From a virus: a DNA stretch of 64,000 bases. The notes under the pieces are model-generated. The model saw nothing but the letters and a program-made list of their open reading frames with translations. It made no database searches and was not told the origin of the DNA. The position numbers and the translations under genes are program-made. This document shows, piece after piece, positions 1 through 64,000 of the stretch; positions within the stretch are counted from its first letter, which is position 1, and each line of letters opens with the position of its first letter. Location of the stretch: the IMG/VR virus record IMGVR_UViG_3300028399_000005, positions 1 through 64,000 of that record, one strand, 5' to 3'.

Positions 1-392
1 CCGCAGATGGGAGACTTCCTGAACAGCCCGCCAACGAACACTTTTGAGCTGTTCAGATCGGCACCGCAAACGTCGCAATTGCGCTCGTACTTGGACTTGC
101 GGTACCTCTTTATTTTGAAGTCCCCTTCTCGGACGATTTCGGGGATTTCGGCAACGGCGCGCTGATAGGCGTGTTCCCGCCTATTCTGAATCATTTCTTC
201 CTCGGTTAGGAAGACTGGGTGCACGAGTGCATCACAAGTAAAGCACTCGTACGCGCCATTGAAGATCATTTGCAAGTGCTCAAAACAAGTAGGGCAAGCG
301 GGCTTGTAGCCTCTTGCCACCATTTCTACTTGAATTTGAAATAGATTTACAGCCTGTGCAGTTTTTTCTCGAAGGTCTTTGAGGTCTGTCAT
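1..392 (-). CDS. Zn-ribbon hypothetical protein, runs off the window edge
   Basis: ATG at 392 directly after a class I promoter; manual translation MTDLKDLREK...CPTC...CFTC...CDVC. Confidence 0.7.
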   Translation of the reverse strand, partial: MTDLKDLREKTAQAVNLFQIQVEMVARGYKPACPTCFEHLQMIFNGAYECFTCDALVHPVFLTEEEMIQNRREHAYQRAVAEIPEIVREGDFKIKRYRKSKYERNCDVCGADLNSSKVFVGGLFRKSPIC

Positions 393-502
393 CAATATAC
401 TATAGGAAACAATAATATATAAAAGTTGTGGTAAAAAACATGAGATATTCATTGTTCTAACGGGAAGAATCGTATAAAAACGGCGCAACGCTGAGTGCCA
501 CA

Positions 503-1057
503 ATGAATGAACAGCAGTACTCGAAGCTATACGACCTCTTGCGAGAAGAAGGCAGGATCGAGTATTACTCGCTCGAAGCCTCGAAGAACAAGGTCGCCCT
601 CTACGAGCACTTTCTTACCGAGAACTCGATCATCCAGACGAACAAGGTGATCGAGGCGAGGAAGTGGCGGGCGAAAAAAACGATCGAAGCCGTGCGCTAC
701 TATTTCATGAAAGAGATCGCCGACCTTGCCCATCAGCGCCTCGTCAAGCACGAGAAAAAAGCACGCCTCGAAGAGCTCGAAGAGCGAGCCTTCATGTGCC
801 AGTCTGCCCTCAAAAACTTGGAAAACCTCAGCAATAGCATCGTCGTTTCTTTTCTTGATCCGCACGAAGCGTCGTGGGTGTTTTTCTACATGTCCACGCT
901 TGCGACGCTCACGCCAGAAAAAGTCCAAACGTATAATGACGTTGTGTTCTCGCTCGCAATCGAGGAAATATGGTTCTGGGCGTGGAAGTACCGCCAGATC
1001 GGGCGCCCAGCCGTGAACGCCTTCAAGGTCATGTACCGAGACAAAGCAGAGATTTAG
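503..1057 (+). CDS. hypothetical protein
   Basis: 184-aa ORF preceded by GTTCTAACG box (454) and a TATA-like element. Confidence 0.75.
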   Translation: MNEQQYSKLYDLLREEGRIEYYSLEASKNKVALYEHFLTENSIIQTNKVIEARKWRAKKTIEAVRYYFMKEIADLAHQRLVKHEKKARLEELEERAFMCQSALKNLENLSNSIVVSFLDPHEASWVFFYMSTLATLTPEKVQTYNDVVFSLAIEEIWFWAWKYRQIGRPAVNAFKVMYRDKAEI

Positions 1058-1069
1058 TTTTCTGGCACT

Positions 1070-2674
1070 TCAAAGATTAAGGTTCGAGACGAAGAGGAAG
1101 CCCTTGCTGGATTCCTTCCATCCTTCGACGGCTTTTAGGAGCGCCATCACGGTGTCCGTGTGGGGTGCGACGCTCAAATACTTGTTCTTGTCGGGGTCGT
1201 AGTACCAACCCGCAAGCTCGTCTTTGAGGATCTGCATTTCTTCCCGACCGATCTTGTTCCCGACGGCGAAACGGAGCCTGTTCGTCTCGAAGAGCGGGAG
1301 CAACGAAGGAATGCCGTGCTTGTCGTCGTGCTTCTCGATGCCCGTTTTCGACTGGATCACTGGAATGCGGTAGTCGCCGACGATTCGAGGGTCTGTTGCA
1401 AGGTCTGCCCAGAGCTCTTGGAACTGGTTCGTCTCAATCACGACTTTTCTCGCCTCGTAGCGCTTCGCCATTTCGACGAGCTTCTTGAGCTTCCACGAAT
1501 AGTTTTTGTTGTGCGTTTTCGGGACTCTGAACACTTCTCGGATGATAGCGTAGCCAGGCTCTTCGCTCGTACGCCGAGAACCGCTGTAGCGCCCGAACGT
1601 CTCGATCGCTACGTAGACAGTCCACGAGGCTTTCTCGTCCGTCCCACGGGCGAGGTCGACGCCGATGAACACAACGCCGTCCTCGGCGTGGTGCGCTGGC
1701 GTATCCATGTCGCAAGCGTCGAGCAACGAATACGGGAAGATGCTCGCCTCGTCGGAGAGAGGCATGCAGAGGTATTCCCGTGCGAAGCGGATCTCGCCTT
1801 GGTCGATGCGTTGCTCTTCGAGGTACCACTTTGGGCGGACTTTGGGCCAGAGGGCGTTCCCGTTCTCGTCGAGCGCCGAGTAGCGGGCGCCCACGTAAAC
1901 GCCTTGCTCGACTTTTTCGAGGAGTTTCGCCAAAAGGTCGTCGTGGCGCAACGGCGTCCCCACGACGGCGATCCTCGTGCCAGGCGTGAGCATCCCGACG
2001 AGGGTCTGGAAGTAGAGTTGCTCGATCAGCTTCGGGCTCACGTATTGCTTGTCGGTCAAAAGGTCGTCGCAGAGGATCAAGTGCGGGTGCTTCCCGCGGA
2101 GCCCCGAGATGAGCGCCTTGCTCTTAAGGATCGATCCGTTCGAGAGCTCCGTGATGAAAGCGCTTTCCCGCACGATCCGTATCGGAAGATTGAGGCGCCG
2201 AAGCGCTATTTTCAAGTACTTTCGGAAATTAGCGTCCCCGCTCGCGTGCCACTCGTCCGCCTGGTCTTGCGAGAACGAGACTTGCAAGATGTAGAACCCC
2301 TTGACGTCCGAGTCCTCGCTCATGTCGTCGAAGAGCGTCGCCACGGAGTGTAGCTTGTCTTTTTCGAGGTCTCGCTCGAGCCGTAGCCCCGTGAGCTTTG
2401 CGTACTGCTCTGGGAAGATCATCGCCCAGACGGCGAAGACTTGGAAGAACGTGCTTTTCCCGTGCCCTCTCGGCGCCATGATGACGGCTCGCCCTTTCTT
2501 GTGGGTCATGAACTGGTACCATTCTCTGTGAAAATCGGGGAAGTCGAAGCGCATGATGTTTTCTACGAAGTAGCGGAAGCTTCTCTTCGCAGATTCCACG
2601 TGCGCCCTAAACGACACTATGTGGCTTTGATGTGCTCTCATTTGTTGTGCTTTCGACATTTTTTCGGGTTTCAC
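1070..2674 (-). CDS. terL: terminase large subunit
   Basis: Walker A APRGHGKS, LRGKHPHLILCDD Walker B, VVGTP coupling motif, RNase H-like nuclease GVDLA and C-terminal HTDTVMAL. Confidence 0.95.
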   Translation of the reverse strand: MKPEKMSKAQQMRAHQSHIVSFRAHVESAKRSFRYFVENIMRFDFPDFHREWYQFMTHKKGRAVIMAPRGHGKSTFFQVFAVWAMIFPEQYAKLTGLRLERDLEKDKLHSVATLFDDMSEDSDVKGFYILQVSFSQDQADEWHASGDANFRKYLKIALRRLNLPIRIVRESAFITELSNGSILKSKALISGLRGKHPHLILCDDLLTDKQYVSPKLIEQLYFQTLVGMLTPGTRIAVVGTPLRHDDLLAKLLEKVEQGVYVGARYSALDENGNALWPKVRPKWYLEEQRIDQGEIRFAREYLCMPLSDEASIFPYSLLDACDMDTPAHHAEDGVVFIGVDLARGTDEKASWTVYVAIETFGRYSGSRRTSEEPGYAIIREVFRVPKTHNKNYSWKLKKLVEMAKRYEARKVVIETNQFQELWADLATDPRIVGDYRIPVIQSKTGIEKHDDKHGIPSLLPLFETNRLRFAVGNKIGREEMQILKDELAGWYYDPDKNKYLSVAPHTDTVMALLKAVEGWKESSKGFLFVSNLNL

Positions 2675-2794
2675 TTTGTCTGTGGGCGTTTTTAAGGATT
2701 CGTCTCAGTGCTTCTTTTTTCCGTAGTGAACGGAGAGAGGCTCACGATTTAGCGTGTCGCACGTAGAAGACGAGAAGCCTTGTAGTCCCCGTAG

Positions 2795-3625
2795 ATGATT
2801 TTTTAAAATTTTTTATCTTTTTTCGCGCATTTTTTCGAGAATCATGAAATCCAGTTTTTGGGTAGAAGAAGCTTCCTTCTCGGAGAATCGACGATTATTT
2901 TTTATTTTTCAGTACCCCCCGCGGTAGCCTATAGAATCAGGAATCCTACTACTAAGCCCTAAGACCCCAGAATTTTCAAAAAAAGAACCAAAAAACCTAC
3001 TATTTTTTAGATTCTTTTTTTTCAATATTTCGCGTTATTTTTCACATTATTTTCAATATCTTACTTTGCTCGGAGGCTTTCCCTTTTTTCATTTTTTACT
3101 ATTTTCCTATTATTTTTTTATTATTTTCAATACTATATACGATAGAATACTAAATCCATAACCTTTAAATATTAGCCCAATATATAATTACTAATATAAT
3201 ATATCATATATTATAATATATGATTCTCAGCTATTCCCGAAATCGGCGCCCCCTATAATAATATAATATCTAGTACAGCAGGCGGAAAACGACGTTGTCT
3301 ATCGAGGGGGGTACTGAAAAAAATAAAAAAATATAGTGATTTTTTAGAATTTAAAAGATTCAGACCGCCAGAAGCAATTCTAAAAAATGGAAAAAAAGTG
3401 AAAAATAACGCGAAAAATATGAAAAAAATACTTCAAGGGGCGACGGCGCAAAAATCGAACGTCGTGGGAGATTCCCTCTCTTCATCAGCGTCTATCGCAC
3501 CCCCCATTGAAAAATAAAAAAATAATCATCAATTTTTCAAAATTTAATACCTAAGGCGAATGTAAGACCATTTTAGAAATTGAAAAGAATATGAAAAATA
3601 ACGCGAAAAATATGAAAAAAATGTT
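2795..3625. repeat. AT-rich iteron-containing region A (inverted copy of 50893-51696); candidate origin or packaging region
   Basis: No ORF; repeated boxes TTTCGCGTTATTTTTCA and GATTATTTTTTATTTTTCAGTACCCCC in both orientations around an AT-rich centre. Confidence 0.85.
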
Positions 3626-3770
3626 TCACGGTGTGTAGCTCGATTTTGCGGGCACGGCTTCCCCGTTAGAACGGGGCGATTCTCTTATATTTTACGTCTC
3701 TAAGGCTTACACGAGCGGTTTCTCAACGGGCGTTCTCGCCTGTTCGGGCAAGCTCAAGAGATGATGAAGA

Positions 3771-4016
3771 ATGAAACGTAGAAGAACAAACTGGGAAAAC
3801 AGATTCTACGAAATCCTACTGATGGTCGCCGTGTGGCAAGTCCTTTTGCTACAAGTTCTGTACCTCGCCATCATCGAGGGCGAAATGTCGTTGTACTGGG
3901 GATTCTTCAAGCTAAGCGCTCTCGCTTTCTTCGTGTTCCTCGTGGCGGAAGGCGTTTCTTTCCTTCGGGACAAGCGCAAGGCGACCCAAGAAGCCGATCT
4001 CGGCGTTCTCATATAG
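3771..4016 (+). CDS. small membrane protein (2 predicted TM helices)
   Basis: Two hydrophobic stretches, basic N-terminus; class II promoter box at 3664. Confidence 0.65.
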   Translation: MKRRRTNWENRFYEILLMVAVWQVLLLQVLYLAIIEGEMSLYWGFFKLSALAFFVFLVAEGVSFLRDKRKATQEADLGVLI

Positions 4017-4028
4017 GTTTGCGAGGAG

Positions 4029-4667
4029 ATGCGCATGGCGGTAAAATACTATCTGGGTACGAAGAAAGACAAGGAAGAATTCTTGCAACGGATGGAACGG
4101 CTCTTTGACCACATGGTGCTTACGGATCGAGTGATCATCACGACCGAGGAGTGGACTGGGAAAATAGAGGGGCCAAAAGAAGGGGAGAAATTTATCAAGT
4201 ACTTTCGTCCCTTGGTACCAACGGAGTTCATCCATCATCAATCGTACAATGTTTTTGCGTTGAATTCCGATGAGTTCGCAATCATCGGCGTAAAGACATT
4301 GGAGACGAGCGACAAGATACGAAAGGAACGCAAAGACGCCTGGCGAAAGAAAGAGCTTCTCACCGAGGAAGAGATCAGAGCTTCGTGGGCTTCGAAGGAG
4401 AAGGAAAACGCTGAGAAGGGAACCGAGGGACTGAAAACAATCAATAAAGTAGGTGATAGTAAAATGGAAGAAAACAATGGAAAGTATCTTGTTGTCTATA
4501 TGGAGAATCGGGAACTGATTTTCAATTTCTACGAGTCGTCGGAGCAAGTCGTCGATTTCTTGCGATCGGTCGAACTTGAACAAGTAGGCGAGACGATCTT
4601 TGTCTTCAAGGCGGTCGATGGAAGGATCGCCCAAGTTCGGGTCTCGCTGTCCTTGGTCGAGAGCTGA
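4029..4667 (+). CDS. hypothetical protein
   Basis: 212-aa ORF with GAGGAG RBS. Confidence 0.7.
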   Translation: MRMAVKYYLGTKKDKEEFLQRMERLFDHMVLTDRVIITTEEWTGKIEGPKEGEKFIKYFRPLVPTEFIHHQSYNVFALNSDEFAIIGVKTLETSDKIRKERKDAWRKKELLTEEEIRASWASKEKENAEKGTEGLKTINKVGDSKMEENNGKYLVVYMENRELIFNFYESSEQVVDFLRSVELEQVGETIFVFKAVDGRIAQVRVSLSLVES

Positions 4668-4711
4668 GCTTTTCGTCGCCACTGCTAAACCTTCAAATAG
4701 CCTTTCTTCCA

Positions 4712-4984
4712 ATGAACGACCAAGAAACGATTAAAGGTGAAACAAAAATGGTTCTTTTCGACAAACTTATTCGGAAGCCCGAGAAATGCGCCACGTGCGG
4801 GCACGAGCGTGGCTACCATTTTCGGGACAAGGTGTGCGACAAGTGCAGTGATGCGTTGAACGGTCTTCTCGCCAAGAGCAAGAAGATCCACTATCGGGAC
4901 TTGAAGCGCTATCGTTGCGCCGACAATTACGTGTATCGGCTCGCCGAGAACAGGCTCCGATCAACGACGAAACCGTTGAAGTAG
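4712..4984 (+). CDS. small Zn-finger protein
   Basis: CATC...CDKC; AGGTGA RBS suggests the start is 4748. Confidence 0.6.
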   Translation: MNDQETIKGETKMVLFDKLIRKPEKCATCGHERGYHFRDKVCDKCSDALNGLLAKSKKIHYRDLKRYRCADNYVYRLAENRLRSTTKPLK

Positions 4985-5079
4985 CGTCGTGTATCCTCGC
5001 CATAGCGCTTTTCCGAGAAAAAAGCGCTGTTATAACGACGCATTGGTTTTTTATATTTTCGCCGAGTCTTTTCTATTAA

Positions 5080-5379
5080 ATGAAGCTCGAAGATATTTTC
5101 GCCTGGTTCGAAGAAGAGCCAGAGCTATGGAAGGCCTACGTCCTTAGGGAACGGCTTGCGTACTTTCGAGCGCTGATGAAACGAAAAATGCTTCTCTGCC
5201 CCGTTTGCGGTTCCTACATAAAAGCGGTCGAGTACAACAACACGGGCGCTCTTTGGTGCGATTCGTGCGCCAAGTGGCTCGACAGCGAATCTGCCGTGAT
5301 AGTTGCTGGGGAGCCAAATAACCAAGGTTATCGGGGCGAGAAGGAAAACTCAATTCTTCAAAAAATATTGAGAGAGTGA
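5080..5379 (+). CDS. Zn-ribbon protein
   Basis: CPVC...CDSC; class II promoter box at 5029. Confidence 0.7.
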   Translation: MKLEDIFAWFEEEPELWKAYVLRERLAYFRALMKRKMLLCPVCGSYIKAVEYNNTGALWCDSCAKWLDSESAVIVAGEPNNQGYRGEKENSILQKILRE

Positions 5380-5383
5380 AAAC

Positions 5384-5605
5384 ATGAAAGGAAAGAATGG
5401 TTTGAAATGTAGACATGCCCGCGTCCACGGCGCGCACTTGGTCGACTACTTCAAAGGAACGAACATGCAAGGACTGGCTTATATTTCCGTCGAAGCGACG
5501 TGCCTCGATTGCAATTCCCTCGTGGTCATGAAAGGCACGGTGATGATCGAAGAATCGCCGACAGTAATCATCGGCGAAGAGGTTCGAGTGGTGCAAAATG
5601 AATGA
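5384..5605 (+). CDS. small hypothetical protein
   Basis: Tightly packed in operon; CxH...CxxC. Confidence 0.55.
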   Translation: MKGKNGLKCRHARVHGAHLVDYFKGTNMQGLAYISVEATCLDCNSLVVMKGTVMIEESPTVIIGEEVRVVQNE

Positions 5606-5873
5606 GCAAGAAGCCGTGAGCGGGGCGCCCATCGAGTACGTGCGAGAAGTGGACTCTTGCGTCGCAGGCTCACTCGTCCACGTGGGCGCCGAGGGGAAAG
5701 TAGATCACTACTTCGACTCGGCGTTCAGTGTCGAGATGTTGCGAGAGCTCCGCGAGCGAGGGGAAGCAAAGACGTACTACCGAGAGATCCTCATCTGCCC
5801 GATTTGCAACAAGTTGTTCCGCTTCTCGATCTTGCTCAGCGAGATCGGCAATAAAAACAAGGCGAAGGGGTGA
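5598..5873 (+). CDS. small hypothetical protein
   Basis: Overlaps upstream stop; CPIC motif. Confidence 0.6.
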   Translation: MNEQEAVSGAPIEYVREVDSCVAGSLVHVGAEGKVDHYFDSAFSVEMLRELRERGEAKTYYREILICPICNKLFRFSILLSEIGNKNKAKG

Positions 5874-5882
5874 TGGCGAAAA

Positions 5883-6677
5883 ATGGTCGAATACAAGCAG
5901 ACCCGCGTGGAACTCATAGACCGCATGGGGGACGACTTGGCGATCGTGAACTCCGCTCGCATGAGTTTTGGGCGGGGCGACGCGTCCGAGCGGTCGCAAG
6001 AAGAAAACGAACGATTGATTCGCTACCTCTGGTGGCACGGCCACCACACCCCGTTCGAGATGGTTCAGTTCGTGTTCGAAGTCGAGTGCCCGATCTTCGT
6101 AGCGAGGCAGATCATGCGCCACAGGGCGTTCTCGTACAACGAGGTGTCTCGGCGCTACACTGACGACGACGTGGCGTTCTACGACTATCGTTTCCGATCA
6201 AAAGACACTTCGAAAACGAAGCAAGGGAGCGGGATAGTCCTCGGGCGCGTGTCGTGGAACGCGAAGATCTACGGGGACGCCGACATTATTTTTCGCAACA
6301 CTCGGTACTTGTACCGTCGCCTCGTCGAGCAAGACAACGTTTCCCCCGAGACCGCCCGTGTCGTCCTACCCATCAACGCAATGACGAAGTTCTACATGCG
6401 CGCCGATCTCCGTAACTTGTTCCATTTCCTCGAGCTCCGCATGGACGAGCACGCCCAAGCGGAGACTCGAACCGTGGCGTATCGGATCGCCACGATCGTG
6501 AAAAGCGTCGTCCCGCTCGCCTGGAAAGCGTTCGACGAGAAGCGAAGACTCGACAACGTTATTCGGCGGGAAGGCTATGCAATCTTCAAACGAAACAACG
6601 GCTTCGAATTTAGCGAGTTCCTTGCATGGCTACGCGATAGCATCCGAAAATACGCCGAGGAGTTGGAAAGCAAATGA
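5883..6677 (+). CDS. thyX: flavin-dependent thymidylate synthase
   Basis: GHHTPFE, RHRxxSYNEVSRRY ThyX motif, ARVVLP, HAQAETR. Confidence 0.95.
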   Translation: MVEYKQTRVELIDRMGDDLAIVNSARMSFGRGDASERSQEENERLIRYLWWHGHHTPFEMVQFVFEVECPIFVARQIMRHRAFSYNEVSRRYTDDDVAFYDYRFRSKDTSKTKQGSGIVLGRVSWNAKIYGDADIIFRNTRYLYRRLVEQDNVSPETARVVLPINAMTKFYMRADLRNLFHFLELRMDEHAQAETRTVAYRIATIVKSVVPLAWKAFDEKRRLDNVIRREGYAIFKRNNGFEFSEFLAWLRDSIRKYAEELESK

Positions 6678-7123
6678 GGCTCTTGGACAACTTCGTGTTG
6701 CGGTTCGTCGCCCTCGACAAGTTCTCCGACAGCATGATCAACGAGCAAGGCGTCAAGATCCACGCCTACTACCATGGCATCGAGATCGTGGACAAGGACA
6801 CCATGGGCTCGATCTACCCCGTGATCAAGAACGGCGTCGTCGTGGCTTACGCCATGAAGCGCGTGCGGGTCTTCGTCCGCTTCTACGTCCCGTTCTCGCC
6901 CGTCGCAAGCGACACGTTTGCCTACGAACGATTGCGCCGAGAACGGTCGGAAGGAGCTCTAACCAAACTAATGGCTTTCCTCGTCGAGAACGCCGACGAG
7001 ATCGTCGAAAAAGCCAGCAAGCCAGTCGTGCGGGAAAGCCTCGTGTTGCTGTCCGTCGTCCCCGACAACGACTACTTGCTCGAGTACGACCCAGAAAAAG
7101 ACGAGGTGGCAGAGGATGAGTAG
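6674..7123 (+). CDS. hypothetical protein
   Basis: ATGA coupling to thyX. Confidence 0.7.
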   Translation: MRLLDNFVLRFVALDKFSDSMINEQGVKIHAYYHGIEIVDKDTMGSIYPVIKNGVVVAYAMKRVRVFVRFYVPFSPVASDTFAYERLRRERSEGALTKLMAFLVENADEIVEKASKPVVRESLVLLSVVPDNDYLLEYDPEKDEVAEDE

Positions 7124-7493
7124 GAACGGCAAGGTCTCGAAGTGGTTCGGCGTCCCGTTCTTGTCGCTCGAGGTCGAGAAAATGACCTCGAAGGACGTGA
7201 TCGACCTTTGGGTCGAGAACGGGAAGAAGCTCCCGAAACTCCAATACGTCCGCTCGTTCGTCATCCTTCAAGAAAGTCCCGACAAGTTCTCGTGCTGGCG
7301 GTGCGGGGGAAGGAACGCTCTCTGCAAGGTCTGGCTCACGAACGGCGTCGTCGGAGTCCTCTGCTGGGAGTGCGTGCGGGAACAAGCCTACTTCAACGCC
7401 CCGCTCGCACAAATTCGTAGGATCCGAAAGATAACCAAATCAGCGGGTGGTAAGAGTGCCAAAAAACGCAAACGGCGAAAAGGTCATGTTTAA
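7116..7493 (+). CDS. Zn-binding hypothetical protein
   Basis: CWRC...CWEC, basic tail, overlapping operon gene. Confidence 0.65.
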   Translation: MSRNGKVSKWFGVPFLSLEVEKMTSKDVIDLWVENGKKLPKLQYVRSFVILQESPDKFSCWRCGGRNALCKVWLTNGVVGVLCWECVREQAYFNAPLAQIRRIRKITKSAGGKSAKKRKRRKGHV

Positions 7494-7611
7494 GGTCTCG
7501 AAGCACATGCTCGAGAAAATCGACGAGCTCATAGAGAAAAACGGCTACAAGAACCGCGCCGACGTGGTTCGCGAAGCCGTCAAGAACCTAATCGAGAAAG
7601 AGCTCGAATAA
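7456..7611 (+). CDS. ribbon-helix-helix (CopG/NikR-like) DNA-binding protein
   Basis: Not in the ORF track (51 aa); manual translation ...VMFKVSKHMLEKIDELIEKNGYKNRADVVREAVKNLIEKELE fits the RHH pattern. Confidence 0.75.
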   Translation: MPKNANGEKVMFKVSKHMLEKIDELIEKNGYKNRADVVREAVKNLIEKELE

Positions 7612-7684
7612 CTTTTCTCCTTCTTTTTTCCTTCAATCGTTCTAACGGGAATCAAAGCTTTTTAACCGTCGAGCCAAACGAAAA

Positions 7685-8713
7685 GTGATGATACAGCAAT
7701 CGCAAGAACAACAGCCCTTGAACGAAAAATACCGCCCAAAGACGCTCGACGAAGTGATCGGCCAAGACGAGGTCGTCGAAGCGATCAAGAACGTGCTTCA
7801 AGCGGGCTACACTTCGCACTTTCTCTTCGTCGGCGCCCCTGGGTGCGGAAAAACAACGATCGCCCAGATCGTGGCGAACATGATCCTCGAAAAACGACAA
7901 TCAGACAGCGTGGTCGACGAGGGAGCGATCTTCATGACGAACGCCTCGGACGATCGGGGGATAGACTACGTGCGGGACGTGATCCGCCACAAGATCGAGC
8001 AAGAACGGTTCTTCGTGATCATCCTCGACGAAGCGGACGCCCTCACCTACCAGGCGCAAGACGCTCTTCGCGGGCTCATGGAACTCGCTGGCAAGCGAGG
8101 GAAGCCCTTTATCCTCACGGGGAACTACGAGAACCGCTTCTCGCCCCCGATCCTCAGTAGGTGCATGGTCTTCAAGTTCCGCAAGCTCTCTTGGAAAGAA
8201 ATCGGTTTCCGCTTGCTCGAAATCGCCGAGAGCGAGGGGATCGAGGTTCCGCAAACCCCCGAGTACGCCCAGTTCTTCAAATTCATCTCCGAGCGGGCGG
8301 ACGGAGACCTTCGGGAAGCAATAGACTACTTGCAAAGCGCCATCTACGTCGACGAGAACGGCGAGAAGCGAATCAACACGAGCATCGCCGTCCAACAACA
8401 AAAACCCAAAGAAATGCTCAAGCAGTTCTTTGCCCTCGTCCGCCGAGGAGAGACCGAGGGGATCGTCAGCGACGTTCGCCACATCGAAGAGCTCCTTCAA
8501 GATGGTAAGCTCCTGCCCGACGACATCGTGAAAACCGCCTACGAGTGGGTGATCGAAAGCAAGCTCTCCGATGAAGAGATTCGCAAACATATCATAGCGA
8601 TCGCCGACACCGAGGCGCGTCTCAAGCTCGGGACGCAACCAATCATCCAGTTCGCCTACCTCATTTCCAGAATCTACCAGAACGCCCTCGAAGCAAACGG
8701 TGGTGCTCGCTGA
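7685..8713 (+). CDS. rfcS: replication factor C small subunit (clamp loader)
   Basis: EKYRPKTL, GAPGCGKTT, NASDDRGIDYVR, ILDEAD, SRC, GDLR motifs. Confidence 0.93.
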   Translation: MMIQQSQEQQPLNEKYRPKTLDEVIGQDEVVEAIKNVLQAGYTSHFLFVGAPGCGKTTIAQIVANMILEKRQSDSVVDEGAIFMTNASDDRGIDYVRDVIRHKIEQERFFVIILDEADALTYQAQDALRGLMELAGKRGKPFILTGNYENRFSPPILSRCMVFKFRKLSWKEIGFRLLEIAESEGIEVPQTPEYAQFFKFISERADGDLREAIDYLQSAIYVDENGEKRINTSIAVQQQKPKEMLKQFFALVRRGETEGIVSDVRHIEELLQDGKLLPDDIVKTAYEWVIESKLSDEEIRKHIIAIADTEARLKLGTQPIIQFAYLISRIYQNALEANGGAR

Positions 8714-9618
8714 TGGAAAACATCCCTCAAGACTCGCTCTTGATCTCGTTCTCGCAATTCGCTCTTCTCGAACAGTGCGAGCGAAAATGGTTCTACAAGT
8801 ACATTCGCCTCATTCCCGAGCCGATCGAGGACTCGAAATACCTCGTCCTCGGGAAAGCACTGCACGGCGCTTTCGAACGCACCCTCGCCTTCCTCGCTGG
8901 GCAAGTCGCCACGACGAACGACGCGAAGAAAGCCTTCCTTGCAAGTCTCGAACGAACGCTCGAGGAAATCGAAGACGTGGACTCCGCCACGAGGAGCTTT
9001 GTCGAAGAACGTATTTTCACCGTCGTTCCGACGCTGACGTCGCTCGTGGCGAAGTACTCGCACGTGGCTCAAAGACAAGGGATCGAGAAATACGTCCAGT
9101 ACGAAGTGCCACGCGGGCTCTACGAGAAAAGCGCCCTCGACAGCATGCTCGTCCCATTGTTCGACGACGAGCGCAACGAGGTCATCGACTGGATTCGCCC
9201 AGAACGCGTCATTTTCCGCGGATACGTCGATCTTTTCACGTCAAAGGGCGACGTGATCGACTGGAAAACAGGGCGCCCCTCTCCGCAGAAAATCCAAAAA
9301 TACTCGAAACAAATCCAGACATACGCCTACGTGCTCCGAGAGCTCGGCGAAACCGTGCGGAGCGGGAAAGTCGTGTTCATCGAGAACGGGAGCGAAATCG
9401 ACGTCCCCGTCGACGAGGGCGTCTCTCGTCAAATCGCCGAGAAAGTGTTCCGAAGTCTCATCGACGCCTACGAGCGCCAAGTGCAACCACGCCTCTTCAA
9501 GAAGACAAAGAACGAGTTCGCCTGCAAGTGGTGCGGGTACGCATGGGTCTGTCAAGCCCAAACTTCAAAAACCCTTATCCCGCTTATTAGGAATGAAGCA
9601 CTCGGTGGTCTGTTATGA
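8713..9618 (+). CDS. Cas4/RecB-like PD-(D/E)xK nuclease
   Basis: N-terminal SFSQ...C, GYVD...DWKTG, QxxxY, C-terminal CKWC...C (Fe-S type). Confidence 0.85.
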   Translation: MENIPQDSLLISFSQFALLEQCERKWFYKYIRLIPEPIEDSKYLVLGKALHGAFERTLAFLAGQVATTNDAKKAFLASLERTLEEIEDVDSATRSFVEERIFTVVPTLTSLVAKYSHVAQRQGIEKYVQYEVPRGLYEKSALDSMLVPLFDDERNEVIDWIRPERVIFRGYVDLFTSKGDVIDWKTGRPSPQKIQKYSKQIQTYAYVLRELGETVRSGKVVFIENGSEIDVPVDEGVSRQIAEKVFRSLIDAYERQVQPRLFKKTKNEFACKWCGYAWVCQAQTSKTLIPLIRNEALGGLL

Positions 9619-10073
9619 AGCCGTACTATGTTGGTAACATACGATTGTCTCTCGCCGTCCGAGAAGAGCGCGAAGAAAAATTCAGTTGCGCGTTCGCAAC
9701 AGACTTTGACGGAATCACAGCTAACGACATTGAGAAACTTCTTGATCACTACGAGAACAAATGGGGAAAACAAGTCGACTTCTTGCTCTCTAAGTTCATC
9801 AAGGATATGTACCCCGTCTCCGTGAACGTCAATATGTCCATGACCGTGATCCCGTTCATGAACAAGAAATCCAAGAGAAGAGCCCTCAAACTCACGTCCA
9901 AGCGGAAAGACAGCGAAGAGCTGGGAATGTCCACGATCATGATCGGCTCGCTCGTCCAAGACGCTTTCGACGAACTGCGAGAAACGTTCAGAAGGCACAT
10001 AGACATTCTCGACAACTTCATGTATGCAGGCGTGGACGTCGAAGGCGCTGACAGCCTCTTCGACATGGCATAG
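9615..10073 (+). CDS. hypothetical protein
   Basis: ATGA coupling to the nuclease gene. Confidence 0.7.
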   Translation: MKPYYVGNIRLSLAVREEREEKFSCAFATDFDGITANDIEKLLDHYENKWGKQVDFLLSKFIKDMYPVSVNVNMSMTVIPFMNKKSKRRALKLTSKRKDSEELGMSTIMIGSLVQDAFDELRETFRRHIDILDNFMYAGVDVEGADSLFDMA

Positions 10074-10126
10074 CCCCGTTATTACGGCGCGAAATGCTTT
10101 TATTCTTCCCTTGCGAACCATATCTT

Positions 10127-10204
10127 GCGAGCAACGAGAGAGACAATATTAGTTGTGGCCTTTAACTATTTTTCGTCTCGTGGTGCTTCGCCCTCGTTGC
10201 TCGT
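10127..10204 (+). ncRNA. candidate structured small RNA
   Basis: Own class II box (10077) plus TATA; perfect 11-bp closing stem CGAGCAACGAG/CTCGTTGCTCG with inner stems; pyrimidine-rich downstream. Confidence 0.45.
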
Positions 10205-10360
10205 GCTCCCTCCCCCATCTATCATTCCCAAGTCCCTCGTCGTCGCCTTCTCCTTCCCCGCCTTTTCTCCTTTTTCCGTAAAAACCGCTCTTTTATGCGA
10301 TACATTAATAATATTCCGCAAAAAATATTCAAGCGCAAAACGAAGCAAAGGTAATGCCGT

Positions 10361-10762
10361 ATGAGTGGAAACGTAGTTGTAAAAATCGCTTTGAACCAAG
10401 ACGTCAGCCTTAGGGACGCCGACAATGACGTGTATGTTTTGAGGGCAGGGAAGTACCATGCAACCGACCCGCAAATCGCTCAATTATTGCTCACCAAGGT
10501 AGCGAGCGGGGTAAAGTTCGTAACAAAGCCCGCAGAAGCCGAGGAAGCAAAGAAATACCCGAAACTCGTCCTCGGCGACGGCAACAGATTGAAAGTCCTC
10601 GAATCCAGCCCGCAATTGCAAGCCGAGCTTGCCACAAGCCCCCAAGAAACACCCCCAAAAGAAGAAGCAACGGCGCCCCCAGGCCAGAGACAAACCCAAG
10701 AACAAGCACCCAACACCCAGCAAGTCGCCCCTACAGCCCCTTCCGAAGAGGCAAAAAAGTAG
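10361..10762 (+). CDS. hypothetical protein with Pro/Gln/Glu-rich tail (possible virion protein)
   Basis: 133-aa ORF with codon style like the capsid genes. Confidence 0.7.
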   Translation: MSGNVVVKIALNQDVSLRDADNDVYVLRAGKYHATDPQIAQLLLTKVASGVKFVTKPAEAEEAKKYPKLVLGDGNRLKVLESSPQLQAELATSPQETPPKEEATAPPGQRQTQEQAPNTQQVAPTAPSEEAKK

Positions 10763-10764
10763 AA

Positions 10765-10947
10765 GTGGCGATCAAGGGGATCGCCGAGAACCAAACGCTC
10801 GTTGTCTCGGAGCGAAAGCTTCTCGAGCAACAAGAACGGCTGATCCGCCGACAAGCGATCCTCGCGAACGAAATAATCGACCTAAAACGTCTCATCGACC
10901 AAGTGTCGAAAACGCTCGTCGAGCAACGGTCGACGAAAAAAGATTAG
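10765..10947 (+). CDS. small coiled-coil protein
   Basis: Starts 2 nt after previous stop; heptad pattern. Confidence 0.55.
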   Translation: MAIKGIAENQTLVVSERKLLEQQERLIRRQAILANEIIDLKRLIDQVSKTLVEQRSTKKD

Positions 10948-11025
10948 CGATTTCTTAGGCGTTTAAGAAAACAATTTTTAAGCTTTTTTCTCGAAGGAAC
11001 AATAGACATTCTACGGAGTGTTTCC

Positions 11026-11859
11026 ATGCAAGGAGAAGAAGACAATCTACAGCAAGCAAAAGATTCTCGTGCGCAACAATCGGACGAAATCCTCGAGCTC
11101 GCCCTCGACCAGATCCGTGGCGAGGACGGTGAGGACGAAAAAGAAATTGTGCTCTCGGGCGACGAGATCATCGAGAAGCTCTTCGACATCCAACAGACCA
11201 CGACCGACCAGTACATCATGGTCGTGCGGGAGCTCAAGCAAACCGTCGCCCTCATACGGGACTTCATCGAGAAAGCCGACACGAGCAACGAACGCCTGTT
11301 CGAGGTCATAAGCACCATGAAGGACGAGCTCAACACGAACGTCGTCAGAATCCTCGACTCGGTCGTGAACATGCTCTCGGAGCTCACGGTCTTGTCGGGG
11401 AGCATCTCGCAAAAAGTCGACGAGCTCGCTGGCACAAAAGACCTCGGCGCCCCCGACGAGGGCGACCCGCTATGGACGGTCGGGCAAAAAATGATCATCG
11501 ACGCCCTCGCAAAGATCCACTCGATCCTCAGCGGAAGGCCTGGGAGCGAGTTCGTCGAAGCGCTTAACGACTACGCGATCAAGACAGTCGGGAGCGGGCG
11601 GAAAGTCGACGAGCACTTCAACCGCTGGCAACAAGAGCGATTCTTTGCCGAGTTCGTGCTCGACGTTGCGAAGCGCTACAACTACCCCGACCAAGTCGTC
11701 CCGATCTTGCTCGCTTTCGTCGTCGCTTTCATCGCCTTGCGGACGAGGACACCGCTCTTCGCTTCGACGGGGCTTTCCGTGGCGATCGAGAAGTACATCG
11801 CTTCGAACGTTCGAATCGATAAAAAAGAAGAAGGGGAAAAGGCGGGAGAGGATCAGTAG
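11026..11859 (+). CDS. hypothetical helical protein with C-terminal hydrophobic segment
   Basis: 277-aa ORF with genome-typical codon use. Confidence 0.75.
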   Translation: MQGEEDNLQQAKDSRAQQSDEILELALDQIRGEDGEDEKEIVLSGDEIIEKLFDIQQTTTDQYIMVVRELKQTVALIRDFIEKADTSNERLFEVISTMKDELNTNVVRILDSVVNMLSELTVLSGSISQKVDELAGTKDLGAPDEGDPLWTVGQKMIIDALAKIHSILSGRPGSEFVEALNDYAIKTVGSGRKVDEHFNRWQQERFFAEFVLDVAKRYNYPDQVVPILLAFVVAFIALRTRTPLFASTGLSVAIEKYIASNVRIDKKEEGEKAGEDQ

Positions 11860-12044
11860 CGATTGTTGCACCACTCGCACGGGGCGTCCCCTATGCAGAG
11901 GCAACAATCAAGGCGCTCTTGGGAGCGCCAATATAACCGCCTGCACGAGTGCCCGCAAGCGTAGCATCTTTTGACCCGTCTGCGGTACCGCAACGGCTCA
12001 GAAAAGATATAGCTATACGATCCAGATAGCAAATCGGTCGTCAT
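11853..12044 (-). CDS. small Cys-rich protein (class I promoter)
   Basis: Leaderless ATG after class I promoter; CYAC, CCLC, CEWC. Confidence 0.55.
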   Translation of the reverse strand: MTTDLLSGSYSYIFSEPLRYRRRVKRCYACGHSCRRLYWRSQERLDCCLCIGDAPCEWCNNRY

Positions 12045-12117
12045 CAAGATATTATAGTATATTAGAATATTTAATTTTTGTGGTAAAAAATGTGGCGGGG
12101 AAGCGAGGCTGGGGGTG

Positions 12118-12390
12118 TTAGTGAGAGACGACTTCAACATATACCATGTCCCCGACCCCAGCGGGGGTTACGGGGAGCCATTCGATTATTGGCATGTTAA
12201 ATACTTGCAGGGCTTCTGCAAGCTTTTTCTTCGCCTCGTCGATTCTGTCGGGGCTGACCATGACCCCGACTTGGAGCCTCTCCGAATTAGGATCGGCTAA
12301 ATCTGTCCGTATGAGCACCGCATGAGCTGGTGCTCGGATGTATCGCATGAGAAATTTTTCAACACGTTGATAGGCGTATTCGTTTGTCAT
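12118..12390 (-). CDS. hypothetical protein (class I promoter)
   Basis: Leaderless ATG after class I promoter. Confidence 0.7.
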   Translation of the reverse strand: MTNEYAYQRVEKFLMRYIRAPAHAVLIRTDLADPNSERLQVGVMVSPDRIDEAKKKLAEALQVFNMPIIEWLPVTPAGVGDMVYVEVVSH

Positions 12391-12515
12391 CAATATAATA
12401 TACGTAAGGGTATTATATAAAGGTTGTGGTAAAGGTAAGAAGCGAAACGAAAATATGGACAGGCTTGCTAAAAAAGAAAAAAAGAAGAAGGAAGGCGGAG
12501 AAGGCGCTGGGCGCT

Positions 12516-12836
12516 TTACGCGACCCTTTCGAGAAGACCGAGGTCGTACCCGATCTCCTCGAGCTCCTCGACGGAGTTTATGACAACCCCTTCGGGGAGC
12601 CTTCTCTTGAGCTTGAAGACCAGGGCTTTGTCCCCAGTCTCCATGGCTATTTGGAGACGATTCGCTGGGACTTCGATGCCCAGCAACTTCGTGAGGGCTT
12701 CCGCCGTGGCAACATGCCCGACGGCGCTCTCAAACCCGCCCGCAAGGAGCTCACGGGCGTCTTCCACGCTTATGGGGGAGAACTTGTATTCTCCCCAAGC
12801 GGTGATGATCGGGGCGTTCAACACGTAGATCGTCAT
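12516..12836 (-). CDS. acrIII-1: DUF1874 / STIV B116-like protein, AcrIII-1 family cA4 ring nuclease (anti-CRISPR)
   Basis: IYVLNA, FESAVGHVATA (catalytic GH), ANR, GDKALVFKLKRRLPEG are family hallmarks; 106 aa. Confidence 0.85.
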   Translation of the reverse strand: MTIYVLNAPIITAWGEYKFSPISVEDARELLAGGFESAVGHVATAEALTKLLGIEVPANRLQIAMETGDKALVFKLKRRLPEGVVINSVEELEEIGYDLGLLERVA

Positions 12837-12937
12837 CAATACATATTATGTGATGATATTATATAAAGGTTGTGGTGCACGAATAGTAGTTATAACGGCG
12901 GGAATAGTTCAAAAACGAATCGGAGCAATCAAAGCAT

Positions 12938-13360
12938 ATGACGCGAGAAAAACCGTCAGCACTGAAAGGGGCGATCGTTGCATATTGCAACATTTGCCTG
13001 CACCCGCTAATGTTCTCGAGAAGGCTCACGAAGTTCTGCCATGCATGCGGGAACGTGATAGACGAATCAGATATTACCCTTGAAAAGCCTGTTTTTCAAC
13101 CGAAAACAGCGTTACCGCCATCAATACAAGAACTTTATGTAACCGATTTCGTCGCCACACTCGGGCATCTATTACGAATCGGTACTACGGGAATTCATCA
13201 TCTTGGTTTCAAGCTTTCAAGATACAAGCTCACGGAGATCAAGAAAATTAAATCAAAAGTGCGAAAGAACGACGCTGAGCTCGTCCTCAAGCTTGGTTTC
13301 ACGAACAAGGAGCTTCTAAAGGCTCAAAACGCCCTCAGCGTACTAACCATCACGGAGTGA
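12938..13360 (+). CDS. Zn-ribbon protein
   Basis: CNIC...CHAC; class II box at 12889. Confidence 0.7.
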   Translation: MTREKPSALKGAIVAYCNICLHPLMFSRRLTKFCHACGNVIDESDITLEKPVFQPKTALPPSIQELYVTDFVATLGHLLRIGTTGIHHLGFKLSRYKLTEIKKIKSKVRKNDAELVLKLGFTNKELLKAQNALSVLTITE

Positions 13361-13367
13361 TCAGTGA

Positions 13368-13883
13368 ATGGACGAGAGTATCGATCCAGAGGAACTGCTG
13401 TTCAATTTCTCAGATATGGATATAGACATGGCTCATCGTGTTGAAGACAACCCGTCAAAGTACGTCAAGTTAGTCTCGAAATTCTCCGTTGATTTCTTCA
13501 TTGACCCTAAGATGTGGGCCTTCCCGCTATCGATCGAGTTCAACTACGCAAAGCGCGACCGCGACGACGAGGCCGAGCGAAGAAAGCCGTACTACATGAC
13601 GTTCGTGCTCTACATCACGATCCTTTGTTTCACGCTACGCTTCTCCCTCGAACAAGAAGAAAAAATCGTCGGAGACCTCAAGTGGGCGGTCTATTTGATT
13701 CTCGACTTCTACTATCGCGACGCTCTTGACAGGCTTGAAAGAGCCGACATTATCGCCGAGATTGCGAGAAACTGGGACGTCTCATACATCAAGGTTGCGA
13801 ACGCTTTCAGTGAGCTCAAGTATCACATCGAAGTCATGCGGAGAATGGATAAAATAAGGTATCGGCGGAAAAATAGGATTTAG
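13368..13883 (+). CDS. hypothetical protein, possible C-terminal HTH
   Basis: 171-aa ORF; IIAEIARNWDVSYIKV. Confidence 0.65.
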   Translation: MDESIDPEELLFNFSDMDIDMAHRVEDNPSKYVKLVSKFSVDFFIDPKMWAFPLSIEFNYAKRDRDDEAERRKPYYMTFVLYITILCFTLRFSLEQEEKIVGDLKWAVYLILDFYYRDALDRLERADIIAEIARNWDVSYIKVANAFSELKYHIEVMRRMDKIRYRRKNRI

Positions 13884-13941
13884 TTTTTTACTCCCTTTCC
13901 TAAGAACTTTTTTAATTTTAAGGGCGGATTCTTTAACAAGC

Positions 13942-14637
13942 ATGAAAAAACTACGATCTATCGCCAAAAAAAGCAAGCAAAAAGACCCGCCCAGCCCGTT
14001 CGGGATCTTGGACGAAATTAGGGACGTAAAGAACCTCACGTTCGGCGACATCACGCGCCTCTTCTTCGAGCAGAACGTGCGCGAGCAAATCAAGATCTTC
14101 GGCGACCCAGAGTTCTTGAAATACCTCGTGATCTCGATCATCGTCTTGTACTTCAAGTCCGCCTGGGATGGTTTCGTGCAAGGAGACCTTCGAGCGGTCT
14201 TCGTCCTCGTCGTGCTTTTCGCCATCTACGTAGCCTTGCACGCGTTAAACCTCAAGGAAAAGCGATGGAAAGCGTCGCTCATGAAGTCGATCGTGAACTT
14301 CAAGTATTTCGTGGATCACGTCGACCCAGGGATTGCGAACCCCCACGAGAAAATGCAACACGCCGTGATCGCTCTCGCCGACGAGAACTCGCCCCTCGTG
14401 CGGGACTACGTGATCAAGCTCATTGCCACGTTCGGGCGGGAGCTCAAGGAAAACGTCGGCGACTTGAAGACCGAGCTCGACGAGACCGCCGAGATCGTGC
14501 GGGACATGAACGAGAAGATCCAAGACATCGTGTTGAACATCGACGTTGCTGACAGGGAGCTCGCCGAAAAGAGAGCGCAAACATTCGTCGACCTTGCGAA
14601 AAAAGAACTCGAAAAACGATTGTTTCCTAAGAGATAA
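13942..14637 (+). CDS. membrane protein (2 TM) with C-terminal coiled coil
   Basis: Two hydrophobic helices followed by a heptad-rich tail. Confidence 0.7.
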   Translation: MKKLRSIAKKSKQKDPPSPFGILDEIRDVKNLTFGDITRLFFEQNVREQIKIFGDPEFLKYLVISIIVLYFKSAWDGFVQGDLRAVFVLVVLFAIYVALHALNLKEKRWKASLMKSIVNFKYFVDHVDPGIANPHEKMQHAVIALADENSPLVRDYVIKLIATFGRELKENVGDLKTELDETAEIVRDMNEKIQDIVLNIDVADRELAEKRAQTFVDLAKKELEKRLFPKR

Positions 14638-14674
14638 TGAGAAAAAAAGAAGGGGGAGGAGGTCGTGGCGGGGA

Positions 14675-15079
14675 CTAAGAAGACGCCATGTCGATGACGC
14701 TCGACAAGACTTCGAGGTTGCATCGAACGGCGCGCTCGAGCCTCCAATGAAGAGGCTCGGAGTTGAGGATGTCGAGAAGCGATGCATAGATGATGCGTAG
14801 GCTCCTCGCGGAGAGGTTGTTGCGCCATTCGTCCATGCCTTCGACGTTGTAAAGAATGAAGTCGAAGGCGCTGTACATCCCCCCGTACATCATTCTCCCG
14901 TATGCGAGCATTTCGATTACTCGCACTGGGAGAAGTGCAAAGACTGCTGGGGGAATGTATAGGTAGATTCTGATTACTCTTTTTCCTCTCTCGTAAGCCA
15001 CGACGAACCCGATGTCGTGGCGATCTCCCGCCTCGCGGGAGAGATGATGATCGGGTAGATGCCTATCACAATATCTCAT
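14675..15079 (-). CDS. hypothetical protein (class I promoter)
   Basis: Class I promoter at ~15085-15126. Confidence 0.7.
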   Translation of the reverse strand: MRYCDRHLPDHHLSREAGDRHDIGFVVAYERGKRVIRIYLYIPPAVFALLPVRVIEMLAYGRMMYGGMYSAFDFILYNVEGMDEWRNNLSARSLRIIYASLLDILNSEPLHWRLERAVRCNLEVLSSVIDMASS

Positions 15080-15271
15080 ACTTCCTCAATATATTATAGG
15101 AAGTGGTAATATATAAAGGTTGTGATTTAGGTAAGAATAGTTGCGACGTCCGATTATCCGCGATCACGGCTTCGACGGGACGCCACGAGCGCCCTTAAAG
15201 TCGAAAAATTCGCCGAAAAACTGCGCAAAGTATATAAATGAACCCCCGCGCAAAAACAAAGTGAGACGCTT

Positions 15272-16576
15272 ATGAGCAGACTTCTACAGCAGAACCGTGC
15301 AAAGCCGAAGCCCACACAAAAACAGCTATTGGGAATTATCAAGCGTCTCGATACTTCAAAAATTAAATCCATTAAAGAGCTTCTACCGAAAAACCTCGAG
15401 GACGTCTACAAAGACCCCCTCGCACCACCGATCGACGAGCTCGACCCGAAAACAATGAGGCTCGTCCCAGGAATCGCTTCTCTCATGGTGCAAGACCGAG
15501 AAGGGGACATCATCGTCCCGAGAGCATTCGTCCGATCGCTACCGACGTACATGAAGAACCCCGTCTTACGCTACAACCACGAAAACGGGACAGTCATCGG
15601 GCGAGTCCTCTTCGCATGGGTCGATGACGACGGTCTCAACATCATCGCCGAGATCGCCCGTGGCGTGAACGAGGACGACCTTCCAGAGAAGATCTGGAAC
15701 CTAATCAAGCAACGTATGCTCCGAGCGTTCTCGATCATGGGCGCCGTAAACGACTACGAGTACCTCGAGGACTCCGAGTACGGGGGGTACCTCATCAAAG
15801 ACCTCGAACTCATGGAGATCTCGGTCGTGGACATCCCAGCGAACCAAGAAGCTCTTTTCAGTGTGCTCGAGCGAAGTATCGAACTCAAACGCAAAATGAG
15901 CAAAAAGAAAGGTGAGAAAATGACAAAAGTCGAAAAAGACGCAAGCGTCGAACCTACTCCCACTGAGCCTCAACAAGCGCCTGTCATCGAGGAACAAGTC
16001 ATCGAACAGGCGCAAGCCGAGGAAGCTCCCGTCGCTCAAGAGACGACCGAAATGCCACAAGACGCTCAACAAGAAAGCGAGGCACCCGTCGAGCTTTCAA
16101 GCGAGCAAGAACAAGCACTGCTCGCAAGCATCTTGTCGCAAGTCGTCGAGCAACAAGAGCGCCTCGTCGAGGAGAACAGGCAAACGCGGGAACAACTCGC
16201 CGAACTGCGGGAATTGCTTGCACAGCAACAAGCACAGCAAGCACAACCCCAGATCGCCGAGGTAAGCGCTTCCGCAAAGCCCGAAACAAAGAAAGAAACC
16301 GAAACAGAGCCCGAAGCGGTAAAAACACCGCAAACAGTCAAATCCCAGCTACTCGGAGAACTCGTCATCGTGTCAAAGAAAGAGCTACAGCAACTCGTCG
16401 AACAAGCCGTCGAGAAGCGCCTCGCAAACCTCAATATCGAGAAGAACGTTTCAACCGTCGTTCGGAAAGCCGTGGACTCTGGCGCAATCCAACACGAAAT
16501 CGTGCCGTCCCGTAGCGAAACAGAAGCCGTCGGGCTGTCCAAGGCAATAGAGCTCATGTTCACTCGCCGAGAGTGA
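15272..16576 (+). CDS. HK97-type prohead protease with acidic/Gln-rich scaffold-like C-terminus
   Basis: DREGDII, YNH...IG, AFSIMG, ELMEISVVDIPAN; directly upstream of the MCP. Confidence 0.92.
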   Translation: MSRLLQQNRAKPKPTQKQLLGIIKRLDTSKIKSIKELLPKNLEDVYKDPLAPPIDELDPKTMRLVPGIASLMVQDREGDIIVPRAFVRSLPTYMKNPVLRYNHENGTVIGRVLFAWVDDDGLNIIAEIARGVNEDDLPEKIWNLIKQRMLRAFSIMGAVNDYEYLEDSEYGGYLIKDLELMEISVVDIPANQEALFSVLERSIELKRKMSKKKGEKMTKVEKDASVEPTPTEPQQAPVIEEQVIEQAQAEEAPVAQETTEMPQDAQQESEAPVELSSEQEQALLASILSQVVEQQERLVEENRQTREQLAELRELLAQQQAQQAQPQIAEVSASAKPETKKETETEPEAVKTPQTVKSQLLGELVIVSKKELQQLVEQAVEKRLANLNIEKNVSTVVRKAVDSGAIQHEIVPSRSETEAVGLSKAIELMFTRRE

Positions 16577-16608
16577 GGAACACAACCAAAAAGGAGTGAG
16601 AAAGAAAA

Positions 16609-17787
16609 ATGGCTCAACCAACCCCGAAAACAATCAAAGAAAGCGCCCCAAAGTGGCAAAGAAGCATCTTCAAGGACTTGAACCTTGATTCGAACCAAGC
16701 CTACGCCTTCGCAAGCGAGTTTTGGCATGGCGTGCCCCCAGGCACCCCATGGTGGGGCGTCAAGAACGCAAAAATGGGCGCGGGGCTCGACCCCGAGAAC
16801 TTCCAACGAGAAGTCGTCGACGCTTTCGCCAAGAGGCTCGCCAAGTATGGTGAGGAGACACTGCGAAAAACGCTCACACTCACGGGTGCGACCGTTTTCG
16901 TGCCAACGATCATCGACCCAAAGGTCGTCGACATCTTGCGCCGTGAAACCCCGTTCACCGCATTCGTTCCAAAGTACACCACGTACACCACGACCTCGAA
17001 GGTGAACGTCCGCACTGGGCGAACCAGCCCAGCGTTCTACTCTGGCGACCAGACCGCCGAGTTCACACCATCACCATCAACCTACAAGGCCGTGGACATC
17101 GACGTCAAGTTCCTCTACAACCCCGACGCCGTCGTGCTCCCAGCAATCGCTGGTTCACAGCTTACAACCGATATTTACGCTCAAGAGATTCAAGCATCAT
17201 TCATCGACCTCATGCGAACCAAAGAAGAAGCCCAGCTCCGAGCTCGAAAAGCTTCGGGCACAGAGACGTGGGGCGGGTTCTTGACAGCCGACGCGAACGC
17301 ATGGGACGGTGTATTCAAAGCGCTCTTCAACTTTGACGCTTCCGAGAGCATGGATCACTACGTAGAACTACCCTCTGGTGCTTCCATTAGCATCTCCCAC
17401 ATGGAGCAGATCATCGAGAAAGTCGAAACCCAAGGCGCAATGGTCGACGCGTTCTTCTGCGACCTTGCGACCTTTAACCAGCTACGAGGACAAGCCCGCT
17501 TGCAACAGCGCCTGTCCCAAGGAGACCTCTCAATCGGTGCGCCACGAAGACGCTTCTTCTTCGACGATATCCCCGTCATCGCCACGACACAACTTCCCGT
17601 AACCTCTGGCCAGCGAGCATTGATCGGGCTAAGCCTCGAATCTGTGCGAAGCGACATCCTCATCCCAGAGACCTTGCGAGAAGTCGCCCAGAACATGAAG
17701 CCCGTCAAGGAGTTCTTCTGGATGGCTTACGAGGCGTTCACGCTCGTCTCTGGCTGGTGGTGCGCTGGGTTCGTCGGCGGAACATAA
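16609..17787 (+). CDS. major capsid protein (HK97 fold)
   Basis: 392 aa, follows protease with strong RBS; VPTIIDPKVVD and FDDIPVI patterns. Confidence 0.85.
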   Translation: MAQPTPKTIKESAPKWQRSIFKDLNLDSNQAYAFASEFWHGVPPGTPWWGVKNAKMGAGLDPENFQREVVDAFAKRLAKYGEETLRKTLTLTGATVFVPTIIDPKVVDILRRETPFTAFVPKYTTYTTTSKVNVRTGRTSPAFYSGDQTAEFTPSPSTYKAVDIDVKFLYNPDAVVLPAIAGSQLTTDIYAQEIQASFIDLMRTKEEAQLRARKASGTETWGGFLTADANAWDGVFKALFNFDASESMDHYVELPSGASISISHMEQIIEKVETQGAMVDAFFCDLATFNQLRGQARLQQRLSQGDLSIGAPRRRFFFDDIPVIATTQLPVTSGQRALIGLSLESVRSDILIPETLREVAQNMKPVKEFFWMAYEAFTLVSGWWCAGFVGGT

Positions 17788-17816
17788 GCGTAGGATCGTA
17801 GGAGCGTGATAACAAC

Positions 17817-18077
17817 ATGACAGAAGTCGAGATCCCTGGGCAACCCCTCGTCCGAATCTACACGGGGACGCTTGCCAGCGGGACAGTATCTTTCGAGACA
17901 ACGTTCAAGGAGATCTACGGCGCAGTTCCGTTCTTCAACACTGCTACACCGCCCGCCGAAGGGCTCGGAGTGCAAATCGCCGACGGTGCCGACGGCGTGA
18001 ACAAGAAAGTAACTATCACCTCGAGCAACGCAACTTCTACGGCGAACGTAGGGATCGTTGTCTTCGGAAGACACTAA
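17817..18077 (+). CDS. putative capsid decoration protein
   Basis: Small beta-rich ORF after the MCP, followed by a T-rich terminator. Confidence 0.55.
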   Translation: MTEVEIPGQPLVRIYTGTLASGTVSFETTFKEIYGAVPFFNTATPPAEGLGVQIADGADGVNKKVTITSSNATSTANVGIVVFGRH

Positions 18078-18145
18078 AAAACCCTAAAAAGCGCCACGAG
18101 GGATCGTAGCGCTAAAATTTCTTTTTTCTTCTTTTTCAAAAAAAA

Positions 18146-18775
18146 TCAGTGCGAGGAACAGCCGTACACGCTACGGTGCAAGTGATCGGCTTTTTCCCGC
18201 AACGAGTTGAGCTTCGAGTTCGAGACGAAGTAGTCGCTTTCAACGCGCTTTTTCTTGAAAGTCAAGAGGTCGCCTTCTTTTCCCGAAACGTAGAACAACG
18301 TGCGGAACGCTGGCTCGACGGACATGTAGATCGCCAAGTGGTCTTTGAGGGCGCTTACCGCCACGAAATCTGGGCCAAGCTTTCTAACAGCCCAAGAATG
18401 CGCCTCGGACAAATCGTCGAATTCATAAAACGAGTAAGGTCGAGGCATGACCACTACGGCGCCGTCAGTGCTCATGAAGAGCACTTTCGTCCCTTTCTCA
18501 ACGCATAACTGGCTGACAATACTTGCCAGCAACGAGTGCGATATACGCTTGTGAACGAAAATGTAAGGGAACGCGCTATGGGAAGCTTCTCTGACTACGT
18601 AGCCTTCCGCGAGAGTTTCTTGCGTCTTTGCAATGATCGTCTTGCGTGCCTCTGTGCTGTACCCAAACGTGCCCGTTACTTGAACGCCGTACCCGTTCCG
18701 CGCTTCTCCCGCCACGAGTGCGACGACCTCGGAAATGGGCAGTTGTTTCTCAATGCTTTCTTGTTCGCTTGTCAT
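18146..18775 (-). CDS. hypothetical protein
   Basis: 209-aa ORF; class II box at 18842. Confidence 0.7.
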   Translation of the reverse strand: MTSEQESIEKQLPISEVVALVAGEARNGYGVQVTGTFGYSTEARKTIIAKTQETLAEGYVVREASHSAFPYIFVHKRISHSLLASIVSQLCVEKGTKVLFMSTDGAVVVMPRPYSFYEFDDLSEAHSWAVRKLGPDFVAVSALKDHLAIYMSVEPAFRTLFYVSGKEGDLLTFKKKRVESDYFVSNSKLNSLREKADHLHRSVYGCSSH

Positions 18776-18843
18776 ATTTCATTCCTCAGTGGAAAAGTCT
18801 TGTGTAAAAAATAACGTTTGTATTATTAAACCGTTGTGGGGCG

Positions 18844-19620
18844 TTAGAACAAGTCGTCATTGAGGCGCTTCGTGTAGAGCATGTCCAAGAATCGCTGTCC
18901 GATCGCCGAGAAGTACTCCTTCGATTTCTCGAACAAGATCGGGCGCCGATCGAGCGTAGACGCGACAAACCCAGTCATGCCCGAGCCAGCGAAGGGGTCG
19001 AAAACAACGTCGCCAGGGTTCGAGCTCGTCAAGATCACGTCTTGAAGGATCTCTCGAGGCTTTTGTGTGGGGTGCAGTTTCTCGCTCGGCGGGTGCAAGA
19101 CCCAGTAGCCCTTGCACCGCTCATACGTGTAGTTGAACGTGGGCTTGCCCTTCTCGAAGTAGAGCAAGAACTCGATCGAGGAAAGCCATGCCCGCTTGAA
19201 GAACCGAGGGGTGGGGTTCGGTTTTATCCAGACGAGCACGTTCTTGAGGGAGAAGCCCGCCCGCTCGAACGCGTCGAACCACCATCCAGTCATGGTCTTG
19301 TTCACGAAAACATAGCAGGCGGTGTCTTGCTTCAAGATTCTGAAAAACTCCCTTGCAAGGAGCTCTATTTGCTCTTGCGTGATGCCGTCCCATTCCTTGA
19401 TCGCGTCGTGGTTATCCCGCAACGATCTCCAACGATCGACTTGTTGCGGGTCGTTGAAATTCACACCATAGGGCGGGTCTGTCAAAATGAGATCTATGCT
19501 TTCTGGCGGTAGTTTCTTGATCGCTTCGTAGGAATCCACGTTCGCTACAAAAGAATCGGCTTTCTTTGAGAAAAAGTCGCGAATGCTTTTTTCAAGTTCG
19601 TAGATGTCTTGTGGTTGCAC
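18844..19620 (-). CDS. DNA N4-C/N6-A methyltransferase (beta class)
   Basis: TDPPY ... HPTQKP ... VFDPFAGSG motif order. Confidence 0.93.
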   Translation of the reverse strand: MQPQDIYELEKSIRDFFSKKADSFVANVDSYEAIKKLPPESIDLILTDPPYGVNFNDPQQVDRWRSLRDNHDAIKEWDGITQEQIELLAREFFRILKQDTACYVFVNKTMTGWWFDAFERAGFSLKNVLVWIKPNPTPRFFKRAWLSSIEFLLYFEKGKPTFNYTYERCKGYWVLHPPSEKLHPTQKPREILQDVILTSSNPGDVVFDPFAGSGMTGFVASTLDRRPILFEKSKEYFSAIGQRFLDMLYTKRLNDDLF

Positions 19621-19671
19621 AAAGAAAAAATGGCGGGGAGAATTAAAAAGCGGTGCGACGCGTTATAACGA

Positions 19672-20013
19672 TCACTTCGAGGTGTAGAACTCCAAGAGCT
19701 TGGCGAACTCGAGCGACTCGTCGAATTCGTACATTGAGCTCAGCGCGTTTATGATGATGCGTCGAATTCGAAGGAAACGCTTGGAGCTGTCGATATGGGA
19801 CGATTTGGAGAATCTGCCGAGCTCGTCCCCTTCGGCATTTTTGAGCACAACAACGTAGTGTAGCTTGTTGTTGTACACCTCGATTTTCGCGAGCCCCTCT
19901 GGGAGGAACTCGCCGAGGGAGATCCCCTCGATTTTCTCTATGGCGCGGATGACGCGCTCATAGTCTTCAAGAAGTATAATGCTTATGAAATACCCTCTGC
20001 TTGCGGATATCAT
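19672..20013 (-). CDS. hypothetical protein (class I promoter)
   Basis: ATG at 20013 after a degenerate class I promoter. Confidence 0.6.
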   Translation of the reverse strand: MISASRGYFISIILLEDYERVIRAIEKIEGISLGEFLPEGLAKIEVYNNKLHYVVVLKNAEGDELGRFSKSSHIDSSKRFLRIRRIIINALSSMYEFDESLEFAKLLEFYTSK

Positions 20014-20066
20014 ATGTCTATTATACTCATTGTAATATTTAAACATTGTGTAATATTACGAAGGGA

Positions 20067-20429
20067 TTAGTCGAGTCCTCTCTTGAGCTCGACTTCGATC
20101 ATGCTTCTGATCCCTCGTCCGAGGAGCTTTCGAATGCGAGGATCGGACGCTTCTTTCCCGCGAGCGAACATGTGGCGCCCAGGCACCCAGCGACCACCAA
20201 CGGACATGTGCCCGTACTCGACGTAGGGTGCGTACTCGACGTTCGTGCCGACGAAGCCCTCAATATTGTTGTCCCGCGTTAGGATCGGCCCACGCTTTGT
20301 TATCGACGAACGCAGGCGACCCGTGTCGACGGGCGTTCTTATCACTATTTGGCGTTGTAGCTCTTCGAGAGCACTGTCGAACTGTCTTAATAATTCCCGC
20401 AAGAACCTTCTTTCGTCAAAAACGGTCAT
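20067..20429 (-). CDS. HK97 gp10-like neck/tail completion protein
   Basis: TPVDTGRLRSSI, VGTNVEYAPYVEYGH motifs. Confidence 0.88.
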   Translation of the reverse strand: MTVFDERRFLRELLRQFDSALEELQRQIVIRTPVDTGRLRSSITKRGPILTRDNNIEGFVGTNVEYAPYVEYGHMSVGGRWVPGRHMFARGKEASDPRIRKLLGRGIRSMIEVELKRGLD

Positions 20430-20513
20430 TCTCGCTATGAAAAACGAAGTTATGAATAATAAGTCTATCGAAGAAAAAAACGGCGGGGAATCGGGCAAAA
20501 ATCGCTCTTAGAA

Positions 20514-21071
20514 TCAAAAATAGATCACGAACTTGGAGAGTTCGTGGTCGATGAGATAGTAGTGGAACTCACTTCTGTTCTCATCGATCTCGAGCTCGGC
20601 GTAAAGCACGTCCTTGATGACTCTTGCGAGCCATAGTCTGTGCTTGGGAGATCCTCTTCTGATCGAGCCAGCGATCTTGATCCTCAACCCGAGGCTTCTA
20701 ACTCTTGGACTGTTGATATAATCGTTGTCGTCAAGCGACTCGAAGCTCATGTCGGCCATAAGACCGCCATGCTCGAGGTCGCGGGCACCGTCGAAGTAGA
20801 CGTGGTAAGCGTAGTACGGCTCATAGTCGTCGTCGTAGCTATAGTCATCAACGGCGGAGTAGTCGATCTCCTTGATGTTGTTTAGGCTGGCACTGGGGTC
20901 GATTCTCGCCATGAGAGAGCTTGCGAATCTTAGCGCTCTCTCCTTGTTCGCGTCGGAGAAGAGGTAATAACCTACCTCTCCGTCGATATTGACTATATGG
21001 ACGGGGTCGCCCCCGTCCTCAGACATCACGATAAGTGATATGTCAAGTCCCTTGTGGAATAATCCTATCAT
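20514..21071 (-). CDS. acidic hypothetical protein (class I promoter)
   Basis: Leaderless ATG after class I promoter. Confidence 0.7.
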   Translation of the reverse strand: MIGLFHKGLDISLIVMSEDGGDPVHIVNIDGEVGYYLFSDANKERALRFASSLMARIDPSASLNNIKEIDYSAVDDYSYDDDYEPYYAYHVYFDGARDLEHGGLMADMSFESLDDNDYINSPRVRSLGLRIKIAGSIRRGSPKHRLWLARVIKDVLYAELEIDENRSEFHYYLIDHELSKFVIYF

Positions 21072-21130
21072 CAAGAAAGTATAGGAAGTGATAATATAAA
21101 AAGGTTGTGGTCTATATGTGTTTTTCCCGA

Positions 21131-22747
21131 TCAAATGAGTGGGGCGATGAATAGAACAACGGTCTTCCCATCGAGGGAGCCCGCCTCATCGCCGTCATCG
21201 CCATCTCCGAAAAGATCGTCGGCGCTCTCCTTTCTCGGAATCTCCCATGCAACGCCCATGATCGCAGTGTCCTTCAAGTCGGCGTCCGTATCAGCCAAAC
21301 CAGGGGTCTCCGTGTAGCAAATGAAGGTCTTCGACGGGGCGACGCCGACTCGCTTCCAGACCTCGAACAGCGAGCTCGTGAAAATATGGCGATCAAAAAA
21401 GATAGACTTCGAAGAATCGGGGTAGCGGAAATACTGGAAATACGCAAAAGGCAGTTCAAGGATTTCTGCGACGAAGTACTCCTCGACGACGTCCTTGAAA
21501 CGCAACCAGTCGTTTTCTTTCCCAAGAGAGTAATCCCAGAGACTGCTCTCTTCGAGAGGCAGAACGAAGTCTTGCCATCGCTCTTTTGGGTCGAAAGTTG
21601 AAAGGGCGTTTTCGAACGCCAAAAAAACCGTAGTATCCCCGAAAGTGTGTTTTGCGTGAATTTGCACGTTGTCAAACCGTTTGCGAATACTTTCTAAAAC
21701 ATCATCGAGCTTTTTTGACAACACAACAACGCTCGAAACGTTGTCCGCCGAGTAAAAGCTCTTAAACTCGACCGCCCCGCCTAAGAACATAAATTGTTGA
21801 ATAATGAAAGCCCTTGAGGACGGCTTGAGGTTCGTATTGCACCAAATATGCTCGTTGATCACTCGGGGGAACGTCCGAGACAAGCTCTCATAGAAATCGA
21901 AGACCGTGCTCACGGGCTTTCCCTTGACAGCCTTGGCCTTCGCCCGATTGAAAGCATTGAGCGTCGGGAACGTCGTGTATTTCTTTTGTTTGAATGATGT
22001 TGCTTTCGTTTCTAAGAAAAGCCGTAGCAACCAGTCCAACGCCTCGATCTGGTCTCTTTCTTCGTTTGGAGCTGGGAAGAACTCATCGACGAGCGAGGAC
22101 ATCTTCATCTCGTAGTCAGCTTCTCGCCGAATCGCCTTCGTGCCGTGGAACGCCCTCGAAACAACGGTACCACGAATGTTTGCAGGCGAGTGGCGCAACG
22201 CAACACCGAGAGCTCTGAACGGTTTCTTGTCTTCCTTGATGCTCGCGAGCAATTTGCGAGCGGAGTGCATCGTGTCGTTCGAACCAGCGAGCATGAAGTC
22301 AAGAGCGACGAGGTTCAGAGCGTGCTTGTCCGCAAACGCCTTGAGGATGATGGCGCTCTTTGATACGAAAACGCCGAACCCTTGCTCGAGCTGTTGCTTG
22401 TCGTCGTCATCCAGCTCTTGTTCTTTCTCTTCTCGCTTCTTCCAACGCTTCTTGAGAAATATCATGACGAGCTTCTCGAAGTCAAGGTCGTAGAACTTGC
22501 GCAACCCGTCCTCAATCCACGCGCTGTCTGGGTCGAGGGCGCATCGTTTGATCGCAATGTCGAACATCTTGAACAAGTCGAACAGCAAGGCAAAAACGAC
22601 TTCGTCTTCGTGTTTTTGGATCAGCCGAACCTCGTCGGCGAACGTTGGTTTCTTCCTCGAGGCGTCTCGCAAGGCGTCCTTGTAGGTTTGGAGCAAGGAT
22701 CGAAGGTCTTGAGACGCCCGATCAAGGTATGGTTCTATCGTTGCCAT
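21131..22747 (-). CDS. hypothetical protein (538 aa)
   Basis: Long ORF; class II box at 22788. Confidence 0.8.
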   Translation of the reverse strand: MATIEPYLDRASQDLRSLLQTYKDALRDASRKKPTFADEVRLIQKHEDEVVFALLFDLFKMFDIAIKRCALDPDSAWIEDGLRKFYDLDFEKLVMIFLKKRWKKREEKEQELDDDDKQQLEQGFGVFVSKSAIILKAFADKHALNLVALDFMLAGSNDTMHSARKLLASIKEDKKPFRALGVALRHSPANIRGTVVSRAFHGTKAIRREADYEMKMSSLVDEFFPAPNEERDQIEALDWLLRLFLETKATSFKQKKYTTFPTLNAFNRAKAKAVKGKPVSTVFDFYESLSRTFPRVINEHIWCNTNLKPSSRAFIIQQFMFLGGAVEFKSFYSADNVSSVVVLSKKLDDVLESIRKRFDNVQIHAKHTFGDTTVFLAFENALSTFDPKERWQDFVLPLEESSLWDYSLGKENDWLRFKDVVEEYFVAEILELPFAYFQYFRYPDSSKSIFFDRHIFTSSLFEVWKRVGVAPSKTFICYTETPGLADTDADLKDTAIMGVAWEIPRKESADDLFGDGDDGDEAGSLDGKTVVLFIAPLI

Positions 22748-22820
22748 CGTCGAGGATTCGAAGCGATCGCTTAAAAACCGAACTAAACGTTATAACGATG
22801 CCTCATTATTATATAAGCGA

Positions 22821-23135
22821 TTGTGGGATAGAACAATGATAGCTATGCTCGTACGAATATACGTTTTCGCAGGAATCACTTACGGTGAGGAAGAACACAT
22901 CAAGACGCTGGTTCGAGAAAACATTGTTTCTCGTTCCAAGAAGTTCAAGCGAAACAAGCTCGCTATTCGTGCCACGCGAGAAGAAACATACGCGTTGTTC
23001 GAGTTCGACATCGTGCGCTACGATGACTACAAGCCTGGGTTGCAACGAATCAAGTATGCACTCGAAAAGGACGGCTATAACGTCATGATCGAGCTCTTTA
23101 GCAAGCGGGACAACACCGTCGTGCGAAGGCTTTGA
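22821..23135 (+). CDS. hypothetical protein upstream of polB
   Basis: ~100-aa ORF co-oriented with polB; start probably 22836-22845. Confidence 0.6.
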   Translation: MWDRTMIAMLVRIYVFAGITYGEEEHIKTLVRENIVSRSKKFKRNKLAIRATREETYALFEFDIVRYDDYKPGLQRIKYALEKDGYNVMIELFSKRDNTVVRRL

Positions 23136-23147
23136 CAAGGTGGTACC

Positions 23148-25724
23148 GTGGCGAGAAAGCTTCCCTACCCGTTGTACAAAGTTCTGCGCATAGACCACGA
23201 CGAAACGGACGAAGCGGGGCTCGTGATAAGTGCTTTGCGGGAAGACGGTACGAGAGTGCGTTTCTTCGTCAAGAACTTCAAGCGCTACTCGTTCGTCAAG
23301 AAAAGCGACTATGAACGCCTCGGGATCGGTCGATACATCGGGAACAACGATCTCCCCGTGGTCGTCGAAGAGGAAGGATTTAGGTTCCTTCTCGACGGCG
23401 AAGAAGTATATACGCTCAAAACACGCAAACCCGTCGTCCTCTCAAAAATGAAGGAAAGGTTCGGTGCGGACGTAATACACCAAGCGGACGTGCTCTACCC
23501 GACGGCGTTCATGGTCTGGATCGGGCTCAAGCGGTTCTTCTACCTCGAGAACGCCGCGTTGCTCGCAATGATGGGCGACGACCACGGCTCGGAAATAGAC
23601 TACCGCCAGATAAAGCCTGTAGCGGACGAGGACGTCCCAGCGGAGCGACGATTCATCTTCAAGCACCGCGTCGCCTACGTGGACATCGAGGTCTTGCCGA
23701 AAGAAGGCTCGGTCTCGTTCATCGACGTGGAAAAAGCCGAGGAACCCGTGCACGTTGTGAGCGTGGTGATCCGTGGCGAGGACAAAGACGTCGAACGAGT
23801 GTTCCTTCTCACAAGTGATCGTCGGCTCGTCAAGCATGGAACGACAATGCGCCACAAGTTCTACGACGTTGATTGCGAGATTCTCTTCGTCGCAAACGAG
23901 CGAGAAATGCTTTTGGCCCTCGACAAGACGCTCGCAGAGGTTACCGTGGTCTCGTTCTGGAACTTCAAGTTCGACGTGCCGTACTTGACCAAGAGAGCGC
24001 AAAAGCTCGGTGTTCGCCTCGATTTCTTGCGGGAAGCGATGATCTTCGACGCAATGATCGCTTTCTCGAAGTATCAACGTATAGACAGCTATCAGAAGCT
24101 CAAGAGTGTATTTGACTTCTTGCAAAAGTTCCGAGCGTCCGAGTTCGAGAAATTGCCACCGCAGTTCCGCACGGAAATAGGAAAGCGCTACATCGACGCA
24201 AGGCGTTCGCAGTCGGGGTCTTCTGCGATCACGGACGTTCGCTCGGGGAAAGTAGCCGAATACTTGTTCTACTCGTTCTCGGACGTGCTCGACATGTGGG
24301 CGCTCGACGAGGTTTGCGGGACGGACAGCTTCTTAGGGCTCATTGACGCCATCGGCCTCGCCGACCCGCTCGACGTTTTCATGCACTCGTCCACGCTCGA
24401 CCCCGTTCATTTGTTCTTCGCCATGCGCCACAAGGTCGCTTCCCCGAGCAAGATCCGAGACCGCAAGGAAGAAGTCATCCGCGGGGCGATCGTCTTCGAG
24501 CCGAAAGTCGGGTTGCACGAGAACGTGCTCGTGCTCGACATCTCGCACTACTACCCCTCGATCATTCTCTCGAAGGAAGTCAGCCCCGAGAACGTGCCTG
24601 GCAGGGAGAACAACCCTCGCATGTTCGACGGGCAGTTCTTCCTCGTTGCGTTCATGGAGCGCATGCTCAAGCTACGCTACCACTACGAAGCGTTGCGAGA
24701 TGCTACCGACGACCCTATTTTGAAGGATCGCTACGCGAAGGAAGCGTGGCGAGTGAAAACACTCACCTCGGGTGAATGGGGCTACATTGCTTCCGAGAGG
24801 AACCGCTACTATGCGGGCCACGTGAAACGAATCATCCTCGAAGAATCGAGGCGGGGGATCCAGAGAATCGCCGATTTTGTGAAAACGCAAGGCGTTGAGC
24901 TCATCGGCGGGGACACCGATTCCGTGTTCGTGCAGATCCTCGGCGAAGCAACGGTCGAGAGAATCCGCTCGCTCGAGCAAGCTATCAACGCGATGCTTGA
25001 CGATTATTGCAGAGAGCAAGGATACACTCAAAAGATCAAGCTCAAGGCGGAAAAGCTCGGCGGGCGAATGCTCATCACGCGCAAGAAGCGCTACGCAATG
25101 ATGATCGTTTGGAAGCAAGGGGACGCCGAGATCAAGCCCCTCGAGCAAGGAAAGCTCTACGTCAAGGGGCTCGACCTCGTCCGTGGCGACACCCCGCTCG
25201 TGGCAAAACATCTCCAACAAAGAATTCTTGACAAGATACTCAAAGAGGACGTAGAAAGCGCTCTTTCGTTCTTCGTCGATTATTACCACTCGATCGAGAA
25301 AAAGGCTCGAGAACTCCGAAAAAACGGCAAAAACAAGGACACCGAGTTCATAGAATCAATCGCTGTTCCGATCAACTTCAAAGCCGAGCTCGAGAGTTAC
25401 AAGAAAGGAACGTCATTCCATACGTACGCCAAGAGCGCAAGCGTCTGGAACGAGAGATTCCCAGATGAGCAAATCGGCGCACGGACGAAGTGCTTCGTCG
25501 TGTATTTCACGGACACGTACGATCAAGCATATCGTGGCCTCGATCGCGTCGTTTTCACGAACTCGGCCCTCGTGGATTGGAGCAAGTTCGAGATCGACGT
25601 TCGAAAGCACTTCGAGATCGCCGTGATCCGCAAAGTCTCGCTCCTCTTCGACAGCGTCGGCTATGACGAGGACAAGCTTCTCTCGCGGATCGCTGGCACC
25701 GTGGGAGCGGAAGACTTGTTCTGA
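23148..25724 (+). CDS. polB: family B DNA polymerase
   Basis: ExoI DIE, ExoII NFKFD, motif A DISHYYPS, motif C GDTDS, KKRY, KGLDLVR. Confidence 0.95.
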   Translation: MARKLPYPLYKVLRIDHDETDEAGLVISALREDGTRVRFFVKNFKRYSFVKKSDYERLGIGRYIGNNDLPVVVEEEGFRFLLDGEEVYTLKTRKPVVLSKMKERFGADVIHQADVLYPTAFMVWIGLKRFFYLENAALLAMMGDDHGSEIDYRQIKPVADEDVPAERRFIFKHRVAYVDIEVLPKEGSVSFIDVEKAEEPVHVVSVVIRGEDKDVERVFLLTSDRRLVKHGTTMRHKFYDVDCEILFVANEREMLLALDKTLAEVTVVSFWNFKFDVPYLTKRAQKLGVRLDFLREAMIFDAMIAFSKYQRIDSYQKLKSVFDFLQKFRASEFEKLPPQFRTEIGKRYIDARRSQSGSSAITDVRSGKVAEYLFYSFSDVLDMWALDEVCGTDSFLGLIDAIGLADPLDVFMHSSTLDPVHLFFAMRHKVASPSKIRDRKEEVIRGAIVFEPKVGLHENVLVLDISHYYPSIILSKEVSPENVPGRENNPRMFDGQFFLVAFMERMLKLRYHYEALRDATDDPILKDRYAKEAWRVKTLTSGEWGYIASERNRYYAGHVKRIILEESRRGIQRIADFVKTQGVELIGGDTDSVFVQILGEATVERIRSLEQAINAMLDDYCREQGYTQKIKLKAEKLGGRMLITRKKRYAMMIVWKQGDAEIKPLEQGKLYVKGLDLVRGDTPLVAKHLQQRILDKILKEDVESALSFFVDYYHSIEKKARELRKNGKNKDTEFIESIAVPINFKAELESYKKGTSFHTYAKSASVWNERFPDEQIGARTKCFVVYFTDTYDQAYRGLDRVVFTNSALVDWSKFEIDVRKHFEIAVIRKVSLLFDSVGYDEDKLLSRIAGTVGAEDLF

Positions 25725-25737
25725 GAGGTAGGTTCAC

Positions 25738-26619
25738 ATGACAGAAAAAGAAGGCAACAATGTCGAAATTCCCCGAATAACCCCTGTTTTCGCCCCGTTA
25801 GAGCCACTTGACAGCAAGACCCGAACAAAAGATCGGCCAAAAAGAAAACCCTCGAAAAGACGCAAAAAGCGGGCAATTTCGAGGGCGAAAAAGACCGCCC
25901 CGAAAGTAGTCATCACGATCGACGTCCGAGAGCAAGGAGCGTCGAAAATCCAACATTTCCTACGGTCGAAAGGCTGGGACGTTCGTCTCAAGATGATCCC
26001 CGTGGGCGACTATATCGTGGAAAGCGACGAGGGCGAATACGTCATCATCGAGCGGAAAACCGCCCCCGATTTGTTCCGTTCGCTCATCGATGGTAGACTC
26101 GATTTGCAGATCACGGAGCTCGGCGCCCACGAGCACTCGATCGTGGCGATCGTCGGGAGCGCCTACGATCCTCGGGCGAGCGAGAGCATGCGGAACGGCG
26201 AGTTCCCGCAACGAGTGGTCAGCGTCTTGACGAGCTTGGCGGTACGCGTGCCCGCCACGGGCTGGCGTCCGAGCTTGCTCTTCTTACGTAACGAGAACGA
26301 CTTCATGCTCTCGCTCGACTACATCGCTCGCTTGCTCCGAGACCGCCGTATCTATCGAGAAGAGCCCGCAACGCTCTTTCGGAGCTTGCAGAACCCGAGA
26401 AAGTCGATTGACGCGAAAGACCCCCGCCTCGTGCACGCGGTGCGGGTGCGGATCATCTCGAGCATCCCAGGCATCGGGCGCAACATTGCGAGCGAGATCT
26501 TGCATCATTTCGACGGCTCGCTCGAAGCGGTGTTCTCGGCGACGGTCGATCAATTGGAAAAAGTGCGTGGAATAGGAGCAAAACGGGCGATGATGATCTG
26601 GAACTTTCTTCATTCGTGA
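25738..26619 (+). CDS. XPF/ERCC4-family structure-specific nuclease with HhH2
   Basis: IDVRE, GDY, IERKT...D; C-terminal IPGIG and VRGIG HhH pair. Confidence 0.92.
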   Translation: MTEKEGNNVEIPRITPVFAPLEPLDSKTRTKDRPKRKPSKRRKKRAISRAKKTAPKVVITIDVREQGASKIQHFLRSKGWDVRLKMIPVGDYIVESDEGEYVIIERKTAPDLFRSLIDGRLDLQITELGAHEHSIVAIVGSAYDPRASESMRNGEFPQRVVSVLTSLAVRVPATGWRPSLLFLRNENDFMLSLDYIARLLRDRRIYREEPATLFRSLQNPRKSIDAKDPRLVHAVRVRIISSIPGIGRNIASEILHHFDGSLEAVFSATVDQLEKVRGIGAKRAMMIWNFLHS

Positions 26620-26651
26620 AAAAGTGCGGGCGGGGAAGTTTTTTGTTCTTT

Positions 26652-27608
26652 TTACCAAGTTGCGTCTTCGAACTCTTCGGCGATTACGAAGAGATCGGCG
26701 GTTAGGTCAGTAAAGGCATAGAACATACCGTATTCCTCGATTGCCTCGTCGACACGGGCGACGTATTCTGCGACGAGTTCATCGTCGTCGGATTCCTTGT
26801 TGAAGAACTTGATGAGTTCTTCTTTGATTAGTTTCTTGAATTTCTTGAAAGCGTCGAAGTCGGGGTCGGTGTAGAAAACGTATCTGCGCCCCCATGGGGT
26901 GTTGCTCTCATAAGGGTCTTCGCTTGCGTCGACGGTCTTGATGAGACCAGCCTCTTCTAAGACGTCGACCATGGGGATGCTGTCGTGGATGGAGATGACT
27001 TCGGTGCCTGTCTCGATGTCGTAGTCGGAGTCCGCAAACCCCATGTAGTGCTCACATGGGATGAAGACTCCTTCCCAGACTGTATTGGGAGTTCCGTCGT
27101 CGTGGTACCCAATTATTTCTTGGCGGGTGTCATACAATGGTTCTTTGCACACTGGACAGTAAATGTTCGGCGCAGAGCCATTCTTGAGAAGTCCGTCAAA
27201 AGGCTTATAACCCTCGAGTGAGGGATTCTCTCGGAGTTCGTGGATGATGAACTCCCATATTATTCTAACTCGCAACCTCTTTCCAATGTTCTTCGCCCTG
27301 GCGATGGGATGATTTGTGTATTCTCTTTCCCATCCCAGGGGGTTTTGATGGGTTGCGAGGTAGAAATGTAGGTATTCATTGATGGCGATCTCGTGGCATG
27401 TTGCCACTTTATGAAAAGTGTTGAGGTTCGCCACGAAATCGGAAAGGTCGCGATCGAGCTCGATTGCGGTCTTGATCACGCGCAGAAGGTATTCGTGCGC
27501 GTGCTTGTAGTAGAGAGGCACAAGAGCCTCTCGGGCGTATCTCTTTAGTTTTTTAATTGATGGGGCGATTTGTTTTAATTGTTCGAGCGGTGGCATTTTC
27601 TTTGTCAT
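26652..27608 (-). CDS. hypothetical protein (class I promoter)
   Basis: Leaderless ATG at 27608; CPVC...CEH. Confidence 0.75.
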   Translation of the reverse strand: MTKKMPPLEQLKQIAPSIKKLKRYAREALVPLYYKHAHEYLLRVIKTAIELDRDLSDFVANLNTFHKVATCHEIAINEYLHFYLATHQNPLGWEREYTNHPIARAKNIGKRLRVRIIWEFIIHELRENPSLEGYKPFDGLLKNGSAPNIYCPVCKEPLYDTRQEIIGYHDDGTPNTVWEGVFIPCEHYMGFADSDYDIETGTEVISIHDSIPMVDVLEEAGLIKTVDASEDPYESNTPWGRRYVFYTDPDFDAFKKFKKLIKEELIKFFNKESDDDELVAEYVARVDEAIEEYGMFYAFTDLTADLFVIAEEFEDATW

Positions 27609-27731
27609 CAATATAATATAGGAAGTGATAATATATAAAGGTTGTGGTAAAGACATGTTTTGATCCTTCTTTGGATGTATAATAGCGATAGTTTTTTATA
27701 AAGGTGGTTGGAATATGAGTATGAGAAGAAT

Positions 27732-27852
27732 GGGGCAGTAGCTCAGCCTGGGAGAGCGCGCGAGTAAAGCCCCCTTGCGCGCGCCACTCTGCGCACAGCA
27801 GATTGAGGGGGCCTCAGTGTAGTCGCGGGTTCAAATCCCGCCTGCTCCACCA
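27732..27852 (+). tRNA. tRNA-Ala-like RNA with a greatly expanded anticodon arm (121 nt)
   Basis: Acceptor GGGGCAG/CTGCTCC with G3.U70, A73 and encoded CCA; D arm GCTC/GAGC; T arm GCGGG-TTCAAAT-CCCGC; upstream TATA and downstream T-run. Confidence 0.85.
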
Positions 27853-28428
27853 CTTTTTTTGTGAAACAAGCCTAAACCCCGCCATCGTCTCGATGAGGTA
27901 ACTTCTCGTCGGTTTTCTTTGTGCAGATAACAATATTTTCGCAATTCTTTCTCGGATTCTTGCACTGCCCGAATGACTACGAAAAAAATGGCACTACAAG
28001 TATCCAGAACATACTTCAGGATTTTTTCGATTTTTCGGGGCAAAAACCCGAACTTTTTCGTTGAAAAAATCAGTTTCCAAGACAAAAAGTATAATTTCAC
28101 GATTAAGATTTTCAAAAAACTTAATGATTTACCTCAGTTTCCTATGAAAAGTATATCTTGAATACTCGAGCATATGTTTCATGGCGTGATACAAGCTATT
28201 GCAACAGAAATAATTATCGCCATTTCTTCTCGCATGTTTCAAGACCCGTGATACAAATATGAACTTAGAAAACAGTTCGGAACGTATCGAAAACAAAGAA
28301 GTCGAATAGCATGGCAGGATCCTACACAAGTTATGCATTTTTTCATATTCGCGCGCTCCGCACTTGTACTTACAAAATATTTCTTGTTACCACAACCTTT
28401 ATATATTTCTCATTCCTATAGTATATTG

Positions 28429-28902
28429 ATGACTGGACAAACAACTCTTGAAGAGTTTGCTCTTCGCCTCATCCCCGTGGGCGAAGAGATCGAAGTTGTT
28501 GTGAAAAAAGACGGGAAAGTAGTCGACTATGTCCCCGTCTTTCGAAAAGATAAAGCGAATTTCGTCCTCGGCACGTTCGAGGGTGTCGTCGAAGTCGAAG
28601 GCAAAACACCGCGCCAGGCGTTAAACGCGGTCAAACGTACACTCAAACAAACCTATGGCATTGTCAAATCGCGACGCAGACTACACACCGTCGACGTATC
28701 CCTCGAGCAGAGAGTCCTCGACTATATCGGGGACTACGACGAGTGGGTGCTCGTCTTCGACATATACGAACGCTACGATGTCGGGGTCTCGGAACTCATC
28801 GACGCTATTAAGAAGCTACACGAACAAGGAAGAATCGACGTGGCGGGCGGAATAACACCCCCGCCGATCCCAGCGAGCATGGCGCTCATCCGAAGAATCT
28901 AA
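28429..28902 (+). CDS. hypothetical protein with possible C-terminal winged helix (class I promoter)
   Basis: Leaderless ATG at 28429; SELIDAIKKLHEQGRI. Confidence 0.7.
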   Translation: MTGQTTLEEFALRLIPVGEEIEVVVKKDGKVVDYVPVFRKDKANFVLGTFEGVVEVEGKTPRQALNAVKRTLKQTYGIVKSRRRLHTVDVSLEQRVLDYIGDYDEWVLVFDIYERYDVGVSELIDAIKKLHEQGRIDVAGGITPPPIPASMALIRRI

Positions 28903-28908
28903 ACCCTC

Positions 28909-31900
28909 TTACTTCCCGCCTTCTGTTTTTTCTTCTGGCTCGCAATCACAAAGCGAGTATGCTATCGCAACCGCCTGTTCTCTGCTCATCCGCGGGTTCT
29001 CTTCAAGAATTATAGGGATCTTGCGAGAAACGCAGTCATCAACGCTCTCGTTGCGCCGACGCTCGCAACGCTTCTTCTTTTTGGCGCTTTCTTTGGCTTT
29101 CTCGGCCCAGGCGTCATAGTACTTGGCGAACTCTCGAAGGATCGCCTCGTCGCTCACGCTCTCGTGGATTCTGAGCACGGAGCGGAGCAACGAAGCAAGC
29201 GCGCTAAAAAGACGCTTGGATCGCTCGAGCTCGCCTTGCGAAGCATAGGAGCGAGCGGTCTCTGCGACCTCGACGACGATCGGCAAAGCGCTCTCCGCGG
29301 GGATCGGCGCCGTGGGCGTGCTTTGCGGATTCTCGAGCCCCTCGATCTTCGCGATCATCGTGCAACGACAATTCGGATGGATCGGCGGGCGGTTCTCCAA
29401 GTCCTTGATCGAGTACTCCGTCCCGTGCAAGGGCTCGCAGATCGGGCACACCCGCTCGTCTCGCCAGGCGAGGAAGATCCATTCCTTGATGCCCGCCCGT
29501 TCCATTGCTCGTTGTTTCGAGAGATTCGAAGCGAACAAGACCTCGGTGCGGGCGATGGTCTGTGCACGCTTCGTGGGGACGTCCGCCACGCGGGAAATTC
29601 TTCGGGCGATTTTGGGAATGCCTTCGCCAGCCTTGATGCCTTCTATGATCTCGTAGCGCAACTGTTGCTCGATGTCGAACGACACGGAGTCCGCAACGAG
29701 CAGTTTCCGCGTCTCGAGGATCTTTACGGCGTCCTCGTCGACAACGTCGAAAACGTCTGGGAGTTCTTGAATGACGGGTTTGCCGTTCTCGTCGATCACG
29801 AGGCTGACGCCGAGGACGAGCGCCTTGTCCAAGAACTCGTCAAGGACGTCTTGGAGCTCTTGCTCGACCCGTTGCACGAACTGTCGAATGTCTGGATCGT
29901 CCCGAATGCGGATGTATGCTTGTTCCTCATCCATGCTTGCGTAGCGCGTGGCGAGCTTCTTGTCAATGCCGAGCTCTTGGCGAAGTTGCGCTATTTTTCG
30001 ACGAATCGCCCTGGAAAATGCCAAGACGAGCGTTTTTATGCCCCTTAGTGCTCTGCGTAACAGTTCCGATCTGTTCTCGATCTTGGCGACGTTTCGGCGC
30101 TTTTTCTTGACCGTTTTCGGCTTGCTACGGTGCTTGTTCTTGGCTACCCGTTCCTTCGGTCGCCACTCGCTGATATAGAACGACGACGGCAATAATTCGT
30201 CGCTCGAAAGGGCTGGGGCGATCCCTTGCTTCTCGAGCAAGTCCGCGTAGTAGTTGAGCTTCTGATAGCTCCAACGCGGGAATCGTTGGCGGAGCACGCG
30301 CATGATCTGTTTTCGCTCCGAAGTGATTGTTTTCTCGACGAGGGCTTTTTTGAGCCATGCCTCGATCTTCTTTGCGAATTTGCGCTGGTCTTGAGCGTTC
30401 GGATCATCGGGCTTCGCTTCCTCGCCTTCGTCGTCCTCTTGCTCCTCAATGTTTTCTTCGTCGAGCTCGTCGCCTTGTTGCGAATCTTCATCATTGTTTT
30501 CATCGCTCGGTTCTTCTTGGCCAGGCGTTTCTACGACCTCGTAATCGGGGAGCCCGAAGAGCTCGGGGTCTCGCTGGATCGCTTCTTGGAGCCAAATGTT
30601 GAGGTCGAACGGGGCGTTGCCCCAAGGGACGGGGTCGAGCCCGAGCTCAGTTCTGACCTCGTTCACGGTGATCAAGCCCGAGCGAAGTTTTTGCGAGATC
30701 ACGGACTGCTTGCGGAGCTCTTCCTCGGCTTCCTCGTCAATGATCCATCGAAACTGCACGCGCTTCTCGTCGTCGAACTCGGGAATTATTTCCCTGTTGA
30801 TGAGTTCCTCGAGGTGCTTGAGCAACGGTTTGATCGTCGCTCGGCGCATGACGTGCTTTTGCTCGTAGCCCACGGCTTTGTTCACGGTGTCCGTGAGCCC
30901 GAGCTCGGACGGCGTGATGAGGAAAGCACTCATGACAATCCGTTGGAAGAACTCGAGCTCGTCGAGGAGCATGATCTCCTTGCGGGAAAACGTGAGCGGG
31001 ATAAATTTAAGGTCTCCCTCGCTGTCCGCACCGACTACGGGGAGCTTGTACGGTTGTCCTTCGACTTCCGACTTCCACATGTCTCGGAACGTCTCGAATT
31101 GTTCGAGCGAGCCGAAAATCGCAATGATTCCTTGCGGGATGTCGCCCTTGTCGTGGAACTTCTCAACGTTCTCGACGATCCGCACGAGCGACTCGACGAC
31201 TTGTTTCACGCTTTGGAGCGGAGACCAGCCGTAGAGCGAATACGTCGTGTCGTGGCGGGCTATCCAGACAATCTCCCTGTTCGAGAAAAACTCGATCTTG
31301 CCTCGGAAAGGATTCAGTTGCCAATAACCGATGACGACGCCGTTCGCGTCGACTTGCTTGACGAACGTTGCCCCGTCCACGGCGAACAATTCTTTCAACA
31401 GTCCAGCGGGGGCGTCGAGCGGGACGTATTGGATCGTGGTCTGCGCACTCTCGGTCTCGAGCGCCTTGTAAGCCCGAGGGTCGAAGTTCTTGACGATAAC
31501 ACCTTGGTCGAGTGTGAGCAAGTCATAGATCCCCTTGCGCAAGACTTCTTTCAAGCTCTCTTCGTTGGCGTTCACGGTCTCGAAGAACTGCGTGATCTCT
31601 TCGATCAGATCGGCGGTCTTCGCAGAATCGTCGAGCGGGTTCGTCGGCACGATCTCGTACGGAAAGCTCAAGACCTCGTTGATGATCAAGCTCGTGCACC
31701 GTTGCACCCAGACCGAGCCCGCAAGCGCCCGCAAGTTCGCATGGTCGACGAATTGCTTCGCCGAGACGCCGAGCTGGGACGCCATTCGCCCGATCGCTTG
31801 CTTTCGGCTGACGTTTGCGAACTGCTCGGACACAAGGGACTCCGACATTGGTTCCACGCCAAAGATCGTGCCGAGATTGAAAATGAACTTCGAAACGTCG

Positions 31901-31983
31901 CTAACGTCGTCCTTCCCGTTCGTCGGGACGGGCTTCGTCTGCGCTTTCTCGGCTTGGGCTTGGGCGGGTTCTTCTTCGCTCAT
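28909..31983 (-). CDS. portal protein fused to a Mu gpF / SPP1 gp7-like minor head domain
   Basis: N-terminal HK97 portal features (YGWSPL, PSELG, ITVNEVR); C-terminal RAQTIARTE, DERVCPIC, PPIHPNCRC. Confidence 0.92.
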   Translation of the reverse strand: MSEEEPAQAQAEKAQTKPVPTNGKDDVSDVSKFIFNLGTIFGVEPMSESLVSEQFANVSRKQAIGRMASQLGVSAKQFVDHANLRALAGSVWVQRCTSLIINEVLSFPYEIVPTNPLDDSAKTADLIEEITQFFETVNANEESLKEVLRKGIYDLLTLDQGVIVKNFDPRAYKALETESAQTTIQYVPLDAPAGLLKELFAVDGATFVKQVDANGVVIGYWQLNPFRGKIEFFSNREIVWIARHDTTYSLYGWSPLQSVKQVVESLVRIVENVEKFHDKGDIPQGIIAIFGSLEQFETFRDMWKSEVEGQPYKLPVVGADSEGDLKFIPLTFSRKEIMLLDELEFFQRIVMSAFLITPSELGLTDTVNKAVGYEQKHVMRRATIKPLLKHLEELINREIIPEFDDEKRVQFRWIIDEEAEEELRKQSVISQKLRSGLITVNEVRTELGLDPVPWGNAPFDLNIWLQEAIQRDPELFGLPDYEVVETPGQEEPSDENNDEDSQQGDELDEENIEEQEDDEGEEAKPDDPNAQDQRKFAKKIEAWLKKALVEKTITSERKQIMRVLRQRFPRWSYQKLNYYADLLEKQGIAPALSSDELLPSSFYISEWRPKERVAKNKHRSKPKTVKKKRRNVAKIENRSELLRRALRGIKTLVLAFSRAIRRKIAQLRQELGIDKKLATRYASMDEEQAYIRIRDDPDIRQFVQRVEQELQDVLDEFLDKALVLGVSLVIDENGKPVIQELPDVFDVVDEDAVKILETRKLLVADSVSFDIEQQLRYEIIEGIKAGEGIPKIARRISRVADVPTKRAQTIARTEVLFASNLSKQRAMERAGIKEWIFLAWRDERVCPICEPLHGTEYSIKDLENRPPIHPNCRCTMIAKIEGLENPQSTPTAPIPAESALPIVVEVAETARSYASQGELERSKRLFSALASLLRSVLRIHESVSDEAILREFAKYYDAWAEKAKESAKKKKRCERRRNESVDDCVSRKIPIILEENPRMSREQAVAIAYSLCDCEPEEKTEGGK

Positions 31984-32010
31984 TTCGAATCATCTCTCTC
32001 GGGCGGGTTA

Positions 32011-32541
32011 TTATTTTTTCGAGTCGCTCGGTAGCTTCTTGCTCGCCTTCTTCGCAATTGCGACGAGTTCTTGGTGCGGGGCGGGTGGCTCTTTCACGAC
32101 TTTCGGCGCTTTCGACGGAGCCTTGCGTTTCGGCTTTTCTTTCGCCTTCTTCGGCTTATCTTTCTTCTCTTCCTTCTTTTCTTCTGGCTCGGGTTCTTCC
32201 ACGTCCGTTTCGTCCGTCTTCGAGGGTTCCGCCGTCTTGACGCCGTCGCCGTATTTTCGGCGCAAATCGTAGCGTTCTTTTCGTGTCTGCCCGTCGGGGT
32301 GCTTGCAGGCGAGATTCGTGCACCACACGGAAATCTCGACCCATGATTTCTTCGCCTTAGGGTCGTGGAAAAACTCAACGCCCGTAATCATCTTGTTGCC
32401 CGTGCAACCCTTCGCGTCGCACGAGAACTTCCGATGTGAAACCATCGGGATCATGGTGCTGGCGTAGTAATGATCGTAACTCTGCCCTGGCACTCGGGAT
32501 CGTGTAAAACCATACGTTTTGTTTTCTTTCTTGTTGCTCAT
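32011..32541 (-). CDS. Zn-binding protein with Lys/Glu-rich tail
   Basis: CDAKGC...CTNLAC; in operon with the portal. Confidence 0.7.
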   Translation of the reverse strand: MSNKKENKTYGFTRSRVPGQSYDHYYASTMIPMVSHRKFSCDAKGCTGNKMITGVEFFHDPKAKKSWVEISVWCTNLACKHPDGQTRKERYDLRRKYGDGVKTAEPSKTDETDVEEPEPEEKKEEKKDKPKKAKEKPKRKAPSKAPKVVKEPPAPHQELVAIAKKASKKLPSDSKK

Positions 32542-33008
32542 TCTAATCGCTCCTTTTTGCTTTCACGGATTCTTGCGCTGGTCTCTTGCTGGTGCAACCA
32601 TGCCACGAACTCTGGGAGCAGTTCCTCGTGCCTCTCCGCGAGGAACGCCACGACGTTCTCCGCCGTGATGATCGCCTCGTTCTCTTGAACGTTCTCGGCG
32701 TCTTGGTCTTCTTGACCGTAGCGGATAAGGATCAGCGAGGTCTGGCGGATCTCTCGGATCAAGTCGAGCGCCATGCGGAGATTCTGCGGTTTCGAGTAAT
32801 CCGCGGTCATCTCGATCTTTGCGAGCATCTCGGTAAGGCTTCGCAAGATGACCCTATTGATGTCGAGGACATTGTTCGTGCGCTCGATCAGCGTTGCGAT
32901 GTTCGTCTGCACTGGGAGGTCGATGGCGGGCTCTGGCTGTTGCTTCCCTGGCGGGCTGGTGTCTTCGAAAAAATCGTCGAAATCGTCAGCGCTCATTATA
33001 TCGTTCAA
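32538..33008 (-). CDS. helical protein, possibly terminase small subunit
   Basis: First gene of the portal operon; function inferred from position only. Confidence 0.4.
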   Translation of the reverse strand: MNDIMSADDFDDFFEDTSPPGKQQPEPAIDLPVQTNIATLIERTNNVLDINRVILRSLTEMLAKIEMTADYSKPQNLRMALDLIREIRQTSLILIRYGQEDQDAENVQENEAIITAENVVAFLAERHEELLPEFVAWLHQQETSARIRESKKERLE

Positions 33009-33074
33009 CTATATAAAGAAAAAACTATATAATAGTAATGATAAAATGGCGGGAGAGGAAAAAAGATAGCCGTG

Positions 33075-34394
33075 CTACAAGTAGCCGAGCTGTTTTTCGG
33101 CGGAGAACAAGCCGAACACCCGTTTTCTGTGTTTCTGGCGCAGACCGAGCATCTTCCGAGCGAAGTCTTGGAGCGAGAACCCAGCGTTGGCTTCCTTCTC
33201 CGCGTCGCCGAGAAAATCGAACAAGATCTTGCTAAACGGCGACCCTTCCACGGCGAGAGCGAACGCTTTCCGTTGCTCATCGGCGGGGGCTTGGTTCTTC
33301 CGATTAACGCCTTCCTTGAACGCTTGCACCGCCTTCTCGTACATTACGCCGACAAGCGTCTCAACCTCGGCGTATCGTTGTTTCACGGCGTCGCCGAAGT
33401 TCGTGTGCACGATCTCGTAGAAATCTCTGCTCCCCTCGGCGAGGTCTCGCAGAATCGCCTCGAACATCTCGAACCCGCTCTGCTGGCGCACTCTCGAGAG
33501 CAAGAAGAACTCTTCCTTCTTGATTTTTAAACGGTTTCCGTTCGCGTCCCTCGCAACGAACCCCTCTTCGTCTTTCTCTAAGTCTCCGAGCAACTCGAGG
33601 GCGTAGTTGATGTTGTCGGCTGGTATGCGTCTCGGTCTCAGTGCGCCGATCATGCCAGCGACGCCGTCGAGTGTGTTTGCCTTCGTGATCTCCGCCCTGT
33701 AAGACTCGTTCTGGCCCGCAACGCGCATCGTGAGCAACGCCGTTTGGTGCTTGTCGTAGCGAGTAACGAGGCTGTGGCGACTCCAGTGCGGGAACATGAC
33801 CTCGAAAGCGTAGGTGAATCGCTTGCTCAAGAGATCGTCGAGCTGGTCAAGGCTGACGTCGAGCGCCGTCAAGAAACCGTCGACGAAATCGATGTCGGCG
33901 GGGATCTTGTTCCGCGTGGCGAAAACCCAATCACCACAGTAGTAGAAAACGTTGAGTAATGTACCATCGAACTTCGTCTCGAGCCACGCCCGCTCCCAAT
34001 CGAAGTCGACGTGGCGCCCTTCTTCCTCGTTGTAATTGAAGAACCGAGGGAAGGCGAGGGCTACATAGTTGCCCTTGGCGTCCACGACGAGCCCGCGCAT
34101 GACTTGGAACAGGGGTTCTCGGCGCACGAGCCTCGTCAGCCCAAGATTCGTGTTGAGTTTCATGGTCTGGCGGTAGTTGAGCAAGAACAAGTCCTTCTCG
34201 GGGTGTTGCCGAACGTTGATGCCAAAGATGAAAGCATCGAGATAGTCCTCGGCGTAGTATCTGCGCCCCTCGTGGTAGTACATGTTGCCGTCCCGCTCGT
34301 CGAACACCGAGACCTTGCGCTTGGGGAAGGCTTTCTTCTCGACGAGGCGGGCGAGCATCTCGTACTGCAACATTTCTTCGATCTTGTCTGTCAT
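33075..34394 (-). CDS. T4 Rnl1-like RNA ligase
   Basis: AFPRFFNYNEE, motif I KFDG, EGFV, KIK. Confidence 0.88.
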   Translation of the reverse strand: MTDKIEEMLQYEMLARLVEKKAFPKRKVSVFDERDGNMYYHEGRRYYAEDYLDAFIFGINVRQHPEKDLFLLNYRQTMKLNTNLGLTRLVRREPLFQVMRGLVVDAKGNYVALAFPRFFNYNEEEGRHVDFDWERAWLETKFDGTLLNVFYYCGDWVFATRNKIPADIDFVDGFLTALDVSLDQLDDLLSKRFTYAFEVMFPHWSRHSLVTRYDKHQTALLTMRVAGQNESYRAEITKANTLDGVAGMIGALRPRRIPADNINYALELLGDLEKDEEGFVARDANGNRLKIKKEEFFLLSRVRQQSGFEMFEAILRDLAEGSRDFYEIVHTNFGDAVKQRYAEVETLVGVMYEKAVQAFKEGVNRKNQAPADEQRKAFALAVEGSPFSKILFDFLGDAEKEANAGFSLQDFARKMLGLRQKHRKRVFGLFSAEKQLGYL

Positions 34395-34457
34395 TATTGA
34401 AAAATACGTATAAAAAATATATAAGAATTGTGTGATGTTGGAACAAGGCGGGAGAAG

Positions 34458-35289
34458 CTACCATTCGCCGAGCTCCTTTTCGATCCGCTCCCTCGCCATG
34501 TCGACGTATTCTTGCTTGACGTCGATCCCGATGAACAATGCGCCTCGTCTCACGGCACAGGCGCCGACGGTACCGCTACCCATGAACGGGTCGAGCACTG
34601 TGGCTTCTACCGCAAACTCGCTCCCGCAACCACATGACGGCTCGTAGCGGGCGAGGACTCGTTGTTTCTTGAGACTTTCAAGAATGTTCCTCTTCGTTAC
34701 CGAAGGGTCTTGCGCCAAGTGCTTCTCGTACTCCTTCAAAGCAACACCGCCGTATTTTTCGACGTCTCCGTCGTCTCCCACGATCCGCTTGTATTCGTAA
34801 ACGGGGACGAAGGGCGCCTGGCAGTGCGAGCACACGAACGGCGGTAGCGAGGTCGCCATGATTTTCTCGACGAGTTTCTCGGGGAAAACAGCCACGTGCG
34901 CTCCCTTGTAAGAAGCCGTGGGGATGACCCAAGTGCTCCGTCCGAGGCGCTTAGGCTTCGCAACCAAGGCTTTGCCCTTGTAGTAATACTTCGAACTCAG
35001 CTCTTCGTAGAACGTCGCATAGTAATACTTGGGTTGTTTCACGAACATGGTTACAATTGTTCGAATCAGTTTTCGTTCCGTCGTAGAACACTGGCTCTGT
35101 TCCGTAGGAGCGCAGTCCATAGTACGGTGGCGATGTTACGACGAGGTGCACGTTCTTACCGTCTTTTTTTAGTTTTCTTAATTCTTCCAAGGCGTGCCCA
35201 CGAATGAGTTTCGTTTTTGGGTTTTTCTCAATGCGTAGCCTCGATCTTCGTGAAATCGCTTCTTCCTCTGATAAAAATGGTCTCCCCAT
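34458..35289 (-). pseudogene. DNA methyltransferase with internal deletion and frameshift
   Basis: TSPPY in one frame, HVAVFP...DPFMGSGT in another; the usual middle segment is absent at ~35045. Confidence 0.75.
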
Positions 35290-35358
35290 GGATAAGAAAA
35301 GAAACAACTAAAAATAAAAAACAAGCGAGGCGTTATAACGCCTGCTAAAAAGAGCACA

Positions 35359-36228
35359 CTACTTCTTCGCGTTTTTGACGATTCGCATGAGGTTGTCCTC
35401 GGTCTTGTGCGGATCGTAGGCGACGCGCACGAGCAAAACCCTATTGTTCCGCCATGTTTTTGGAACGACGACGTGCGCCCCGCTCGAGAATTTCTTGACC
35501 TCGGCTTCCTTGATCTCGATGTCGGGGAGCATCTTGTGCCCCCGTTCCTTGAAGTACTTGCGGATCTTCTCATCAACGCCGTCCCGAATGATTGAGGAAA
35601 GCCAGATCCGCACCGCTCGCTCCGTCTCATAGATCGCGTAGAACGCAATGTCGAGGTCGAACACGTCCGTGTAGGCGATCGCTCTCACGATAGGGAGTGA
35701 GTATCGCTTGCTAAGGATGAGCAACGTCATGTCTCGGTAGTTCTTGTCGCCAGAGAATTCCACATAGTCCGCTATCATGCGCTCCAATACTGTGTTCGCA
35801 ATGTTCGGGAAAACGTCGAACCCTATCTCCTTGATGATCTTTTCCACTTTTTCGTAGGCGTGGCGCCTGAAGTCCTCGTAGTACCTCGGCGAGTCCTCGA
35901 GCTTGTTGAGGATCGCAGAGACGAGATCGACCCCCCACGTTTGCAAGAAATTGCCCTCTCCTTCGACGACCATGACTATGTTGCCGTCTTTGTCATAGAC
36001 TTCGAGTTCTCGGCGCCAAGCGTCGAACTTGATAGTTTTTGCATAGACTGGGAGAGTGTATTGCTCGATGAAGTCGTCTTGATCGGCTTCGTCCTCGATA
36101 GTTTCGAGGACGTCCTCAAGCGCCTCGAGGTATATTTTATTGGGGATGTGGAATTTCCTTCCAGACAATTTAGAGTCTCCGAGTCGCATCATGCCTCGCT
36201 TTAGCCATCCCTTCGGATTCTCCATCAT
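35359..36228 (-). CDS. hypothetical protein with C-terminal DUF2080/AbrB-like motif
   Basis: EVKKFSSGAHVVVPKTW...VLLV; GAGGTGA RBS before 36228. Confidence 0.65.
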   Translation of the reverse strand: MMENPKGWLKRGMMRLGDSKLSGRKFHIPNKIYLEALEDVLETIEDEADQDDFIEQYTLPVYAKTIKFDAWRRELEVYDKDGNIVMVVEGEGNFLQTWGVDLVSAILNKLEDSPRYYEDFRRHAYEKVEKIIKEIGFDVFPNIANTVLERMIADYVEFSGDKNYRDMTLLILSKRYSLPIVRAIAYTDVFDLDIAFYAIYETERAVRIWLSSIIRDGVDEKIRKYFKERGHKMLPDIEIKEAEVKKFSSGAHVVVPKTWRNNRVLLVRVAYDPHKTEDNLMRIVKNAKK

Positions 36229-36590
36229 GCATTCACCTCTTTCTTGGGTTGATACCAGAAGCGGAAATAATGCATTAAATATTCGGCAAAAGGCTCTTCC
36301 AAGAACTTTGCAAGCATTTGGTCGAATGACTCTTTTCGCCATTCGATGTTGGCGATTCGTTGTCTGTGAATGTACACCCGTGCGGGGTGCGCTTGCCCGC
36401 AGTGAGCGCACTCAAGCAACGCTGGGACGTAAATGTAGCTTCGACGGAGTTTCGGCGGTGTCGGCACGTAGTCATGGAAGCGGTATACTTGCCTCGTTTT
36501 GCCGAGAAACGTCGTCTTGAGCTCTACAAGCTCGCCTGTCGCCCCGCAAGGGGGCGTAGCTCTGAGTTGAAAAACGTCATAACTCATCAT
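36225..36590 (-). CDS. Zn-binding hypothetical protein
   Basis: PCG...CAHC; coupled to the downstream gene. Confidence 0.65.
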   Translation of the reverse strand: MMSYDVFQLRATPPCGATGELVELKTTFLGKTRQVYRFHDYVPTPPKLRRSYIYVPALLECAHCGQAHPARVYIHRQRIANIEWRKESFDQMLAKFLEEPFAEYLMHYFRFWYQPKKEVNA

Positions 36591-36731
36591 ATATATGTAT
36601 ATATATGCGATATATAACTATTTTTGTTTATTAAAACAATGGATGAGCTGGGGGTCTCTTCGCGGTTAAGTGGGGTATGTCTTTATCACAACCTTTATAT
36701 AATACTGTTTCCTATATTATATTGAGGAAAC

Positions 36732-37031
36732 ATGTATAAGCGAGCAAAGATCGATTACGGAAAGATTGACGAATTCAACATGAGCCCCGTCGAAGAAATA
36801 ATCATCGACGAGCTCAAGGACTTCGGCTTCGAGACGGCGTACTACGAAGACGCCGTTTTCACGAAGAACGAACGCGGACAGCTCGTCATCCGCGTTCCGA
36901 AATTTAACGAGCTCTATGACTCCAAGAACTTAATCGCCCTCAAACTAATTCAGAAGTTCTTAGAGGACGCACGCATCTACAGCAGGCTCGTCTCAATCCA
37001 AGACGAATTCCAACTCGTCTTCGAACAGTAA
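36732..37031 (+). CDS. hypothetical protein (class I promoter)
   Basis: Class I promoter at ~36685-36725. Confidence 0.75.
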   Translation: MYKRAKIDYGKIDEFNMSPVEEIIIDELKDFGFETAYYEDAVFTKNERGQLVIRVPKFNELYDSKNLIALKLIQKFLEDARIYSRLVSIQDEFQLVFEQ

Positions 37032-37064
37032 TAGCCATACTTCTCCTTCTTCTTTTCTCCGTTT

Positions 37065-38090
37065 TTAGCCCGTTTTTCGCATTCTTTTCAACGCATGCTT
37101 CTTCTCGAGCCACTCGCGGGTCTTACGAACGTGGTACGCCGTAATTTCTTGCTTGAAGTCAAGCCAGCGAAGGTACGAGAAAAGCTCGACGATCTCGTGC
37201 TCCGTCAGCCCCGCTTCGAGAAGGAAAGCCGTTGCGCTCACCCTCGCCTGGTGGTCGGGGTTCAACGCGGAGATCCGTTTCACGAGCGTTTTCGGCATTA
37301 CTCGCCCAAAGAAACGAAGAACAGCTTCTCGAGACGTTTTCTCCTCGAAATCGAGCATTGCTACTTGTTTCTGCTCTAAAGCGACGTTCGAAATCTCGAC
37401 AGAGCGGGTTTCCTCGATTTCGAAAGCGTACCCCTCGTACTCGTTCACGAGCTTTCCCAGCGAGACTTTGCTCCCCGCCCCACACGGCGCGACGAAATCG
37501 TCGATGTCCTCGACGTTCGTCGTGAGAAAATCAATGAAAGAAACAGATTCTTCGATTTGTGTATTCGTCGCCACGTAACAAAAACTGTTCGTGTCGTAGC
37601 GGTACGTCCCTGGGATGCGCGTCAAGCGTCGTAAGTCCCCGTGCACGTGCGGGTCGGCGCTTTCGAGCTCGAGCTTCGCCACGATCCCGTTCTGCGCTTG
37701 CAACACGCTCGAGACCACGCTCGACATGTTCTGGGGGTTCACGAGCACGGGTTCGAGAGAGACATAGACGTGGAATCCTTTCTTCCCCGAGAAAACGACA
37801 AAGTGTTCGACTCCTTGCTCGTGCAACTCCGCGTCGAGCATTTTCATGTCCCGATACGCGCTCGCACCGTCGAGGTCGAAAAAAAGTTTGTCCACGACGA
37901 TCTCGGGGTAGGAATACACAGAAACGAACTTCGGGCTCTTGTGCGGGCTTTTCGCCACGAGCTCAAGGATCTGCTTCTGCGAAGAAACGGGGTATGGTAA
38001 CCTTGCAGGGAAGCCGACTTCCCGCCGTTGTGTTTTCGAAGTTGGAAAAAGCGCCTTGAGGGCGTTCTTGAGGTGTTCCCGCAAGATCAT
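37065..38090 (-). CDS. priS: archaeo-eukaryotic primase with fused PriL/PriX-like C-terminal domain
   Basis: FFDLD, FSGKKGFHVY, RLTRIPGT; C-terminal HQARV...DFKQEITAYHV. Confidence 0.88.
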   Translation of the reverse strand: MILREHLKNALKALFPTSKTQRREVGFPARLPYPVSSQKQILELVAKSPHKSPKFVSVYSYPEIVVDKLFFDLDGASAYRDMKMLDAELHEQGVEHFVVFSGKKGFHVYVSLEPVLVNPQNMSSVVSSVLQAQNGIVAKLELESADPHVHGDLRRLTRIPGTYRYDTNSFCYVATNTQIEESVSFIDFLTTNVEDIDDFVAPCGAGSKVSLGKLVNEYEGYAFEIEETRSVEISNVALEQKQVAMLDFEEKTSREAVLRFFGRVMPKTLVKRISALNPDHQARVSATAFLLEAGLTEHEIVELFSYLRWLDFKQEITAYHVRKTREWLEKKHALKRMRKTG

Positions 38091-38749
38091 CTCATCACCT
38101 CGACGCGTTGCTTCTTCGAGAGCGCAATGAATTCGGCGAGCCTCTCGCTGAGAAAATGCTCCCAATTGCGGGCAAGACTGTGATATATGATCTTGAAGTC
38201 CCGTCCATGAGCGTCCTTCTTCGGGGTGATATATACGTGTAGCGCGTGAGCAACTTCATGAAGGATCGTGTCGACGATCTCGTACGCTTTTGTTGTAGCG
38301 ATCCTACCACTTTTGAACGAGTTTACGTAGATTTTGATCATTGATTCGGCGGGATCGTTGAAATGTTGACCGTAGTATGGTTTTTTCTCCAAAGAAAACT
38401 CTATCGGGAGCGCCAGGCTGGCCGATCTTACGGCACAAAATCGCGGGTCGTGGAAGAAATGCTCGAACATCGTCATCGCGAAGATTCGGGGGAGCGGGAT
38501 TAGGGCGATTTTTACGAGCGACGGTAGCCGTTCGATCGCCCCGCGAAACTCGATCGCTACTCTTAGCCACTTGAAGGGGAAGAACTCAACGTTGATTGAT
38601 CGCCCGTCGTCGCTTATCTCGATTTTCTCATGATACGGTTCGAACGTTTTTTTCAAGAAGTCCGTCGGTTTTAGCCCGAGTCTTCGTTTCCATTCTTCAT
38701 GTTCGTATGGCGTGAAACACTTCATTGGGCTACGTTTCGTGGCGATCAA
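38087..38749 (-). CDS. SprT-like zinc metalloprotease
   Basis: TILHEVAH...HGRDF. Confidence 0.75.
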   Translation of the reverse strand: MIATKRSPMKCFTPYEHEEWKRRLGLKPTDFLKKTFEPYHEKIEISDDGRSINVEFFPFKWLRVAIEFRGAIERLPSLVKIALIPLPRIFAMTMFEHFFHDPRFCAVRSASLALPIEFSLEKKPYYGQHFNDPAESMIKIYVNSFKSGRIATTKAYEIVDTILHEVAHALHVYITPKKDAHGRDFKIIYHSLARNWEHFLSERLAEFIALSKKQRVEVMR

Positions 38750-38791
38750 TAAAAAAATAATCGCTCGTTAGAACGGAAGGGCGGAAATAGC

Positions 38792-39247
38792 TTAGATTGC
38801 GTCGTAAACGACGAATTCCACGAAATTGCTTCCTTCGAGCCTGTGAACCAGTATTGCTGGGTTCTCGATCTTCGCCCTCGCAAAAGCGTCGCTATACATG
38901 AATCGGAACACTTCGAGCAACGCAAAATCAACGACCCGCTTGTATCGTTGGTACAACGTTATGAACATGTCTTTGACGACGTTGATGTCTGGGATGTCGT
39001 GAATGCGCGGTAGCGCAAGAACCTCGAACGAGCTTGGGCGCACCCGAACCTCGCTCTGGAACATGAAGAACATCAAGAGCCAGTCTATGACGAATTTTTT
39101 GTGGTTGAAGACATGCTCTGCTTCTTGCAAGTAGTACAACTGACTGACGGTTCGTATCCCTTCGATCTCGTCCGCAAACTTCTCGTCTATTAGTTTCCTT
39201 ACTTCTTTCTCAATTTCGTCGAGCGATTGAAGTTTCCTTTTTGTCAT
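38792..39247 (-). CDS. hypothetical protein
   Basis: 151-aa ORF; class II box at 39288. Confidence 0.7.
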   Translation of the reverse strand: MTKRKLQSLDEIEKEVRKLIDEKFADEIEGIRTVSQLYYLQEAEHVFNHKKFVIDWLLMFFMFQSEVRVRPSSFEVLALPRIHDIPDINVVKDMFITLYQRYKRVVDFALLEVFRFMYSDAFARAKIENPAILVHRLEGSNFVEFVVYDAI

Positions 39248-39309
39248 ACTTGAAAAAAGCGAGGATATAATAAAAAAGATTGCCCGCCGTTCTAACGGCG
39301 AGGGCGTTG

Positions 39310-40233
39310 CTACTCTGCCAAAGAAGAAGGATTAGAAGGAGGCAACATGGCTGTGATCTGTGTCGGGGGCAACGTAGCGCCGTTCACGATCTCGCTGTTG
39401 GCCCAGAAACGGATATTGTTAATAGTTTCTTTTTCTTCGTACACAACACCTATAAAATTGAATTCTGGCGCGACAATGGTCTTCAACGCACCTTCTACGT
39501 ATGGTGCCCGTATGAATTCGGAATATGCTATTGGGGGGAAACCAGCGCTTTCACCGAGTTGCTTGAGCTCGCCTGTAGTAACGGTGTGGGCGACTACGTC
39601 GTTTCTGAGGATGCTCTCTTGCGTGATGTTGTAATCCGCGCCGAGAGAGATCTGCCCCTTGAAATCAACACCCAAGATTAGGTTCGCGTTCTTGTTTGGG
39701 AGCCAGGGACTGAAGTCGGCGGACACAACCTCAAAGACGAACCATGGGAATCTCTCGTAAATAGACCTTGGGAGAAGAAATGGTTCTATACGAGTTTGCG
39801 AGAACTTGCTCGGGCGTAGGTCTTCGACGGAGCGCAACGCAACAATGATGTAGCGGTCGGGGCGTTCCGCGTCCGAGATCTTCAAGAATCCTTCTTTTTC
39901 CACTGCGAACTCAATGATCTCTGCGTCCCGCATCGCTTTCTTGAAGAAATCGTAGGCGTCGCTGGTCTTGAAGGCGATGTCTATGCAGTCCCCTTCGAGG
40001 GAGCTGGGATCTTCGGGGGCGTCGAGCTCTATCGGGAACTCGAGGGTCTCGGCGACTTCTTGCGGGGCGAAACCCAAGAGCAAGAGATCCACAAGGTTTG
40101 CGTTCGTCGCGAGGATACCGTTCTTCGTGAGCTTTAGGAGCAACACGGGGTCTCCGATCCTCAAGAACGCCTCGGTTGTGTTGTAGGGTAGCGAGAACCG
40201 CAACCCTTCCAGGGAGAGTTCTTGTTCTATCAT
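39310..40233 (-). CDS. probable divergent PCNA-like sliding clamp
   Basis: LKLTKNGILATNANLVDLLLL and FFKKAMRDAEIIEFAVEKEGFLKI echo PCNA segments; RFC genes are present. Confidence 0.5.
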   Translation of the reverse strand: MIEQELSLEGLRFSLPYNTTEAFLRIGDPVLLLKLTKNGILATNANLVDLLLLGFAPQEVAETLEFPIELDAPEDPSSLEGDCIDIAFKTSDAYDFFKKAMRDAEIIEFAVEKEGFLKISDAERPDRYIIVALRSVEDLRPSKFSQTRIEPFLLPRSIYERFPWFVFEVVSADFSPWLPNKNANLILGVDFKGQISLGADYNITQESILRNDVVAHTVTTGELKQLGESAGFPPIAYSEFIRAPYVEGALKTIVAPEFNFIGVVYEEKETINNIRFWANSEIVNGATLPPTQITAMLPPSNPSSLAE

Positions 40234-40343
40234 GCGTTTTGTTCTTCCGAGGGGAGAAATAAAAACGCAACGTCCCGTTATAACGAAGAGACCGAGCGAT
40301 AAAAAGGAAAGGCGGGGAAGGGAGCTCGTCGGCGAGGGTGCGA

Positions 40344-40901
40344 TCAATCGAGTGGCTCAAGGTAGTAGTCCACAACGTGCCCCCCGCTCGGGGTGGCGTT
40401 GTAGCCTACCTTGACAGCATCGGGGTTTTGCGGGGCATTGATGACGGTCTTGTGCGATGTGAACTTCGAGCGGTACGGCTTGATAACGTAGTGCGGAGCG
40501 TCATTTTCGTCGGCGAATCTTGGCTCTCGGACGGAGATGACGGTAACAACGTCGTCGTCGGCAGGCTCTGGCTTGTAGGCGAGGACTTGGTTCTCGCTCA
40601 TTCTCGTGCTCGAACAGACGGTGCTGAGTACTTGCGCTTTCTTGGTGTAGCTTAGGCGGACTTGTTGGTTCACGTAGATCGTTACGGGCACGGCTTCCCC
40701 GCGCATCAGTGCTTCGACTATGCTTTCGTCCTCAAATTTGAAGACTGGCCCAGCTCTGACGGCATAGCCTTGTTTTACATAGTACTTGTTCCCGCTCGCT
40801 TTGACGAGCTCGAGCGACGGGTCGAGCGATAAGACGCAATCGACCCTTCGTTTGGTTCTCTTTGTTTGTTTGGTTCGATTTCTTACTTCATCTATGTTCA
40901 T
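40344..40901 (-). CDS. hypothetical protein
   Basis: ATGA-coupled operon gene. Confidence 0.7.
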   Translation of the reverse strand: MNIDEVRNRTKQTKRTKRRVDCVLSLDPSLELVKASGNKYYVKQGYAVRAGPVFKFEDESIVEALMRGEAVPVTIYVNQQVRLSYTKKAQVLSTVCSSTRMSENQVLAYKPEPADDDVVTVISVREPRFADENDAPHYVIKPYRSKFTSHKTVINAPQNPDAVKVGYNATPSGGHVVDYYLEPLD

Positions 40902-41161
40902 TCTTTACCACCTTTTTCTTTTTCCTTGACGAGTTCGTCCGCTTGTTTGATGAAACGGCGGAGTTTCTCGTCGACAGAAGCGTAATACTCGAGTGTTTCT
41001 CTCGAGATTTCGTACGCCTCGTTGGCGTCATCGTTGAGGCTTGCAATAGCCTCGCCGATCTCTTCCTCTGTACCATAAATGTAGTACAGAGTGGCGTCGC
41101 TGAGGACGATCTTGCCGTCCTCAATGGGGTGCTTGCATAGGAACGCTAGTCGTTTACTCAT
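40898..41161 (-). CDS. hypothetical protein
   Basis: AGGTGA RBS before ATG 41161. Confidence 0.65.
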   Translation of the reverse strand: MSKRLAFLCKHPIEDGKIVLSDATLYYIYGTEEEIGEAIASLNDDANEAYEISRETLEYYASVDEKLRRFIKQADELVKEKEKGGKE

Positions 41162-41187
41162 TTTCGACTCACCTTTCCGCTCTATCT

Positions 41188-41751
41188 CTAAAACTTGAAA
41201 TAATAGAGGTAGAGGTTGTTCGTCATGGGCACGTGCACGTTTCGGAAGAACACGCGCAAGAACCGCTCGGTTACTCGCGTGCTCATCCCGAGGTGCAACG
41301 CGATGTTCCTTCTCGTGGGGACTCCGTCGAACGACCGAACCCTTTCGAGAAGGCTCACAAAGAAGCCAGGGGACATGCTGGCTGTTGCATGCTCCTTGAT
41401 GGCTTCGATGATCATTTTCTTCCGCCCAGAGTAATTGATTGTAAAAACTCTGGGAGAAAGTTGGTAGTAGCGTGGGTTGTTGCGTAGCATCTTCTTGGCG
41501 GTTACGTGGCTGACTCCCTTCTTCTTCGCGTACCAACTTGCGGAGAAAACGAAGATAGAAGGGATAGAGTGGATCGTCTCGTTGCAGACCTCTGCCCAGC
41601 GGATCTTGAGGTACTGAGCTGAGAGGTAGAACGAACGCGGTATTGTTGAGTAGAAGACCCTATACTGCCTGTTTTTTACTTTTATCGTTTTCACGGGCTC
41701 GCGGTGGCGCTTGTACGCCAGAGTCTGTTTTTCGTCTCGTGGTATGATCAT
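41188..41751 (-). CDS. basic protein with C-terminal HTH (class I promoter)
   Basis: TRRNIALHLGMSTRVTERFL; leaderless start. Confidence 0.65.
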   Translation of the reverse strand: MIIPRDEKQTLAYKRHREPVKTIKVKNRQYRVFYSTIPRSFYLSAQYLKIRWAEVCNETIHSIPSIFVFSASWYAKKKGVSHVTAKKMLRNNPRYYQLSPRVFTINYSGRKKMIIEAIKEHATASMSPGFFVSLLERVRSFDGVPTRRNIALHLGMSTRVTERFLRVFFRNVHVPMTNNLYLYYFKF

Positions 41752-41862
41752 CAATTACATTATTACACATTGTATTATTTAAAGGTTGTGGTAATAAGAT
41801 GTTGTCCGCCCGTCGTTATAACGGTTCTTCAATCTTTTATTATCGGCGGCGAAAAGATACCC

Positions 41863-43842
41863 ATGAACGAACAAGACGAATCATTCGACCCAGAGAAAGT
41901 AGTAGCGAAAATTCTCGATCTTGCGCCGAAAACAGTCCTCATCATGGGAAAGATCGGCGAGGACGAAAGAAAGGCGCTTGAGCGCCACATCAAGGAAGAA
42001 TTCAAGAAGAGCGCCGAAAAGGAGAACGCCCACGCAGAACTACTCGGTTTCGCGGACTACTACGGACGGCACCAAAAATACGAAAAAACGAAGAAAGCAT
42101 TCGGCGACCGAATCGTCGAAGCCCTTGACAGAATCGCAACAAACCAAATAGTCGACATTCTCGAAGTGTACCGCCCATTGTTGCTCTCGAAATATTACAA
42201 CTTTACGCACTTGAACAAAAAAATAGACGGGAGGATCGCAGACATTCTCGTCCCCACGAATTTCGAGCGAGTCTTTCTATCTACACTGTTCGTCGGCGAA
42301 ATAACGCACTTGGCAACAGGCGCCGAGCTCGTGGGGAGTATTTCCCGTCCAGACCTCGAATTCAAGGCGAAAGAAAGCGATTTCGACGTTCGGGCGTTTT
42401 CCACGCACGAACTCACGTTCGCAACGGCGGTCGGTTTCACGCTCGAAAAAGTGTTCAAGCGTTTGCTCGCACGCGTTACGCAAACGGCGTATGAGAACGA
42501 CGTGCCAAACGTCGTGGCGACCGTTGATCGGTTCGTAGCGTCGATTAAAGGACGAGAACTCTTGCTCGAGCTCGTCGAAGACCCTGGCTTCGACTTGCAA
42601 GTGCGGGAATGGGAGAGCCTCGGAATGCTCGATGAGTCAGTCATCGATCCTCGAGAAGCCGTCCGCGAGCACGCCCTTCAAGAACCGACGGCGTCTTTCC
42701 GAACGTTGTTCTTGCCCTTCGACTCAAGGTTTTTCTCCCGCGAGAACAAACAACGCATGCTCGACCTCTTCGAGCATGATAAAGACGGTGCTGTCCTCGT
42801 CGGCGATAGCTACGTGGCCTTGCGCGTGCTTGCGGATGACGCTACCATTAACAAGAGCTTCGTCCAGACCATTTTCATCGATCCGCCGTTCAACAAGCCG
42901 AACGAGGCGAACTACAAGTATAGCGTCAAGATCGGCGACGACGTCTGGATTGCCATGCTCCGCTCAAGGCTTCGGCTCGCAAGGGAGCTCTTGCACGAGA
43001 CGGGCTCGATCTTCGTTCGATGCGACTATGAGGGCTCTCACTACGTCCACCTTCTTCTCGACGAGATTTTCGGCAAGAAGAATTTCCGCAACGAAATCGT
43101 CGTCAAGCGCTCGAACCGCATCAAGAGCCCGACGTCTCGCTTCTTGTCGTGGCACGACGTTGTGTTCTTCTATGCGAAAAGAGCGGACAGAGCTTTTTTC
43201 AAAGAGCTTGTCGTCGATGAAGAGGCACGCAATGGCTGGCGGGGAATGGACATGCCAGGCGATTCTTACGAGGTCGTCCCCTCGGGGCTCGAGTCATTAT
43301 TCGAGCCGTGGATGCTTGAGAAAGACTCTTATGAACAGACAGTTACTCGTGCGAGGCTGTTCTTCGGAAAACCTATCATGCCCCCGCCAGGGCGCAGATT
43401 CCCTTCCCAAGCAAAAATCAACGAAGAGATCGAGAAGGGCAATATTCGCTTTTCTCGCTCGGGGCGCCCGTTGATCCGCAAGCGTGGCTACAAGGTGCTT
43501 ACCGACGATTGGACGGACATTTTCGGCTACAAGAACCGCTTCGGGTTCACGACGGAGAACAGCGAGGAACTGCTACGACGCGTGATCATGGCAACTTCGA
43601 AGGAAGAGGACGTTGTGCTCGACTTTTTCGCTGGTAGCGGGACGACCCTTGCCGTGGCGCACAAGCTCGGGCGAAAATGGGTCGGCGTAGAAATCAACGA
43701 CCACGCTTTCGAGGTGCTCATCCCCCGCATGAAGAAAGTGCTGTTCTACGACGAAGGAGAGATCAGCTCGTTGAAAGAAGTCAGAGAAAAATACAACAAA
43801 CGCCGAGCTGGCGGGGTCTTCTACTATTACTCTTATGAATAG
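41863..43842 (+). CDS. large adenine methyltransferase (type III Mod-like, beta class)
   Basis: IDPPFN, DEIFGKKNFRNEI, VLDFFAGSGTT; no Res gene adjacent. Confidence 0.9.
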   Translation: MNEQDESFDPEKVVAKILDLAPKTVLIMGKIGEDERKALERHIKEEFKKSAEKENAHAELLGFADYYGRHQKYEKTKKAFGDRIVEALDRIATNQIVDILEVYRPLLLSKYYNFTHLNKKIDGRIADILVPTNFERVFLSTLFVGEITHLATGAELVGSISRPDLEFKAKESDFDVRAFSTHELTFATAVGFTLEKVFKRLLARVTQTAYENDVPNVVATVDRFVASIKGRELLLELVEDPGFDLQVREWESLGMLDESVIDPREAVREHALQEPTASFRTLFLPFDSRFFSRENKQRMLDLFEHDKDGAVLVGDSYVALRVLADDATINKSFVQTIFIDPPFNKPNEANYKYSVKIGDDVWIAMLRSRLRLARELLHETGSIFVRCDYEGSHYVHLLLDEIFGKKNFRNEIVVKRSNRIKSPTSRFLSWHDVVFFYAKRADRAFFKELVVDEEARNGWRGMDMPGDSYEVVPSGLESLFEPWMLEKDSYEQTVTRARLFFGKPIMPPPGRRFPSQAKINEEIEKGNIRFSRSGRPLIRKRGYKVLTDDWTDIFGYKNRFGFTTENSEELLRRVIMATSKEEDVVLDFFAGSGTTLAVAHKLGRKWVGVEINDHAFEVLIPRMKKVLFYDEGEISSLKEVREKYNKRRAGGVFYYYSYE

Positions 43843-44600
43843 CGCTTTTTGGGTTTGCCGACCACTCGGTCTCGCCATAAAAACAGCCCGCTCGTTTCCT
43901 TGCTCCCGAAGTGGTTGAACTCGCTGTCGAAAAACGTCGAGAGACGGGCGTTCTCCCATCCACCGTTGATTCTGGCGAGCTTTTCATAGACGGACGGCAC
44001 GGGGACATCGTGCTCGACAATGTAGGCCCAGACGTCTTTCGCCGTCCACTCGGCGATCGGGAACGCCGTGTCCGTGAACCCGCTCTTTTTCGGTTCTATC
44101 CACGTTCCCGTGCGTCGCTTCGCCTCGGCGATCCGCGCTCGGCGCTTCTGGGACTCTTGGGATCGTAGACCGAGGAAACAGACGTCCCAGCCGTGGCGTT
44201 TCACGGCTTCCGACAAACGGGGGAAAAACGGCGATTTAGCGATGTGTGATTCTCTTGCGGACGGTTTATCGCCCCCAGGCCTTTTCTCGTAACTATGGCG
44301 AGAAAAAGGGGCAATCTGGTCAATTCCTTGCAAGATCTCTTTCTCGATCCAACGGGGGATCAACCATTCGCCGTAGTCCCAGTGGCGAACCCAGACGTCC
44401 CTCTTGTACTGGACGACGAGATGGAGCATCGCCATGGAGTCCTTCCCGCCAGAGACGGCGACATAGGGGTTTTGATAGCTCGCCAAGACTCGGCGAATGA
44501 ACGAGCGGGACGTGGCTACCTTGCGCCGATACTCCGACGTGTTCGTGTGTAGGAGAAAGCCAGCGATGACGGGTTTCGGCATGAATTTGGACGGTTTCAT
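43833..44600 (-). CDS. cysH: CysH/PAPS-reductase-like protein of a type IV-B CRISPR locus
   Basis: PP-loop VSGGKDS, GLRSQES, PIAEWTAKDVWAY; ATG at 44600 overlaps the csf3 stop. Confidence 0.88.
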   Translation of the reverse strand: MKPSKFMPKPVIAGFLLHTNTSEYRRKVATSRSFIRRVLASYQNPYVAVSGGKDSMAMLHLVVQYKRDVWVRHWDYGEWLIPRWIEKEILQGIDQIAPFSRHSYEKRPGGDKPSARESHIAKSPFFPRLSEAVKRHGWDVCFLGLRSQESQKRRARIAEAKRRTGTWIEPKKSGFTDTAFPIAEWTAKDVWAYIVEHDVPVPSVYEKLARINGGWENARLSTFFDSEFNHFGSKETSGLFLWRDRVVGKPKKRYS

Positions 44601-45391
44601 TGCGCAAGACCTATTTTTTGCTTTACTTGGGCGGAGAGCTCGCACTTTGCGCCGACGGGGACGCACGCGTCGATGTTTCGTCTGTCCCAGTACGGCGGTT
44701 TCCAGGCGAGGTAGGCGAAGTCGTCGTATTCGTCGCAGTAGCGCGTCGGGATGGGTCGTAGCGCTTCTTTTGTTTTCGGGTTCCAGAAGCTCGCCTTGTC
44801 GGGGTTTGGCTTGATCTCGACATGGCTGACTTCGCCGAAGCCGTAGGCGGTCTTTTTCCCGAGCCCCGTAACGTGTGCTATGAGCGATAGCAAGGAGTAG
44901 GGCTTCGCCTCGACGAAGACGTCGGCGTATCGGGCGGAAATGTAGGGGATTCTGATCGAGTAGTTCTTGAACGTCCCAGAGCCGAGGCTGATCTTGCTCT
45001 TCTTCCCGCCGATCTTGTGGGCGTCTGGCTCGTGGAAGCGTTTGTAAACATACTCGATGTTCGCCCGCTCCTCGACGTTGATGAGCTTCCCGTCGGCGTC
45101 CTTGAATAGGATGACAGAGGAGTGATAGAAGTACGTTTGGCGGATTGGCATGGGCAACGCTCGGACGCGCTTTCCGAGGGGGTCGTTCGAGGGGAGCATG
45201 TAGTAGTCTTGCCCGAGGGTGAGGCGGAGCAACATGTGCGCCACGAGCCCGTCGAAGTTGATCCACGGGTGCGTGATCATGACGGGCGCTTTCAAGTGGA
45301 ACCGCACGAGGACGTGCGCCCACTCTTCGCCTTTGAGCGTGGCGTAGTACTCCGTCGGCGTGTCCGCGAGCAAGTATTGCCGTAGGAACAT
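44597..45391 (-). CDS. csf3: type IV Cas5-like subunit
   Basis: FDGLVA, Gly loop GLGKKTAYGFG, RPIP, PPYW. Confidence 0.85.
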   Translation of the reverse strand: MFLRQYLLADTPTEYYATLKGEEWAHVLVRFHLKAPVMITHPWINFDGLVAHMLLRLTLGQDYYMLPSNDPLGKRVRALPMPIRQTYFYHSSVILFKDADGKLINVEERANIEYVYKRFHEPDAHKIGGKKSKISLGSGTFKNYSIRIPYISARYADVFVEAKPYSLLSLIAHVTGLGKKTAYGFGEVSHVEIKPNPDKASFWNPKTKEALRPIPTRYCDEYDDFAYLAWKPPYWDRRNIDACVPVGAKCELSAQVKQKIGLAQ

Positions 45392-45395
45392 AGCG

Positions 45396-46286
45396 TCATC
45401 CCTTCTTCTTGAACGATGAGAAATCGATTTTCTGGGCATCAATCGCCTGCAAGAGCGCCAAGATGTCGTCTTGATTTTCTTCGACGAATCTTAGATACGT
45501 TTCTTCTTTTCCGAGTGCGCTCAAGGCAGTCTTGTCGTAGTCTGGACGCAACGCGCCGAGCCCGATGCTTGACTTCCCGCCGACGTAGCAATTGTTCTCC
45601 CAGATTCGGAACGCTCTTCGGAAGAACGCTTCTTCGACGGGCGTGGGGTCTTCGAGGACGAAAGCGTGCGTCAGCCTCGTGCCAGGGATCAAGACCTCGT
45701 ATTCGACGAGCATTTGTTGTGCTTGTTCGCCTTCGTCCCGCTCGGCTCTGAGCTCGTCTTTGCGGGTCTGGTAAGTGTCGCTCATGAGCTCGTGGAAACT
45801 GAATTCGGCGCCCCTAACCGTTGAAGGGTCGAACGTGATCCCTTCGAGCTCCTTGCAGATCGGGAAAGCGTTCATGACCTTGAGCTTTCCCGTGAACGCT
45901 TGGTTGAGGAAGGACGAGCCGAAAACACTAATGGGGGGCAAGAGGTATCGGATGGTCTTCCTCGCTTCGAGGTTGAGCGTCCCGCTGTCCTTCGAGGACA
46001 CTTTCTCGAGGTTCCCGCCCGAGTAGAAAAAGTGGTAGAGTCTGGCGGTCTCGAATCGGTGTCTTTGGCCCTCTCTGTAGCCCACGAGGTCGAGGAAGTC
46101 CTTCATGACGAGGCGTCGCAGGCGCCCTCTGATTGCATTTCCGCTGATGTAGGGCACTTCTTGGATCCCCTTGTTCGTGATCATTTCGATTCTTCGGAAC
46201 CCGATCGTGGATCCCGTTTTTTCGTTCCCGCCGTGGTGGACGGGGGAAAGAGCTGTCAATATTCCGCTGATTTTAATTGTCTTCAT
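45396..46286 (-). CDS. csf2: type IV Cas7-like backbone subunit
   Basis: ALSPVHHG, VPYISGNAIRGRLRR, SVFG, GGKSSIGLG. Confidence 0.9.
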   Translation of the reverse strand: MKTIKISGILTALSPVHHGGNEKTGSTIGFRRIEMITNKGIQEVPYISGNAIRGRLRRLVMKDFLDLVGYREGQRHRFETARLYHFFYSGGNLEKVSSKDSGTLNLEARKTIRYLLPPISVFGSSFLNQAFTGKLKVMNAFPICKELEGITFDPSTVRGAEFSFHELMSDTYQTRKDELRAERDEGEQAQQMLVEYEVLIPGTRLTHAFVLEDPTPVEEAFFRRAFRIWENNCYVGGKSSIGLGALRPDYDKTALSALGKEETYLRFVEENQDDILALLQAIDAQKIDFSSFKKKG

Positions 46287-46312
46287 TCTTTTTTTCTCAA
46301 CTCCTTTTGTTC

Positions 46313-46648
46313 TTACTTTTCATGGCACGAGCAATAGCAACCGAAGGCTTTGTAGCTCACGTTGCATCGCTCGGTGCATCTTCTGTCCGAGTGATGGCGA
46401 AACTCGAACTTTTTCTTGAGCGTCCACTTGACCTTTCTCGGCGAGTAGCCTACCGAGAAAAGCCCTTCGTGGGTCTTTTCTGTGGCAACGATCTCTTGGA
46501 AAAGCTCGTATTTCTCGAGCTCGCCGACGAGCGAGGAGACAACTTCCCGCAAGCGGTTCGTGATCTCGCTCGCCACGATTTGGGCGAGGAATACAAGATC
46601 GTCCCGTGATTCTTCGCCGTGCATTGTTTCTTCCGTTTCTTCCGTCAT
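46313..46648 (-). CDS. hypothetical protein inside the csf operon
   Basis: ATGA-coupled to the cas11-like gene; C-terminal Cys/His cluster. Confidence 0.6.
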   Translation of the reverse strand: MTEETEETMHGEESRDDLVFLAQIVASEITNRLREVVSSLVGELEKYELFQEIVATEKTHEGLFSVGYSPRKVKWTLKKKFEFRHHSDRRCTERCNVSYKAFGCYCSCHEK

Positions 46649-47073
46649 TCTTCATCATCCTTTGCTTTTCGTTGCTTTTCCTTCCGCTTCTCGCGTAGCA
46701 ACTGCGAGTATCTTCGAGCGAGCATCACGCAGAGCTGGGACTCCGTGCGGACGGTGTCGAGGAACTCGTCGGCGTATTTCTCCGCCTCGAGGATGAGCTC
46801 TGGCTCATCATGGAGCGCTTGGATGCTCAGCTGGTTGCAGAGCTTGTTCACGAACTTTGCAACGGTCGGCTTGCGGGAAGAGTTCTTGATTCTGTGCTCG
46901 AAAATGTCCGTGGCGATCTTGGACGTGCTCATCTGGTGCCAGTTCACTTGGTAGTAGACCCTTCCGAGAAGGGCGGAGATGAGCTCGTACACTCGCTTTT
47001 TTCTTGGCGAGACCCACGAGAGGTCTTGGCCTGGCAATATTTCTTCGAGGCTAAAAGTAGATTTCTGCGCCAT
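46645..47073 (-). CDS. cas11: type IV-B small subunit (Cas11-like)
   Basis: Helical 142 aa between csf1 and csf2; FVNKLCNQLSI. Confidence 0.65.
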   Translation of the reverse strand: MAQKSTFSLEEILPGQDLSWVSPRKKRVYELISALLGRVYYQVNWHQMSTSKIATDIFEHRIKNSSRKPTVAKFVNKLCNQLSIQALHDEPELILEAEKYADEFLDTVRTESQLCVMLARRYSQLLREKRKEKQRKAKDDEE

Positions 47074-47824
47074 AGACTTCGCCTTCTTCTTCTTTCTTTC
47101 GTTTTTTCGATTGCTTCTCGGGCTTCTTAGTATCTTTGCGGAGCGTCTTCATGGTCGTGAGCTTCTTCGGCGTATCCGTGCACTTGACGACGAGCTCCCA
47201 GGCGGGGTTCCCCGCGAACTTCTTCGCCTCGTAGTAGTGCTGTATCGCCCCGACCTCGACGAGCGTCTCGATGATCGAGCTGTTGGTCTCGAGCGTTTCG
47301 AGGCGCTTCTTCCCGAAAAATGGCATGAGCGCGTCGACGAGTCCCGTGATTTTCTCGTAGCTTCGTGGCGTGAACCGTGCGACGTCTTCTTCGAAGATCA
47401 CGACGAATCTGTTGATTGACCCCTCGTTCGACGGCGTGTTGATGGCGAACGGGTTCACGATCCATCCGTGCTTCTTGAAGCTCTTCGTTACGAAGATTGC
47501 GAAGGGCTCGTTTCGAGCGAGCGCTTCGGTGAGGACGTCCCGAAACTCGTTGAACTTGAACGCCTTGAACCTTGCGGGGGAAACAACCCAGTTCGTTTTT
47601 CGGACTGTCGCTTCTTTGAGCGCCCCCGCACAAAAAACGCAGAGCCCGTGGCCCGCTTTCAAGTGCTGGAATCCCGTGAAATTGCCCGAGACTACTCTCT
47701 TGATGTCCACGAGCTCGTCGACGGTCTCCATGCAAATATAGCACCTACCGTGGTGCTTTTCGCCCGAGATTGGCTCGATCATTTTTGCTTGTGCGAGCAG
47801 GCGTGGTATTGTGAGAATCATCAA
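47051..47824 (-). CDS. csf1: type IV large subunit (Cas8-like)
   Basis: N-terminal CYIC...LCVFC Zn finger, PFAIF...KKHGW; first gene of the operon. Confidence 0.8.
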   Translation of the reverse strand: MMILTIPRLLAQAKMIEPISGEKHHGRCYICMETVDELVDIKRVVSGNFTGFQHLKAGHGLCVFCAGALKEATVRKTNWVVSPARFKAFKFNEFRDVLTEALARNEPFAIFVTKSFKKHGWIVNPFAINTPSNEGSINRFVVIFEEDVARFTPRSYEKITGLVDALMPFFGKKRLETLETNSSIIETLVEVGAIQHYYEAKKFAGNPAWELVVKCTDTPKKLTTMKTLRKDTKKPEKQSKKRKKEEEGEVYGAEIYF

Positions 47825-48158
47825 GCAATCGACGATTTATCGAGAATCGCTGTATAATAGCCTTGCTCGCCGTTATAACGATACTTTTCTTTCTTTAGGT
47901 GAACTTGTTATAACGAGGCGAAAATCGTTTAAGAATCGGGCGGAAAACATACAAATATGAAGATCGAAAAACTATCAAGATACTTTAGAAAAACAGAAGC
48001 GCGCCAGAGACCCATGAGCGGTTTTCAGAAGCACGTTCGCGCGTTCCGTCGTTTCCGATTTCGTGCGGTCATGTCTTCATAGGCGAAGTAGGCAAAGAAA
48101 GGAAAAAAGGGCGGAGCAGAGCTCCGAAAGGCAAAGGCGGAGAGGAAGCGGTAGGCGC

Positions 48159-48290
48159 TCAGAGCTCGAGGTTGTCGAAGAATTCGCTAAATAAGACCGC
48201 TAAGAGCTCATCGTCGAACTCTGACAGCGCCTTCGCTTCGTAAAGCTTTGAAGAATTGTCGTCTTTTGAGAAGTTGTCGTTCTCGCTCAT
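48159..48290 (-). CDS. 43-aa acidic peptide (leader cassette 1)
   Basis: ATG after class I promoter and structured leader. Confidence 0.6.
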   Translation of the reverse strand: MSENDNFSKDDNSSKLYEAKALSEFDDELLAVLFSEFFDNLEL

Positions 48291-48344
48291 GGTACATCCC
48301 TGTCGTCGGGCGGGTCTCCTTCCCCCTTGCGGGGGTAACCCACC
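48291..48344 (-). promoter_or_regulatory. conserved structured 5' leader, copy 1
   Basis: GGTGGGT-TA-CCCCC-GCAA-GGGGG-AAGGAG-ACCCGCC-CGACGAC. Confidence 0.75.
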
Positions 48345-48550
48345 AATATAATATAGGAAGGAGAAATATAAAAAGGTTGTGGTAAAGGTAATCAATATGT
48401 TTGTATTTTTCTGATAAAAAATAAGAGAAACTTGGCAGGCGGTTTATTACAAAAAAATGACAAAAAATAGCGCGACGGAAGCGGTAGCAAAGAAAGAAAA
48501 GAAGGGGCGAAGCAAAGCTCCGCAAAGTTAGGAAGGCAAAGTTGAAGGGC

Positions 48551-48958
48551 TTATAAGTCCAGTTTTCTACCGTATGCTTCGAGGAGCGCCGTAAGCTCCA
48601 AATCTATTAGGCCTCTCTCATTTGAGAGGAAGCCCAATAGATTCAAGGTATGGCGGGCGTCTAAGAAGTCGTCCACCTTCGATCGGAAGGCGATCCGAAG
48701 GAAGGTATAGACGATGTGGTAGGCGAGGTCTCGGGCGGTCATGCCCTTCGTCTCATAGACCGCTTGTGCGAGCTCGAAGGCTCTCACAATGGTCTCGTTC
48801 ATCTCGGCTTCGAACTCTTCTGGATTCATGCGTTGCGATAGCGCAGACGCAATGAAGTCCTGGAAGAGCCCGTCTATTTCGTTCAAAGCGTGCTCGTCTA
48901 TCGGGGCGTCGCCCGATAATGGACGGACACGCTTAGCGTCGAACGTTTCGTCTGCCAT
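48551..48958 (-). CDS. acidic helical protein (leader cassette 2)
   Basis: ATG after class I promoter and structured leader. Confidence 0.75.
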   Translation of the reverse strand: MADETFDAKRVRPLSGDAPIDEHALNEIDGLFQDFIASALSQRMNPEEFEAEMNETIVRAFELAQAVYETKGMTARDLAYHIVYTFLRIAFRSKVDDFLDARHTLNLLGFLSNERGLIDLELTALLEAYGRKLDL

Positions 48959-49013
48959 AGTCCATCTCTCCGTCGTCGGGTGGTGTTCCTTCCCCGCATG
49001 GGGGTGCACCACC
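48959..49013 (-). promoter_or_regulatory. conserved structured 5' leader, copy 2
   Basis: GGTGGTG-CA-CCCC-CATGC-GGGG-AAGGAA-CACCACC-CGACGAC. Confidence 0.75.
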
Positions 49014-49094
49014 AATATAATATAGGAAGTGGTAATATATAAACTTTGTGGGAAATTGGTAGATAATTGCACTCTAAAAGTGTTGCGAGGAGCA

Positions 49095-49190
49095 AGAAAA
49101 CGAATCTCGCCTGTCCGCCCGCTGGGGGTGGCGGGTGTTTACGTCAATCAAACGTCTATTCTTTTAGACAAGCGACTGATTGGGGTACTA
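49095..49190 (-). ncRNA. candidate pseudoknotted small RNA
   Basis: TATA-like element ~25 nt upstream; CAATCAG/TTGATTG, TCGCTTGTC/GACAGGCGA and CCCGC/GCGGG pairings. Confidence 0.4.
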
Positions 49191-49336
49191 TTTACGCCAA
49201 TTTGAAAAGTTGCTAATTAATAAAGGAATTAATTAACAAAACTTGCAGGGAATTCTGCGTGCGGAAAAATATAATCATTAAAAAACGGCGATCGATCGAA
49301 TCAAGGAAAGAAGAAGGCGAAGAAAGGCGGGGTTTG

Positions 49337-49738
49337 TCAAAGGTTGTTATAAACTATCTCGAGCGCTCTTCGGATTGTGAGTGTCTTCGGTGGGCGCTTG
49401 TAAGGGGCGTAGCCGACGTCCCATACGAGCGTCCCTCGAATGCTAACCCGTGCACTCCCCTCGAAGAGGAGCTCGTCGTCTGGACTGTACGCCTTGACAA
49501 CGATGTCGTGCACGGTAACGCTGTATTCCGTGCCAGGCCATGGTCTGCCCTTGTAGCGCTCGACTTCTACAAGGGCGATCTCGAGCCGTACCGAGCCCTT
49601 GTTCGAGTCCACGAAAAGCGTGAGCTCGTCAAGGGCGTCGTAGTCGTCGCGTAATACGAGGGCTACCCCCTCGAAGCCGTTCCCAGCCACGAAGGAGTAG
49701 CCCTTCAACTTAGAGTTATAGGCTAACTTCATTCTCAT
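49337..49738 (-). CDS. beta-rich hypothetical protein (leader cassette 3)
   Basis: ATG after class I promoter and structured leader. Confidence 0.75.
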   Translation of the reverse strand: MRMKLAYNSKLKGYSFVAGNGFEGVALVLRDDYDALDELTLFVDSNKGSVRLEIALVEVERYKGRPWPGTEYSVTVHDIVVKAYSPDDELLFEGSARVSIRGTLVWDVGYAPYKRPPKTLTIRRALEIVYNNL

Positions 49739-49790
49739 AGTATCACCGTCGCCGAGCGAGTCTCCTTCCCCCATAAGGGGGTAACCCGCT
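49739..49790 (-). promoter_or_regulatory. conserved structured 5' leader, copy 3
   Basis: AGCGGGT-TA-CCCCC-TTAT-GGGGG-AAGGAG-ACTCGCT-CGGCGAC. Confidence 0.75.
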
Positions 49791-49894
49791 AATATAATAT
49801 ACGCAACGGTAATATATAAGTTTTGTGGGAATTTGGTTAGAAGATGCGTAAAAAATATGAAAAAAATGTGCAAAAATATGAAGCATAAATCATG

Positions 49895-50251
49895 CTAAGA
49901 ATGATGACGAACGCCTTGTTCGCGAAGGTCGTCGATGACCTCGGCAAGCATCTCTTGAGCCTCGTCGATGGTCGCAAGCATCCCTTCGAGGACGGCGAAC
50001 TCGTCGAGCTCGGGGTTCCCAGAAAAGACGCGAACCCAAGGAACGACGGGCATCATGACGAAATCGTCGTAGCGCAGAACTGCGATGACTTTCTCAGTCG
50101 TCTTGTCCTTGACCGTAGCGGTCTTCGCAGTGCGTTCGTACTCTATAATTACCCTGTCAAATTCCTCAACAGCATCGAGCGCTTGGTATATCCTATCTAT
50201 AACGACATTGCTAATGTCGAACGACGATTCTATATAGATCTGTTTCATCAT
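49895..50251 (-). CDS. acidic hypothetical protein (class I-like promoter)
   Basis: Leaderless start after a degenerate class I promoter. Confidence 0.7.
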   Translation of the reverse strand: MMKQIYIESSFDISNVVIDRIYQALDAVEEFDRVIIEYERTAKTATVKDKTTEKVIAVLRYDDFVMMPVVPWVRVFSGNPELDEFAVLEGMLATIDEAQEMLAEVIDDLREQGVRHHS

Positions 50252-50354
50252 GACTAATAATACCAGCCCAGAATACAAAAACTTTGTGGAATTTAAAACC
50301 AGCTATAAGAGAACACCACAAAATCTAAATATTTCAACTTCGCATAGTATATTG

Positions 50355-50873
50355 ATGAAGACCAGATTACTATCCAAGGGCGGATGGCGTATCCACGTCG
50401 TCGCCATGAAAATACTTGAAGAATTCATGCCACGCACGATCCCTTGCCCCGCGTGCGGACAAGGGGAAGCAACGCTCGACCCAGACTTCTCGGGCGAACG
50501 CCCTACCGTAGCGTACGCCCACGAGGGCCACAAGACCACAACTGACGTTTTCGACGACGGTCTCAAACAAAAATTCGAGACCGCCCGCGAGCTGTTCCGC
50601 GAGCTACGGCTCGCCTCGCTGGCGGACGTGTTCGAGCTCACCGAAAAACAAACCCGAGCACTCGAAAAACTCGTCAAAGAAGAGTTTCTCCGACATGTAG
50701 CCGACGGGGGCTTTCGAGGGTTCTCCGAGAGGAACGGCCCGATCGACCGCCACTATCTCAGAGCGTTGCGCAAGAAAGGGCTCTTGCGCCACGAAAACGG
50801 TAAATACTTGACTAAGGACTGGGTCGCCACGTACGTGGTCGTCTTCGGAGTGGAATCCCCGATCGGGCTCTGA
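50355..50873 (+). CDS. Zn-ribbon plus winged-helix hypothetical protein (class I promoter)
   Basis: CPAC; LRALRKKGLLRHENGKY. Confidence 0.7.
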   Translation: MKTRLLSKGGWRIHVVAMKILEEFMPRTIPCPACGQGEATLDPDFSGERPTVAYAHEGHKTTTDVFDDGLKQKFETARELFRELRLASLADVFELTEKQTRALEKLVKEEFLRHVADGGFRGFSERNGPIDRHYLRALRKKGLLRHENGKYLTKDWVATYVVVFGVESPIGL

Positions 50874-50892
50874 CGCGTCGACAGGCGGTGTA

Positions 50893-51696
50893 CTATTTTT
50901 TTCATATTTTTCGCGTTATTTTTCATATTCTTTTCATTTTTTAATTCCTATCGAGAAGGTCTGAATCTATTAAATTCTAAAGAATCGATGATTATTTTTT
51001 ATTTTTCAATGGGGGGTGCGATAGGCATAATTATGTTCCTCGAGAATCTACGAAGCGCCGAAACTCGGAAAAACAGCAACAAGAGATTTTTTTGACTTTT
51101 TCGCGTTATTTTTCACATTCTTTTCAATTTCTAAAATTGTTTCTTACGCTTTGAACCCTTTAAATTTTGGATTTCCCATGATTATTTTTTATTTTTCAGT
51201 ACCCCCTGCGATAGGCATGCCCCATTGGTGCCCCCTATAATAATATAATATAGGGTACAGGCAGTGGCGGTTTCGGGAATAGTTTGGAATCATATACTTT
51301 AGTATATGATATATAATTAAGAATAAGAATCTGGGTTGATTCTAACCTATCGTATATAGTATTGAAAATAATAAAAAAATAATAAGAAAATAGTAAAAAA
51401 TGAAAAATTAGAAGCCCTTGTAGGCATTTAGAAAACTGAAAATAATGTGAAAAATAACGCGAAATATTGAAAAAAATAAACTTGGAATATAGGGTATGAT
51501 TTTTGCTTTTTTCTTAGTTTTTTAGGGTTTCAGGCTTTGGTATTAGGAATCAAGAATCTATACGCGATCGCGGGGGGTACTGAAAAATAAAAAATAATCG
51601 TCGATTCTTTGGAGTCATGAGTTGAGCGTTGTGTTTATTGCGATTCATGATTCTGAAAAAAATGCGCGAAAAAAGGTAAAAAATTTTAAAAAATCG
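50893..51696. repeat. AT-rich iteron-containing region B (inverted copy of 2795-3625)
   Basis: Same boxes in mirror order, e.g. 51572 GGGGGGTACTGAAAAATAAAAAATAATCGTCGATTCT is the reverse complement of 2885-2920. Confidence 0.85.
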
Positions 51697-51882
51697 TTTG
51701 TGCGGTCGAGGGGCTGTCTTCTCAAAACTCGGGGCTGTAGTCGCGAAAAACAAGAGATTGGCGGGGCGAGTTTTCGGCGACCCGCGATTGATTGTGGGAA
51801 ACACGAACATCTACGGACGCTCCGAAACCTCGTTCTAACAACTCGTAACCGTTTTTTAAGCGGTTTTCGAGAGTAGCACAGA

Positions 51883-52431
51883 ATGATGCTCGATAATGCA
51901 AGACTCGATGAAATGATTAGAAGAGCCCGTGAACGGCGGGAAAAGCGAGAAAAAGCGATACTGCAAGAAATAACGCGCAACGCGAGGACGCCACGGTTCT
52001 TCCCCGTTGCCGAGCGCCACATTGGCGAGGGCCTCAAGCGGGAGTTCTTGAACTCCGCAGAAGCTCGGAAGATGCCTCGCACGCTTATCGACCTCGTGGA
52101 AAACGTTGCCCCCTCGGCGAAGCCGATTTTTTCAAAGTACACGCTCAGCATTCGCCCGCTCCCGAAGTGGATCGGGGAGCGCAACTGGCAGGCGCTGACG
52201 AAGTACTACAAGCAGTGGTGGTTCGAGTGGCGGGACAGAATCTGGCTCTTCCATGCGGGGAGCAGTGCGTTGCAGTTGCGGGACGTCTATCGTCTCGAGG
52301 TCGTGGCGGAGCACGAGAGGCTCCCGATCGGCGGGATTTTGTTGCTCGAGCTCTATCGCATGGGGCGCCCCGCCCGCAAGTACTGCAACAAGAAAGGAAT
52401 CCCGTACTATGATTATTTGACACTTCCGTGA
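51883..52431 (+). CDS. hypothetical protein
   Basis: 182-aa ORF; class II box at 51831. Confidence 0.7.
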   Translation: MMLDNARLDEMIRRARERREKREKAILQEITRNARTPRFFPVAERHIGEGLKREFLNSAEARKMPRTLIDLVENVAPSAKPIFSKYTLSIRPLPKWIGERNWQALTKYYKQWWFEWRDRIWLFHAGSSALQLRDVYRLEVVAEHERLPIGGILLLELYRMGRPARKYCNKKGIPYYDYLTLP

Positions 52432-52523
52432 AAACGGGAAAATAATATGTTTTTTTTAGTCGCTCGTTAGAACGATAATAAACGCTATTATAATTTCTGT
52501 TTAAAAACGCATTTTGGTGAGAA

Positions 52524-53676
52524 ATGGGAATCCGATTCATTCCAAAAAAAGAATGTGATGTGGGTTTAGCTCGAAATGGAGTATTGGACTTCGGTAAAAA
52601 GAAACTTCCTACTCCCTTTCTTTGGTTTGGCTTATCAAATCGAGAATCTGTAGTTTTTCAAAAAACAGTATTTGAAAGTGCGATGATCGAAGGAATCATG
52701 GCAAATGCATACGACCTTATGTTTCAAGATAGGACTGGCTCTCGAACTGAAATGGTCAAAGAATTGTCTCGCTCAGGGCTCGTAGTAAAATGTGATAGCG
52801 GGGGTTACCAAATACTTAAGAGAGGGAAAAAAATCGATCGATCCAAAGTTCTGAGGTTTCAAGAAGATTTGAATTGCGATTTGATGGTTCAACTCGATTA
52901 TCCCATATTAGGTTCTGATCCTCGAGAACTTAAGAAAAAACATATTGATAAAACCCTCAATAATCTGGAATATGCTTTGAAAACAGCTAATCGTCCAGAA
53001 AGAATTGTTCCAACTATTCATGGACACGATTCCGAGTTATTGCGTTATCAAGCAAAAAAAAATTACAGATCTCCTTGGCGAAACCCCGCCTATTATTAGT
53101 GTTGGTTCTTTGGTTCCTCTACTTTTTAATTCAAAAGGAGCAAAAGGGGTTGGAGGTAAAGCAAAAGCTTTGGAAGTTATAAGGATTGTTCGAAAACTTT
53201 TTCCAAAAACAATGATTCATGCTCTCGGTATTGGGGGCGCTCTTACATATCTCGCTATATATTTTGGCGCAGATAGTTTCGATAACAACGGTTGGATACA
53301 AAAAACTGGTTTCGGCGTAATTCAAGTTCCTGGATCATCGGATCGGTTTCTTGGAACCCCGCCGAATGGCAGAAAGAAAATTGATACTGACGAAATAGCC
53401 TATCATAGATGGCTTGAATGTGTGTGCCCAGCTTGTAGGAGTTCTTCTAATAGAAGTGTATTCATTGGACGAGATGAGAGCGCAAGGCTAAATCGAGGAA
53501 TACATAACGCCTATACATTTCAAGCGGAAATTTGGAGAGTAAGGAGATATATCCATGAAGGCCAATATATCAACTTTATAAAAGAGAGAATGAAAAATTC
53601 TATATATTTGCGGATTTTACAAGAGGAATTAAATCGTAACGATCATGAAAAAATATTTAACGATGTGTGGTTTTAG
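52524..53676 (+). pseudogene. tRNA-guanine transglycosylase (TGT/DpdA) family gene split by a frameshift in an A9 run
   Basis: TP, CDSGGYQ, QLDYP in ORF1; HALG, DSFD, CxCxxC...HN in ORF2; removing one A at 53054-53062 joins them. Confidence 0.8.
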
Positions 53677-53801
53677 ACCGAGAAACTGTTCAGTTTATTT
53701 AGATACTATGATCCAAATATGAAGAATTTTTAGCGTTTTTTTAGTAGATCGTTAGAACGAGACCTTACGTTTTTATTGTGTCGCCACGAATAGCCGAAAG
53801 A

Positions 53802-54686
53802 ATGTTTTCGAAACAAGCAGTAGTCCTCGACGTTCACGACGAGATCCGCGAGAAGCTCAAGCGGATCTATCAAGAGTTTTATCCGCCAGTGCTCCTTGAC
53901 GGACAGCCAGGCGCTGGGAAGACGTTCCTCGCCAAGCGAGTGGCGCAAGAACTCGGGTACGACCTTATCGAGGTGAACGCCTCGATGAACACGACGCAAG
54001 CGCAGATCGACCGCCTCAAGGACATCGCCTCGATCCAACGCGACGAGCCGACAGTGCTCTTGCTCGACGAGATCGAGTCCACGTTCACGAGCGAGGAGAT
54101 CGCCGATCTCGTGGACTTCGTTGCGATGAATGGGCGAGCGAACAAGATCATGCTCGTGGCGACGGCGAACAACGCCTGGCGATTGTCGAACGCTATCCGC
54201 GAGAAGTTCTCCGTCATCAAGCTCCGACAGCCCACGTTGCGCGAGGTTCGCTCGGCGCTCAAGAAAGCGCGGGTCAGCCTCGACGGGCAGTTCATCACCC
54301 GCGATTTGCGCCAGCTCGTCCGATCCATAGAGCTTCAGAAAAGGGGCATATTGCCCCGAGAATCGACGGACGCGACGTTCGCCGTATCTTTTTCCACGGT
54401 TTCGGATTTCGTCGCAGGATCGATCGAAAAACGGCAAAATATCATGGACGACGGGAAGCTTTATCGTCTGCGCCCCGCGATCGAGAAGTGGCTTGTTTAC
54501 AACGCCCTCGCCGAGACTATCATGAAGAAGCACACGATCGAGTGGCACGAGACGCTCGAGCTGTTGTCGCTCTACGACGCCCTCGGGCGCAACAAGAACG
54601 TGCTCTTGACGCTCCCTCGCTTCTCGATCGGGTTCGGCGAGCTAAAGCACCCGACGCAACTTTTTAGGCAAGGCAAGAATCAATAG
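53802..54686 (+). CDS. rfcL: RFC large subunit-like AAA+ ATPase
   Basis: LLDGQPGAGKT, LIEVNAS, LLLDEIE, ATAN, DLR. Confidence 0.75.
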   Translation: MFSKQAVVLDVHDEIREKLKRIYQEFYPPVLLDGQPGAGKTFLAKRVAQELGYDLIEVNASMNTTQAQIDRLKDIASIQRDEPTVLLLDEIESTFTSEEIADLVDFVAMNGRANKIMLVATANNAWRLSNAIREKFSVIKLRQPTLREVRSALKKARVSLDGQFITRDLRQLVRSIELQKRGILPRESTDATFAVSFSTVSDFVAGSIEKRQNIMDDGKLYRLRPAIEKWLVYNALAETIMKKHTIEWHETLELLSLYDALGRNKNVLLTLPRFSIGFGELKHPTQLFRQGKNQ

Positions 54687-54827
54687 ACAATGGGGTCGTA
54701 ATTTCGTGATAGCGTTCGATTTCCGCCCGATTCTTCGACGAAAAATATTTTTCCGACCAATTCTTCGTTCGGCGAAGAACTCACAAAGAATCGCAAAAAA
54801 TCGCACAAAAACAAGGAGTGAATAAAA

Positions 54828-56285
54828 ATGACGAAAAATAAGAGCAAACGAAAAAAAGTAGTCAAAAACACGGAGACGCAAAACACTCGCACGTATTCGG
54901 ACGTGCGCCGAATCAACGACGAGGAGATGCGGAAGATCCTCGAGGGCGTCGGGATGACGCCCCGCCACGAGGACGAGTGGTTGCGCGTGGCACGGCGCCA
55001 CGAGATATTGAACGAGGGCGTAGAGCTTTTCATGAGTACTTCGGACATGAGTCCGAAGATCGCCGTTACGGCGACGCTCATGAGCCTCGCCTCGATGACC
55101 CGTCGAGAGCAACGCGTCGTCGTCATGCAAGGGTCGCCACATCTCAACCTCTGGGCGACCGTGATCGGGATCTCGGGATGGGCTCGGAAGACGACCGCCG
55201 AGAAGATCTTGACGAAGCTCGTGAAAGAAGCGGAAGGGGAGTTTCTCCCCGCAAATTTCACGCCAGAAGCCATCATCTCGCACCTCTCGAAGAAGGCGCA
55301 AGGGCTTATCGTGAAAGACGAGATCTCGGGGCTCATAAAGGCGTTCCGCAAAGACCACAACGCGGATCTTCCCGAGGTGCTGAGCGAGATCTACGAGTGC
55401 AAGGATCGCGTCGAGCGCCACACGATCAGCCGAGGGCTCGAAGTCGTCGAGAACGCCTACGTGAACTGGTGGGGCGGGACAGCCGTGCACTACATCCGCC
55501 TGTTGCGGGACGATGACTGGAACCAAGGGTTCATGCATCGTTGGATCTATTGCCTCGACATCGACCTCATGCAGAAGAAAGTGCGCCCGCTGGTTTTCAC
55601 GTCCGCCGAGCTCGACACCCGCATTCAAGACTTTGCGCAGACCTTGAAGAAGGTGCGGGAAGTCCCCGTCGAGACGCTTATCCCCGCCGAGAAGACGAAG
55701 AAGTTCAAGACGCTCGAGCAAGAAAGCTTCGAAAAAGCGAAGCAGTACTATTCTCGGGACATTTTCGACATTGCGCACCCGTACTTTGCCAGGGTGCCGA
55801 TCACGACGCTCAAGATAGCGGGGATCTTGCAAGTAGCAGACCTCGCTGGGAAGGGGAGCACGCTCGAACAGTTCGTCATCACGCCCGAGATCATGGACTT
55901 GGCGAGCGACCTCATGCGCTTGTACTTGCAAGAATTCGAAGCCCTCGTGGCGATCTTCAAGCGGACGGCGATCAGCGCACCGCCGACGACGGATCGGCGC
56001 AACCTCGGGTACTTCATCGAGACGCTCCGAAGCCTTGGGGGCGTTGCGAGGCAACAAGAGCTCCTCACGGCGCTCGGTTTTTCCTATGCGAAGTACCAGA
56101 AGCTCCTCGACACGCTCGTCGAGCGGGGGGACGTGGACGTCGGAAGGGTCGCAATTTCGGATCAGAAAGGAGCACCGCCCCGCCTCATCTGGCTCCGTTC
56201 CTATGCCTCGAACCTCGGCGACGCCGAGCAACTGTGGGTCGAGACGAAGGAGCTCCGAGACAAGGCATTGCGGGTCAAGAGTTGA
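54828..56285 (+). CDS. DUF3987-like AAA+ protein with C-terminal winged helix, putative replicative helicase
   Basis: NLWATVIGISGWARKTT, FTPEA, KDE, GFMHRW. Confidence 0.65.
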   Translation: MTKNKSKRKKVVKNTETQNTRTYSDVRRINDEEMRKILEGVGMTPRHEDEWLRVARRHEILNEGVELFMSTSDMSPKIAVTATLMSLASMTRREQRVVVMQGSPHLNLWATVIGISGWARKTTAEKILTKLVKEAEGEFLPANFTPEAIISHLSKKAQGLIVKDEISGLIKAFRKDHNADLPEVLSEIYECKDRVERHTISRGLEVVENAYVNWWGGTAVHYIRLLRDDDWNQGFMHRWIYCLDIDLMQKKVRPLVFTSAELDTRIQDFAQTLKKVREVPVETLIPAEKTKKFKTLEQESFEKAKQYYSRDIFDIAHPYFARVPITTLKIAGILQVADLAGKGSTLEQFVITPEIMDLASDLMRLYLQEFEALVAIFKRTAISAPPTTDRRNLGYFIETLRSLGGVARQQELLTALGFSYAKYQKLLDTLVERGDVDVGRVAISDQKGAPPRLIWLRSYASNLGDAEQLWVETKELRDKALRVKS

Positions 56286-56338
56286 TTCGTTACAACGCCC
56301 CGCTTTCTTTTTATATTATTGCTAATCGTTTTTCAATC

Positions 56339-57265
56339 ATGGAACACTTGGTTTTTCATGCGGAAGAAAAAGACGGAAACGTCCGTTACCGATCAACGAA
56401 ACGAAACGACGTCGGGTCTCTCCGCACCACGGAAATGCGGAACACAGTCCTCGTTGGCTCGTTCACCCAGACGGCGATTCCGATCGAGTGTCTTGAGCTA
56501 ACGCCTCTTATTTCGGAACGATTGCATTATCACTTGGAATTGTGTAATTGCGAAGAGATGGCGCCAGAATATGGGCCACCTTATATTCTCGAACGAAACT
56601 ACAGCGAGGGCTACGTCAAAGCAATGTGGCGGGACGATTTTTGCGTAAACTGCAAAGCGGTCTTTCATTCGTTGGAAGACATCAAAGACCCGCTCTATGG
56701 TAATCCTTCGTTGCTCTTCGTGATCATCTACTACGATCCCGATTCGAAGAAGACCGAGCTCGTCATCACGCGCCAATATTTCCGTTATTTGGCGTTCGAC
56801 ATCATGCGAAGAAAGAACCTTGCGAGAGACCAGCTAAAAGTCGTCATGGCGACGAGATGGTTCTACGTCAAGAAACCGATCCTCGAACTTGAATTTCTCT
56901 TCGACGGCAACATTGAGAAAGACTTGTTCGACTACGGCGGAGACGATATGTTCGATGACCTCACAAAGAAGAAGTTCGAGGAAAGCACGTTTTCCTACGT
57001 GCGCTACGTCGGAAAGCGACCGATGGGGCAAACCGAGACGTTGGAACTGTCATTCCAAGAGTTATTAGACGAAATAAAAAAGTGCGACCTTGGAACGATG
57101 TTTTATCACAGGGAGTTTTTCTTGCATTACGGCGGGCAAAAAATCCCCGCAAGGAAAACATTTGCATACGTCCCCGTTTCTGCGTACTTGAACGCAAAAG
57201 AGCTCGAAGCGGGCTATCGCTTTACGAAAAGACCGCGTAGAGCAGTTTTGTCTGTCGTCCCTTGA
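56339..57265 (+). CDS. hypothetical protein
   Basis: True start at ATG 56339 after class II box 56288 and TATA. Confidence 0.7.
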   Translation: MEHLVFHAEEKDGNVRYRSTKRNDVGSLRTTEMRNTVLVGSFTQTAIPIECLELTPLISERLHYHLELCNCEEMAPEYGPPYILERNYSEGYVKAMWRDDFCVNCKAVFHSLEDIKDPLYGNPSLLFVIIYYDPDSKKTELVITRQYFRYLAFDIMRRKNLARDQLKVVMATRWFYVKKPILELEFLFDGNIEKDLFDYGGDDMFDDLTKKKFEESTFSYVRYVGKRPMGQTETLELSFQELLDEIKKCDLGTMFYHREFFLHYGGQKIPARKTFAYVPVSAYLNAKELEAGYRFTKRPRRAVLSVVP

Positions 57266-57325
57266 CTCCCTTGATGGTTAAAGTGAGTAAAAAGTCGGTT
57301 TAGTAAAAGCAAATAATTAAAAAAG

Positions 57326-57450
57326 TGGCGGTGCTCGCGAGCCTCGCACTCGCTCTCCTTTTCGGGCAGAGCCACCTTCTGCCCTATCCGCTTCCCCCGC
57401 GTGGTGGCTTGGGCGGGTTTCACGGAAAGGAGCGGGCTATTCCCAGCACC
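57326..57450 (-). ncRNA. tRNA-like RNA (125 nt) with CCA end and a kissing-loop domain in place of the anticodon arm
   Basis: GGTGCT/AGCACC acceptor, G discriminator, CCA, then T-run; T arm GCGAG-TGCGAGG-CTCGC; inner stems pair cleanly. Confidence 0.7.
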
Positions 57451-57589
57451 ATGTTTATGTATTATCCCCCTCTATTATATGTTTTTCGGTATTTAAAAAT
57501 TTTATGCTCCATTTGTCTCATTATAACGCTGAGCAATCATTTAATATGGCGGTACCGAGGCAAGAGACAAACGATTCGAGGTTCTGTGA

Positions 57590-57754
57590 ATGAAAACAAC
57601 AGTCATAAAAGAAATCCCAGACCCTTGCCCGATTACGGGAATAAACTGCTTTACGAAGAGAATTGCAAGCTCAGCGGACATATACATCGACAGGGGCTGT
57701 CCAGTTCTGGCTGACGACAAAAACTGTGATTACGTCATCCGAGAAGACAAATAG
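57590..57754 (+). CDS. 54-aa Cys-containing peptide
   Basis: Manual translation MKTTVIKEIPDPCPITGINC...; class II-like box at 57520. Confidence 0.45.
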   Translation: MKTTVIKEIPDPCPITGINCFTKRIASSADIYIDRGCPVLADDKNCDYVIREDK

Positions 57755-57855
57755 TTCCCCATAGTGTTTTCCTTTTTGTTATAACAAAAACCGTTTCTCG
57801 TTATAACGGGAAATAATCATTTAATAACTCGTATTCAACATTTGGATTGATCCAC

Positions 57856-58899
57856 ATGACAAGCGAAGGAGACTTTTTTGCCATGGTAGAAAAGAAGAGC
57901 GAATCTAAAAAGGAGCCCGCCAAGGCACCCGCCGAGGCAAACCAAGCGCAACCCCCCGCTTCGGCGGAACCAAAGCCCGCGGTCGCTCCGCAGACGACAG
58001 CACAAGCAGAGCTCTCGCTCTCGCAAGAGCTCATGGAAGACTTGCGTAACAAAGCAATAGAATTCGGCATTGATTTCACGGAAGTCGTGAAAATCGCCCA
58101 GTCAATCCTTGCAGACCCAGCGCTACAAGCACAAAGCCCCAAGCTCCGAGACCGCCTCGTGGCTGTGAACGTCAAAGTGCGCCTGCAACAAAAGCAAAAA
58201 ACAAAGCAAATACCATTCTTGCTAATCGGGAAGGACAAGAACTACTGGAAATCGAGCGGGAACATCTCTGGGAACGCCTACGGCATTTTTACAATCGAAG
58301 AGAACGGCGAGACCTCGCACTACCTCGGCAGAATCTCGCTCAACGGCGAGGACGTCGAGAAACTCAACAAAGCCATCCTACTCGCACGGTACACCCCCTA
58401 CGTCGAAATCCCCGAGAAGCGGGACAACGGGACGAACTTCCTCGTGGCGTTCTCAAACGAGCTGACCGATTTCGAAAATCCAGAGGTCTTGTCCATCTCT
58501 TATCCAGACTTGCTTGAGCGAGCCCTCGGGATCAGCCTCGCCTACAAGATCGAGGGCGAGGGCGGGTGCGGTCTCTCCGCCCTAAACGACAAGGGCTACC
58601 CGCTCCCATACGACCTCAAGGCGCTCTTAGTCATTGCTCAAAGCCCCCGCAAGATCGCTTCCACGCCCGACGACCTAAGCGTGAAAATCTCTACCCATGT
58701 GGCGACCGCCTTCTCGCTCGAGGGCGACGAGCAGATCCAACTATGGATTCCAGACTTCCCAGAGTTCTTGAACTACGCACCCCTCAAGGAGCCATTGCTC
58801 GTGCTCGGCACTATCGCCGAGAGGCGCAAGAAGAACCAGTACAGCGACGAGAACTACGTGATGAACGTCATCGCCGTCGTCCCACTGAGCGACTATTAG
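57856..58899 (+). CDS. putative single-stranded DNA-binding protein (OB-fold-like)
   Basis: Beta-rich C-terminal region, disordered N-terminus, upstream of a Sak4-like ATPase; function inferred. Confidence 0.5.
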   Translation: MTSEGDFFAMVEKKSESKKEPAKAPAEANQAQPPASAEPKPAVAPQTTAQAELSLSQELMEDLRNKAIEFGIDFTEVVKIAQSILADPALQAQSPKLRDRLVAVNVKVRLQQKQKTKQIPFLLIGKDKNYWKSSGNISGNAYGIFTIEENGETSHYLGRISLNGEDVEKLNKAILLARYTPYVEIPEKRDNGTNFLVAFSNELTDFENPEVLSISYPDLLERALGISLAYKIEGEGGCGLSALNDKGYPLPYDLKALLVIAQSPRKIASTPDDLSVKISTHVATAFSLEGDEQIQLWIPDFPEFLNYAPLKEPLLVLGTIAERRKKNQYSDENYVMNVIAVVPLSDY

Positions 58900-58915
58900 T
58901 GTCGCCCGCGGAGGT

Positions 58916-59905
58916 GTGAGTGTGTCGAAAAAGCCCCAAGAAAGCGAGGGAGACTTCTTCTCGGCGATCGCCCCAGTGAAAAAGCCTGGGAGCACTTCGT
59001 CGGCGAGCGAAGCCCCCTCGCAACCCCCAGCCCAGACGGCGGTCGTTGCCACGCCCGCGAGCAAGGAACTACGAAAGCAAGCGATCCGAGACGAAGTAAG
59101 GACGGCGAAGCAACGAATCCGTGCCGAGCACGCACCGCCAGAAGGCCCGTCGCTGTTCCCCGTCCCCAAGCGGGCGACGATCACGATCTACGGCGCCAAG
59201 GGAAGCTCGAAGACCATGCTCTCGACCTACATCGCCCTTGCGTCGAGCAAGGGAAAGATCCTCATCATCACGTTCGAGACAACCGCCACGCGCAACACGA
59301 TCGACCAGTTCTTCGACAAGTTCAAGGACAGAATCGACGTCTTAAGCCTTGACAGGCTCTTCGACTTCAATGACTCCGACGAAATGCTCAAGACCATGAG
59401 CGTCGCCGTGGACACGATCCTTGACGAGCTCCGAACCGCCGAGCAGAACCCCTACTCGTGGGTCATCCTCGAGGGCTTGCAAGAACTCAACCAAGTCGCC
59501 GAGGGCAAGATGCGCTACATGAACCAGCTCACCGCCTATCAAGGCGTCAAGAATCGCAACCTCTGGAAGGAGCGAAAGCTCTACCTCACGCAGATCTACA
59601 AGGCAATGCACCGAGCTTCGAAGAACGGCGTTATTTTCACGAGCCAAGAAGTAACGATCGAGGACGAGGACGGCAATCGGAAAGAGCCCGCATGGTACGG
59701 GATCATCAAGGAGCAGACGGACATCACAATCGAGACGAGGAAGAAAGTGGACTTTGGCTTGCAAGACTCGCAAGTGCGGTTTTTCGCAATCATACGGGAC
59801 GACAAGATCACGGGCAAAACGGGGCAATGCGAGGTAACGAACAAACCACAGGCGATCGTGGAATGGTTCCGTTCGGCGCAGAAGCCGTTCGAAATCGTGC
59901 TCTGA
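58916..59905 (+). CDS. RecA-fold / AAA_24 (Sak4-like) ATPase
   Basis: IYGAKGSSKT Walker A, WVILEG, VIFTSQE. Confidence 0.7.
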   Translation: MSVSKKPQESEGDFFSAIAPVKKPGSTSSASEAPSQPPAQTAVVATPASKELRKQAIRDEVRTAKQRIRAEHAPPEGPSLFPVPKRATITIYGAKGSSKTMLSTYIALASSKGKILIITFETTATRNTIDQFFDKFKDRIDVLSLDRLFDFNDSDEMLKTMSVAVDTILDELRTAEQNPYSWVILEGLQELNQVAEGKMRYMNQLTAYQGVKNRNLWKERKLYLTQIYKAMHRASKNGVIFTSQEVTIEDEDGNRKEPAWYGIIKEQTDITIETRKKVDFGLQDSQVRFFAIIRDDKITGKTGQCEVTNKPQAIVEWFRSAQKPFEIVL

Positions 59906-59906
59906 G

Positions 59907-60161
59907 GTGTGCGCCATGGTCTGGTACTACGTGAACTGCCGAAAATGCGGGGTCAAATGGGTCGGCACTGAAAGGCAGAAGGACGACGAAGTCGCCCGCC
60001 ACGAAAAACTGGCGAAGTACGGGCTTTGCAAGCCCAAGAACTTGAAGGTCGAAGTCTGGAAGTGCGAGCGGTGCGGAGAACCGTACCGTCCGACTCTCAG
60101 CCCGCTGGTAACGTGCAAAAAGTGCTCTTCTCAAGCAAATAAACATTACTTGAAGAAATGA
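59907..60161 (+). CDS. Zn-finger protein
   Basis: CRKC, CERC, CKKC; GAGGTG RBS. Confidence 0.65.
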   Translation: MCAMVWYYVNCRKCGVKWVGTERQKDDEVARHEKLAKYGLCKPKNLKVEVWKCERCGEPYRPTLSPLVTCKKCSSQANKHYLKK

Positions 60162-60178
60162 AAAGGTGATGAAAGAAA

Positions 60179-60616
60179 ATGCAATATGTCCCACAGTCTT
60201 ATTTCGCAACGCCTGCGGACAGAATGCTCGAGCTTTATGAATACCAGCTCTGGCTCAAGGAACGCCTCACCAAGCACGAGTGCGCTATTTGCAACGGCCC
60301 GATCACGTTCGACACGTTCTACGTAACGCTCGACTCTGCGAAAGCCGTCAGCGTCGAGCTTGCGTTCCGCTTCCTAACCTCGCACGTCGAGCCACAGCGA
60401 TACGACCTTGTTCTTTGCAAGCGTTGCTTCAACGAGACCAGAAAGGCAGTCCTCGACAAGATAGCCGTTCTTCGCCGAGAAAGCGAGAAAACGAAGCACC
60501 TCAATGATTACCTTAGGACGACGAAAAAGAGCCTCGAATCCGCTCAAAAATACCTCGAAATGAAGCTCGAAGAAATCAAGGAAGAGAAAGAGCAAAAAGC
60601 AGAGAACGACGACTAA
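60179..60616 (+). CDS. Zn-finger plus coiled-coil protein
   Basis: CAIC...CKRC, heptad tail. Confidence 0.7.
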   Translation: MQYVPQSYFATPADRMLELYEYQLWLKERLTKHECAICNGPITFDTFYVTLDSAKAVSVELAFRFLTSHVEPQRYDLVLCKRCFNETRKAVLDKIAVLRRESEKTKHLNDYLRTTKKSLESAQKYLEMKLEEIKEEKEQKAENDD

Positions 60617-60639
60617 AACTAAAGAAACGAGGTGATAAC

Positions 60640-60741
60640 GTGAACGAAGTAGACGAGGACTTGATTCTAAGAATAATACTGTTTTTAAACATAATCTTCT
60701 GGTTCGCGATCGGAGTGATACAAAGCGAGAAGAGACGATGA
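60640..60741 (+). CDS. 33-aa single-TM peptide
   Basis: GAGGTGA RBS, GTG start, LILRIILFLNIIFWFAIGVI. Confidence 0.45.
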   Translation: MNEVDEDLILRIILFLNIIFWFAIGVIQSEKRR

Positions 60742-60765
60742 TGTAGTTGTTGAAGACCCGTCTCA

Positions 60766-61344
60766 TTAGTAAACCGTGTGGACAAGCCAGCGCCTGTATG
60801 GTTTCAAGAACTCCTTGAGGTCGTCGGGCAAGAGCTCTTTCTCCGTGAACGAGACGCTCGCATCGGCGAGCTTCAACGAGTCCGCCCCGCCCGTGTGCTG
60901 GTGCGCCCGAAGCCTTTCGTAGAGGCGCACCACGATTTCTATGATCACGTTTTTAACGGCGTCGGGGACGGTTTCCCCGCCCCACGTGTAGACGATTTCG
61001 ACGTTCTGATTGCCGTCCTTGATTCTGCCATCCTTGAACTTTATCTTGCCCGTTTGCTTGTACACGTAATAGTCCGTGCCTTCCGTGAGCGTTTTCGTCC
61101 CGACCTTGATGTTCGTAACGCTCGAGATCGGGGCGTAGCGGGTGTAGTAGTAAACCCTGGAAGAATCGCCGTCCCATTTCTCGGTCTCCGTCGTGAGCGA
61201 GTTCCACTTGCGCCGACAAAACGTGTCCACGGCGCCCTCGACCCGCACGATCATGTCGTTTACGGCAGTCTGGTCGTTCGAATCGAGCGTTACGCCGAGC
61301 CTTGTCTGGACTTCTATTACTGTAACATATCTTGGGGTCGCCAT
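60766..61344 (-). CDS. head-tail adaptor (gp6/gp15-like)
   Basis: YVTVIEV...VDTFCRR, YTWG...VPDAVK, LPDDLKEFLKPYRR. Confidence 0.85.
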   Translation of the reverse strand: MATPRYVTVIEVQTRLGVTLDSNDQTAVNDMIVRVEGAVDTFCRRKWNSLTTETEKWDGDSSRVYYYTRYAPISSVTNIKVGTKTLTEGTDYYVYKQTGKIKFKDGRIKDGNQNVEIVYTWGGETVPDAVKNVIIEIVVRLYERLRAHQHTGGADSLKLADASVSFTEKELLPDDLKEFLKPYRRWLVHTVY

Positions 61345-61441
61345 GCTATGTAGTATAGCGTCGCGAGAATTTATAGTTTTATGCTTTTAAATGAGCGACT
61401 ACAAAATGGAAGAAAAAGAAAGGAGAGGAAACGAGGAAACC

Positions 61442-61798
61442 TTAGCTTGCGACGAGGTCTCGGAGCGGGATTCTGTAAACACTGAACCCGCCATGTCTCT
61501 TCCACGGGTTGAAGTAATACCCGTGGCTCTCGGGCGACTCACGCCAGGGCGGGAGATAGACCTCGTACATGTTTCGCTTTAGGTTCTCGGGTAGGTGCGG
61601 GAAGGGTTTCCGTGAGGAAATAACCCACATTCCGCGCTTCTTGTCATGGAGCACCTTCCCTCGGATTCCGAGGGAACGATTAAGCTCTCGAAGCTTATTC
61701 AGATATATTTCAACGGAAGGGGGCATGTCCTTCCGAATCCACAGCGGACTCTTTTTAGAGCCCAGATTTAGATAGACGTCATACATTACTGGGTGCAT
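61442..61798 (-). CDS. basic hypothetical protein (class I promoter)
   Basis: Leaderless start after a class I-like promoter. Confidence 0.65.
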   Translation of the reverse strand: MHPVMYDVYLNLGSKKSPLWIRKDMPPSVEIYLNKLRELNRSLGIRGKVLHDKKRGMWVISSRKPFPHLPENLKRNMYEVYLPPWRESPESHGYYFNPWKRHGGFSVYRIPLRDLVAS

Positions 61799-61911
61799 CA
61801 AAATACTATACGCACCACTAATATATAAGAATTGTGCTTCTTCTACGATTGTGCGTTATAACGGTGGGGATGGTTTTTATTGAGTGTATTGCAAACGAAA
61901 AACGAGGAAGT

Positions 61912-62148
61912 GATGTTTTAATGCAGAGAGGCAGAATCTTGTGTCCAAAGCACTTGAAGGTTTTCCAGGCGGAGAAGAACGGTGTAACCGTCCGCTATGG
62001 CTATTATGCGGGGTATTTCCACGCCGACATCATGCGTTGCCCCGTCGAGGACTGCGACATGCGGGTCATCACGGGGCTCGGCGAAGAAATCTTCGACCCA
62101 GACTTCGAGCCCGAGATAAGCCCCACAAAACCTTATCTAAACGATTGA
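61912..62148 (+). CDS. small Zn-binding protein
   Basis: CPKH...CPVEDC; class II box at 61854. Confidence 0.6.
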   Translation, partial: DVLMQRGRILCPKHLKVFQAEKNGVTVRYGYYAGYFHADIMRCPVEDCDMRVITGLGEEIFDPDFEPEISPTKPYLND

Positions 62149-62226
62149 TCCTCGCCCGTTTTTTTTTTGCATGCGTTTATCACAACCTTTATATATTTCT
62201 CCTTCCTATATTATATTAGAGGAAGT

Positions 62227-62826
62227 ATGAGAGCGGGAAGATTTATATCGAGCCAAGAAGTTATCGCCCTAACGCGGGGCGCAATCAGCCCCATCAACGA
62301 TAGAGATGGGGTTTACTTCTTCATCGAACCTCAATCGGTCGTTGAGCTTAGCTTGCACACGAGGCATTTCCTCGTGGTCGCCGAGCTCGACGAATATCGA
62401 CAAACAATAGCCTCTTACGTCAGAGACGTTTTCAGAGGCGAGGACATCTGGGAGCAAACAGATGAGGTCGTTGCCCCCCAATACGACCTTTCCGCCGTCA
62501 GAGCCATTTACTTGAGCGCAAATGTCATCGTTGCGCTCGTCGAAGAATATGGCTACATGACGAACAGCATCATCGAATTCGCCCAGCAACACTACGAGAG
62601 AGCCTTACAACAGCTCTCTCAAATCGAAGAGCCAACGTCTGTTGAGATCAGCCTCGAGCTCTTCTATGCGCTCGAAGAGCTGATCGAGAATGGCATCGAA
62701 GTCCAGTTCGTTGATAACTGGGCCGTTTCAGAAGCCTTCGCAGTCAGTATGAACAGGCTTCTGAACTTTGACGGACTCGACGAGAACGAGGCGCTGATCG
62801 ACAGATTCATGAGCTTGATAGAATAA
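62227..62826 (+). CDS. acidic hypothetical protein (class I promoter)
   Basis: Class I promoter at ~62180-62220. Confidence 0.75.
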   Translation: MRAGRFISSQEVIALTRGAISPINDRDGVYFFIEPQSVVELSLHTRHFLVVAELDEYRQTIASYVRDVFRGEDIWEQTDEVVAPQYDLSAVRAIYLSANVIVALVEEYGYMTNSIIEFAQQHYERALQQLSQIEEPTSVEISLELFYALEELIENGIEVQFVDNWAVSEAFAVSMNRLLNFDGLDENEALIDRFMSLIE

Positions 62827-62864
62827 AAGCCCCTCGCCCTATCCTTCTTTTTTCCAACCTTCGA

Positions 62865-63899
62865 TCAAAGATGTTCTTGCTTCTTGATTCGATCAGCGAT
62901 GGGTATTAGTGCGCCGAACGCCATGGCGAAGTAGGTTTGCCACGTAAATCCTAAAAAACCATTCTTTTCTTCGCTCCCAGCGCCAAACACGACGGCTTCT
63001 TGGACGGAGTAGCTCTTGAGCTCGCGCTCGATCACGTCGGTCGCCTGTGCGAGCTTCTGCCCAGCAAAGGCGCCGAGTTCGACCGAGCGAAGCGACGCCC
63101 CGCGATCGTTCAACCCCAGCGAAGGAACGAAGTAGCGCACGATCTTCTCGGAAATAGGAAGACCAATGCCCAAGGCGTAGGTTCGCTGTATCTCCATGAT
63201 CTTGGTGTTTAGCTCGACGGGACGGCCATACCCGCGGATGACGACCGTCAGCGCCTTCATGCTCACGGTCGCCGTGAGGTTCACCGCCTGCACGCTCGTC
63301 CCGTTGTATGTCGTGGTGAACTCCGCCGAGGGGACGTAGTTAATGCGGAAGTTCGCAATCACGGTAACATTGGTATTCGTAGGATCGACGGACTGGTCAA
63401 TGATGAAGTCCATTGCGACCTCGACGGGCTCTTGGTTCACGACAGCGACGGACGGGGACTGCCCCATGGTGTAGAGGTTGTACGCATACGTGCCAGTGTC
63501 ATTCGCTACCGTGGCGAAGCTCGCGTCGAGCGTTGCGAGCCCGCTCTGGTAGAGCAAGAAAGCTCCCCGTTGCGACAAAAGCACATGCTCGAGCGTGAAA
63601 TTGGTTATGGCGACACGCAACGTGTAGCCGTCGTCAGTTACTGCTTCGGCGCCGAGGAAGAACAAAGAATCGTTCGTGCTCACTTCGACTTGAAAGGCGT
63701 TGAGCTGGTTCGGATTGGCATAGTCTGGGCGCCCATCGTACGAGGCGAGCACGGAGTAGCTCGTGCCGTCCGTGAACACCCAGTTGTCGTTCACGTTGAT
63801 CTTGACGATCTGGGCGCCTGCTCCCGCAAGGAGCGAGGTGCCCATGATCACCAATAAGAAGGCGAGTAGCCACAATTTGTTGAACTTTGAAATTGTCAT
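62865..63899 (-). CDS. secreted, C-terminally anchored surface glycoprotein
   Basis: Signal peptide, multiple N-x-S/T sequons, C-terminal GFLGF plus TM and basic tail. Confidence 0.75.
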   Translation of the reverse strand: MTISKFNKLWLLAFLLVIMGTSLLAGAGAQIVKINVNDNWVFTDGTSYSVLASYDGRPDYANPNQLNAFQVEVSTNDSLFFLGAEAVTDDGYTLRVAITNFTLEHVLLSQRGAFLLYQSGLATLDASFATVANDTGTYAYNLYTMGQSPSVAVVNQEPVEVAMDFIIDQSVDPTNTNVTVIANFRINYVPSAEFTTTYNGTSVQAVNLTATVSMKALTVVIRGYGRPVELNTKIMEIQRTYALGIGLPISEKIVRYFVPSLGLNDRGASLRSVELGAFAGQKLAQATDVIERELKSYSVQEAVVFGAGSEEKNGFLGFTWQTYFAMAFGALIPIADRIKKQEHL

Positions 63900-64000
63900 C
63901 GTTTATCTATTATGCTAATGAGAATATATTAAGTTATTTCTAATTCACATATTGGAAATGTGCCCAAAATCGTTAATCAAAGTAATCGTTCTTGAGCTTT

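Follow-up and report, generated by a model that had tools for sequence, protein, structure and literature searches.

Accessory genes under a shared promoter-type cassette in the viral genome

The window analyzed here covers the first 64,000 nucleotides of an 83,942-bp viral genome whose ends overlap by 12 nt. Judged from its gene content, the genome belongs to a tailed virus with an HK97-type module, recovered from a vent metagenome and predicted to infect a hydrothermal-vent archaeon; a run search found virus reads in two sequencing runs, both of DNA. The replication genes include an archaeal-type set (RFC small subunit, 5.4e-61; an RFC-large-like protein; Hef/XPF; PolB) and a primase whose end is PriL-like; the genome also carries a tRNA with an insertion of ~44 nt, for which ARAGORN gives no call. 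Together with gene ends marked by hairpin-less T-runs, this replication set and the tRNA insertion argue for an archaeal virus. An array-less type IV-B CRISPR-Cas module is also present in the genome.

About 20 mutually unrelated accessory genes, amounting to ~12% of the genome, lie under a repeated promoter-type cassette. A sequence-only reading had proposed ~19 recurrences of this motif, mostly ahead of small solitary genes inserted among core genes. All 19 sites were recovered within 1–3 nt and on the same strands, the gene arrangement holds, and the motif is common to an AcrIII-1 gene (12519-12836, minus strand, PF08960) and ~18 other single genes. The units in the window are listed below by coordinates and strand.

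393-434 (-): cassette 431- (62.8 bits, ATG at +39), predicted to drive ORF 3-392, a Zn-ribbon-like ORF (weak Zn-ribbon Pfam matches) that crosses the record junction and reaches ~148 aa once the end overlap is closed
11856-12086 (-): cassette 12083- (12045-12086; 43.1 bits, ATG at +39) and Cys-rich 63-aa ORF (11856-12044), with a T-run past the stop
12121-12432 (-): cassette 12429- (12391-12432; 60.9 bits) and 90-aa orphan ORF (12121-12390) without a family match
12519-12878 (-): cassette 12875- (12837-12878; 41.2 bits) and AcrIII-1/DUF1874 homologue (12519-12836, 106 aa)
14678-15128 (-): cassette 15125- (15087-15128; 60.1 bits), GAGGAAGT leader and 134-aa orphan ORF (14678-15079), ATG at +46
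19675-20054 (-): degenerate cassette 20051- (4 mismatches, ATG at +38, matrix-negative) and 113-aa orphan ORF (19675-20013)
20517-21113 (-): cassette 21110- (51.7 bits) and acidic 185-aa orphan ORF (20517-21071; pI 4.8) without a PDB sequence match
26655-27650 (-): cassette 27647- (exact consensus, 66.0 bits) and 318-aa protein (26655-27608)
28387-28899 (+): cassette 28390+ (62.3 bits) and 157-aa ORF (28429-28899), for which PADLOC WH_III-A alone hints weakly at a winged helix (E 0.0028)
33078-34436 (-): peripheral cassette 34433- (33.7 bits, 4 mismatches) and Rnl1-like RNA ligase (33078-34394, 439 aa)
36683-37028 (+): cassette 36686+ (62.0 bits), GAGGAAAC leader and acidic 99-aa orphan ORF (36732-37028), ATG at +46
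41191-41794 (-): cassette 41791- (28.6 bits, spacing +1) and basic 187-aa ORF (pI 10.6) without a PDB match
48162-48385 (-): cassette 48382- (62.3 bits), ~50-nt 5' stem-loop leader (48291-48344; fold -23.5 kcal/mol, stem beginning at cassette position 39) and acidic 43-aa ORF
48554-49054 (-): cassette 49051- (60.6 bits), 5' stem-loop leader (48959-49013; outer stem GGTGGTG/CACCACC) and ~135-aa ORF (48554-48958)
49340-49831 (-): cassette 49828- (54.0 bits), 5' stem-loop leader (49739-49790; outer stem AGCGGGT/ACTCGCT) and ~133-aa ORF (49340-49738)
49898-50292 (-): degenerate cassette 50289- (4 mismatches, ATG at +38) and acidic 118-aa ORF (49898-50251)
50313-50870 (+): cassette 50316+ (46.6 bits) and 172-aa ORF with a CPxC motif
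61445-61840 (-): cassette 61837- (40.8 bits) and basic 118-aa ORF (pI 10.1)
62177-62823 (+): cassette 62180+ (61.3 bits), GAGGAAGT leader and very acidic 199-aa ORF (pI 4.2), without an informative neighbour in the ESM Atlas

When up to 3 mismatches were allowed, the consensus CCACAACCTTTATATATT was matched 14 times, compared with an expectation of 0.01 from 100 dinucleotide shuffles, none of which gave more than 1; allowing a fourth mismatch brought the count to 20, namely the 19 sites above and 3156+, which has no ORF downstream. A 42-column position matrix trained on the 16 best sites, whose own scores are therefore partly circular, was scanned over the whole genome and returned 18 strong sites of 28.6–66.0 bits, 17 of them inside the window and one (83858-) outside it; the best score in 20 mononucleotide shuffles was 8.2 bits. 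Two of the strong sites, 41791- (28.6 bits) and 83858- (55.4 bits), lay outside the training set. Sites 20051- and 50289-, both with a spacing of -1, were missed by the matrix, and weak look-alikes were seen at 3156+ (16.6 bits), 79118- (19.3 bits) and 57446+ (14.4 bits).

Anatomy of the cassette and its reading as a promoter

In the cassette, CCACAACC is followed by a TTTATATA box, and after a variable spacer of 6 nt come an A/T-rich proximal element and the start codon at +39; the information content is ~51 bits over cassette positions -12 to +39. Counting the A of ATG as +1, CCACAACC at -39 to -32 would lie where a TFB-recognition (BRE) element is expected, and TTTATATA at -31 to -24 would be the TATA box, which matches the consensus perfectly. 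TT and the 6 variable nucleotides separate this box from the proximal element, (T)TCCTATATTATATTG at -16 to -1, which lacks clear dyad symmetry and is conserved well above what is usual; a purine occupies -1/+1. The distance between TATA centre and start is ~27 nt, and position -10 falls in an A/T-rich element, a geometry that PMC5316973 describes for archaeal promoters.

An ATG falls at +38 to +40 in 13 of the 19 window sites; three others have GAGGAA followed by an ATG at +46/47 and a further three have a structured leader of ~50 nt. The fixed +39 geometry points to leaderless mRNAs, which would arise if host TBP, TFB and RNA polymerase initiated at the ATG or one base upstream. Moreover, the 7-bp outer stem of the three structured leaders begins exactly at cassette position 39, an independent marker of the start point. 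These three transcripts (48382-, 49051- and 49828-) carry a covarying 5' stem-loop. At the other end, the units are monocistronic and 17 of 20 genes end in T-runs without hairpins; each transcript would comprise one gene terminated at an oligo-T run, often with CCCGCC ahead of the run.

A sigma-70-style scan reads the same cassette as TTTATA-18-TATATT (9/12), so that geometry by itself is no proof of the archaeal reading. The cassette would then be a bacterial promoter (-35 TTTATA, 18-nt spacer, -10 TATATT) of a bacteriophage with leaderless mRNAs, a reading to which four cassettes listed as 9/12 matches in the consensus scan and the presence of Fusobacterium phages among the closest AcrIII-1 relatives lend some colour. 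It is nevertheless extremely improbable: the sequence fits the -35 box badly, a sigma-70 promoter has no use for the invariant CACAA, the replication genes are of archaeal type, the tRNA insertion goes uncalled by ARAGORN, and the units end in T-runs while hairpin terminators (31 vs 21.5 +/- 4.7) show no clear enrichment. In addition, the pairing of type IV-B with Cas4 has been described in a Bathyarchaeia virus.

None of the 29 annotated core genes (replication, structural, modification, Cas) has a strong site; many core genes or operons instead have ahead of them a second class of element, in which a TTTTTA box comes after a CGTTATAACG palindrome. With accessory genes under the cassette and core genes under other promoters, the cassette is most probably the mark of a temporal class under common regulation, and we consider it fairly likely to be the core promoter of one such transcription class in an archaeal tailed virus.

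Products of the cassette class

The cassette class includes one or more genuine counter-defence enzymes, the clear case being the AcrIII-1 ring nuclease, identified by PF08960 (3.1e-28), PADLOC Csx16 (5.5e-35) and alignment with AFV3-109 (PDB 2j6b, 5.7e-25), in which the GH motif is aligned; the catalytic His is present. AcrIII-1 is seldom found under motifs of this kind (prevalence 0.13 in PMC11065993), which makes it a weaker bait than had been assumed.

The RNA ligase, likewise placed in the class by the sequence-only reading, does have a site, albeit a peripheral one that is the second weakest accepted, above only 41791-. Its translation contains a KFDG motif and matches phrog_562 (9.1e-27), and its PF09511 score of 26.8 bits falls under the 28.3 cut-off. 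An end-healing kinase/phosphatase partner for tRNA repair was looked for and not found; the ligase is best regarded as a peripheral member with a possible role in RNA repair.

The remaining contents appear mixed, with several putative Zn-ribbon/HTH regulators and orphans alongside AcrIII-1 and the possible ligase. No paralogy was detected among the 20 products, though their promoters are near-identical. Zn-ribbon or HTH-like features were noted by eye in several products, and regulators would fit these as well as inhibitors. A search for a regulator gave weak HTH hints and led to no assignment; the one model made, for the 172-aa product with an HTH-like C-terminal stretch seen by eye and a single homologue (85%), was unusable (AF2 pLDDT 49.9). 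The 318-aa product belongs to an uncharacterised, widespread family (57 cluster representatives at E<=1e-3) with invariant residues H36, C71, E73, A75, N77, G92, E94 and C151, and its AF2 model (pLDDT 76.7) found no fold match. The 421-aa product is similar to clusters that occur frequently among tailed viruses.

Many of the orphan genes had been described as small and acidic, but acidity does not separate the class: pI is below 5.2 in 8/20 class I products vs 23/91 others (Fisher p = 0.27). The broader proposal of an anti-defence regulon stands in part. AcrIII-1 and a published method speak for it, whereas the unenriched acidity, the Zn-ribbon/HTH products and the widespread 318-aa family limit its support. 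What the shared promoter does is mark these small genes as a co-regulated set and as counter-defence candidates, a route to such candidates already published for other archaeal viruses (PMC11065993).

Conservation, spread and timing

Beyond this genome, a homologue (P0004) 82% identical to the 318-aa protein keeps the cassette upstream; its N-terminal extension, SQPLYITTSYIILM, is an in-frame translation of the cassette, in which changes are confined to C1 and the variable spacer. Class-I-like DNA also precedes 2 of 5 distinct distant-homologue loci (10.5 and 16.6 bits vs a random-window maximum of 1.2); conservation past one close relative is a matter of few loci. The exact cassette had 0 matches in viral, metagenome and genome collections.

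It is conceivable that T-run and cassette together form a mobile terminator-promoter unit, a recombination hot spot shuffling accessory ORFs, with the likeness of the sites stemming from recent spread and the genes lacking a functional theme. The T-run adjoins the next cassette in the tandem clusters 12083-/12429-/12875- and 48382- to 50289-, the products are mutually unrelated and mostly orphans, and in T4-like phages the promoter-early stem-loops (PeSLs), composite terminator/early-promoter motifs, mediate such shuffling (PMC4122927, PMC2839356). Recent import has left no signature in GC or GC3, however, which show no difference between class I and other genes (p = 0.50 and 0.58), and retention of the cassette before the same gene in the 82% relative, with cassette-like DNA before distant homologues, suggests selection on function. 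As a full account, mobility is unlikely, and it is compatible with a promoter class rather than exclusive of it.

As to timing, the promoter class may be an immediate-early, host-takeover one, by analogy with SIRV2. The role of its specific flanks, CACAA together with the proximal element, would be in promoter strength, in later shut-off by a virus-encoded DNA-binding protein, or in both. Alternatively, these flanks could bind a viral activator or an alternative TFB, making this a middle/late class without a first-line counter-defence role. Conservation outside BRE/TATA does far exceed the need of a generic proximal element, SIRV2 AcrIII-1 is a middle/late gene (bioRxiv 10.1101/2023.01.10.523387), and the weak site 79118- lies ahead of an SNF2 helicase. 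Yet the cassette TATA box is perfect, the usual activator-dependent look of a weak T-box with an upstream palindrome is that of class II, and published regulons of such architecture are early (PMC11065993); we regard a middle/late class as quite improbable.

Comparison with known systems

Aca-controlled acr promoters of bacteriophages share with the proposed early class a strong early counter-defence expression that needs later shut-off (PMC13551039). There, the HTH protein Aca binds promoter inverted repeats of an acr-aca operon, whereas the cassette units have no clear inverted repeat, operon or assigned regulator. PeSLs similarly combine terminator and early promoter around variable ORFs among core blocks; unlike the cassettes, they pair a bacterial sigma-70 promoter with a hairpin terminator, and a recombination role here is hypothetical. 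Halovirus HF2, another tailed virus of archaea, likewise carries AT-rich promoter elements that recur between its genes in two classes (class I 58 bp, class II 29 bp; PMC8707807). The HF2 sequences are unrelated, however, and precede long transcripts over most of the genome rather than monocistronic units, and the available part of that paper links them to no anti-defence function.

The closest parallel is with the early/anti-defence regulons of SIRV2 and other Sulfolobales viruses, recognized through a conserved regulatory sequence (Bhoobalan-Chitty et al. 2024; PMC11065993). As far as the available part of that work extends, those regulons belong to rudi-, lipothrix-, bicauda- and fuselloviruses and lie at genome termini, while the units of this vent virus are scattered among core blocks; the conserved flank here lies mainly between TATA box and start, no homologue of Aca8 was recognised in this virus, and AcrIII-1, seldom preceded by such motifs there, is under the cassette here. 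In both cases, a virus-specific conserved sequence surrounds a strong BRE and TATA promoter, the genes downstream are single, small, unrelated and mostly unannotated and include a known Acr family, some products have DNA-binding features, and core genes use other promoters.

Distribution of the class I cassette

A sequence-only reading had listed 19 window copies of the class I cassette, a promoter-like motif upstream of small accessory genes (sites are named by position and strand), and all 19 were recovered at ≤4 mismatches, on the strands originally assigned. One further match at ≤4 mismatches, 3156+, has no ORF downstream. The 18-mer CCACAACCTTTATATATT occurs 14 times in the window at ≤3 mismatches, against 0.01 expected. 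When a 42-column position matrix built from 16 sites was scanned over all 83,942 bp of the genome, 18 sites scored 28.6–66.0 bits, as compared with a maximum of 8.2 bits in 20 shuffles, and two sites outside the training set were recovered, namely 41791- (28.6 bits) and 83858- (55.4 bits; beyond the window). Two listed sites, 20051- and 50289-, are degenerate, with spacing one base short. A repeat search independent of the matrix also returned the cassette as the largest direct-repeat family (D1, 12 copies), and cassette-driven DNA amounts to 10,080 of 83,942 bases (12% of the genome). A 38-nt IUPAC version of the cassette gave 0 matches in each of the viral, metagenome, and genome collections. 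A 17-nt half motif produced only single-copy chance matches in IMG/VR, at no fewer than 113 loci, and was dropped.

Promoter anatomy and geometry

Aligned on its first C, the conserved block extends from a TTA at -3 through position 39 and holds about 51 bits.

Parts of the class I cassette
Upstream part: CCACAACC, CACAA near-invariant
Box: TTTATATATT, then six variable bases
Proximal part: (T)TCCTATATTATATTG

Among the 19 window sites, the ATG lies at +39 in ten and at +38 or +40 in three; it lies at +46/47, preceded by GAGGAA, in another three, and the remaining three sites have a stem-loop leader. The TATA box TTTATATA occupies -31 to -24, numbered relative to the ATG in leaderless units and to the base that opens the 5′ stem in the three leadered ones, so that an 8-bp A/T-rich box is centred ~27 nt upstream of the putative start. 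CCACAACC, with its invariant CACAA, sits at the BRE position and is A/C-rich in composition, not purine-rich, while the proximal element TATATTATATT, at -12 to -2, is A/T-rich near -10, as in archaeal core promoters. A TATA box at -31 to -24 together with an A/T-rich element at about -10 is the geometry that PMC5316973 describes for promoters of archaea and for leaderless transcripts, and we therefore infer that transcription starts at the purine at cassette position 39/40. Position 39 (-1) is G or A with a T before it in 17/17 aligned sites, a purine after a pyrimidine. The 18 sites of at least 28.6 bits also have a predicted strong BRE plus TATA promoter with common surrounding sequence inside one genome, a criterion of PMC11065993. 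Direct TATATT repeats are present in the cassette, and dyad symmetry is not clear.

A bacterial-type promoter is an unlikely reading of the cassette, and the gene content speaks against it. The virus is, judging from its predicted genes, archaeal and tailed: virion genes include TerL, a portal-MuF fusion, prohead protease, gp10-like, connector, tail tube, and hub, and archaeal-type replication is represented by an RFC small subunit (5.4e-61), an RFC-large-like ATPase, a Hef/XPF nuclease, a primase with a PriL-like end, and PolB, in addition to ThyX.

Transcription units, terminators, and conservation

Each unit has its own cassette, and the genes are single rather than in operons, another criterion of PMC11065993. 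A run of at least five Ts occurs within 54 nt downstream of the stop in 17/20 units, and one of the three units without it abuts the record end. The T-run ends are often preceded by CCCGCC, and after stops CCCGCC (or CYCSCC) followed by a T-run within 14 nt was found at 30 sites, versus 7.3 in shuffles.

Examples of CCCGCC/T-run sites at 3′ gene ends
12099-, 14658-, 19637-, 20487-, 26634-, 28915+, 33053-

CCCGCC plus a T-run is likely a hairpin-free terminator signal. A repeated promoter alongside such ends brings to mind a mobile terminator-promoter module resembling PeSL, a reading to which we give a small chance, and conservation of the cassette bears upon it. As called, P0004, an 82%-identical homologue of the 318-aa product (ORF 26655-27608, cassette 27647-), carries extra N-terminal residues that correspond to the cassette translated in frame, and this cassette differs only in the variable spacer and at C1 (to TCACAACC, a variant that occurs here as well). 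Of five separate metagenome loci with 39–47% homologues of the 318-aa product, class-I-like DNA precedes the gene in two (10.5 and 16.6 bits; the random-window maximum is 1.2 bits), a third reads by eye as TATA, 11 nt, TATATTTATATT, then ATG, and the other two have nothing. The kept cassette of P0004 and the class-I-like DNA at distant loci favour selection over recent copying. In an 85% homologue of the 172-aa protein (the ORF behind 50316+), the proximal element is more diverged.

Close relatives are few. Megablast with 24 kb of the sequence found nothing in the phage collection, the portal protein has no relative in IMG/VR, and the MCP has 2 homologues only (98% and 37%). In a search of public sequencing runs, the only ones listed as containing DNA of the virus were two DNA runs labelled hydrothermal vent metagenome, and no RNA run was listed; in the second vent-metagenome run, X2, a relative at ~90% nucleotide identity is represented by short contigs over 11.5–31.4 kb, the AcrIII-1 region included.

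A second promoter class for core operons

The sequence-only reading had put the class I promoter mostly ahead of small genes wedged between core genes. Of 29 genes annotated with core, modification, or Cas functions, none is preceded by a strong class I site; ahead of the SNF2 helicase there is a weak class-I-like one (19.3 bits). Many core operons (replication, modification, Cas) are instead preceded by class II promoters, consisting of the palindrome CGTTATAACG (or CGTTCTAACG / CGTTAGAACG), ~11 nt, and a TTTTTA(A/T) box 22–28 nt from the start, with about 20 sites in the window. A loose class II pattern gives 78 matches, including 26 intergenic candidates.

Examples of class II promoters
5029+, 7639+, 19669-, 22789+/22796-, 39296-, 40284-, 47879-, 51832+, 53751+, 56289+, 57800+

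Class II has the look of a promoter that requires an activator or regulator, and the virion operons have ordinary TATA-like boxes with neither class's flank.

As a mechanism, the strong class-specific promoter would yield single-gene, leaderless, T-terminated transcripts of accessory genes, and the class-specific flanks could serve promoter strength, later shut-off, or both. On this analysis the cassette most likely marks a co-regulated, immediate-early gene set. In SIRV2, a common sequence is found with 11 of the 13 early genes, two Acr genes and Aca8 among them (PMC11065993). That class I is rather a later, factor-dependent class appears quite improbable.

AcrIII-1 and RNA ligase

The AcrIII-1/DUF1874 homologue had been placed under a class I cassette, and this was borne out, with family membership above the cut-off and the catalytic His aligned.

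12519-12836 (-): AcrIII-1/DUF1874 homologue (PF08960 98.3 bits, cut-off 26; PADLOC Csx16 5.5e-35; PDB 2j6b, AFV3-109, E 5.7e-25)
33078-34394 (-): Rnl1-like RNA ligase (KFDG, motif I KxDG, present; phrog_562 E 9.1e-27; PF09511 26.8 bits, just under the 28.3 cut-off)

The GH at residues 40-41 of the AcrIII-1 homologue aligns with the GH of AFV3-109 and STIV B116. The catalytic His of AcrIII-1 is described as absolutely conserved and is H47 of SIRV1 gp29 (bioRxiv 10.1101/778746), and by this alignment the GH histidine is the described catalytic residue. In SIRV2, a late-expressed AcrIII-1 homologue had no Acr action during infection (bioRxiv 10.1101/2023.01.10.523387), and published work holds that AcrIII-1 needs early expression to act as an anti-CRISPR in a real infection. 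AcrIII-1 is seldom under a conserved motif in the viruses surveyed (prevalence 0.13; PMC11065993). Its placement here under an accessory-class promoter is the arrangement said to be required for Acr action, with early timing predicted.

As for the RNA ligase, a cassette is present as claimed, but it is the second weakest accepted (33.7 bits; only 41791-, at 28.6, is lower). The Rnl1-like product has no match among PDB sequences. A genome-wide search for an end-healing partner in tRNA repair, covering PF08645 and PF13671 (PNK-type domains), gave no PF08645 match and no PNK-type healing domain; the PF13671 matches were to P-loops of RFC-like genes only, below cut-off.

Other products and candidate regulators

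The 20 products, 19 of them in the window, have no mutual similarity. One of the 20 belongs to a known Acr family, and 17 have no significant family match in Pfam, PHROGs, NCBIfam, or PADLOC. Five have Cys-pair motifs, basic pI, or weak winged-helix hints. The suggestion that class I products are characteristically acidic failed, as 8/20 are acidic versus 23/91 others (p = 0.27). Foreign base composition of class I genes was also rejected, as GC and GC3 do not differ from those of other genes.

The 318-aa product is one of an unnamed protein family that counts 57 cluster representatives and has invariant residues H36, C71, E73, A75, N77, G92, E94, and C151. Its AF2 model (pLDDT 76.7) gave nothing at E≤0.001 by Foldseek against PDB and BFVD, and a wide VIA-align search gave generic three-helix matches to residues 250-318 only (Z ≤7.7), these comparisons being made with a model of the whole protein, N-terminal conserved domain included. 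The family profile found nothing significant among PDB sequences, and the family alignment yielded no confirmed relative in IMG/VR or genome contigs. In the ESM Atlas, the 421-aa product neighbours unnamed tailed-virus protein clusters only (score 0.96), and the 199-aa product (behind 62180+) has no neighbour above 0.80. PDB sequence searches with the 187-, 157-, 185-, and 421-aa products gave nothing significant. A search for Aca-like regulators returned weak wHTH hints (E 0.0028), and the AF2 model of the 172-aa candidate regulator is unusable (pLDDT 49.9). Zn-ribbon and HTH candidates of class I are encoded at 3-392, 11856-12044, 28429-28899, 41191-41751, and 50355-50870, and an RHH protein is encoded at 7447-7611.

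Stem-loop leaders beside a type IV-B module

In three units, 48382-, 49051-, and 49828-, a stem-loop of ~36 nt starts exactly at cassette position 39.

Stem-loop leaders
48291-48344 (-): leader of 48382-, 7-bp outer stem GGTGGGT/ACCCGCC
48959-49013 (-): leader of 49051-, outer stem GGTGGTG/CACCACC
49739-49790 (-): leader of 49828-, outer stem AGCGGGT/ACTCGCT

Across the three leaders, 4/7 pairs of the outer stem are changed on both sides with pairing kept. An automatic three-sequence alignment misplaced one leader and had no covariation there; the pair list was not taken from that alignment. Inside the leaders, CCCCC/GGGGG forms a second hairpin and AAGGAG is left unpaired; AAGGAGAC comes after the stem-loop. 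The stem-loop has 3 occurrences in the genome only, no Rfam match, and 0 matches in a pattern search of IMG/VR. These hairpin-led units (48.2–49.8 kb) directly adjoin a complete type IV-B effector operon, csf1-cas11-csf2-csf3-cysH, at 43836-47821 (-) under a class II promoter.

Genes of the type IV-B operon
47054-47821 (-): csf1 (1e-20)
46648-47073 (-): cas11 (9.2e-24)
Within 43836-47821 (-): 111-aa ORF, listed between cas11 and csf2
45399-46286 (-): csf2/cas7 (4e-65)
44600-45391 (-): csf3/cas5 (1.4e-43)
43836-44600 (-): CysH-like PAPS-reductase protein

A Cas4-like nuclease is encoded at 8713-9615. Fuxivirus of Bathyarchaeia, of 32 kb, carries type IV-B with a mini-array (PMC10848311) and is the only published precedent found for type IV-B in an archaeal virus; unlike Fuxivirus, the present genome has no CRISPR array or mini-array. 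It is speculation, and very improbable, that the leader hairpins serve the viral Csf complex as natural RNA ligands or as scaffolds, or that they act as RNA decoys against Cas proteins of the host. If true, class I would have an RNA arm, and the enigmatic type IV-B would gain both a defined partner RNA and, in an archaeal virus, a function in counter-defence.

Other features of the genome

The two ends of the record overlap exactly over 12 nt (window 1-12 and 19931-19942 of L115, the remainder of the record, whose positions are offset by 64000), and the genome is therefore taken to be circular or circularly permuted, the record then being complete and not 77% as estimated. With the ends closed, ORF 3-392 extends to a stop just before cassette 83858-, and the class I genes 431- and 83858- stand in tandem.

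A tRNA at 27732-27849 (+) (Rfam 42.2 bits; not called by ARAGORN) carries ~44 extra nt inserted in the region of the anticodon arm, and its CCA is encoded; by eye there is a G3-U70 pair, suggestive of alanine identity. A TTTTTATAAA box of its own is also present. On a contig of run X1, the ends match the tRNA locus, with 20 other letters where 64 stand here.

Two AT-rich non-coding stretches of ~0.85 kb each, 2797-3636 and 50881-51695, are mutual inverted repeats (79–94% complementary) with ~190 bp internal units; they bracket 47 kb, and one copy holds the degenerate 3156+. Either could be a replication origin or encode non-coding RNA. A TGT/DpdA-like transglycosylase occupies two overlapping frames, 52524-53096 and 53005-53673 (+), which match Pfam TGT positions 3-188 and 211-354; an assembly error could explain the split, as could a frameshift or a programmed shift. 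Its presence alongside several DNA methylases suggests DNA modification. Finally, (CTACTTT)n tandem heptamers at genome 82203-82400 (L115 18203-18400) lie in a 0.5-kb gap, upstream of a 58-aa ORF at 81872-82048 (-) and downstream of the 421-aa class I gene.

Significance and comparison with known systems

To our knowledge, no counter-defence genes are known for tailed archaeal viruses of hydrothermal vents. The class I set provides a sequence-defined list of ~17 uncharacterised genes, probably expressed together with a ring-nuclease anti-CRISPR, a useful candidate list if in principle unsurprising. The two-class promoter layout offers a testable map of the viral transcription programme, and promoter-guided discovery is extended beyond the viruses of Sulfolobales.

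The regulatory-sequence method has predicted 354 candidate anti-defence genes, and its authors warn that false positives cannot be excluded (PMC11065993). The architecture and reasoning for class I are those of the Sulfolobales-virus (SIRV2-type) regulons in that work. Among the closest known systems are also the intergenic-repeat promoters of halovirus HF2 (PMC8707807) and the PeSL cassettes of T4 (PMC4122927). What is new here is the host lineage, the two-class layout, the three hairpin-led units, and the strong conservation from the TATA box to the start.

What the first reader, a model, noticed from the sequence alone, without database searches (positions are those of the whole stretch)
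27732..27852. tRNA-Ala-like RNA whose anticodon arm is a ~60-nt extended domain
Seen: textbook acceptor (G3.U70, A73, CCA), D and T arms. Between them lie CGCGAG/CTC(A)GTG, a TAAA bulge, an 8-bp GCCCCCTT/GAGGGGGC helix and an apical TCTGC/GCAGA hairpin. CT-TGC (the Ala anticodon) sits at 27774-27778 but ~10 nt too far out, and I could not draw a canonical bulge-helix-bulge. Known: G3.U70 suffices for AlaRS charging, and tmRNA uses an Ala acceptor with a long helix replacing the anticodon arm. Inference: an alanylatable tRNA mimic (decoy, ribosome rescue or Ala donor) or a tRNA with non-canonical introns.
Basis: partly seen in the sequence, partly recalled or inferred. Interest (0 to 1): 0.8.

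Follow-up and report, generated by a model that had tools for sequence, protein, structure and literature searches.

The report
Viral alanine-tRNA frame with rod arm
An uncultured tailed virus of vent archaea carries a perfectly formed alanine-tRNA body whose anticodon arm is 44 bases too long; no standard archaeal splicing route turns it into a working tRNA, so it is most likely a tRNA-shaped small RNA that cannot read codons, though this rests on one sequence.

Summary
At 27732-27852 (+) lies the only Rfam tRNA match of an 83,942-bp archaeal-type tailed-virus record (42.2 bits). It has G3.U70, A73, an encoded CCA, a TATA box and a T-run. It has 61 nt where 17 belong.

I could not show what it does. 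A bulge-helix-bulge (BHB) excision search resolved 16 of 17 cellular intron-bearing tRNAs. It gave no valid anticodon arm here. Two borderline routes exist:
- Route B has no BHB. It removes 27763-27772 and 27783-27816 and gives a perfect UGC arm. An Ala arm arises in 8% of shuffles. It would carry G37, whereas 15 of 15 natural Ala tRNAs seen here have A37.
- Route A is BHB-guided. It ends in anticodon CUG, C37 and a bulged A. About 4% of shuffles do as well.

No homologue could be fetched, and no RNA run holds the locus.

Odds:
- 0.45: a non-decoding, probably alanylatable, tRNA-framed RNA derived from an intron-bearing tRNA-Ala.
- 0.25: a tRNA-Ala(UGC) that is still spliced.
- 0.20: a recent pseudogene.

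The same virus holds a second tRNA-framed RNA. The scan has noted analogous viral tRNA-framed RNAs on other DNA, but not this sequence.

The parts
27692..27704 (+). A/T-rich TATA-like promoter element (TTTTTTATAAAGG), about 30 nt upstream of the first acceptor base
   Evidence: Read directly. Its role as an archaeal promoter is inferred from position and composition and was not tested.
27732..27758 (+). 5' part of the tRNA frame: acceptor 5' strand (G3 at 27734), U8 A9, D stem-loop with G18 G19, and G26
   Evidence: Rfam RF00005 alignment with posterior probabilities near 1; sequence.
27759..27764 (+). Outer helix, 5' strand (CGCGAG). It would start the anticodon stem of a normal tRNA.
   Evidence: Pairs with 27813-27819 in the MFE and centroid folds.
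27765..27768 (+). Four-base bulge TAAA
   Evidence: Unpaired in the folds. The cellular tRNA-Phe intron in L007 starts with a like motif (A-C-UAAAG) at the same tRNA position 30/31.
27769..27776 (+). Second helix, 5' strand (GCCCCCTT). It holds C-T-TGC (27774-27778), which looks like the 5' half of a tRNA-Ala(UGC) anticodon arm.
   Evidence: Compared with natural CUUGCA loops.
27777..27804 (+). Apical region: GC-repeat hairpin (GCGC / CACTCT / GCGC in the MFE fold, or TCTGC / GCACA / GCAGA) and a 5-nt 3' bulge GATTG
   Evidence: Alternative pairings from the GCGCGCG repeats appear.
27805..27812 (+). Second helix, 3' strand (GAGGGGGC)
27813..27819 (+). Outer helix, 3' strand (CTCAGTG) with bulged A27816
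27820..27852 (+). 3' part of the tRNA frame: variable loop TAGTC, T arm with TTCAAAT loop, acceptor 3' strand (U70 at 27846), A73 and encoded CCA
27854..27860 (+). Run of seven T one base after CCA; a likely archaeal terminator
   Evidence: Read. The second tRNA-framed RNA of this virus has the same CCA-C-T-run ending. The terminator role is inferred.
27763..27772 (+). Hypothetical intron 1 of Route B (10 nt, tRNA position 30/31)
   Evidence: Exhaustive excision search. No BHB at its ends. It is shorter than the 11-nt minimum quoted in PMC4090602.
27783..27816 (+). Hypothetical intron 2 of Route B (34 nt, position 40/41). With intron 1 removed the arm reads CGCGC CUUGCGC GCGUG.
   Evidence: An Ala arm arises by chance in 250 of 3000 shuffles and a UGC arm in 85 of 3000. 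No BHB.
27757..27790 (+). Best BHB-like motif (Route A, step 1). The central helix pairs 27757-27760 with 27780-27783. It has 3-nt bulges and a 4-bp flank pairing 27753-27756 with 27787-27790. The cuts fall after 27762 and 27785.
   Evidence: a=26, b=49; H=4, h1=4. A motif of this kind at this site occurs in 23 of 1000 shuffles. Step 2 cuts after 27792 and 27812.

Best explanation
The gene makes a tRNA-shaped small RNA that cannot decode.

Proposed mechanism, step by step:
- It is transcribed on its own, from a TATA-type promoter to a U-run placed one base after an encoded CCA.
- The intact alanine-tRNA frame (acceptor, D arm, T arm, tertiary-contact bases) should fold into the L shape.
- That frame should be trimmed by the host's tRNA end-processing enzymes.
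- Because it carries G3.U70 and A73, the host alanyl-tRNA synthetase should charge it.
- In place of the 17-nt anticodon arm it carries a 61-nt rod. The rod is a 6-bp helix with a bulged A, a UAAA bulge, a 7-8-bp G/C helix and a GC-repeat tip.
- The rod puts any anticodon-like triplet far out of the ribosome's reach.

The rod looks like a remodelled intron-bearing tRNA-Ala(UGC) anticodon arm. It has a GCCCC stem, CUUGCG, and a BHB-like motif at position 30/31. I therefore read the gene as a captured pre-tRNA-Ala that the virus keeps as a stable handle-plus-bait RNA. The rod would be the working part, binding or diverting a host or viral factor that inspects tRNA anticodon arms or precursors.

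Shown: the anatomy, the viral setting, and the failure of standard BHB excision.
Inferred: expression, end processing, charging, and any decoy or bait role.
For: 1. The frame is a full tRNA and the only one in the record: 42.2 bits against a threshold of 29. G3.U70, A73, CCA, G18 G19, the T-loop TTCAAAT and a G15/C48 pair are read directly.

2. The record is an archaeal-type tailed virus. It encodes terminase, a portal-MuF fusion, a prohead protease, PolB, an RFC-like loader, a primase and an XPF-type nuclease.

3. A BHB-guided excision search resolved 16 of 17 unique cellular intron-bearing tRNAs, drawn from 25 metagenome loci. For this RNA it gave 5 end products and 0 valid arms. Earlier, stricter and looser versions of the search also gave none.

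4. The CUUGC is followed by G. In 15 of 15 natural Ala tRNAs seen here the base after the anticodon is A: 12 and one each.

5. The same genome has a second tRNA-framed RNA at 57326-57450 (-). It ends in the same way (discriminator-CCA-C-U-run) and has a forked domain in place of the anticodon arm (fold z -2.76). An earlier scan note calls it conserved and non-decoding; I did not check that claim.

6. Such genes are common in viral contigs. Of these, 90 keep at least 6 of 7 acceptor pairs. Of the 90, 72 have no single-excision solution. Among the 69 unique ones with a normal D arm, 62 are not BHB-resolvable.

7. The virus record encodes no splicing endonuclease and no RtcB.
Against: - There is a single sequence. 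No homologue could be fetched, so neither conservation nor covariation of the rod is known.
- The rod folds only marginally better than shuffles: z -1.89, and 11 of 200 shuffles fold as well.
- Removing 27763-27772 and 27783-27816 gives a perfect 5-bp arm with loop CUUGCGC and the alanine anticodon UGC. GCA plus GCG make up 665 of 1232 Ala codons in 41 viral ORFs, so such a tRNA would be useful.
- My BHB rule missed 1 of 17 natural controls. It needed loosening after it first missed the two-intron tRNA-Phe in L007. Unusual but real splice signals can therefore escape it.
- The host and its endonuclease type are unknown.
- Intron-bearing tRNA genes do occur in archaeal viruses: HGTV-1 has one (PMC13532342, passage read).
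- An intact frame is also expected of a recently disabled gene.
Confidence: 0.45

Rival explanations
1. It is a working tRNA-Ala(UGC) gene with two non-canonical introns (Route B). A 10-nt intron at position 30/31 (27763-27772) and a 34-nt intron at 40/41 (27783-27816) are removed by a host endonuclease of relaxed specificity. This leaves the arm CGCGC CUUGCGC GCGUG.
For: - This is the only solution of an exhaustive search of up to two excisions that meets all the criteria (5 bp, Y32, U33, R37), and its anticodon matches the alanine identity of the acceptor.
- UGC arms arise in 85 of 3000 shuffles and any Ala arm in 250 of 3000.
- The 5' junction (G30 | A-G-UAAAG) resembles that of the 30/31 intron of the cellular tRNA-Phe in L007, L013 and L024 (G30 | A-C-UAAAG). 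Introns at 30/31 recur in L002, L009 and L019.
- GCA and GCG make up 54% of viral Ala codons.
- Viral archaeal tRNA introns are on record.
Against: - Neither excision has a BHB, strict or relaxed. The natural 30/31 introns do have one.
- A 10-nt intron is below the 11-129-nt range quoted in PMC4090602.
- G37 is out of family: 15 of 15 natural Ala tRNAs seen have A37.
- At 8% for any Ala arm, the solution is not clearly beyond chance. The GCGCGCG repeats make such arms easy to assemble.
Confidence: 0.25
2. It is a recently disabled tRNA-Ala gene. An intron-bearing tRNA-Ala(UGC) was captured from a host and its splice signals have decayed. For example, the 3-nt 3' bulge between the CUUG/UGAG helix and the GGGGC strand may have been lost. 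The transcript would have no role.
For: - The inner stem GCCCC/GGGGC with CUUGCG mimics a canonical intron-bearing Ala arm. The helix that pairs CUUG (27774-27777) with UGAG (27804-27807) abuts the stem with no bulge, where natural genes have CAAG-UG|A.
- The rod is not clearly more stable than chance.
- No second copy or relative was found.
Against: - The promoter, the terminator, the CCA and every conserved tRNA position are intact.
- The 6-bp outer helix needs two complementary insertions, 10 nt on the 5' side and 7 nt on the 3' side. Simple decay does not explain this.
- Compact viral genomes rarely keep dead genes for long (general knowledge).
- The virus keeps a second, clearly non-tRNA, tRNA-framed RNA.
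Confidence: 0.2
3. It is a pre-tRNA-like transcript that the host endonuclease does cut at BHB motifs (Route A). The first cuts fall after 27762 and 27785, at position 30/31. The second fall after 27792 and 27812, at the canonical 37/38. This leaves a 7-nt micro-exon. The payoff would be the released or circularised small RNAs, or the odd ligated product, rather than a decoder.
For: - The first motif has a 4-bp central helix, two 3-nt bulges and a 4-bp flank. At that site this occurs in 23 of 1000 shuffles.
- The exon then begins A-C-U, as positions 31-33 should. The second motif sits in the canonical register, pairing positions 32-35.
- The layout (30/31 plus 37/38 with a micro-exon) is the one seen in the cellular tRNA-Phe in L007.
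Against: - The product has anticodon CUG on an alanine frame, C at position 37, and a bulged A in the anticodon stem.
- CAG is used 192 times in 41 viral ORFs, so a Gln-to-Ala misreader would hurt the virus too.
- 17 of 400 shuffles reach an arm of this loose kind by BHB-guided steps.
- BHB-like motifs with a 4-bp flank occur somewhere in the insert in 556 of 1000 shuffles.
- The excised pieces have no significant complementarity in the viral genome. There is one 11-mer match, about what chance gives by my estimate.
Confidence: 0.07

Closest known systems
Multi-intron archaeal tRNA genes with BHB introns at non-canonical positions, for example 30/31 plus 37/38 with an anticodon micro-exon. Review: PMC4090602. 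Examples seen here: L002, L007, L009, L019.
   Same: A full tRNA frame with extra bases confined to the anticodon arm. A junction after position 30 followed by A-S-UAAAG, as in L007. A BHB-like motif that uses bases 25-28 as the central helix. An archaeal-type promoter.
   Different: No chain of BHB excisions gives a valid arm, against 16 of 17 controls. The one clean arm needs BHB-less cuts, a 10-nt intron and G37. The gene is viral.
tmRNA (tRNA-like domain)
   Same: Alanine identity through G3.U70. A T arm and a CCA end. A long helix where the anticodon arm would be.
   Different: This RNA has a full D arm and normal tRNA connectivity. It has no tag reading frame, no pseudoknots and only 44 extra nt. 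ARAGORN tmRNA mode finds nothing. Rfam gives 15.5 bits against a threshold of 47, over the T arm only. tmRNA is a bacterial system (established knowledge).
Small stable RNAs C and D (species 1 and 2) of the phage T4 tRNA cluster. Recalled, and named in an earlier scan note; not checked in any paper here.
   Same: Virus-encoded stable RNAs with tRNA-like ends, made by the tRNA-processing route, with no decoding role known.
   Different: They come from a bacteriophage and have a different architecture. No sequence comparison was made here.
YrlA / Y-RNA-type tRNA-shaped RNAs bound by Ro60/Rsr (Rfam RF02553)
   Same: A tRNA-like module joined to a long protein-docking stem. They occur in phages and, by earlier scan notes, in giant viruses.
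   Different: The Rfam YrlA score is 12.9 bits against a threshold of 69, over the T arm only. The record has no TROVE protein and no RtcB. The connectivity is not permuted.
'Enigmatic introns' in tRNA genes of Lak megaphages (preprint 10.1101/356790, passages read), and the insert-bearing tRNA-framed genes of IMG/VR contigs found here
   Same: Viral tRNA genes that are too long, with inserts no known machinery is shown to remove.
   Different: Those are phages of bacteria. Their inserts were placed by a eukaryote-mode tRNA finder. No sequence similarity to this insert was found.

Membership tests
tRNA (Rfam RF00005) | 7-bp acceptor stem, D arm, T arm with a T-loop, conserved tertiary bases | tested here: met
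   42.2 bits against a gathering score of 29, covering model positions 1-71; sequence.
tRNA (Rfam RF00005) | 5-bp anticodon stem with a 7-nt loop (U33, purine 37) in the transcript | tested here: not met
   61 nt lie between G26 and the variable loop. The model skips 59 nt where it expects 15. No 7-nt loop closes the rod.
Archaeal BHB-intron tRNA gene | A bulge-helix-bulge (4-bp helix between two 3-nt bulges) or an accepted relaxed form at each exon-intron pair | tested here: not met
   No BHB at the Route B junctions. BHB-like motifs exist elsewhere in the insert, but motifs of that quality occur in 556 of 1000 shuffles.
Archaeal BHB-intron tRNA gene | Excision at those motifs yields a canonical anticodon arm that matches the tRNA's identity | tested here: not met
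   0 valid arms among 5 end products, against 16 of 17 cellular controls resolved. The only BHB-guided arm is CUG with C37 and a bulged A.
Archaeal BHB-intron tRNA gene | A spliced product observed | not testable with these tools
   The only run holding the locus is a DNA run. Contigs cannot show RNA joints.
tRNA-Ala (identity set) | G3.U70 wobble pair with A73 | tested here: met
   G27734 / T27846 and A27849. Charging itself was not tested.
tRNA-Ala (identity set) | An NGC anticodon in a loop with A37, as in natural Ala tRNAs | tested here: not met
   UGC (27776-27778) lies inside a helix and is followed by G. 15 of 15 natural Ala tRNAs seen have A37.
tmRNA | A tag-peptide reading frame and pseudoknots joined to the tRNA-like domain | tested here: not met
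   ARAGORN tmRNA mode finds nothing. The best Rfam tmRNA-type score is 15.5 bits against a threshold of 47. There are only 44 extra nt.
YrlA / Y RNA | A Ro60-binding stem, and a Ro60/Rsr (TROVE) partner in the genome | tested here: not met
   YrlA scores 12.9 bits against 69. PF05731 is absent from the record. The host genome could not be searched.

The most novel reading that the evidence does not exclude
This RNA and the forked RNA at 57326-57450 are the first members of a class of archaeal-virus 'tRNA-framed' RNAs. A heat-stable frame, processed by RNase P and chargeable by AlaRS, displays a bait that imitates an intron-bearing anticodon arm. The bait diverts a host factor aimed at tRNAs, such as an anticodon nuclease, the splicing endonuclease or a modification enzyme. 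It may act together with the viral Rnl1-type RNA ligase, or it may serve as the RNA partner of the virus's array-less type IV-B complex.
Probability: 0.15. Interest if true: 0.8.

Novelty: new variant of a known kind. Interest (0 to 1): 0.5.

Why it matters
If the RNA is a non-decoding alanine-tRNA frame, it would extend the phage habit of making tRNA-shaped small RNAs to viruses of thermophilic archaea, where I found no such RNA described. That statement rests on two searches. One search (archaeal virus + tRNA + intron + bulge-helix-bulge) listed 3 papers. One search (tRNA-like / archaeal virus / anticodon arm) found 124 papers holding two of the three terms, and none of the 15 listed was about such an RNA.

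It would also give a simple test object. The transcript is 121 nt, and its charging, cleavage and partners can all be assayed.

If instead it is spliced, it would show that an archaeal endonuclease accepts junctions with no recognisable BHB and a 10-nt intron. That would widen the rules used by tRNA gene finders.

Either way, tRNA finders miss it. Default ARAGORN gives nothing, and intron mode gives a wrong call. The same is probably true of many of the insert-bearing tRNA frames seen in viral contigs.

Tried and rejected
Homologue hunting:
- Exact and gapped DNA patterns of the tRNA in viral contigs gave 0 hits.
- The portal protein and the 334-aa neighbour, used as single queries, found no relatives. 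An alignment of the neighbour's 7 homologues also found none.
- A portal alignment gave 80 distant viral loci. All 80 of their records were searched for tRNA. Nine had matches, all 70-79 nt, except one 106-nt match below threshold in the record of L208. None resembles this RNA.
- The metagenome scan returned 25 loci. All are ordinary cellular intron-bearing tRNAs (Phe, His, CAU) and none is a homologue.
- The genome scan with the 5' 27-mer returned 4 loci: three archaeal tRNA-Phe and one bacterial tRNA-Ala(GGC), all without an insert.
- The GenBank phage collection matched only the T arm. The portal there is at most 29% identical.
- A relative with an 82%-identical neighbour gene exists on a 9,960-bp contig.

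Expression:
- No RNA holder is listed. The only run is a DNA run, and it may be the source of this DNA.
- Laying its contigs showed no variants in the gene. It showed one other contig with a normal cellular tRNA-Ala(GGC) matching the flanks.

Readings rejected:
- ARAGORN's tRNA-Cys(ACA) call: only a 4-bp arm with a mismatch, a long variable arm, and it conflicts with G3.U70.
- Any single 44-nt intron: no register gives 5 bp. The best is CGCGA GUAAAGC CCGUG, with anticodon AAA and an A.C mismatch.
- A canonical 37/38 intron in the inner stem: no 3' bulge (and by hand).
- An attachment-site remnant: no integrase and no second copy of any 11-mer or longer of the gene.
- An antisense RNA against the virus: one 11-mer match, about what chance gives by my estimate.
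- K-turn, sarcin-ricin and C/D-box motifs: looked for by eye, none found.
- Y RNA.
- A viral tRNA-repair pair: an Rnl1-type ligase is present but no PNK3P domain and no RtcB. The AAA_33 hit is a generic AAA ATPase.

Host identity: not settled. The protein atlas pointed only to viral and mixed archaeal clusters. The ANME-1 virus accession I tried is not in the phage collection. Supplementary files of the papers were not opened. The tRNA tables of PMC13532342 and 10.1101/356790 may hold comparable genes.

Full report
WHAT IS THERE

The window is the first 64 kb of an 83,942-bp virus record. The record is linear and estimated 77% complete. Its genes mark it as a tailed virus with an archaeal-type replication set:
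- large terminase (1070-2674, -);
- RFC-like clamp loader (7685-8713);
- Cas4-like nuclease;
- prohead protease (15272-16576);
- family-B DNA polymerase (23148-25724);
- an XPF/ERCC4 nuclease with helix-hairpin-helix motifs (25738-26619);
- a portal-MuF fusion (28909-31983, -);
- a T4 Rnl1-like RNA ligase (33075-34394, -);
- a primase;
- several DNA methylases;
- ThyX;
- a TGT-like fragment;
- a RAMP protein next to a PAPS-reductase-like gene.

The only public run holding the stretch is labelled a hydrothermal vent metagenome.

The finding lies between the divergent 334-aa gene (26652-27656, -) and a 189-aa gene (28333-28902, +). It is the only Rfam match in the window and in the whole record: tRNA, 27732-27849, 42.2 bits against a gathering score of 29. 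The model skips 59 nt where it expects 15. A TATA-like TTTTTTATAAAGG lies at 27692-27704. Seven T's start one base after the encoded CCA. The gene therefore looks like an independent, nearly mature-sized transcription unit (inferred).

CAN IT BE SPLICED INTO A tRNA?

The archaeal splice signal is a 4-bp helix between two 3-nt bulges. In canonical pre-tRNAs the first two anticodon bases lie in that helix. Reported introns run from 11 to 129 nt (PMC4090602, passages read). I coded this geometry and asked which chains of up to three excisions leave a 17-nt arm with 5 pairs, Y32, U33 and R37.

The control set was 25 metagenome loci that share this D arm and T arm and carry 21-51 extra nt. These reduce to 17 unique cellular tRNAs. 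One of them, L024, sits among ribosomal-protein genes.

My first criteria missed the two-intron tRNA-Phe of L007, L008, L013 and L024. Inspection showed why. Its 30/31 intron has a good BHB. Its canonical 37/38 intron has only 2 of 4 central pairs, but 5-bp flanks on both sides. After I allowed for that, 16 of 17 controls were resolved to sensible arms (GAA, GUG, CAU). The one failure, L019, has a 27:43 mismatch and a further intron near the acceptor.

The viral RNA gave 5 end products and no valid arm.

TWO BORDERLINE ROUTES

Route B ignores BHBs.
- An exhaustive search of one or two excisions finds a single arm that meets all criteria: CGCGC CUUGCGC GCGUG. It comes from removing 27763-27772 (10 nt, position 30/31) and 27783-27816 (34 nt, position 40/41).
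- Its anticodon fits the alanine acceptor.
- Its first junction resembles the L007 intron (G30 | A-S-UAAAG).
- Dinucleotide shuffles of the insert give some Ala arm in 250 of 3000 cases and a UGC arm in 85 of 3000.
- Neither excision has a BHB, and 10 nt is below the reported range.
- The loop would have G37. All 15 natural Ala tRNAs I saw have A37.

Route A follows BHBs.
- The best motif pairs 27757-27760 with 27780-27783. It has 3-nt bulges and a 4-bp flank, and cuts after 27762 and 27785.
- A second motif, in the canonical register, cuts after 27792 and 27812.
- This reproduces the 30/31 plus 37/38 micro-exon layout of L007.
- The product reads CGCGA CUCUGCC UC(A)GUG: a glutamine anticodon on an alanine frame, a pyrimidine at position 37, and a bulged A.
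- 17 of 400 shuffles do as well.
- CAG is used 192 times in 41 viral ORFs.

Neither route is convincing. Neither is excluded.

THE UNSPLICED RNA

On its own the insert folds as a rod (-26.2 kcal/mol). It has a 6-bp helix with bulged A27816, the UAAA bulge, a 7-bp G/C helix, a 5-nt bulge and a GC-repeat tip. The fold is only marginally better than shuffles (z -1.89).

The rod contains what looks like the 5' half of a tRNA-Ala(UGC) anticodon arm (GCCCC CUUGCG) and its 3' strand (GGGGC). The helix that natural genes use as the BHB centre (CUUG/CAAG followed by UG|A) here runs straight into the stem with no bulge. I read this as descent from an intron-bearing tRNA-Ala.

Other findings on the insert and the record:
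- No other Rfam family matches the insert.
- ARAGORN finds no tmRNA.
- The record holds no Ro60/TROVE protein, splicing endonuclease, RtcB, integrase or PNK3P domain.
- No part of the RNA is repeated in the viral genome, and none is significantly complementary to it.

CONTEXT THAT SHIFTS THE ODDS

The same virus has a second tRNA-framed gene at 57326-57450 (-). It has a 6-bp acceptor, a T-like hairpin with a non-tRNA loop, and a forked domain whose loops GCCACC and GGUGGC can pair. It has the same ending as this gene: discriminator, CCA, C, U-run. An earlier agent of this scan judged it conserved and non-decoding. I did not re-test that conservation.

Viral contigs at large hold many tRNA frames with 20-50-nt inserts.
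- 90 of those matches keep at least 6 of 7 acceptor pairs.
- 72 of the 90 have no single-excision solution.
- Only 7 of the 69 unique ones with a normal D arm are BHB-resolvable.

Lak megaphage tRNAs with 'enigmatic introns' are the published face of this phenomenon (10.1101/356790, passages read). One archaeal virus tRNA with an intron is on record (PMC13532342, passage read).

VERDICT

The function is not shown. My odds are:
- 0.45: a non-decoding, probably alanylatable, tRNA-framed RNA derived from a pre-tRNA-Ala.
- 0.25: a tRNA-Ala(UGC) still spliced by BHB-less cuts.
- 0.20: a recently disabled gene.
- 0.07: a BHB-processed pre-tRNA mimic.

The main weakness is that all of this rests on one sequence. 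Every route to homologues or RNA data was exhausted or closed (see Tried and rejected). The relative known is the cheapest decisive datum.

Noticed in passing
window 57326-57450 (-): A second tRNA-framed RNA. It has a 6-bp acceptor, a mini D hairpin, and a forked domain whose two loops (GCCACC and GGUGGC) are complementary. It also has a T-like hairpin with a non-tRNA loop, and it ends GCCA-C-U-run like the RNA studied here. Fold -58.4 kcal/mol, z -2.76. The tip of my RNA also carries GCCAC, but a shared 5-mer may well be chance.
   Followed up: partly
90 matches keep at least 6 of 7 acceptor pairs, so they are tRNA frames with 20-50 extra nt. 72 of the 90 have no single-excision solution. Only 7 of the 69 unique ones with a normal D arm are BHB-resolvable. 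Several families recur: near-identical copies in L046, L049, L056, L071, L104 and L135; D-loop inserts in L094, L098, L102, L120 and L150. One group (L050, L060, L065, L126, L133, L142) has an insert after position 28/29 containing CAGCAAT-like words.
   Followed up: partly
L007 103-199, also L008, L013, L024: A cellular archaeal tRNA-Phe(GAA) with two introns (30/31 and 37/38) and a micro-exon. The central helix of the canonical intron has only 2 of 4 pairs but 5-bp flanks on both sides. Both introns contain UAAAG. L024 is a chromosomal contig (ribosomal proteins L1, L10 and L11, FtsY, eIF6) with 37% G+C.
   Followed up: yes
L019 around 2555-2680: A tRNA-Phe whose acceptor 5' strand seems to lie about 30 nt upstream of the D arm. 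This suggests a further intron near position 7/8, besides a 37-nt intron at 30/31.
   Followed up: no
L208 2370-2475: A distant portal relative (28% identity) carries a 106-nt sub-threshold tRNA-like gene (22.9 bits). It has a good acceptor and T arm, an odd D region and 41 extra nt in the anticodon loop.
   Followed up: partly
L149 (IMG/VR): Another viral tRNA frame with G3.U70 and A73 (alanine identity). It has 28 extra nt and no recognisable anticodon loop. It is unrelated in sequence to this insert.
   Followed up: no
window 27601-27652: The promoter-side stretch of the 334-aa gene recurs at least four more times on the source contig and on two other contigs of the sample (table 8).
   Followed up: no
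window 33075-34394 (-): A T4 Rnl1-like RNA ligase (PHROG 562, E 9e-27; Pfam RNA_lig_T4_1 just under threshold). The 77%-complete record has no PNK3P domain and no RtcB.
   Followed up: partly
window 43833-46286 (-), 5883-6677 (+), 53005-53676 (+): A PAPS-reductase-like gene next to a RAMP protein, as in array-less type IV-B loci; a ThyX gene; and a TGT-family fragment.
   Followed up: no

Follow-up and report, generated by a model that had tools for sequence, protein, structure and literature searches.

What use could a virus make of CRISPR effector genes that come without an array? The question is raised by a tightly coupled group of six genes (43833-47824) in the first 64,000 nucleotides (hereafter the window) of IMG/VR record IMGVR_UViG_3300028399_000005, the whole of which measures 83,942 bp. 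A preliminary description, made from the letters of the window, had assigned this operon to subtype IV-B. According to the passages of PMC13676074 on this subtype, type IV-B is the one class 1 CRISPR subtype without known function or RNA partner, and as of September 2026 no function was in print for it or for its CysH-like companion, CasCysH. Virus-borne IV-B is not new, as the account of an archaeal virus in PMC10848311 indicates, and the present operon is one more case of a system type already known. A single copy does not by itself settle what IV-B does. This one adds a carrier, namely a vent virus that is probably thermophilic and archaeal, and a defined promoter motif common to DNA-modification and replication-side genes.

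All six open reading frames lie on the minus strand in the order csf1, cas11, orfX, csf2, csf3 and cysH-like (Table 1), with the tight coupling initially proposed and with translationally coupled junctions. csf1 and cas11 overlap by 23 nt, the stop codons of cas11 and csf3 are each fused in an ATGA to the start codon of the following gene (orfX and cysH, respectively), and gaps of 26 and 4 nt follow orfX and csf2. We took the start of csf1 at the ATG at 47821, the ORF list beginning at a TTG at 47824, and that of csf3 at the ATG at 45391, immediately after the 4-nt gap. The neighbouring genes code for a methylase and small ORFs. Within the viral genome, the operon belongs to the part devoted to DNA replication and DNA modification.

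Table 1. Positions of the operon genes and promoter elements in the window.
Feature	Position	Strand	Assignment or remark
Palindrome CGTTATAACG	47871-47880	-	putative operator or upstream promoter element of the operon
TATA-like box TATTATAC	47852-47859	-	read from the sequence; putative function
csf1, type IV large subunit	47051-47821	-	PADLOC Csf1_0_IV, E 9.5e-21; Cys4 zinc-ribbon signature
cas11, type IV small subunit	46645-47073	-	PADLOC Cas11_0_IV, E 9.2e-24
orfX, 111 aa	46313-46648	-	no family match; alternative start M9 at 46624
csf2, Cas7 backbone subunit	45396-46286	-	PADLOC Csf2_0_IV, E 4e-65; Pfam RAMPs, E 7.3e-11
csf3 (Cas5)	44597-45391	-	PADLOC Csf3_0_IV, E 1.7e-43; NCBIfam TIGR03116, E 1.6e-15
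CysH-like (CasCysH) PP-loop enzyme	43833-44600	-	Pfam PAPS_reduct, E 7.5e-16; phrog_2302, E 2.8e-25

PADLOC type IV models recognize csf1, cas11, csf2 and csf3, and Pfam PAPS_reduct matches the fifth gene of the set. Csf1 harbours the zinc-finger cysteines as a CxxC...CxxC pattern, of which C28 and C31 are kept in 37 of 38 sequences and C62 and C65 in all 38. The small subunit Cas11 can be aligned with 19 relatives, at 23-33% identity. For Csf2, 170 homologues were found, and a protein 98% identical to it exists elsewhere. The NCBIfam equivalogs for Csf2 (TIGR03115, 2.3e-12) and Csf3 (TIGR03116) match under their curated cut-offs. Since the Csf2 profile scores better in the PDB with a solved IV-C Cas7 (Cas7c, 11fs, 1.8e-28, the best-scoring solved relative) than with the solved IV-B Csf2 (7jhy, 1.9e-17), the subtype rests on gene content rather than on reference phylogeny. 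Our quick Csf2 tree, which took in the relatives found here and no reference Cas7 set, places the protein next to a clade with Desulfurococcales, Infirmifilum and Methanocaldococcus-plasmid sequences.

Two other subtypes were considered and rejected. In IV-C the large subunit is Cas10-like and contains an HD nuclease domain; the large subunit here is a 256-aa protein with no Pfam domain that matches Csf1 models. IV-A combines DinG, Cas6/Csf5 and an array and has no cas11; this locus has cas11 and lacks Helicase_C_2, Cas6 and an array. Gene content and motifs thus uphold the IV-B assignment, and we consider it very likely that this is a functional IV-B effector operon.

The last gene is the adjacent PP-loop cysH-like gene called CasCysH in the sections of PMC8175902 on type IV. 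Of 41 sequences, 40-41 retain its SGGKDS PP-loop (residues 50-55), and their alignment has no conserved Cys column; the single Cys of the protein, in WDVCFLG, is neither C-terminal nor conserved. A true CysH, i.e. an assimilatory PAPS/APS reductase, was rejected as an identity because the conserved C-terminal catalytic cysteine of sulphate reductases is absent. NCBIfam cysH models score far under their cut-offs. The AlphaFold2 model (pLDDT 87.5) has Foldseek neighbours at TM ~0.5, which include FMN adenylyltransferase/FAD synthase, PAPS reductase, CysD and TtuA, and it resembles adenylyl-transferring enzymes of the PAPS-reductase fold.

No array, cas6 or adaptation genes had been noticed in the window, and the same holds for the whole record. 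TRF and repeat scans found no array or mini-array, and no repeat pair, whether at the locus or in the rest of the 83.9 kb; Pfam HMMs for Cas1, Cas2, Cas6 and a DinG-type helicase (Helicase_C_2) gave no match over cut-off. A stand-alone Cas4-family nuclease gene is present at 8713-9618. The record is linear and ~77% complete according to CheckV, so an array or cas6 could sit in the missing part. An ordinary guided system, with its array and perhaps cas6 in the unassembled ~23% of the genome, would resemble that of Fuxivirus, a 32-kb tailed virus of Bathyarchaeia in which, as reported in part of PMC10848311, a mini-array of two repeats and one spacer adjoins the IV-B genes. Among the relatives, locus L039 has two 20-nt repeats, spaced 71 nt apart, a short way upstream of csf1; this pattern also fits a guided system, but 47 of 51 related loci have no repeat pair, and the three complete IV-B viral records that we scanned all lack a typical array. 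One of these three contains an odd 3-copy repeat with a 51-nt period. With the absence of an array being the defining norm of IV-B in the relevant passages of PMC8175902 and PMC7038947, we regard a hidden array as very improbable.

The viral nature of the carrier was corroborated by genes for TerL, portal, MCP and PolB on this contig of an uncultured tailed virus. The best tblastn matches of PolB are haloarchaeal tailed viruses, and the record also codes for AEP primase-like, TGT-like and AcrIII-1-family proteins. Both DNA sources that hold the operon are hydrothermal vent metagenomes, and the host is probably a thermophilic archaeon, judging from these sequence affinities. None of the 441 genomes searched gave a spacer match.

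A second strain, from another vent metagenome study, shares ~93.5% DNA identity with the record (141 differences and 4 gap letters over 2167 bases) and keeps the genes intact. Among the differences listed, the strain has two indels in this stretch, with 4 nt missing from the spacer between orfX and csf2 and 6 nt added in frame to the tail of csf1, and third codon positions account for 13 of the 19 listed differences that lie in cysH. Beyond these strains, 42 IMG/VR loci harbour a Csf2 relative, 29 of which keep the five-gene set in unchanged order, as do 34 of all 51 related loci. TerL relatedness was checked in five whole records, none of which has a close relative of the present TerL (one has a weak match). 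These data bear on the possibility that the virus carries a decaying, functionless remnant, as the lack of a known function, an array and a nuclease might suggest. However, none of the six tightly coupled frames is interrupted, the catalytic and structural motifs are kept, the frames of the diverged strain are also open with the third-position bias in cysH, and the five-gene set is retained in other viral loci, without a close TerL relative in the records checked. Decay is therefore hardly credible; with motifs kept and frames open in the second strain, the operon looks intact and functional.

That intact viral copies keep the Csf complex and the CysH-like enzyme without an array points to virus-host or inter-element conflict rather than adaptive immunity. 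The way in which the operon may be expressed is suggested by its upstream region, for which a class II promoter had been proposed. We found there a promoter-like motif that recurs ahead of two DNA methylase genes and in the intergenic region on the polB side. The palindrome CGTTATAACG has 8 exact copies in the 64-kb window, for 0.05 expected, each of them intergenic, with a T/A-rich box 7-11 nt away. In front of csf1, the TATA-like box TATTATAC is located 11 nt past the palindrome and 30 nt ahead of the ATG, and a second palindrome copy (9/10 match) is found at 47906-47915.

Taken as a whole, we lean towards an intact, expressed-looking, array-less IV-B operon of a vent virus, acting as outlined below; the mechanism and role themselves are put forward tentatively, as doubtful in their present form. 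By homology with the only IV-B complex solved so far, Csf2 and Cas11 would form intertwined filaments on RNA of ~55-60 nt that would not be a virus-encoded crRNA, with Csf3 and the zinc-ribbon Csf1 occupying the filament ends. In that complex, from Mycobacterium sp. JS623, the Csf2-Cas11 filament is described as bound to heterogeneous RNA of ~55-60 nt, crRNAs making up ~0.12% of the reads (PMC7937560, section on bound RNA). The CysH-like enzyme, presumably co-translated, would use the alpha-phosphate of ATP to adenylate a substrate. The system would be deployed from a palindrome-controlled promoter of the kind found before the two methylase genes and the polB-side region, perhaps together with the replication genes as initially proposed, and it would serve in conflicts with host defences or rival mobile elements, not in adaptive immunity.

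The identity of the RNA is where other explanations diverge from this one. The Csf complex might act as an anti-CRISPR, an idea already present in the preliminary description, by loading mature crRNAs produced by the Cas6 of the host, thereby starving its type I/III effectors or redirecting their guides. The presence of an AcrIII-1-family gene on the same virus is consistent with this idea, as it indicates that the host probably has CRISPR immunity, and some viral IV-B relatives carry Cas6 between csf3 and cysH (L017, Cas_Cas6_C 7.7e-14). Such crRNA capture is a published hypothesis that its own authors judged unlikely, as far as the relevant part of PMC7038947 goes. In addition, I-E crRNAs that were co-expressed and correctly processed showed no enrichment in the JS623 IV-B complex in the experiment described in PMC7937560, cas6 was not found in our record, and capture leaves a nearly invariant CysH-like enzyme without a role. 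We thus consider it unlikely. The complex might instead assemble on structured small RNAs of the virus itself, for instance tRNA-like ones, with the CysH-like enzyme acting on the RNA or its pairing partner. An Rfam tRNA match with a ~47-nt insert is found at 27732-27849, where ARAGORN finds none, and the tRNA-adenylating TtuA is among the nearest folds to the CysH-like protein. However, the tRNA-like RNAs are linked to the operon neither by position nor by conservation, and the recurrence of all five genes in 29 of 42 viral loci, together with the lack of a close TerL relative in the records checked, indicates that the system is independent of the RNAs of this virus, which makes this explanation improbable.

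The preferred reading, filaments on RNA other than a virus-encoded crRNA, draws on the JS623 megaplasmid system (PDB 7JHY), which, in the descriptions given in PMC7937560 and PMC8175902, likewise has csf1, cas11, csf2, csf3 and a cysH-like gene on a mobile element and is devoid of array, cas6, helicase and nuclease. The carrier there is an actinobacterial plasmid, whereas here a virus, probably of a thermophilic and archaeal kind, takes that place. The two sets of sequences have diverged strongly, those reported here not reaching the NCBIfam cut-offs, and the present operon has in addition orfX between cas11 and csf2 and a Lys-rich Csf1 tail. Fuxivirus, by its description in PMC10848311, is also an archaeal tailed virus of a hot habitat, with a cysH-csf3-csf2-cas11-csf1 cluster, and a stand-alone Cas4-like nuclease and a DNA methylase are common to both genomes. 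It differs by its mini-array, which has no counterpart in our record, and by its size, the present genome being at least 84 kb long with the PolB, AEP primase-like, AcrIII-1 and TGT-like genes; the present operon, moreover, includes orfX. The IV-C1 systems of Thermococcus onnurineus and Pyrococcus abyssi (PDB 11fs), as presented in PMC13676074, share Cas11 and an occurrence in thermophilic archaea with the present system, which is set apart by its large subunit, a 256-aa Csf1 with a Cys4 motif, and by its attached CysH-like gene.

In other virus-borne IV-B operons the variable junction is csf3-cysH, in contrast with the cas11-csf2 junction here. The former holds an insert in 17 of 43 relatives (GT2 glycosyltransferase, Cas6 or PAPS_reduct+DUF3440 in those sampled) and none in the present operon, and the latter, interrupted here by orfX, is unbroken in 44 of 44 relatives. 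orfX is missing from all 51 related loci and has no match in Pfam, NCBIfam, PADLOC or PHROGs. Among 1,835,955,588 proteins, it has two relatives, at 92% identity and at 41% identity (E 7.7e-9), respectively. The N-terminus of the protein is acidic, a long helix is predicted (residues 8-56 in an AlphaFold2 model with mean pLDDT 63.7), and the C-terminal part has a conserved Cys/His cluster, in which H86, C91, C104, C106, C108 and H109 are invariant in the three sequences. It is most simply viewed as a lineage-specific accessory subunit or regulator. orfX is tied to the complex by position alone. A bolder proposal, which we find quite improbable, is that it represents a new specificity or regulatory subunit choosing the RNA of the Csf filament (viral tRNA-like or host), with CasCysH adenylating that RNA or the target; if so, the operon would provide a natural handle on the type IV-B substrate.

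The Lys-rich C-terminal tail of Csf1, of ~40 aa, is likewise lineage-specific and is missing from the 43 related Csf1 ORFs listed. Together with orfX, it may offer an experimental handle. L039 alone among the relatives has a Csf1 extension, which is of a different kind.

The csf1, cas11-like, unknown ORF, csf2, csf3 and cysH operon with a IV-B layout claimed in the preliminary description was recovered as six consecutive, coupled ORFs on the minus strand (window 43833-47824), with PADLOC and Pfam matches. The csf1 gene overlaps cas11 by 23 nt, and ATGA overlaps join the cas11 stop to the orfX ATG and the csf3 stop to the cysH ATG. The orfX-csf2 and csf2-csf3 spacers are 26 and 4 nt long, respectively. 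A methylase gene lies tail to tail with the operon, their 3' ends overlapping by 10 nt. Csf2 and Csf3 matched their NCBIfam equivalogs at 2.3e-12 and 1.6e-15, both far under the curated cut-offs; the two proteins are diverged members of their families.

Features of the csf operon and its immediate surroundings
Feature	Position (window)	Strand	Match or remark
csf1	47051-47821	-	PADLOC Csf1_0_IV, 9.5e-21
cas11	46645-47073	-	PADLOC Cas11_0_IV, 9.2e-24
orfX, 111 aa	46313-46648	-	no match in Pfam, NCBIfam, PADLOC, PHROGs
csf2	45396-46286	-	PADLOC Csf2_0_IV, 4e-65
csf3	44597-45391	-	PADLOC Csf3_0_IV, 1.7e-43
CysH-like gene, last of operon	43833-44600	-	Pfam PAPS_reduct, 7.5e-16; phrog_2302, 2.8e-25
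type III-like N6/N4 DNA methylase gene	41863-43842	+	tail to tail with operon end
perfect palindrome CGTTATAACG	47871-47880		50 bases 5' of csf1 ATG
9-of-10 copy of palindrome CGTTATAACG	47906-47915		
TATA-like TATTATAC			11 nt downstream of palindrome CGTTATAACG

Type IV HMMs match four of the genes. Judged by its gene content, the operon is of predicted subtype IV-B, agreeing with this subtype on every criterion and with neither IV-A nor IV-C. The Csf2 profile matched the solved IV-C Cas7 (11fs) at 1.8e-28 versus 1.9e-17 for the IV-B Csf2 of a mycobacterial megaplasmid (7jhy). In a quick tree of Csf2 relatives found in this analysis (59 rows, pieces shorter than 200 aa and duplicates being left out), Csf2 falls within a well-supported clade of eight metagenome proteins, whose sister clade (SH-aLRT 88) comprises sequences from a Desulfurococcales MAG, Infirmifilum, a Methanocaldococcus plasmid and one Alphaproteobacteria MAG contig. 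The IV-B reading of the operon is supported. Published virus-borne IV-B systems come from prophages, from some lytic phages and from the archaeal tailed virus Fuxivirus (PMC7038947, PMC10848311). What IV-B does biologically was still called unclear in PMC13676074 (September 2026).

The array, cas6 and adaptation genes said to be missing from the window are missing from the rest of the record as well (CheckV 77% complete). Neither an array nor a mini-array of two repeats turned up, in the window or across all 83.9 kb, with Tandem Repeats Finder or with three further scans for repeats, the strictest of which sought 22-mers with at most two mismatches at 45-120-nt spacing. The sole repeat is a long 7-nt tandem repeat of unit CTACTTT near the record end (about 18200-18420 of the last 20 kb, genome 82.2-82.4 kb). 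No Pfam match above cut-off was obtained in the record for Cas1, Cas2, Cas6 (two models) or the DinG-type Helicase_C_2, the sole Cas6 signal being the glycine-rich loop of csf3, and the last 20 kb contain 44 ORFs of 120 aa or more, the ten longest of which had no Cas match in PADLOC. As approximately 23% of the genome may be absent from the record, the missing guide source is no proof. Three IMG/VR records that carry IV-B genes and are rated 100% complete, one of them with terminal repeats, likewise showed no typical array; one of the three harbours a three-copy repeat of 51-nt period far from the csf genes. The Fuxivirus IV-B system differs from that of our record in having a mini-array (PMC10848311).

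We collected relatives of the cassette with Csf2, which has 170 homologues at E <=0.001, the nearest past the sister strain being 58% identical. An alignment query yielded 51 loci, 42 in IMG/VR and 9 in species-representative genomes; a single-sequence Csf2 scan of the viral contigs gave nothing. No related loci were retrieved from metagenome contigs with P0002, one of the nearest Csf2 relatives, and megablast of the operon against a phage collection gave no match. Among isolated-phage records, the sole tblastn match to Csf2 was in Skermania phage SPI1 (27%). Phmmer searches with the six window proteins against the ORFs of the 51 loci detected csf2 in 51, csf3 in 45, cas11 in 44, cysH in 44, csf1 in 43 and orfX in none; the five known genes occur together in 34 loci, including 29 of the 42 viral ones. 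No close relative of the window TerL is present in five other IV-B viral records, one of which gave a weak match, indicating that the cassette occurs in viruses whose terminase is not close to that of the window.

The csf3-cysH junction is a variable spot, with 442-4091 extra bases in 17 of 43 loci. Ten insert ORFs sampled from eight loci comprise two GT2 glycosyltransferases, one Cas6, one weak methylase-like protein, three PAPS_reduct+DUF3440 proteins and three without assignment. In an 82-kb IMG/VR viral record (locus L017), a Cas6 gene (9569-10270, plus strand; Cas_Cas6_C, 7.7e-14) sits between csf3 and cysH, and the related locus L040 has an ORF of equal size in the same place. In another viral IV-B locus, L039, a 20-nt sequence occurs twice, 71 nt apart, just upstream of csf1 (5838-5935); the two copies could form a mini-array or serve as paired operators.

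The cas11-csf2 junction is where our operon stands apart. The two genes adjoin in all 44 loci with cas11, with gaps of at most 22 nt; the corresponding interval in the window is 359 nt and filled by orfX. For orfX, HMMER run exhaustively over 1,835,955,588 representatives returned two relatives, P0121, which is 92% identical, and P0122, a 96-aa protein with 41% identity (E 7.7e-9). An orfX alignment query found no loci in viral or metagenome contigs. ELxKYEL and T-KT-E-LFS-G-SP-K are common to the three sequences, as is a C-terminal cluster (H86, C91, C104, C106, C108, H109), which suggests, from sequence, that orfX may bind metal. AlphaFold2 predicted a long helix (residues 8-56) with the C-terminus unmodelled (mean pLDDT 63.7), and no feature match of use came from the ESM Atlas, whose model was poor (pLDDT 0.51). 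The possibility that orfX is a duplicate of cas11 was ruled out by BLASTP (E 23) and hhalign (probability 0.5%). We conclude that orfX is a real, rare gene; from where it lies, it may be argued to be co-expressed with the complex, but no more than that. Should it prove a handle on IV-B specificity, the operon would be of greater interest; otherwise its interest is modest.

The other particularity is the Csf1 tail (47051-47175), a Lys-rich stretch of about 40 residues beyond the conserved NPxWE-type end of relatives, terminating in a short acidic-aromatic peptide. All 43 related Csf1 ORFs listed lack it; that of L039 carries an extension of another kind. We considered PCNA docking by this tail and rejected it, as the tail departs from the canonical PIP-box pattern and PCNA_N had no match in the record. 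The operon is specific to its lineage in these two small features, orfX and the Csf1 tail.

Conserved motifs are retained. The Csf1 cysteines C28 and C31 are kept in 37 of 38 sequences and C62 and C65 in all 38. A diverged strain is present in a second metagenome, also of a vent but from a different study. One of its contigs, spanning 44229-46399, differs at 141 positions over 2167 bases, with 4 gap letters, and another, spanning 46623-47238, shows 25 differences. The two contigs together contain just two indels: 4 nt are lost between orfX and csf2, and 6 nt are gained in frame in the tail of csf1. Of the 19 differences listed in cysH, 13 fall at third codon positions. Public proteins are 98% (Csf2) and 92% (orfX) identical to those of the window.

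The SGGKDS motif of the CysH-like protein is kept in 40-41 of 41 sequences, and no Cys column reaches 30%. The AlphaFold2 model of this protein (pLDDT 87.5, pTM 0.87) has as its nearest Foldseek folds the FMN adenylyltransferase domain (PAPS-reductase-like) of FAD synthase, PAPS/APS reductases, CysD and the tRNA-thiolation enzyme TtuA (E 7e-9 to 1e-6, TM about 0.5). All these enzymes are known to attack the ATP alpha-phosphate or to bind AMP-linked substrates. Because the catalytic Cys is missing, adenylyl transfer would be the most economical activity to propose. The protein matches the CasCysH signature, a PP-loop without catalytic Cys, as given in PMC8175902, and the adenylyl-transfer reading agrees with an AMPylation or second-messenger proposal quoted in PMC13676074.

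The 'class II promoter' assigned to the operon corresponds to a real motif class. The palindrome CGTTATAACG occurs in 8 copies in the window versus 0.05 expected; all eight are intergenic, with a T/A-rich box 7-11 nt after them on at least one strand. One site, at 22788, is on the polB side (PolB 23148-25724). The operon may, as the preliminary description proposed, be co-expressed with the replication genes. The record contains no fewer than three DNA methylase genes of N6/N4 type (18844-19620, minus; 41863-43842, plus; 16381-17100 of the last 20 kb, minus). Two of them sit behind CGTTATAACG, a motif they share with the csf operon, namely the gene at 18844-19620 and the convergent one, preceded by the site at 41814. 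A separate motif, TATATTATATTG, has 11 matches at <=3 mismatches versus 0.1 expected and precedes the small genes just upstream of the operon (48340, 49009), not csf1. Both small genes start with the TATATTATATTGGTGG motif and with a CCCC...GGGG hairpin before AAGGAG, and each has 3' of it a copy of a near-repeated terminator-like element consisting of a short GC stem and a T-rich tract (48080-48155 and 48480-48550, minus strand). Immediately 5' of the csf promoter is an ORF of 43 aa (48159-48290, minus strand), very acidic, with its own strong promoter-like motif and no family match.

The carrier is a single linear record of 83,942 bp and 51.7% G+C, the first 64 kb of which make up the window. 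Among its products are TerL, a portal-MuF fusion, HK97-type head proteins and a family B DNA polymerase, together with an AAA ATPase, SprT-like and DUF3987 helicase-like proteins and a weak AEP primase-like protein. PolB has its nearest matches in haloarchaeal tailed viruses (about 22% identity), the TerL matches include ANMV-1, and both DNA holders of the sequence are labelled hydrothermal vent metagenome. From these observations and from the neighbours of Csf2 in the tree, the host is likely a thermophilic archaeon. Spacer-like matches to 20 of the 84 kb (window 36001-56000) in 401 + 40 genomes of two phyla included none at 100% over 30-40 nt, the 441 genomes returning solely AT-rich low-complexity or gene-homology matches. 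An AcrIII-1/DUF1874 (STIV_B116-like) homologue (12543-12830, minus; 2.9e-29, above cut-off) suggests type III CRISPR signalling by cyclic oligoadenylates in the host.

A stand-alone Cas4-family PD-(D/E)xK nuclease gene (8713-9618, plus; PDDEXK_1, 2.1e-22; Cas_Cas4, 2.1e-7, above cut-off) lies at a great distance from the csf genes; a Cas4-family nuclease is likewise reported in Fuxivirus (PMC10848311). An Rfam tRNA match (27732-27849, plus; 42.2 bits) spans 118 nt with an insert of about 47 nt, and ARAGORN reported no tRNA there. A queuine tRNA-ribosyltransferase (TGT) family gene (52524-53676, plus) is composed of two overlapping ORFs corresponding to the N- and C-terminal profile halves, which could stem from a frameshift or an assembly error or mean that the gene is split; its product may be a DpdA-like DNA-modifying enzyme. 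A SNF2-type helicase encoded in the last 20 kb (13424-15076 of that segment, minus) has DpdE/ZorD-like PADLOC matches (2.1e-26).
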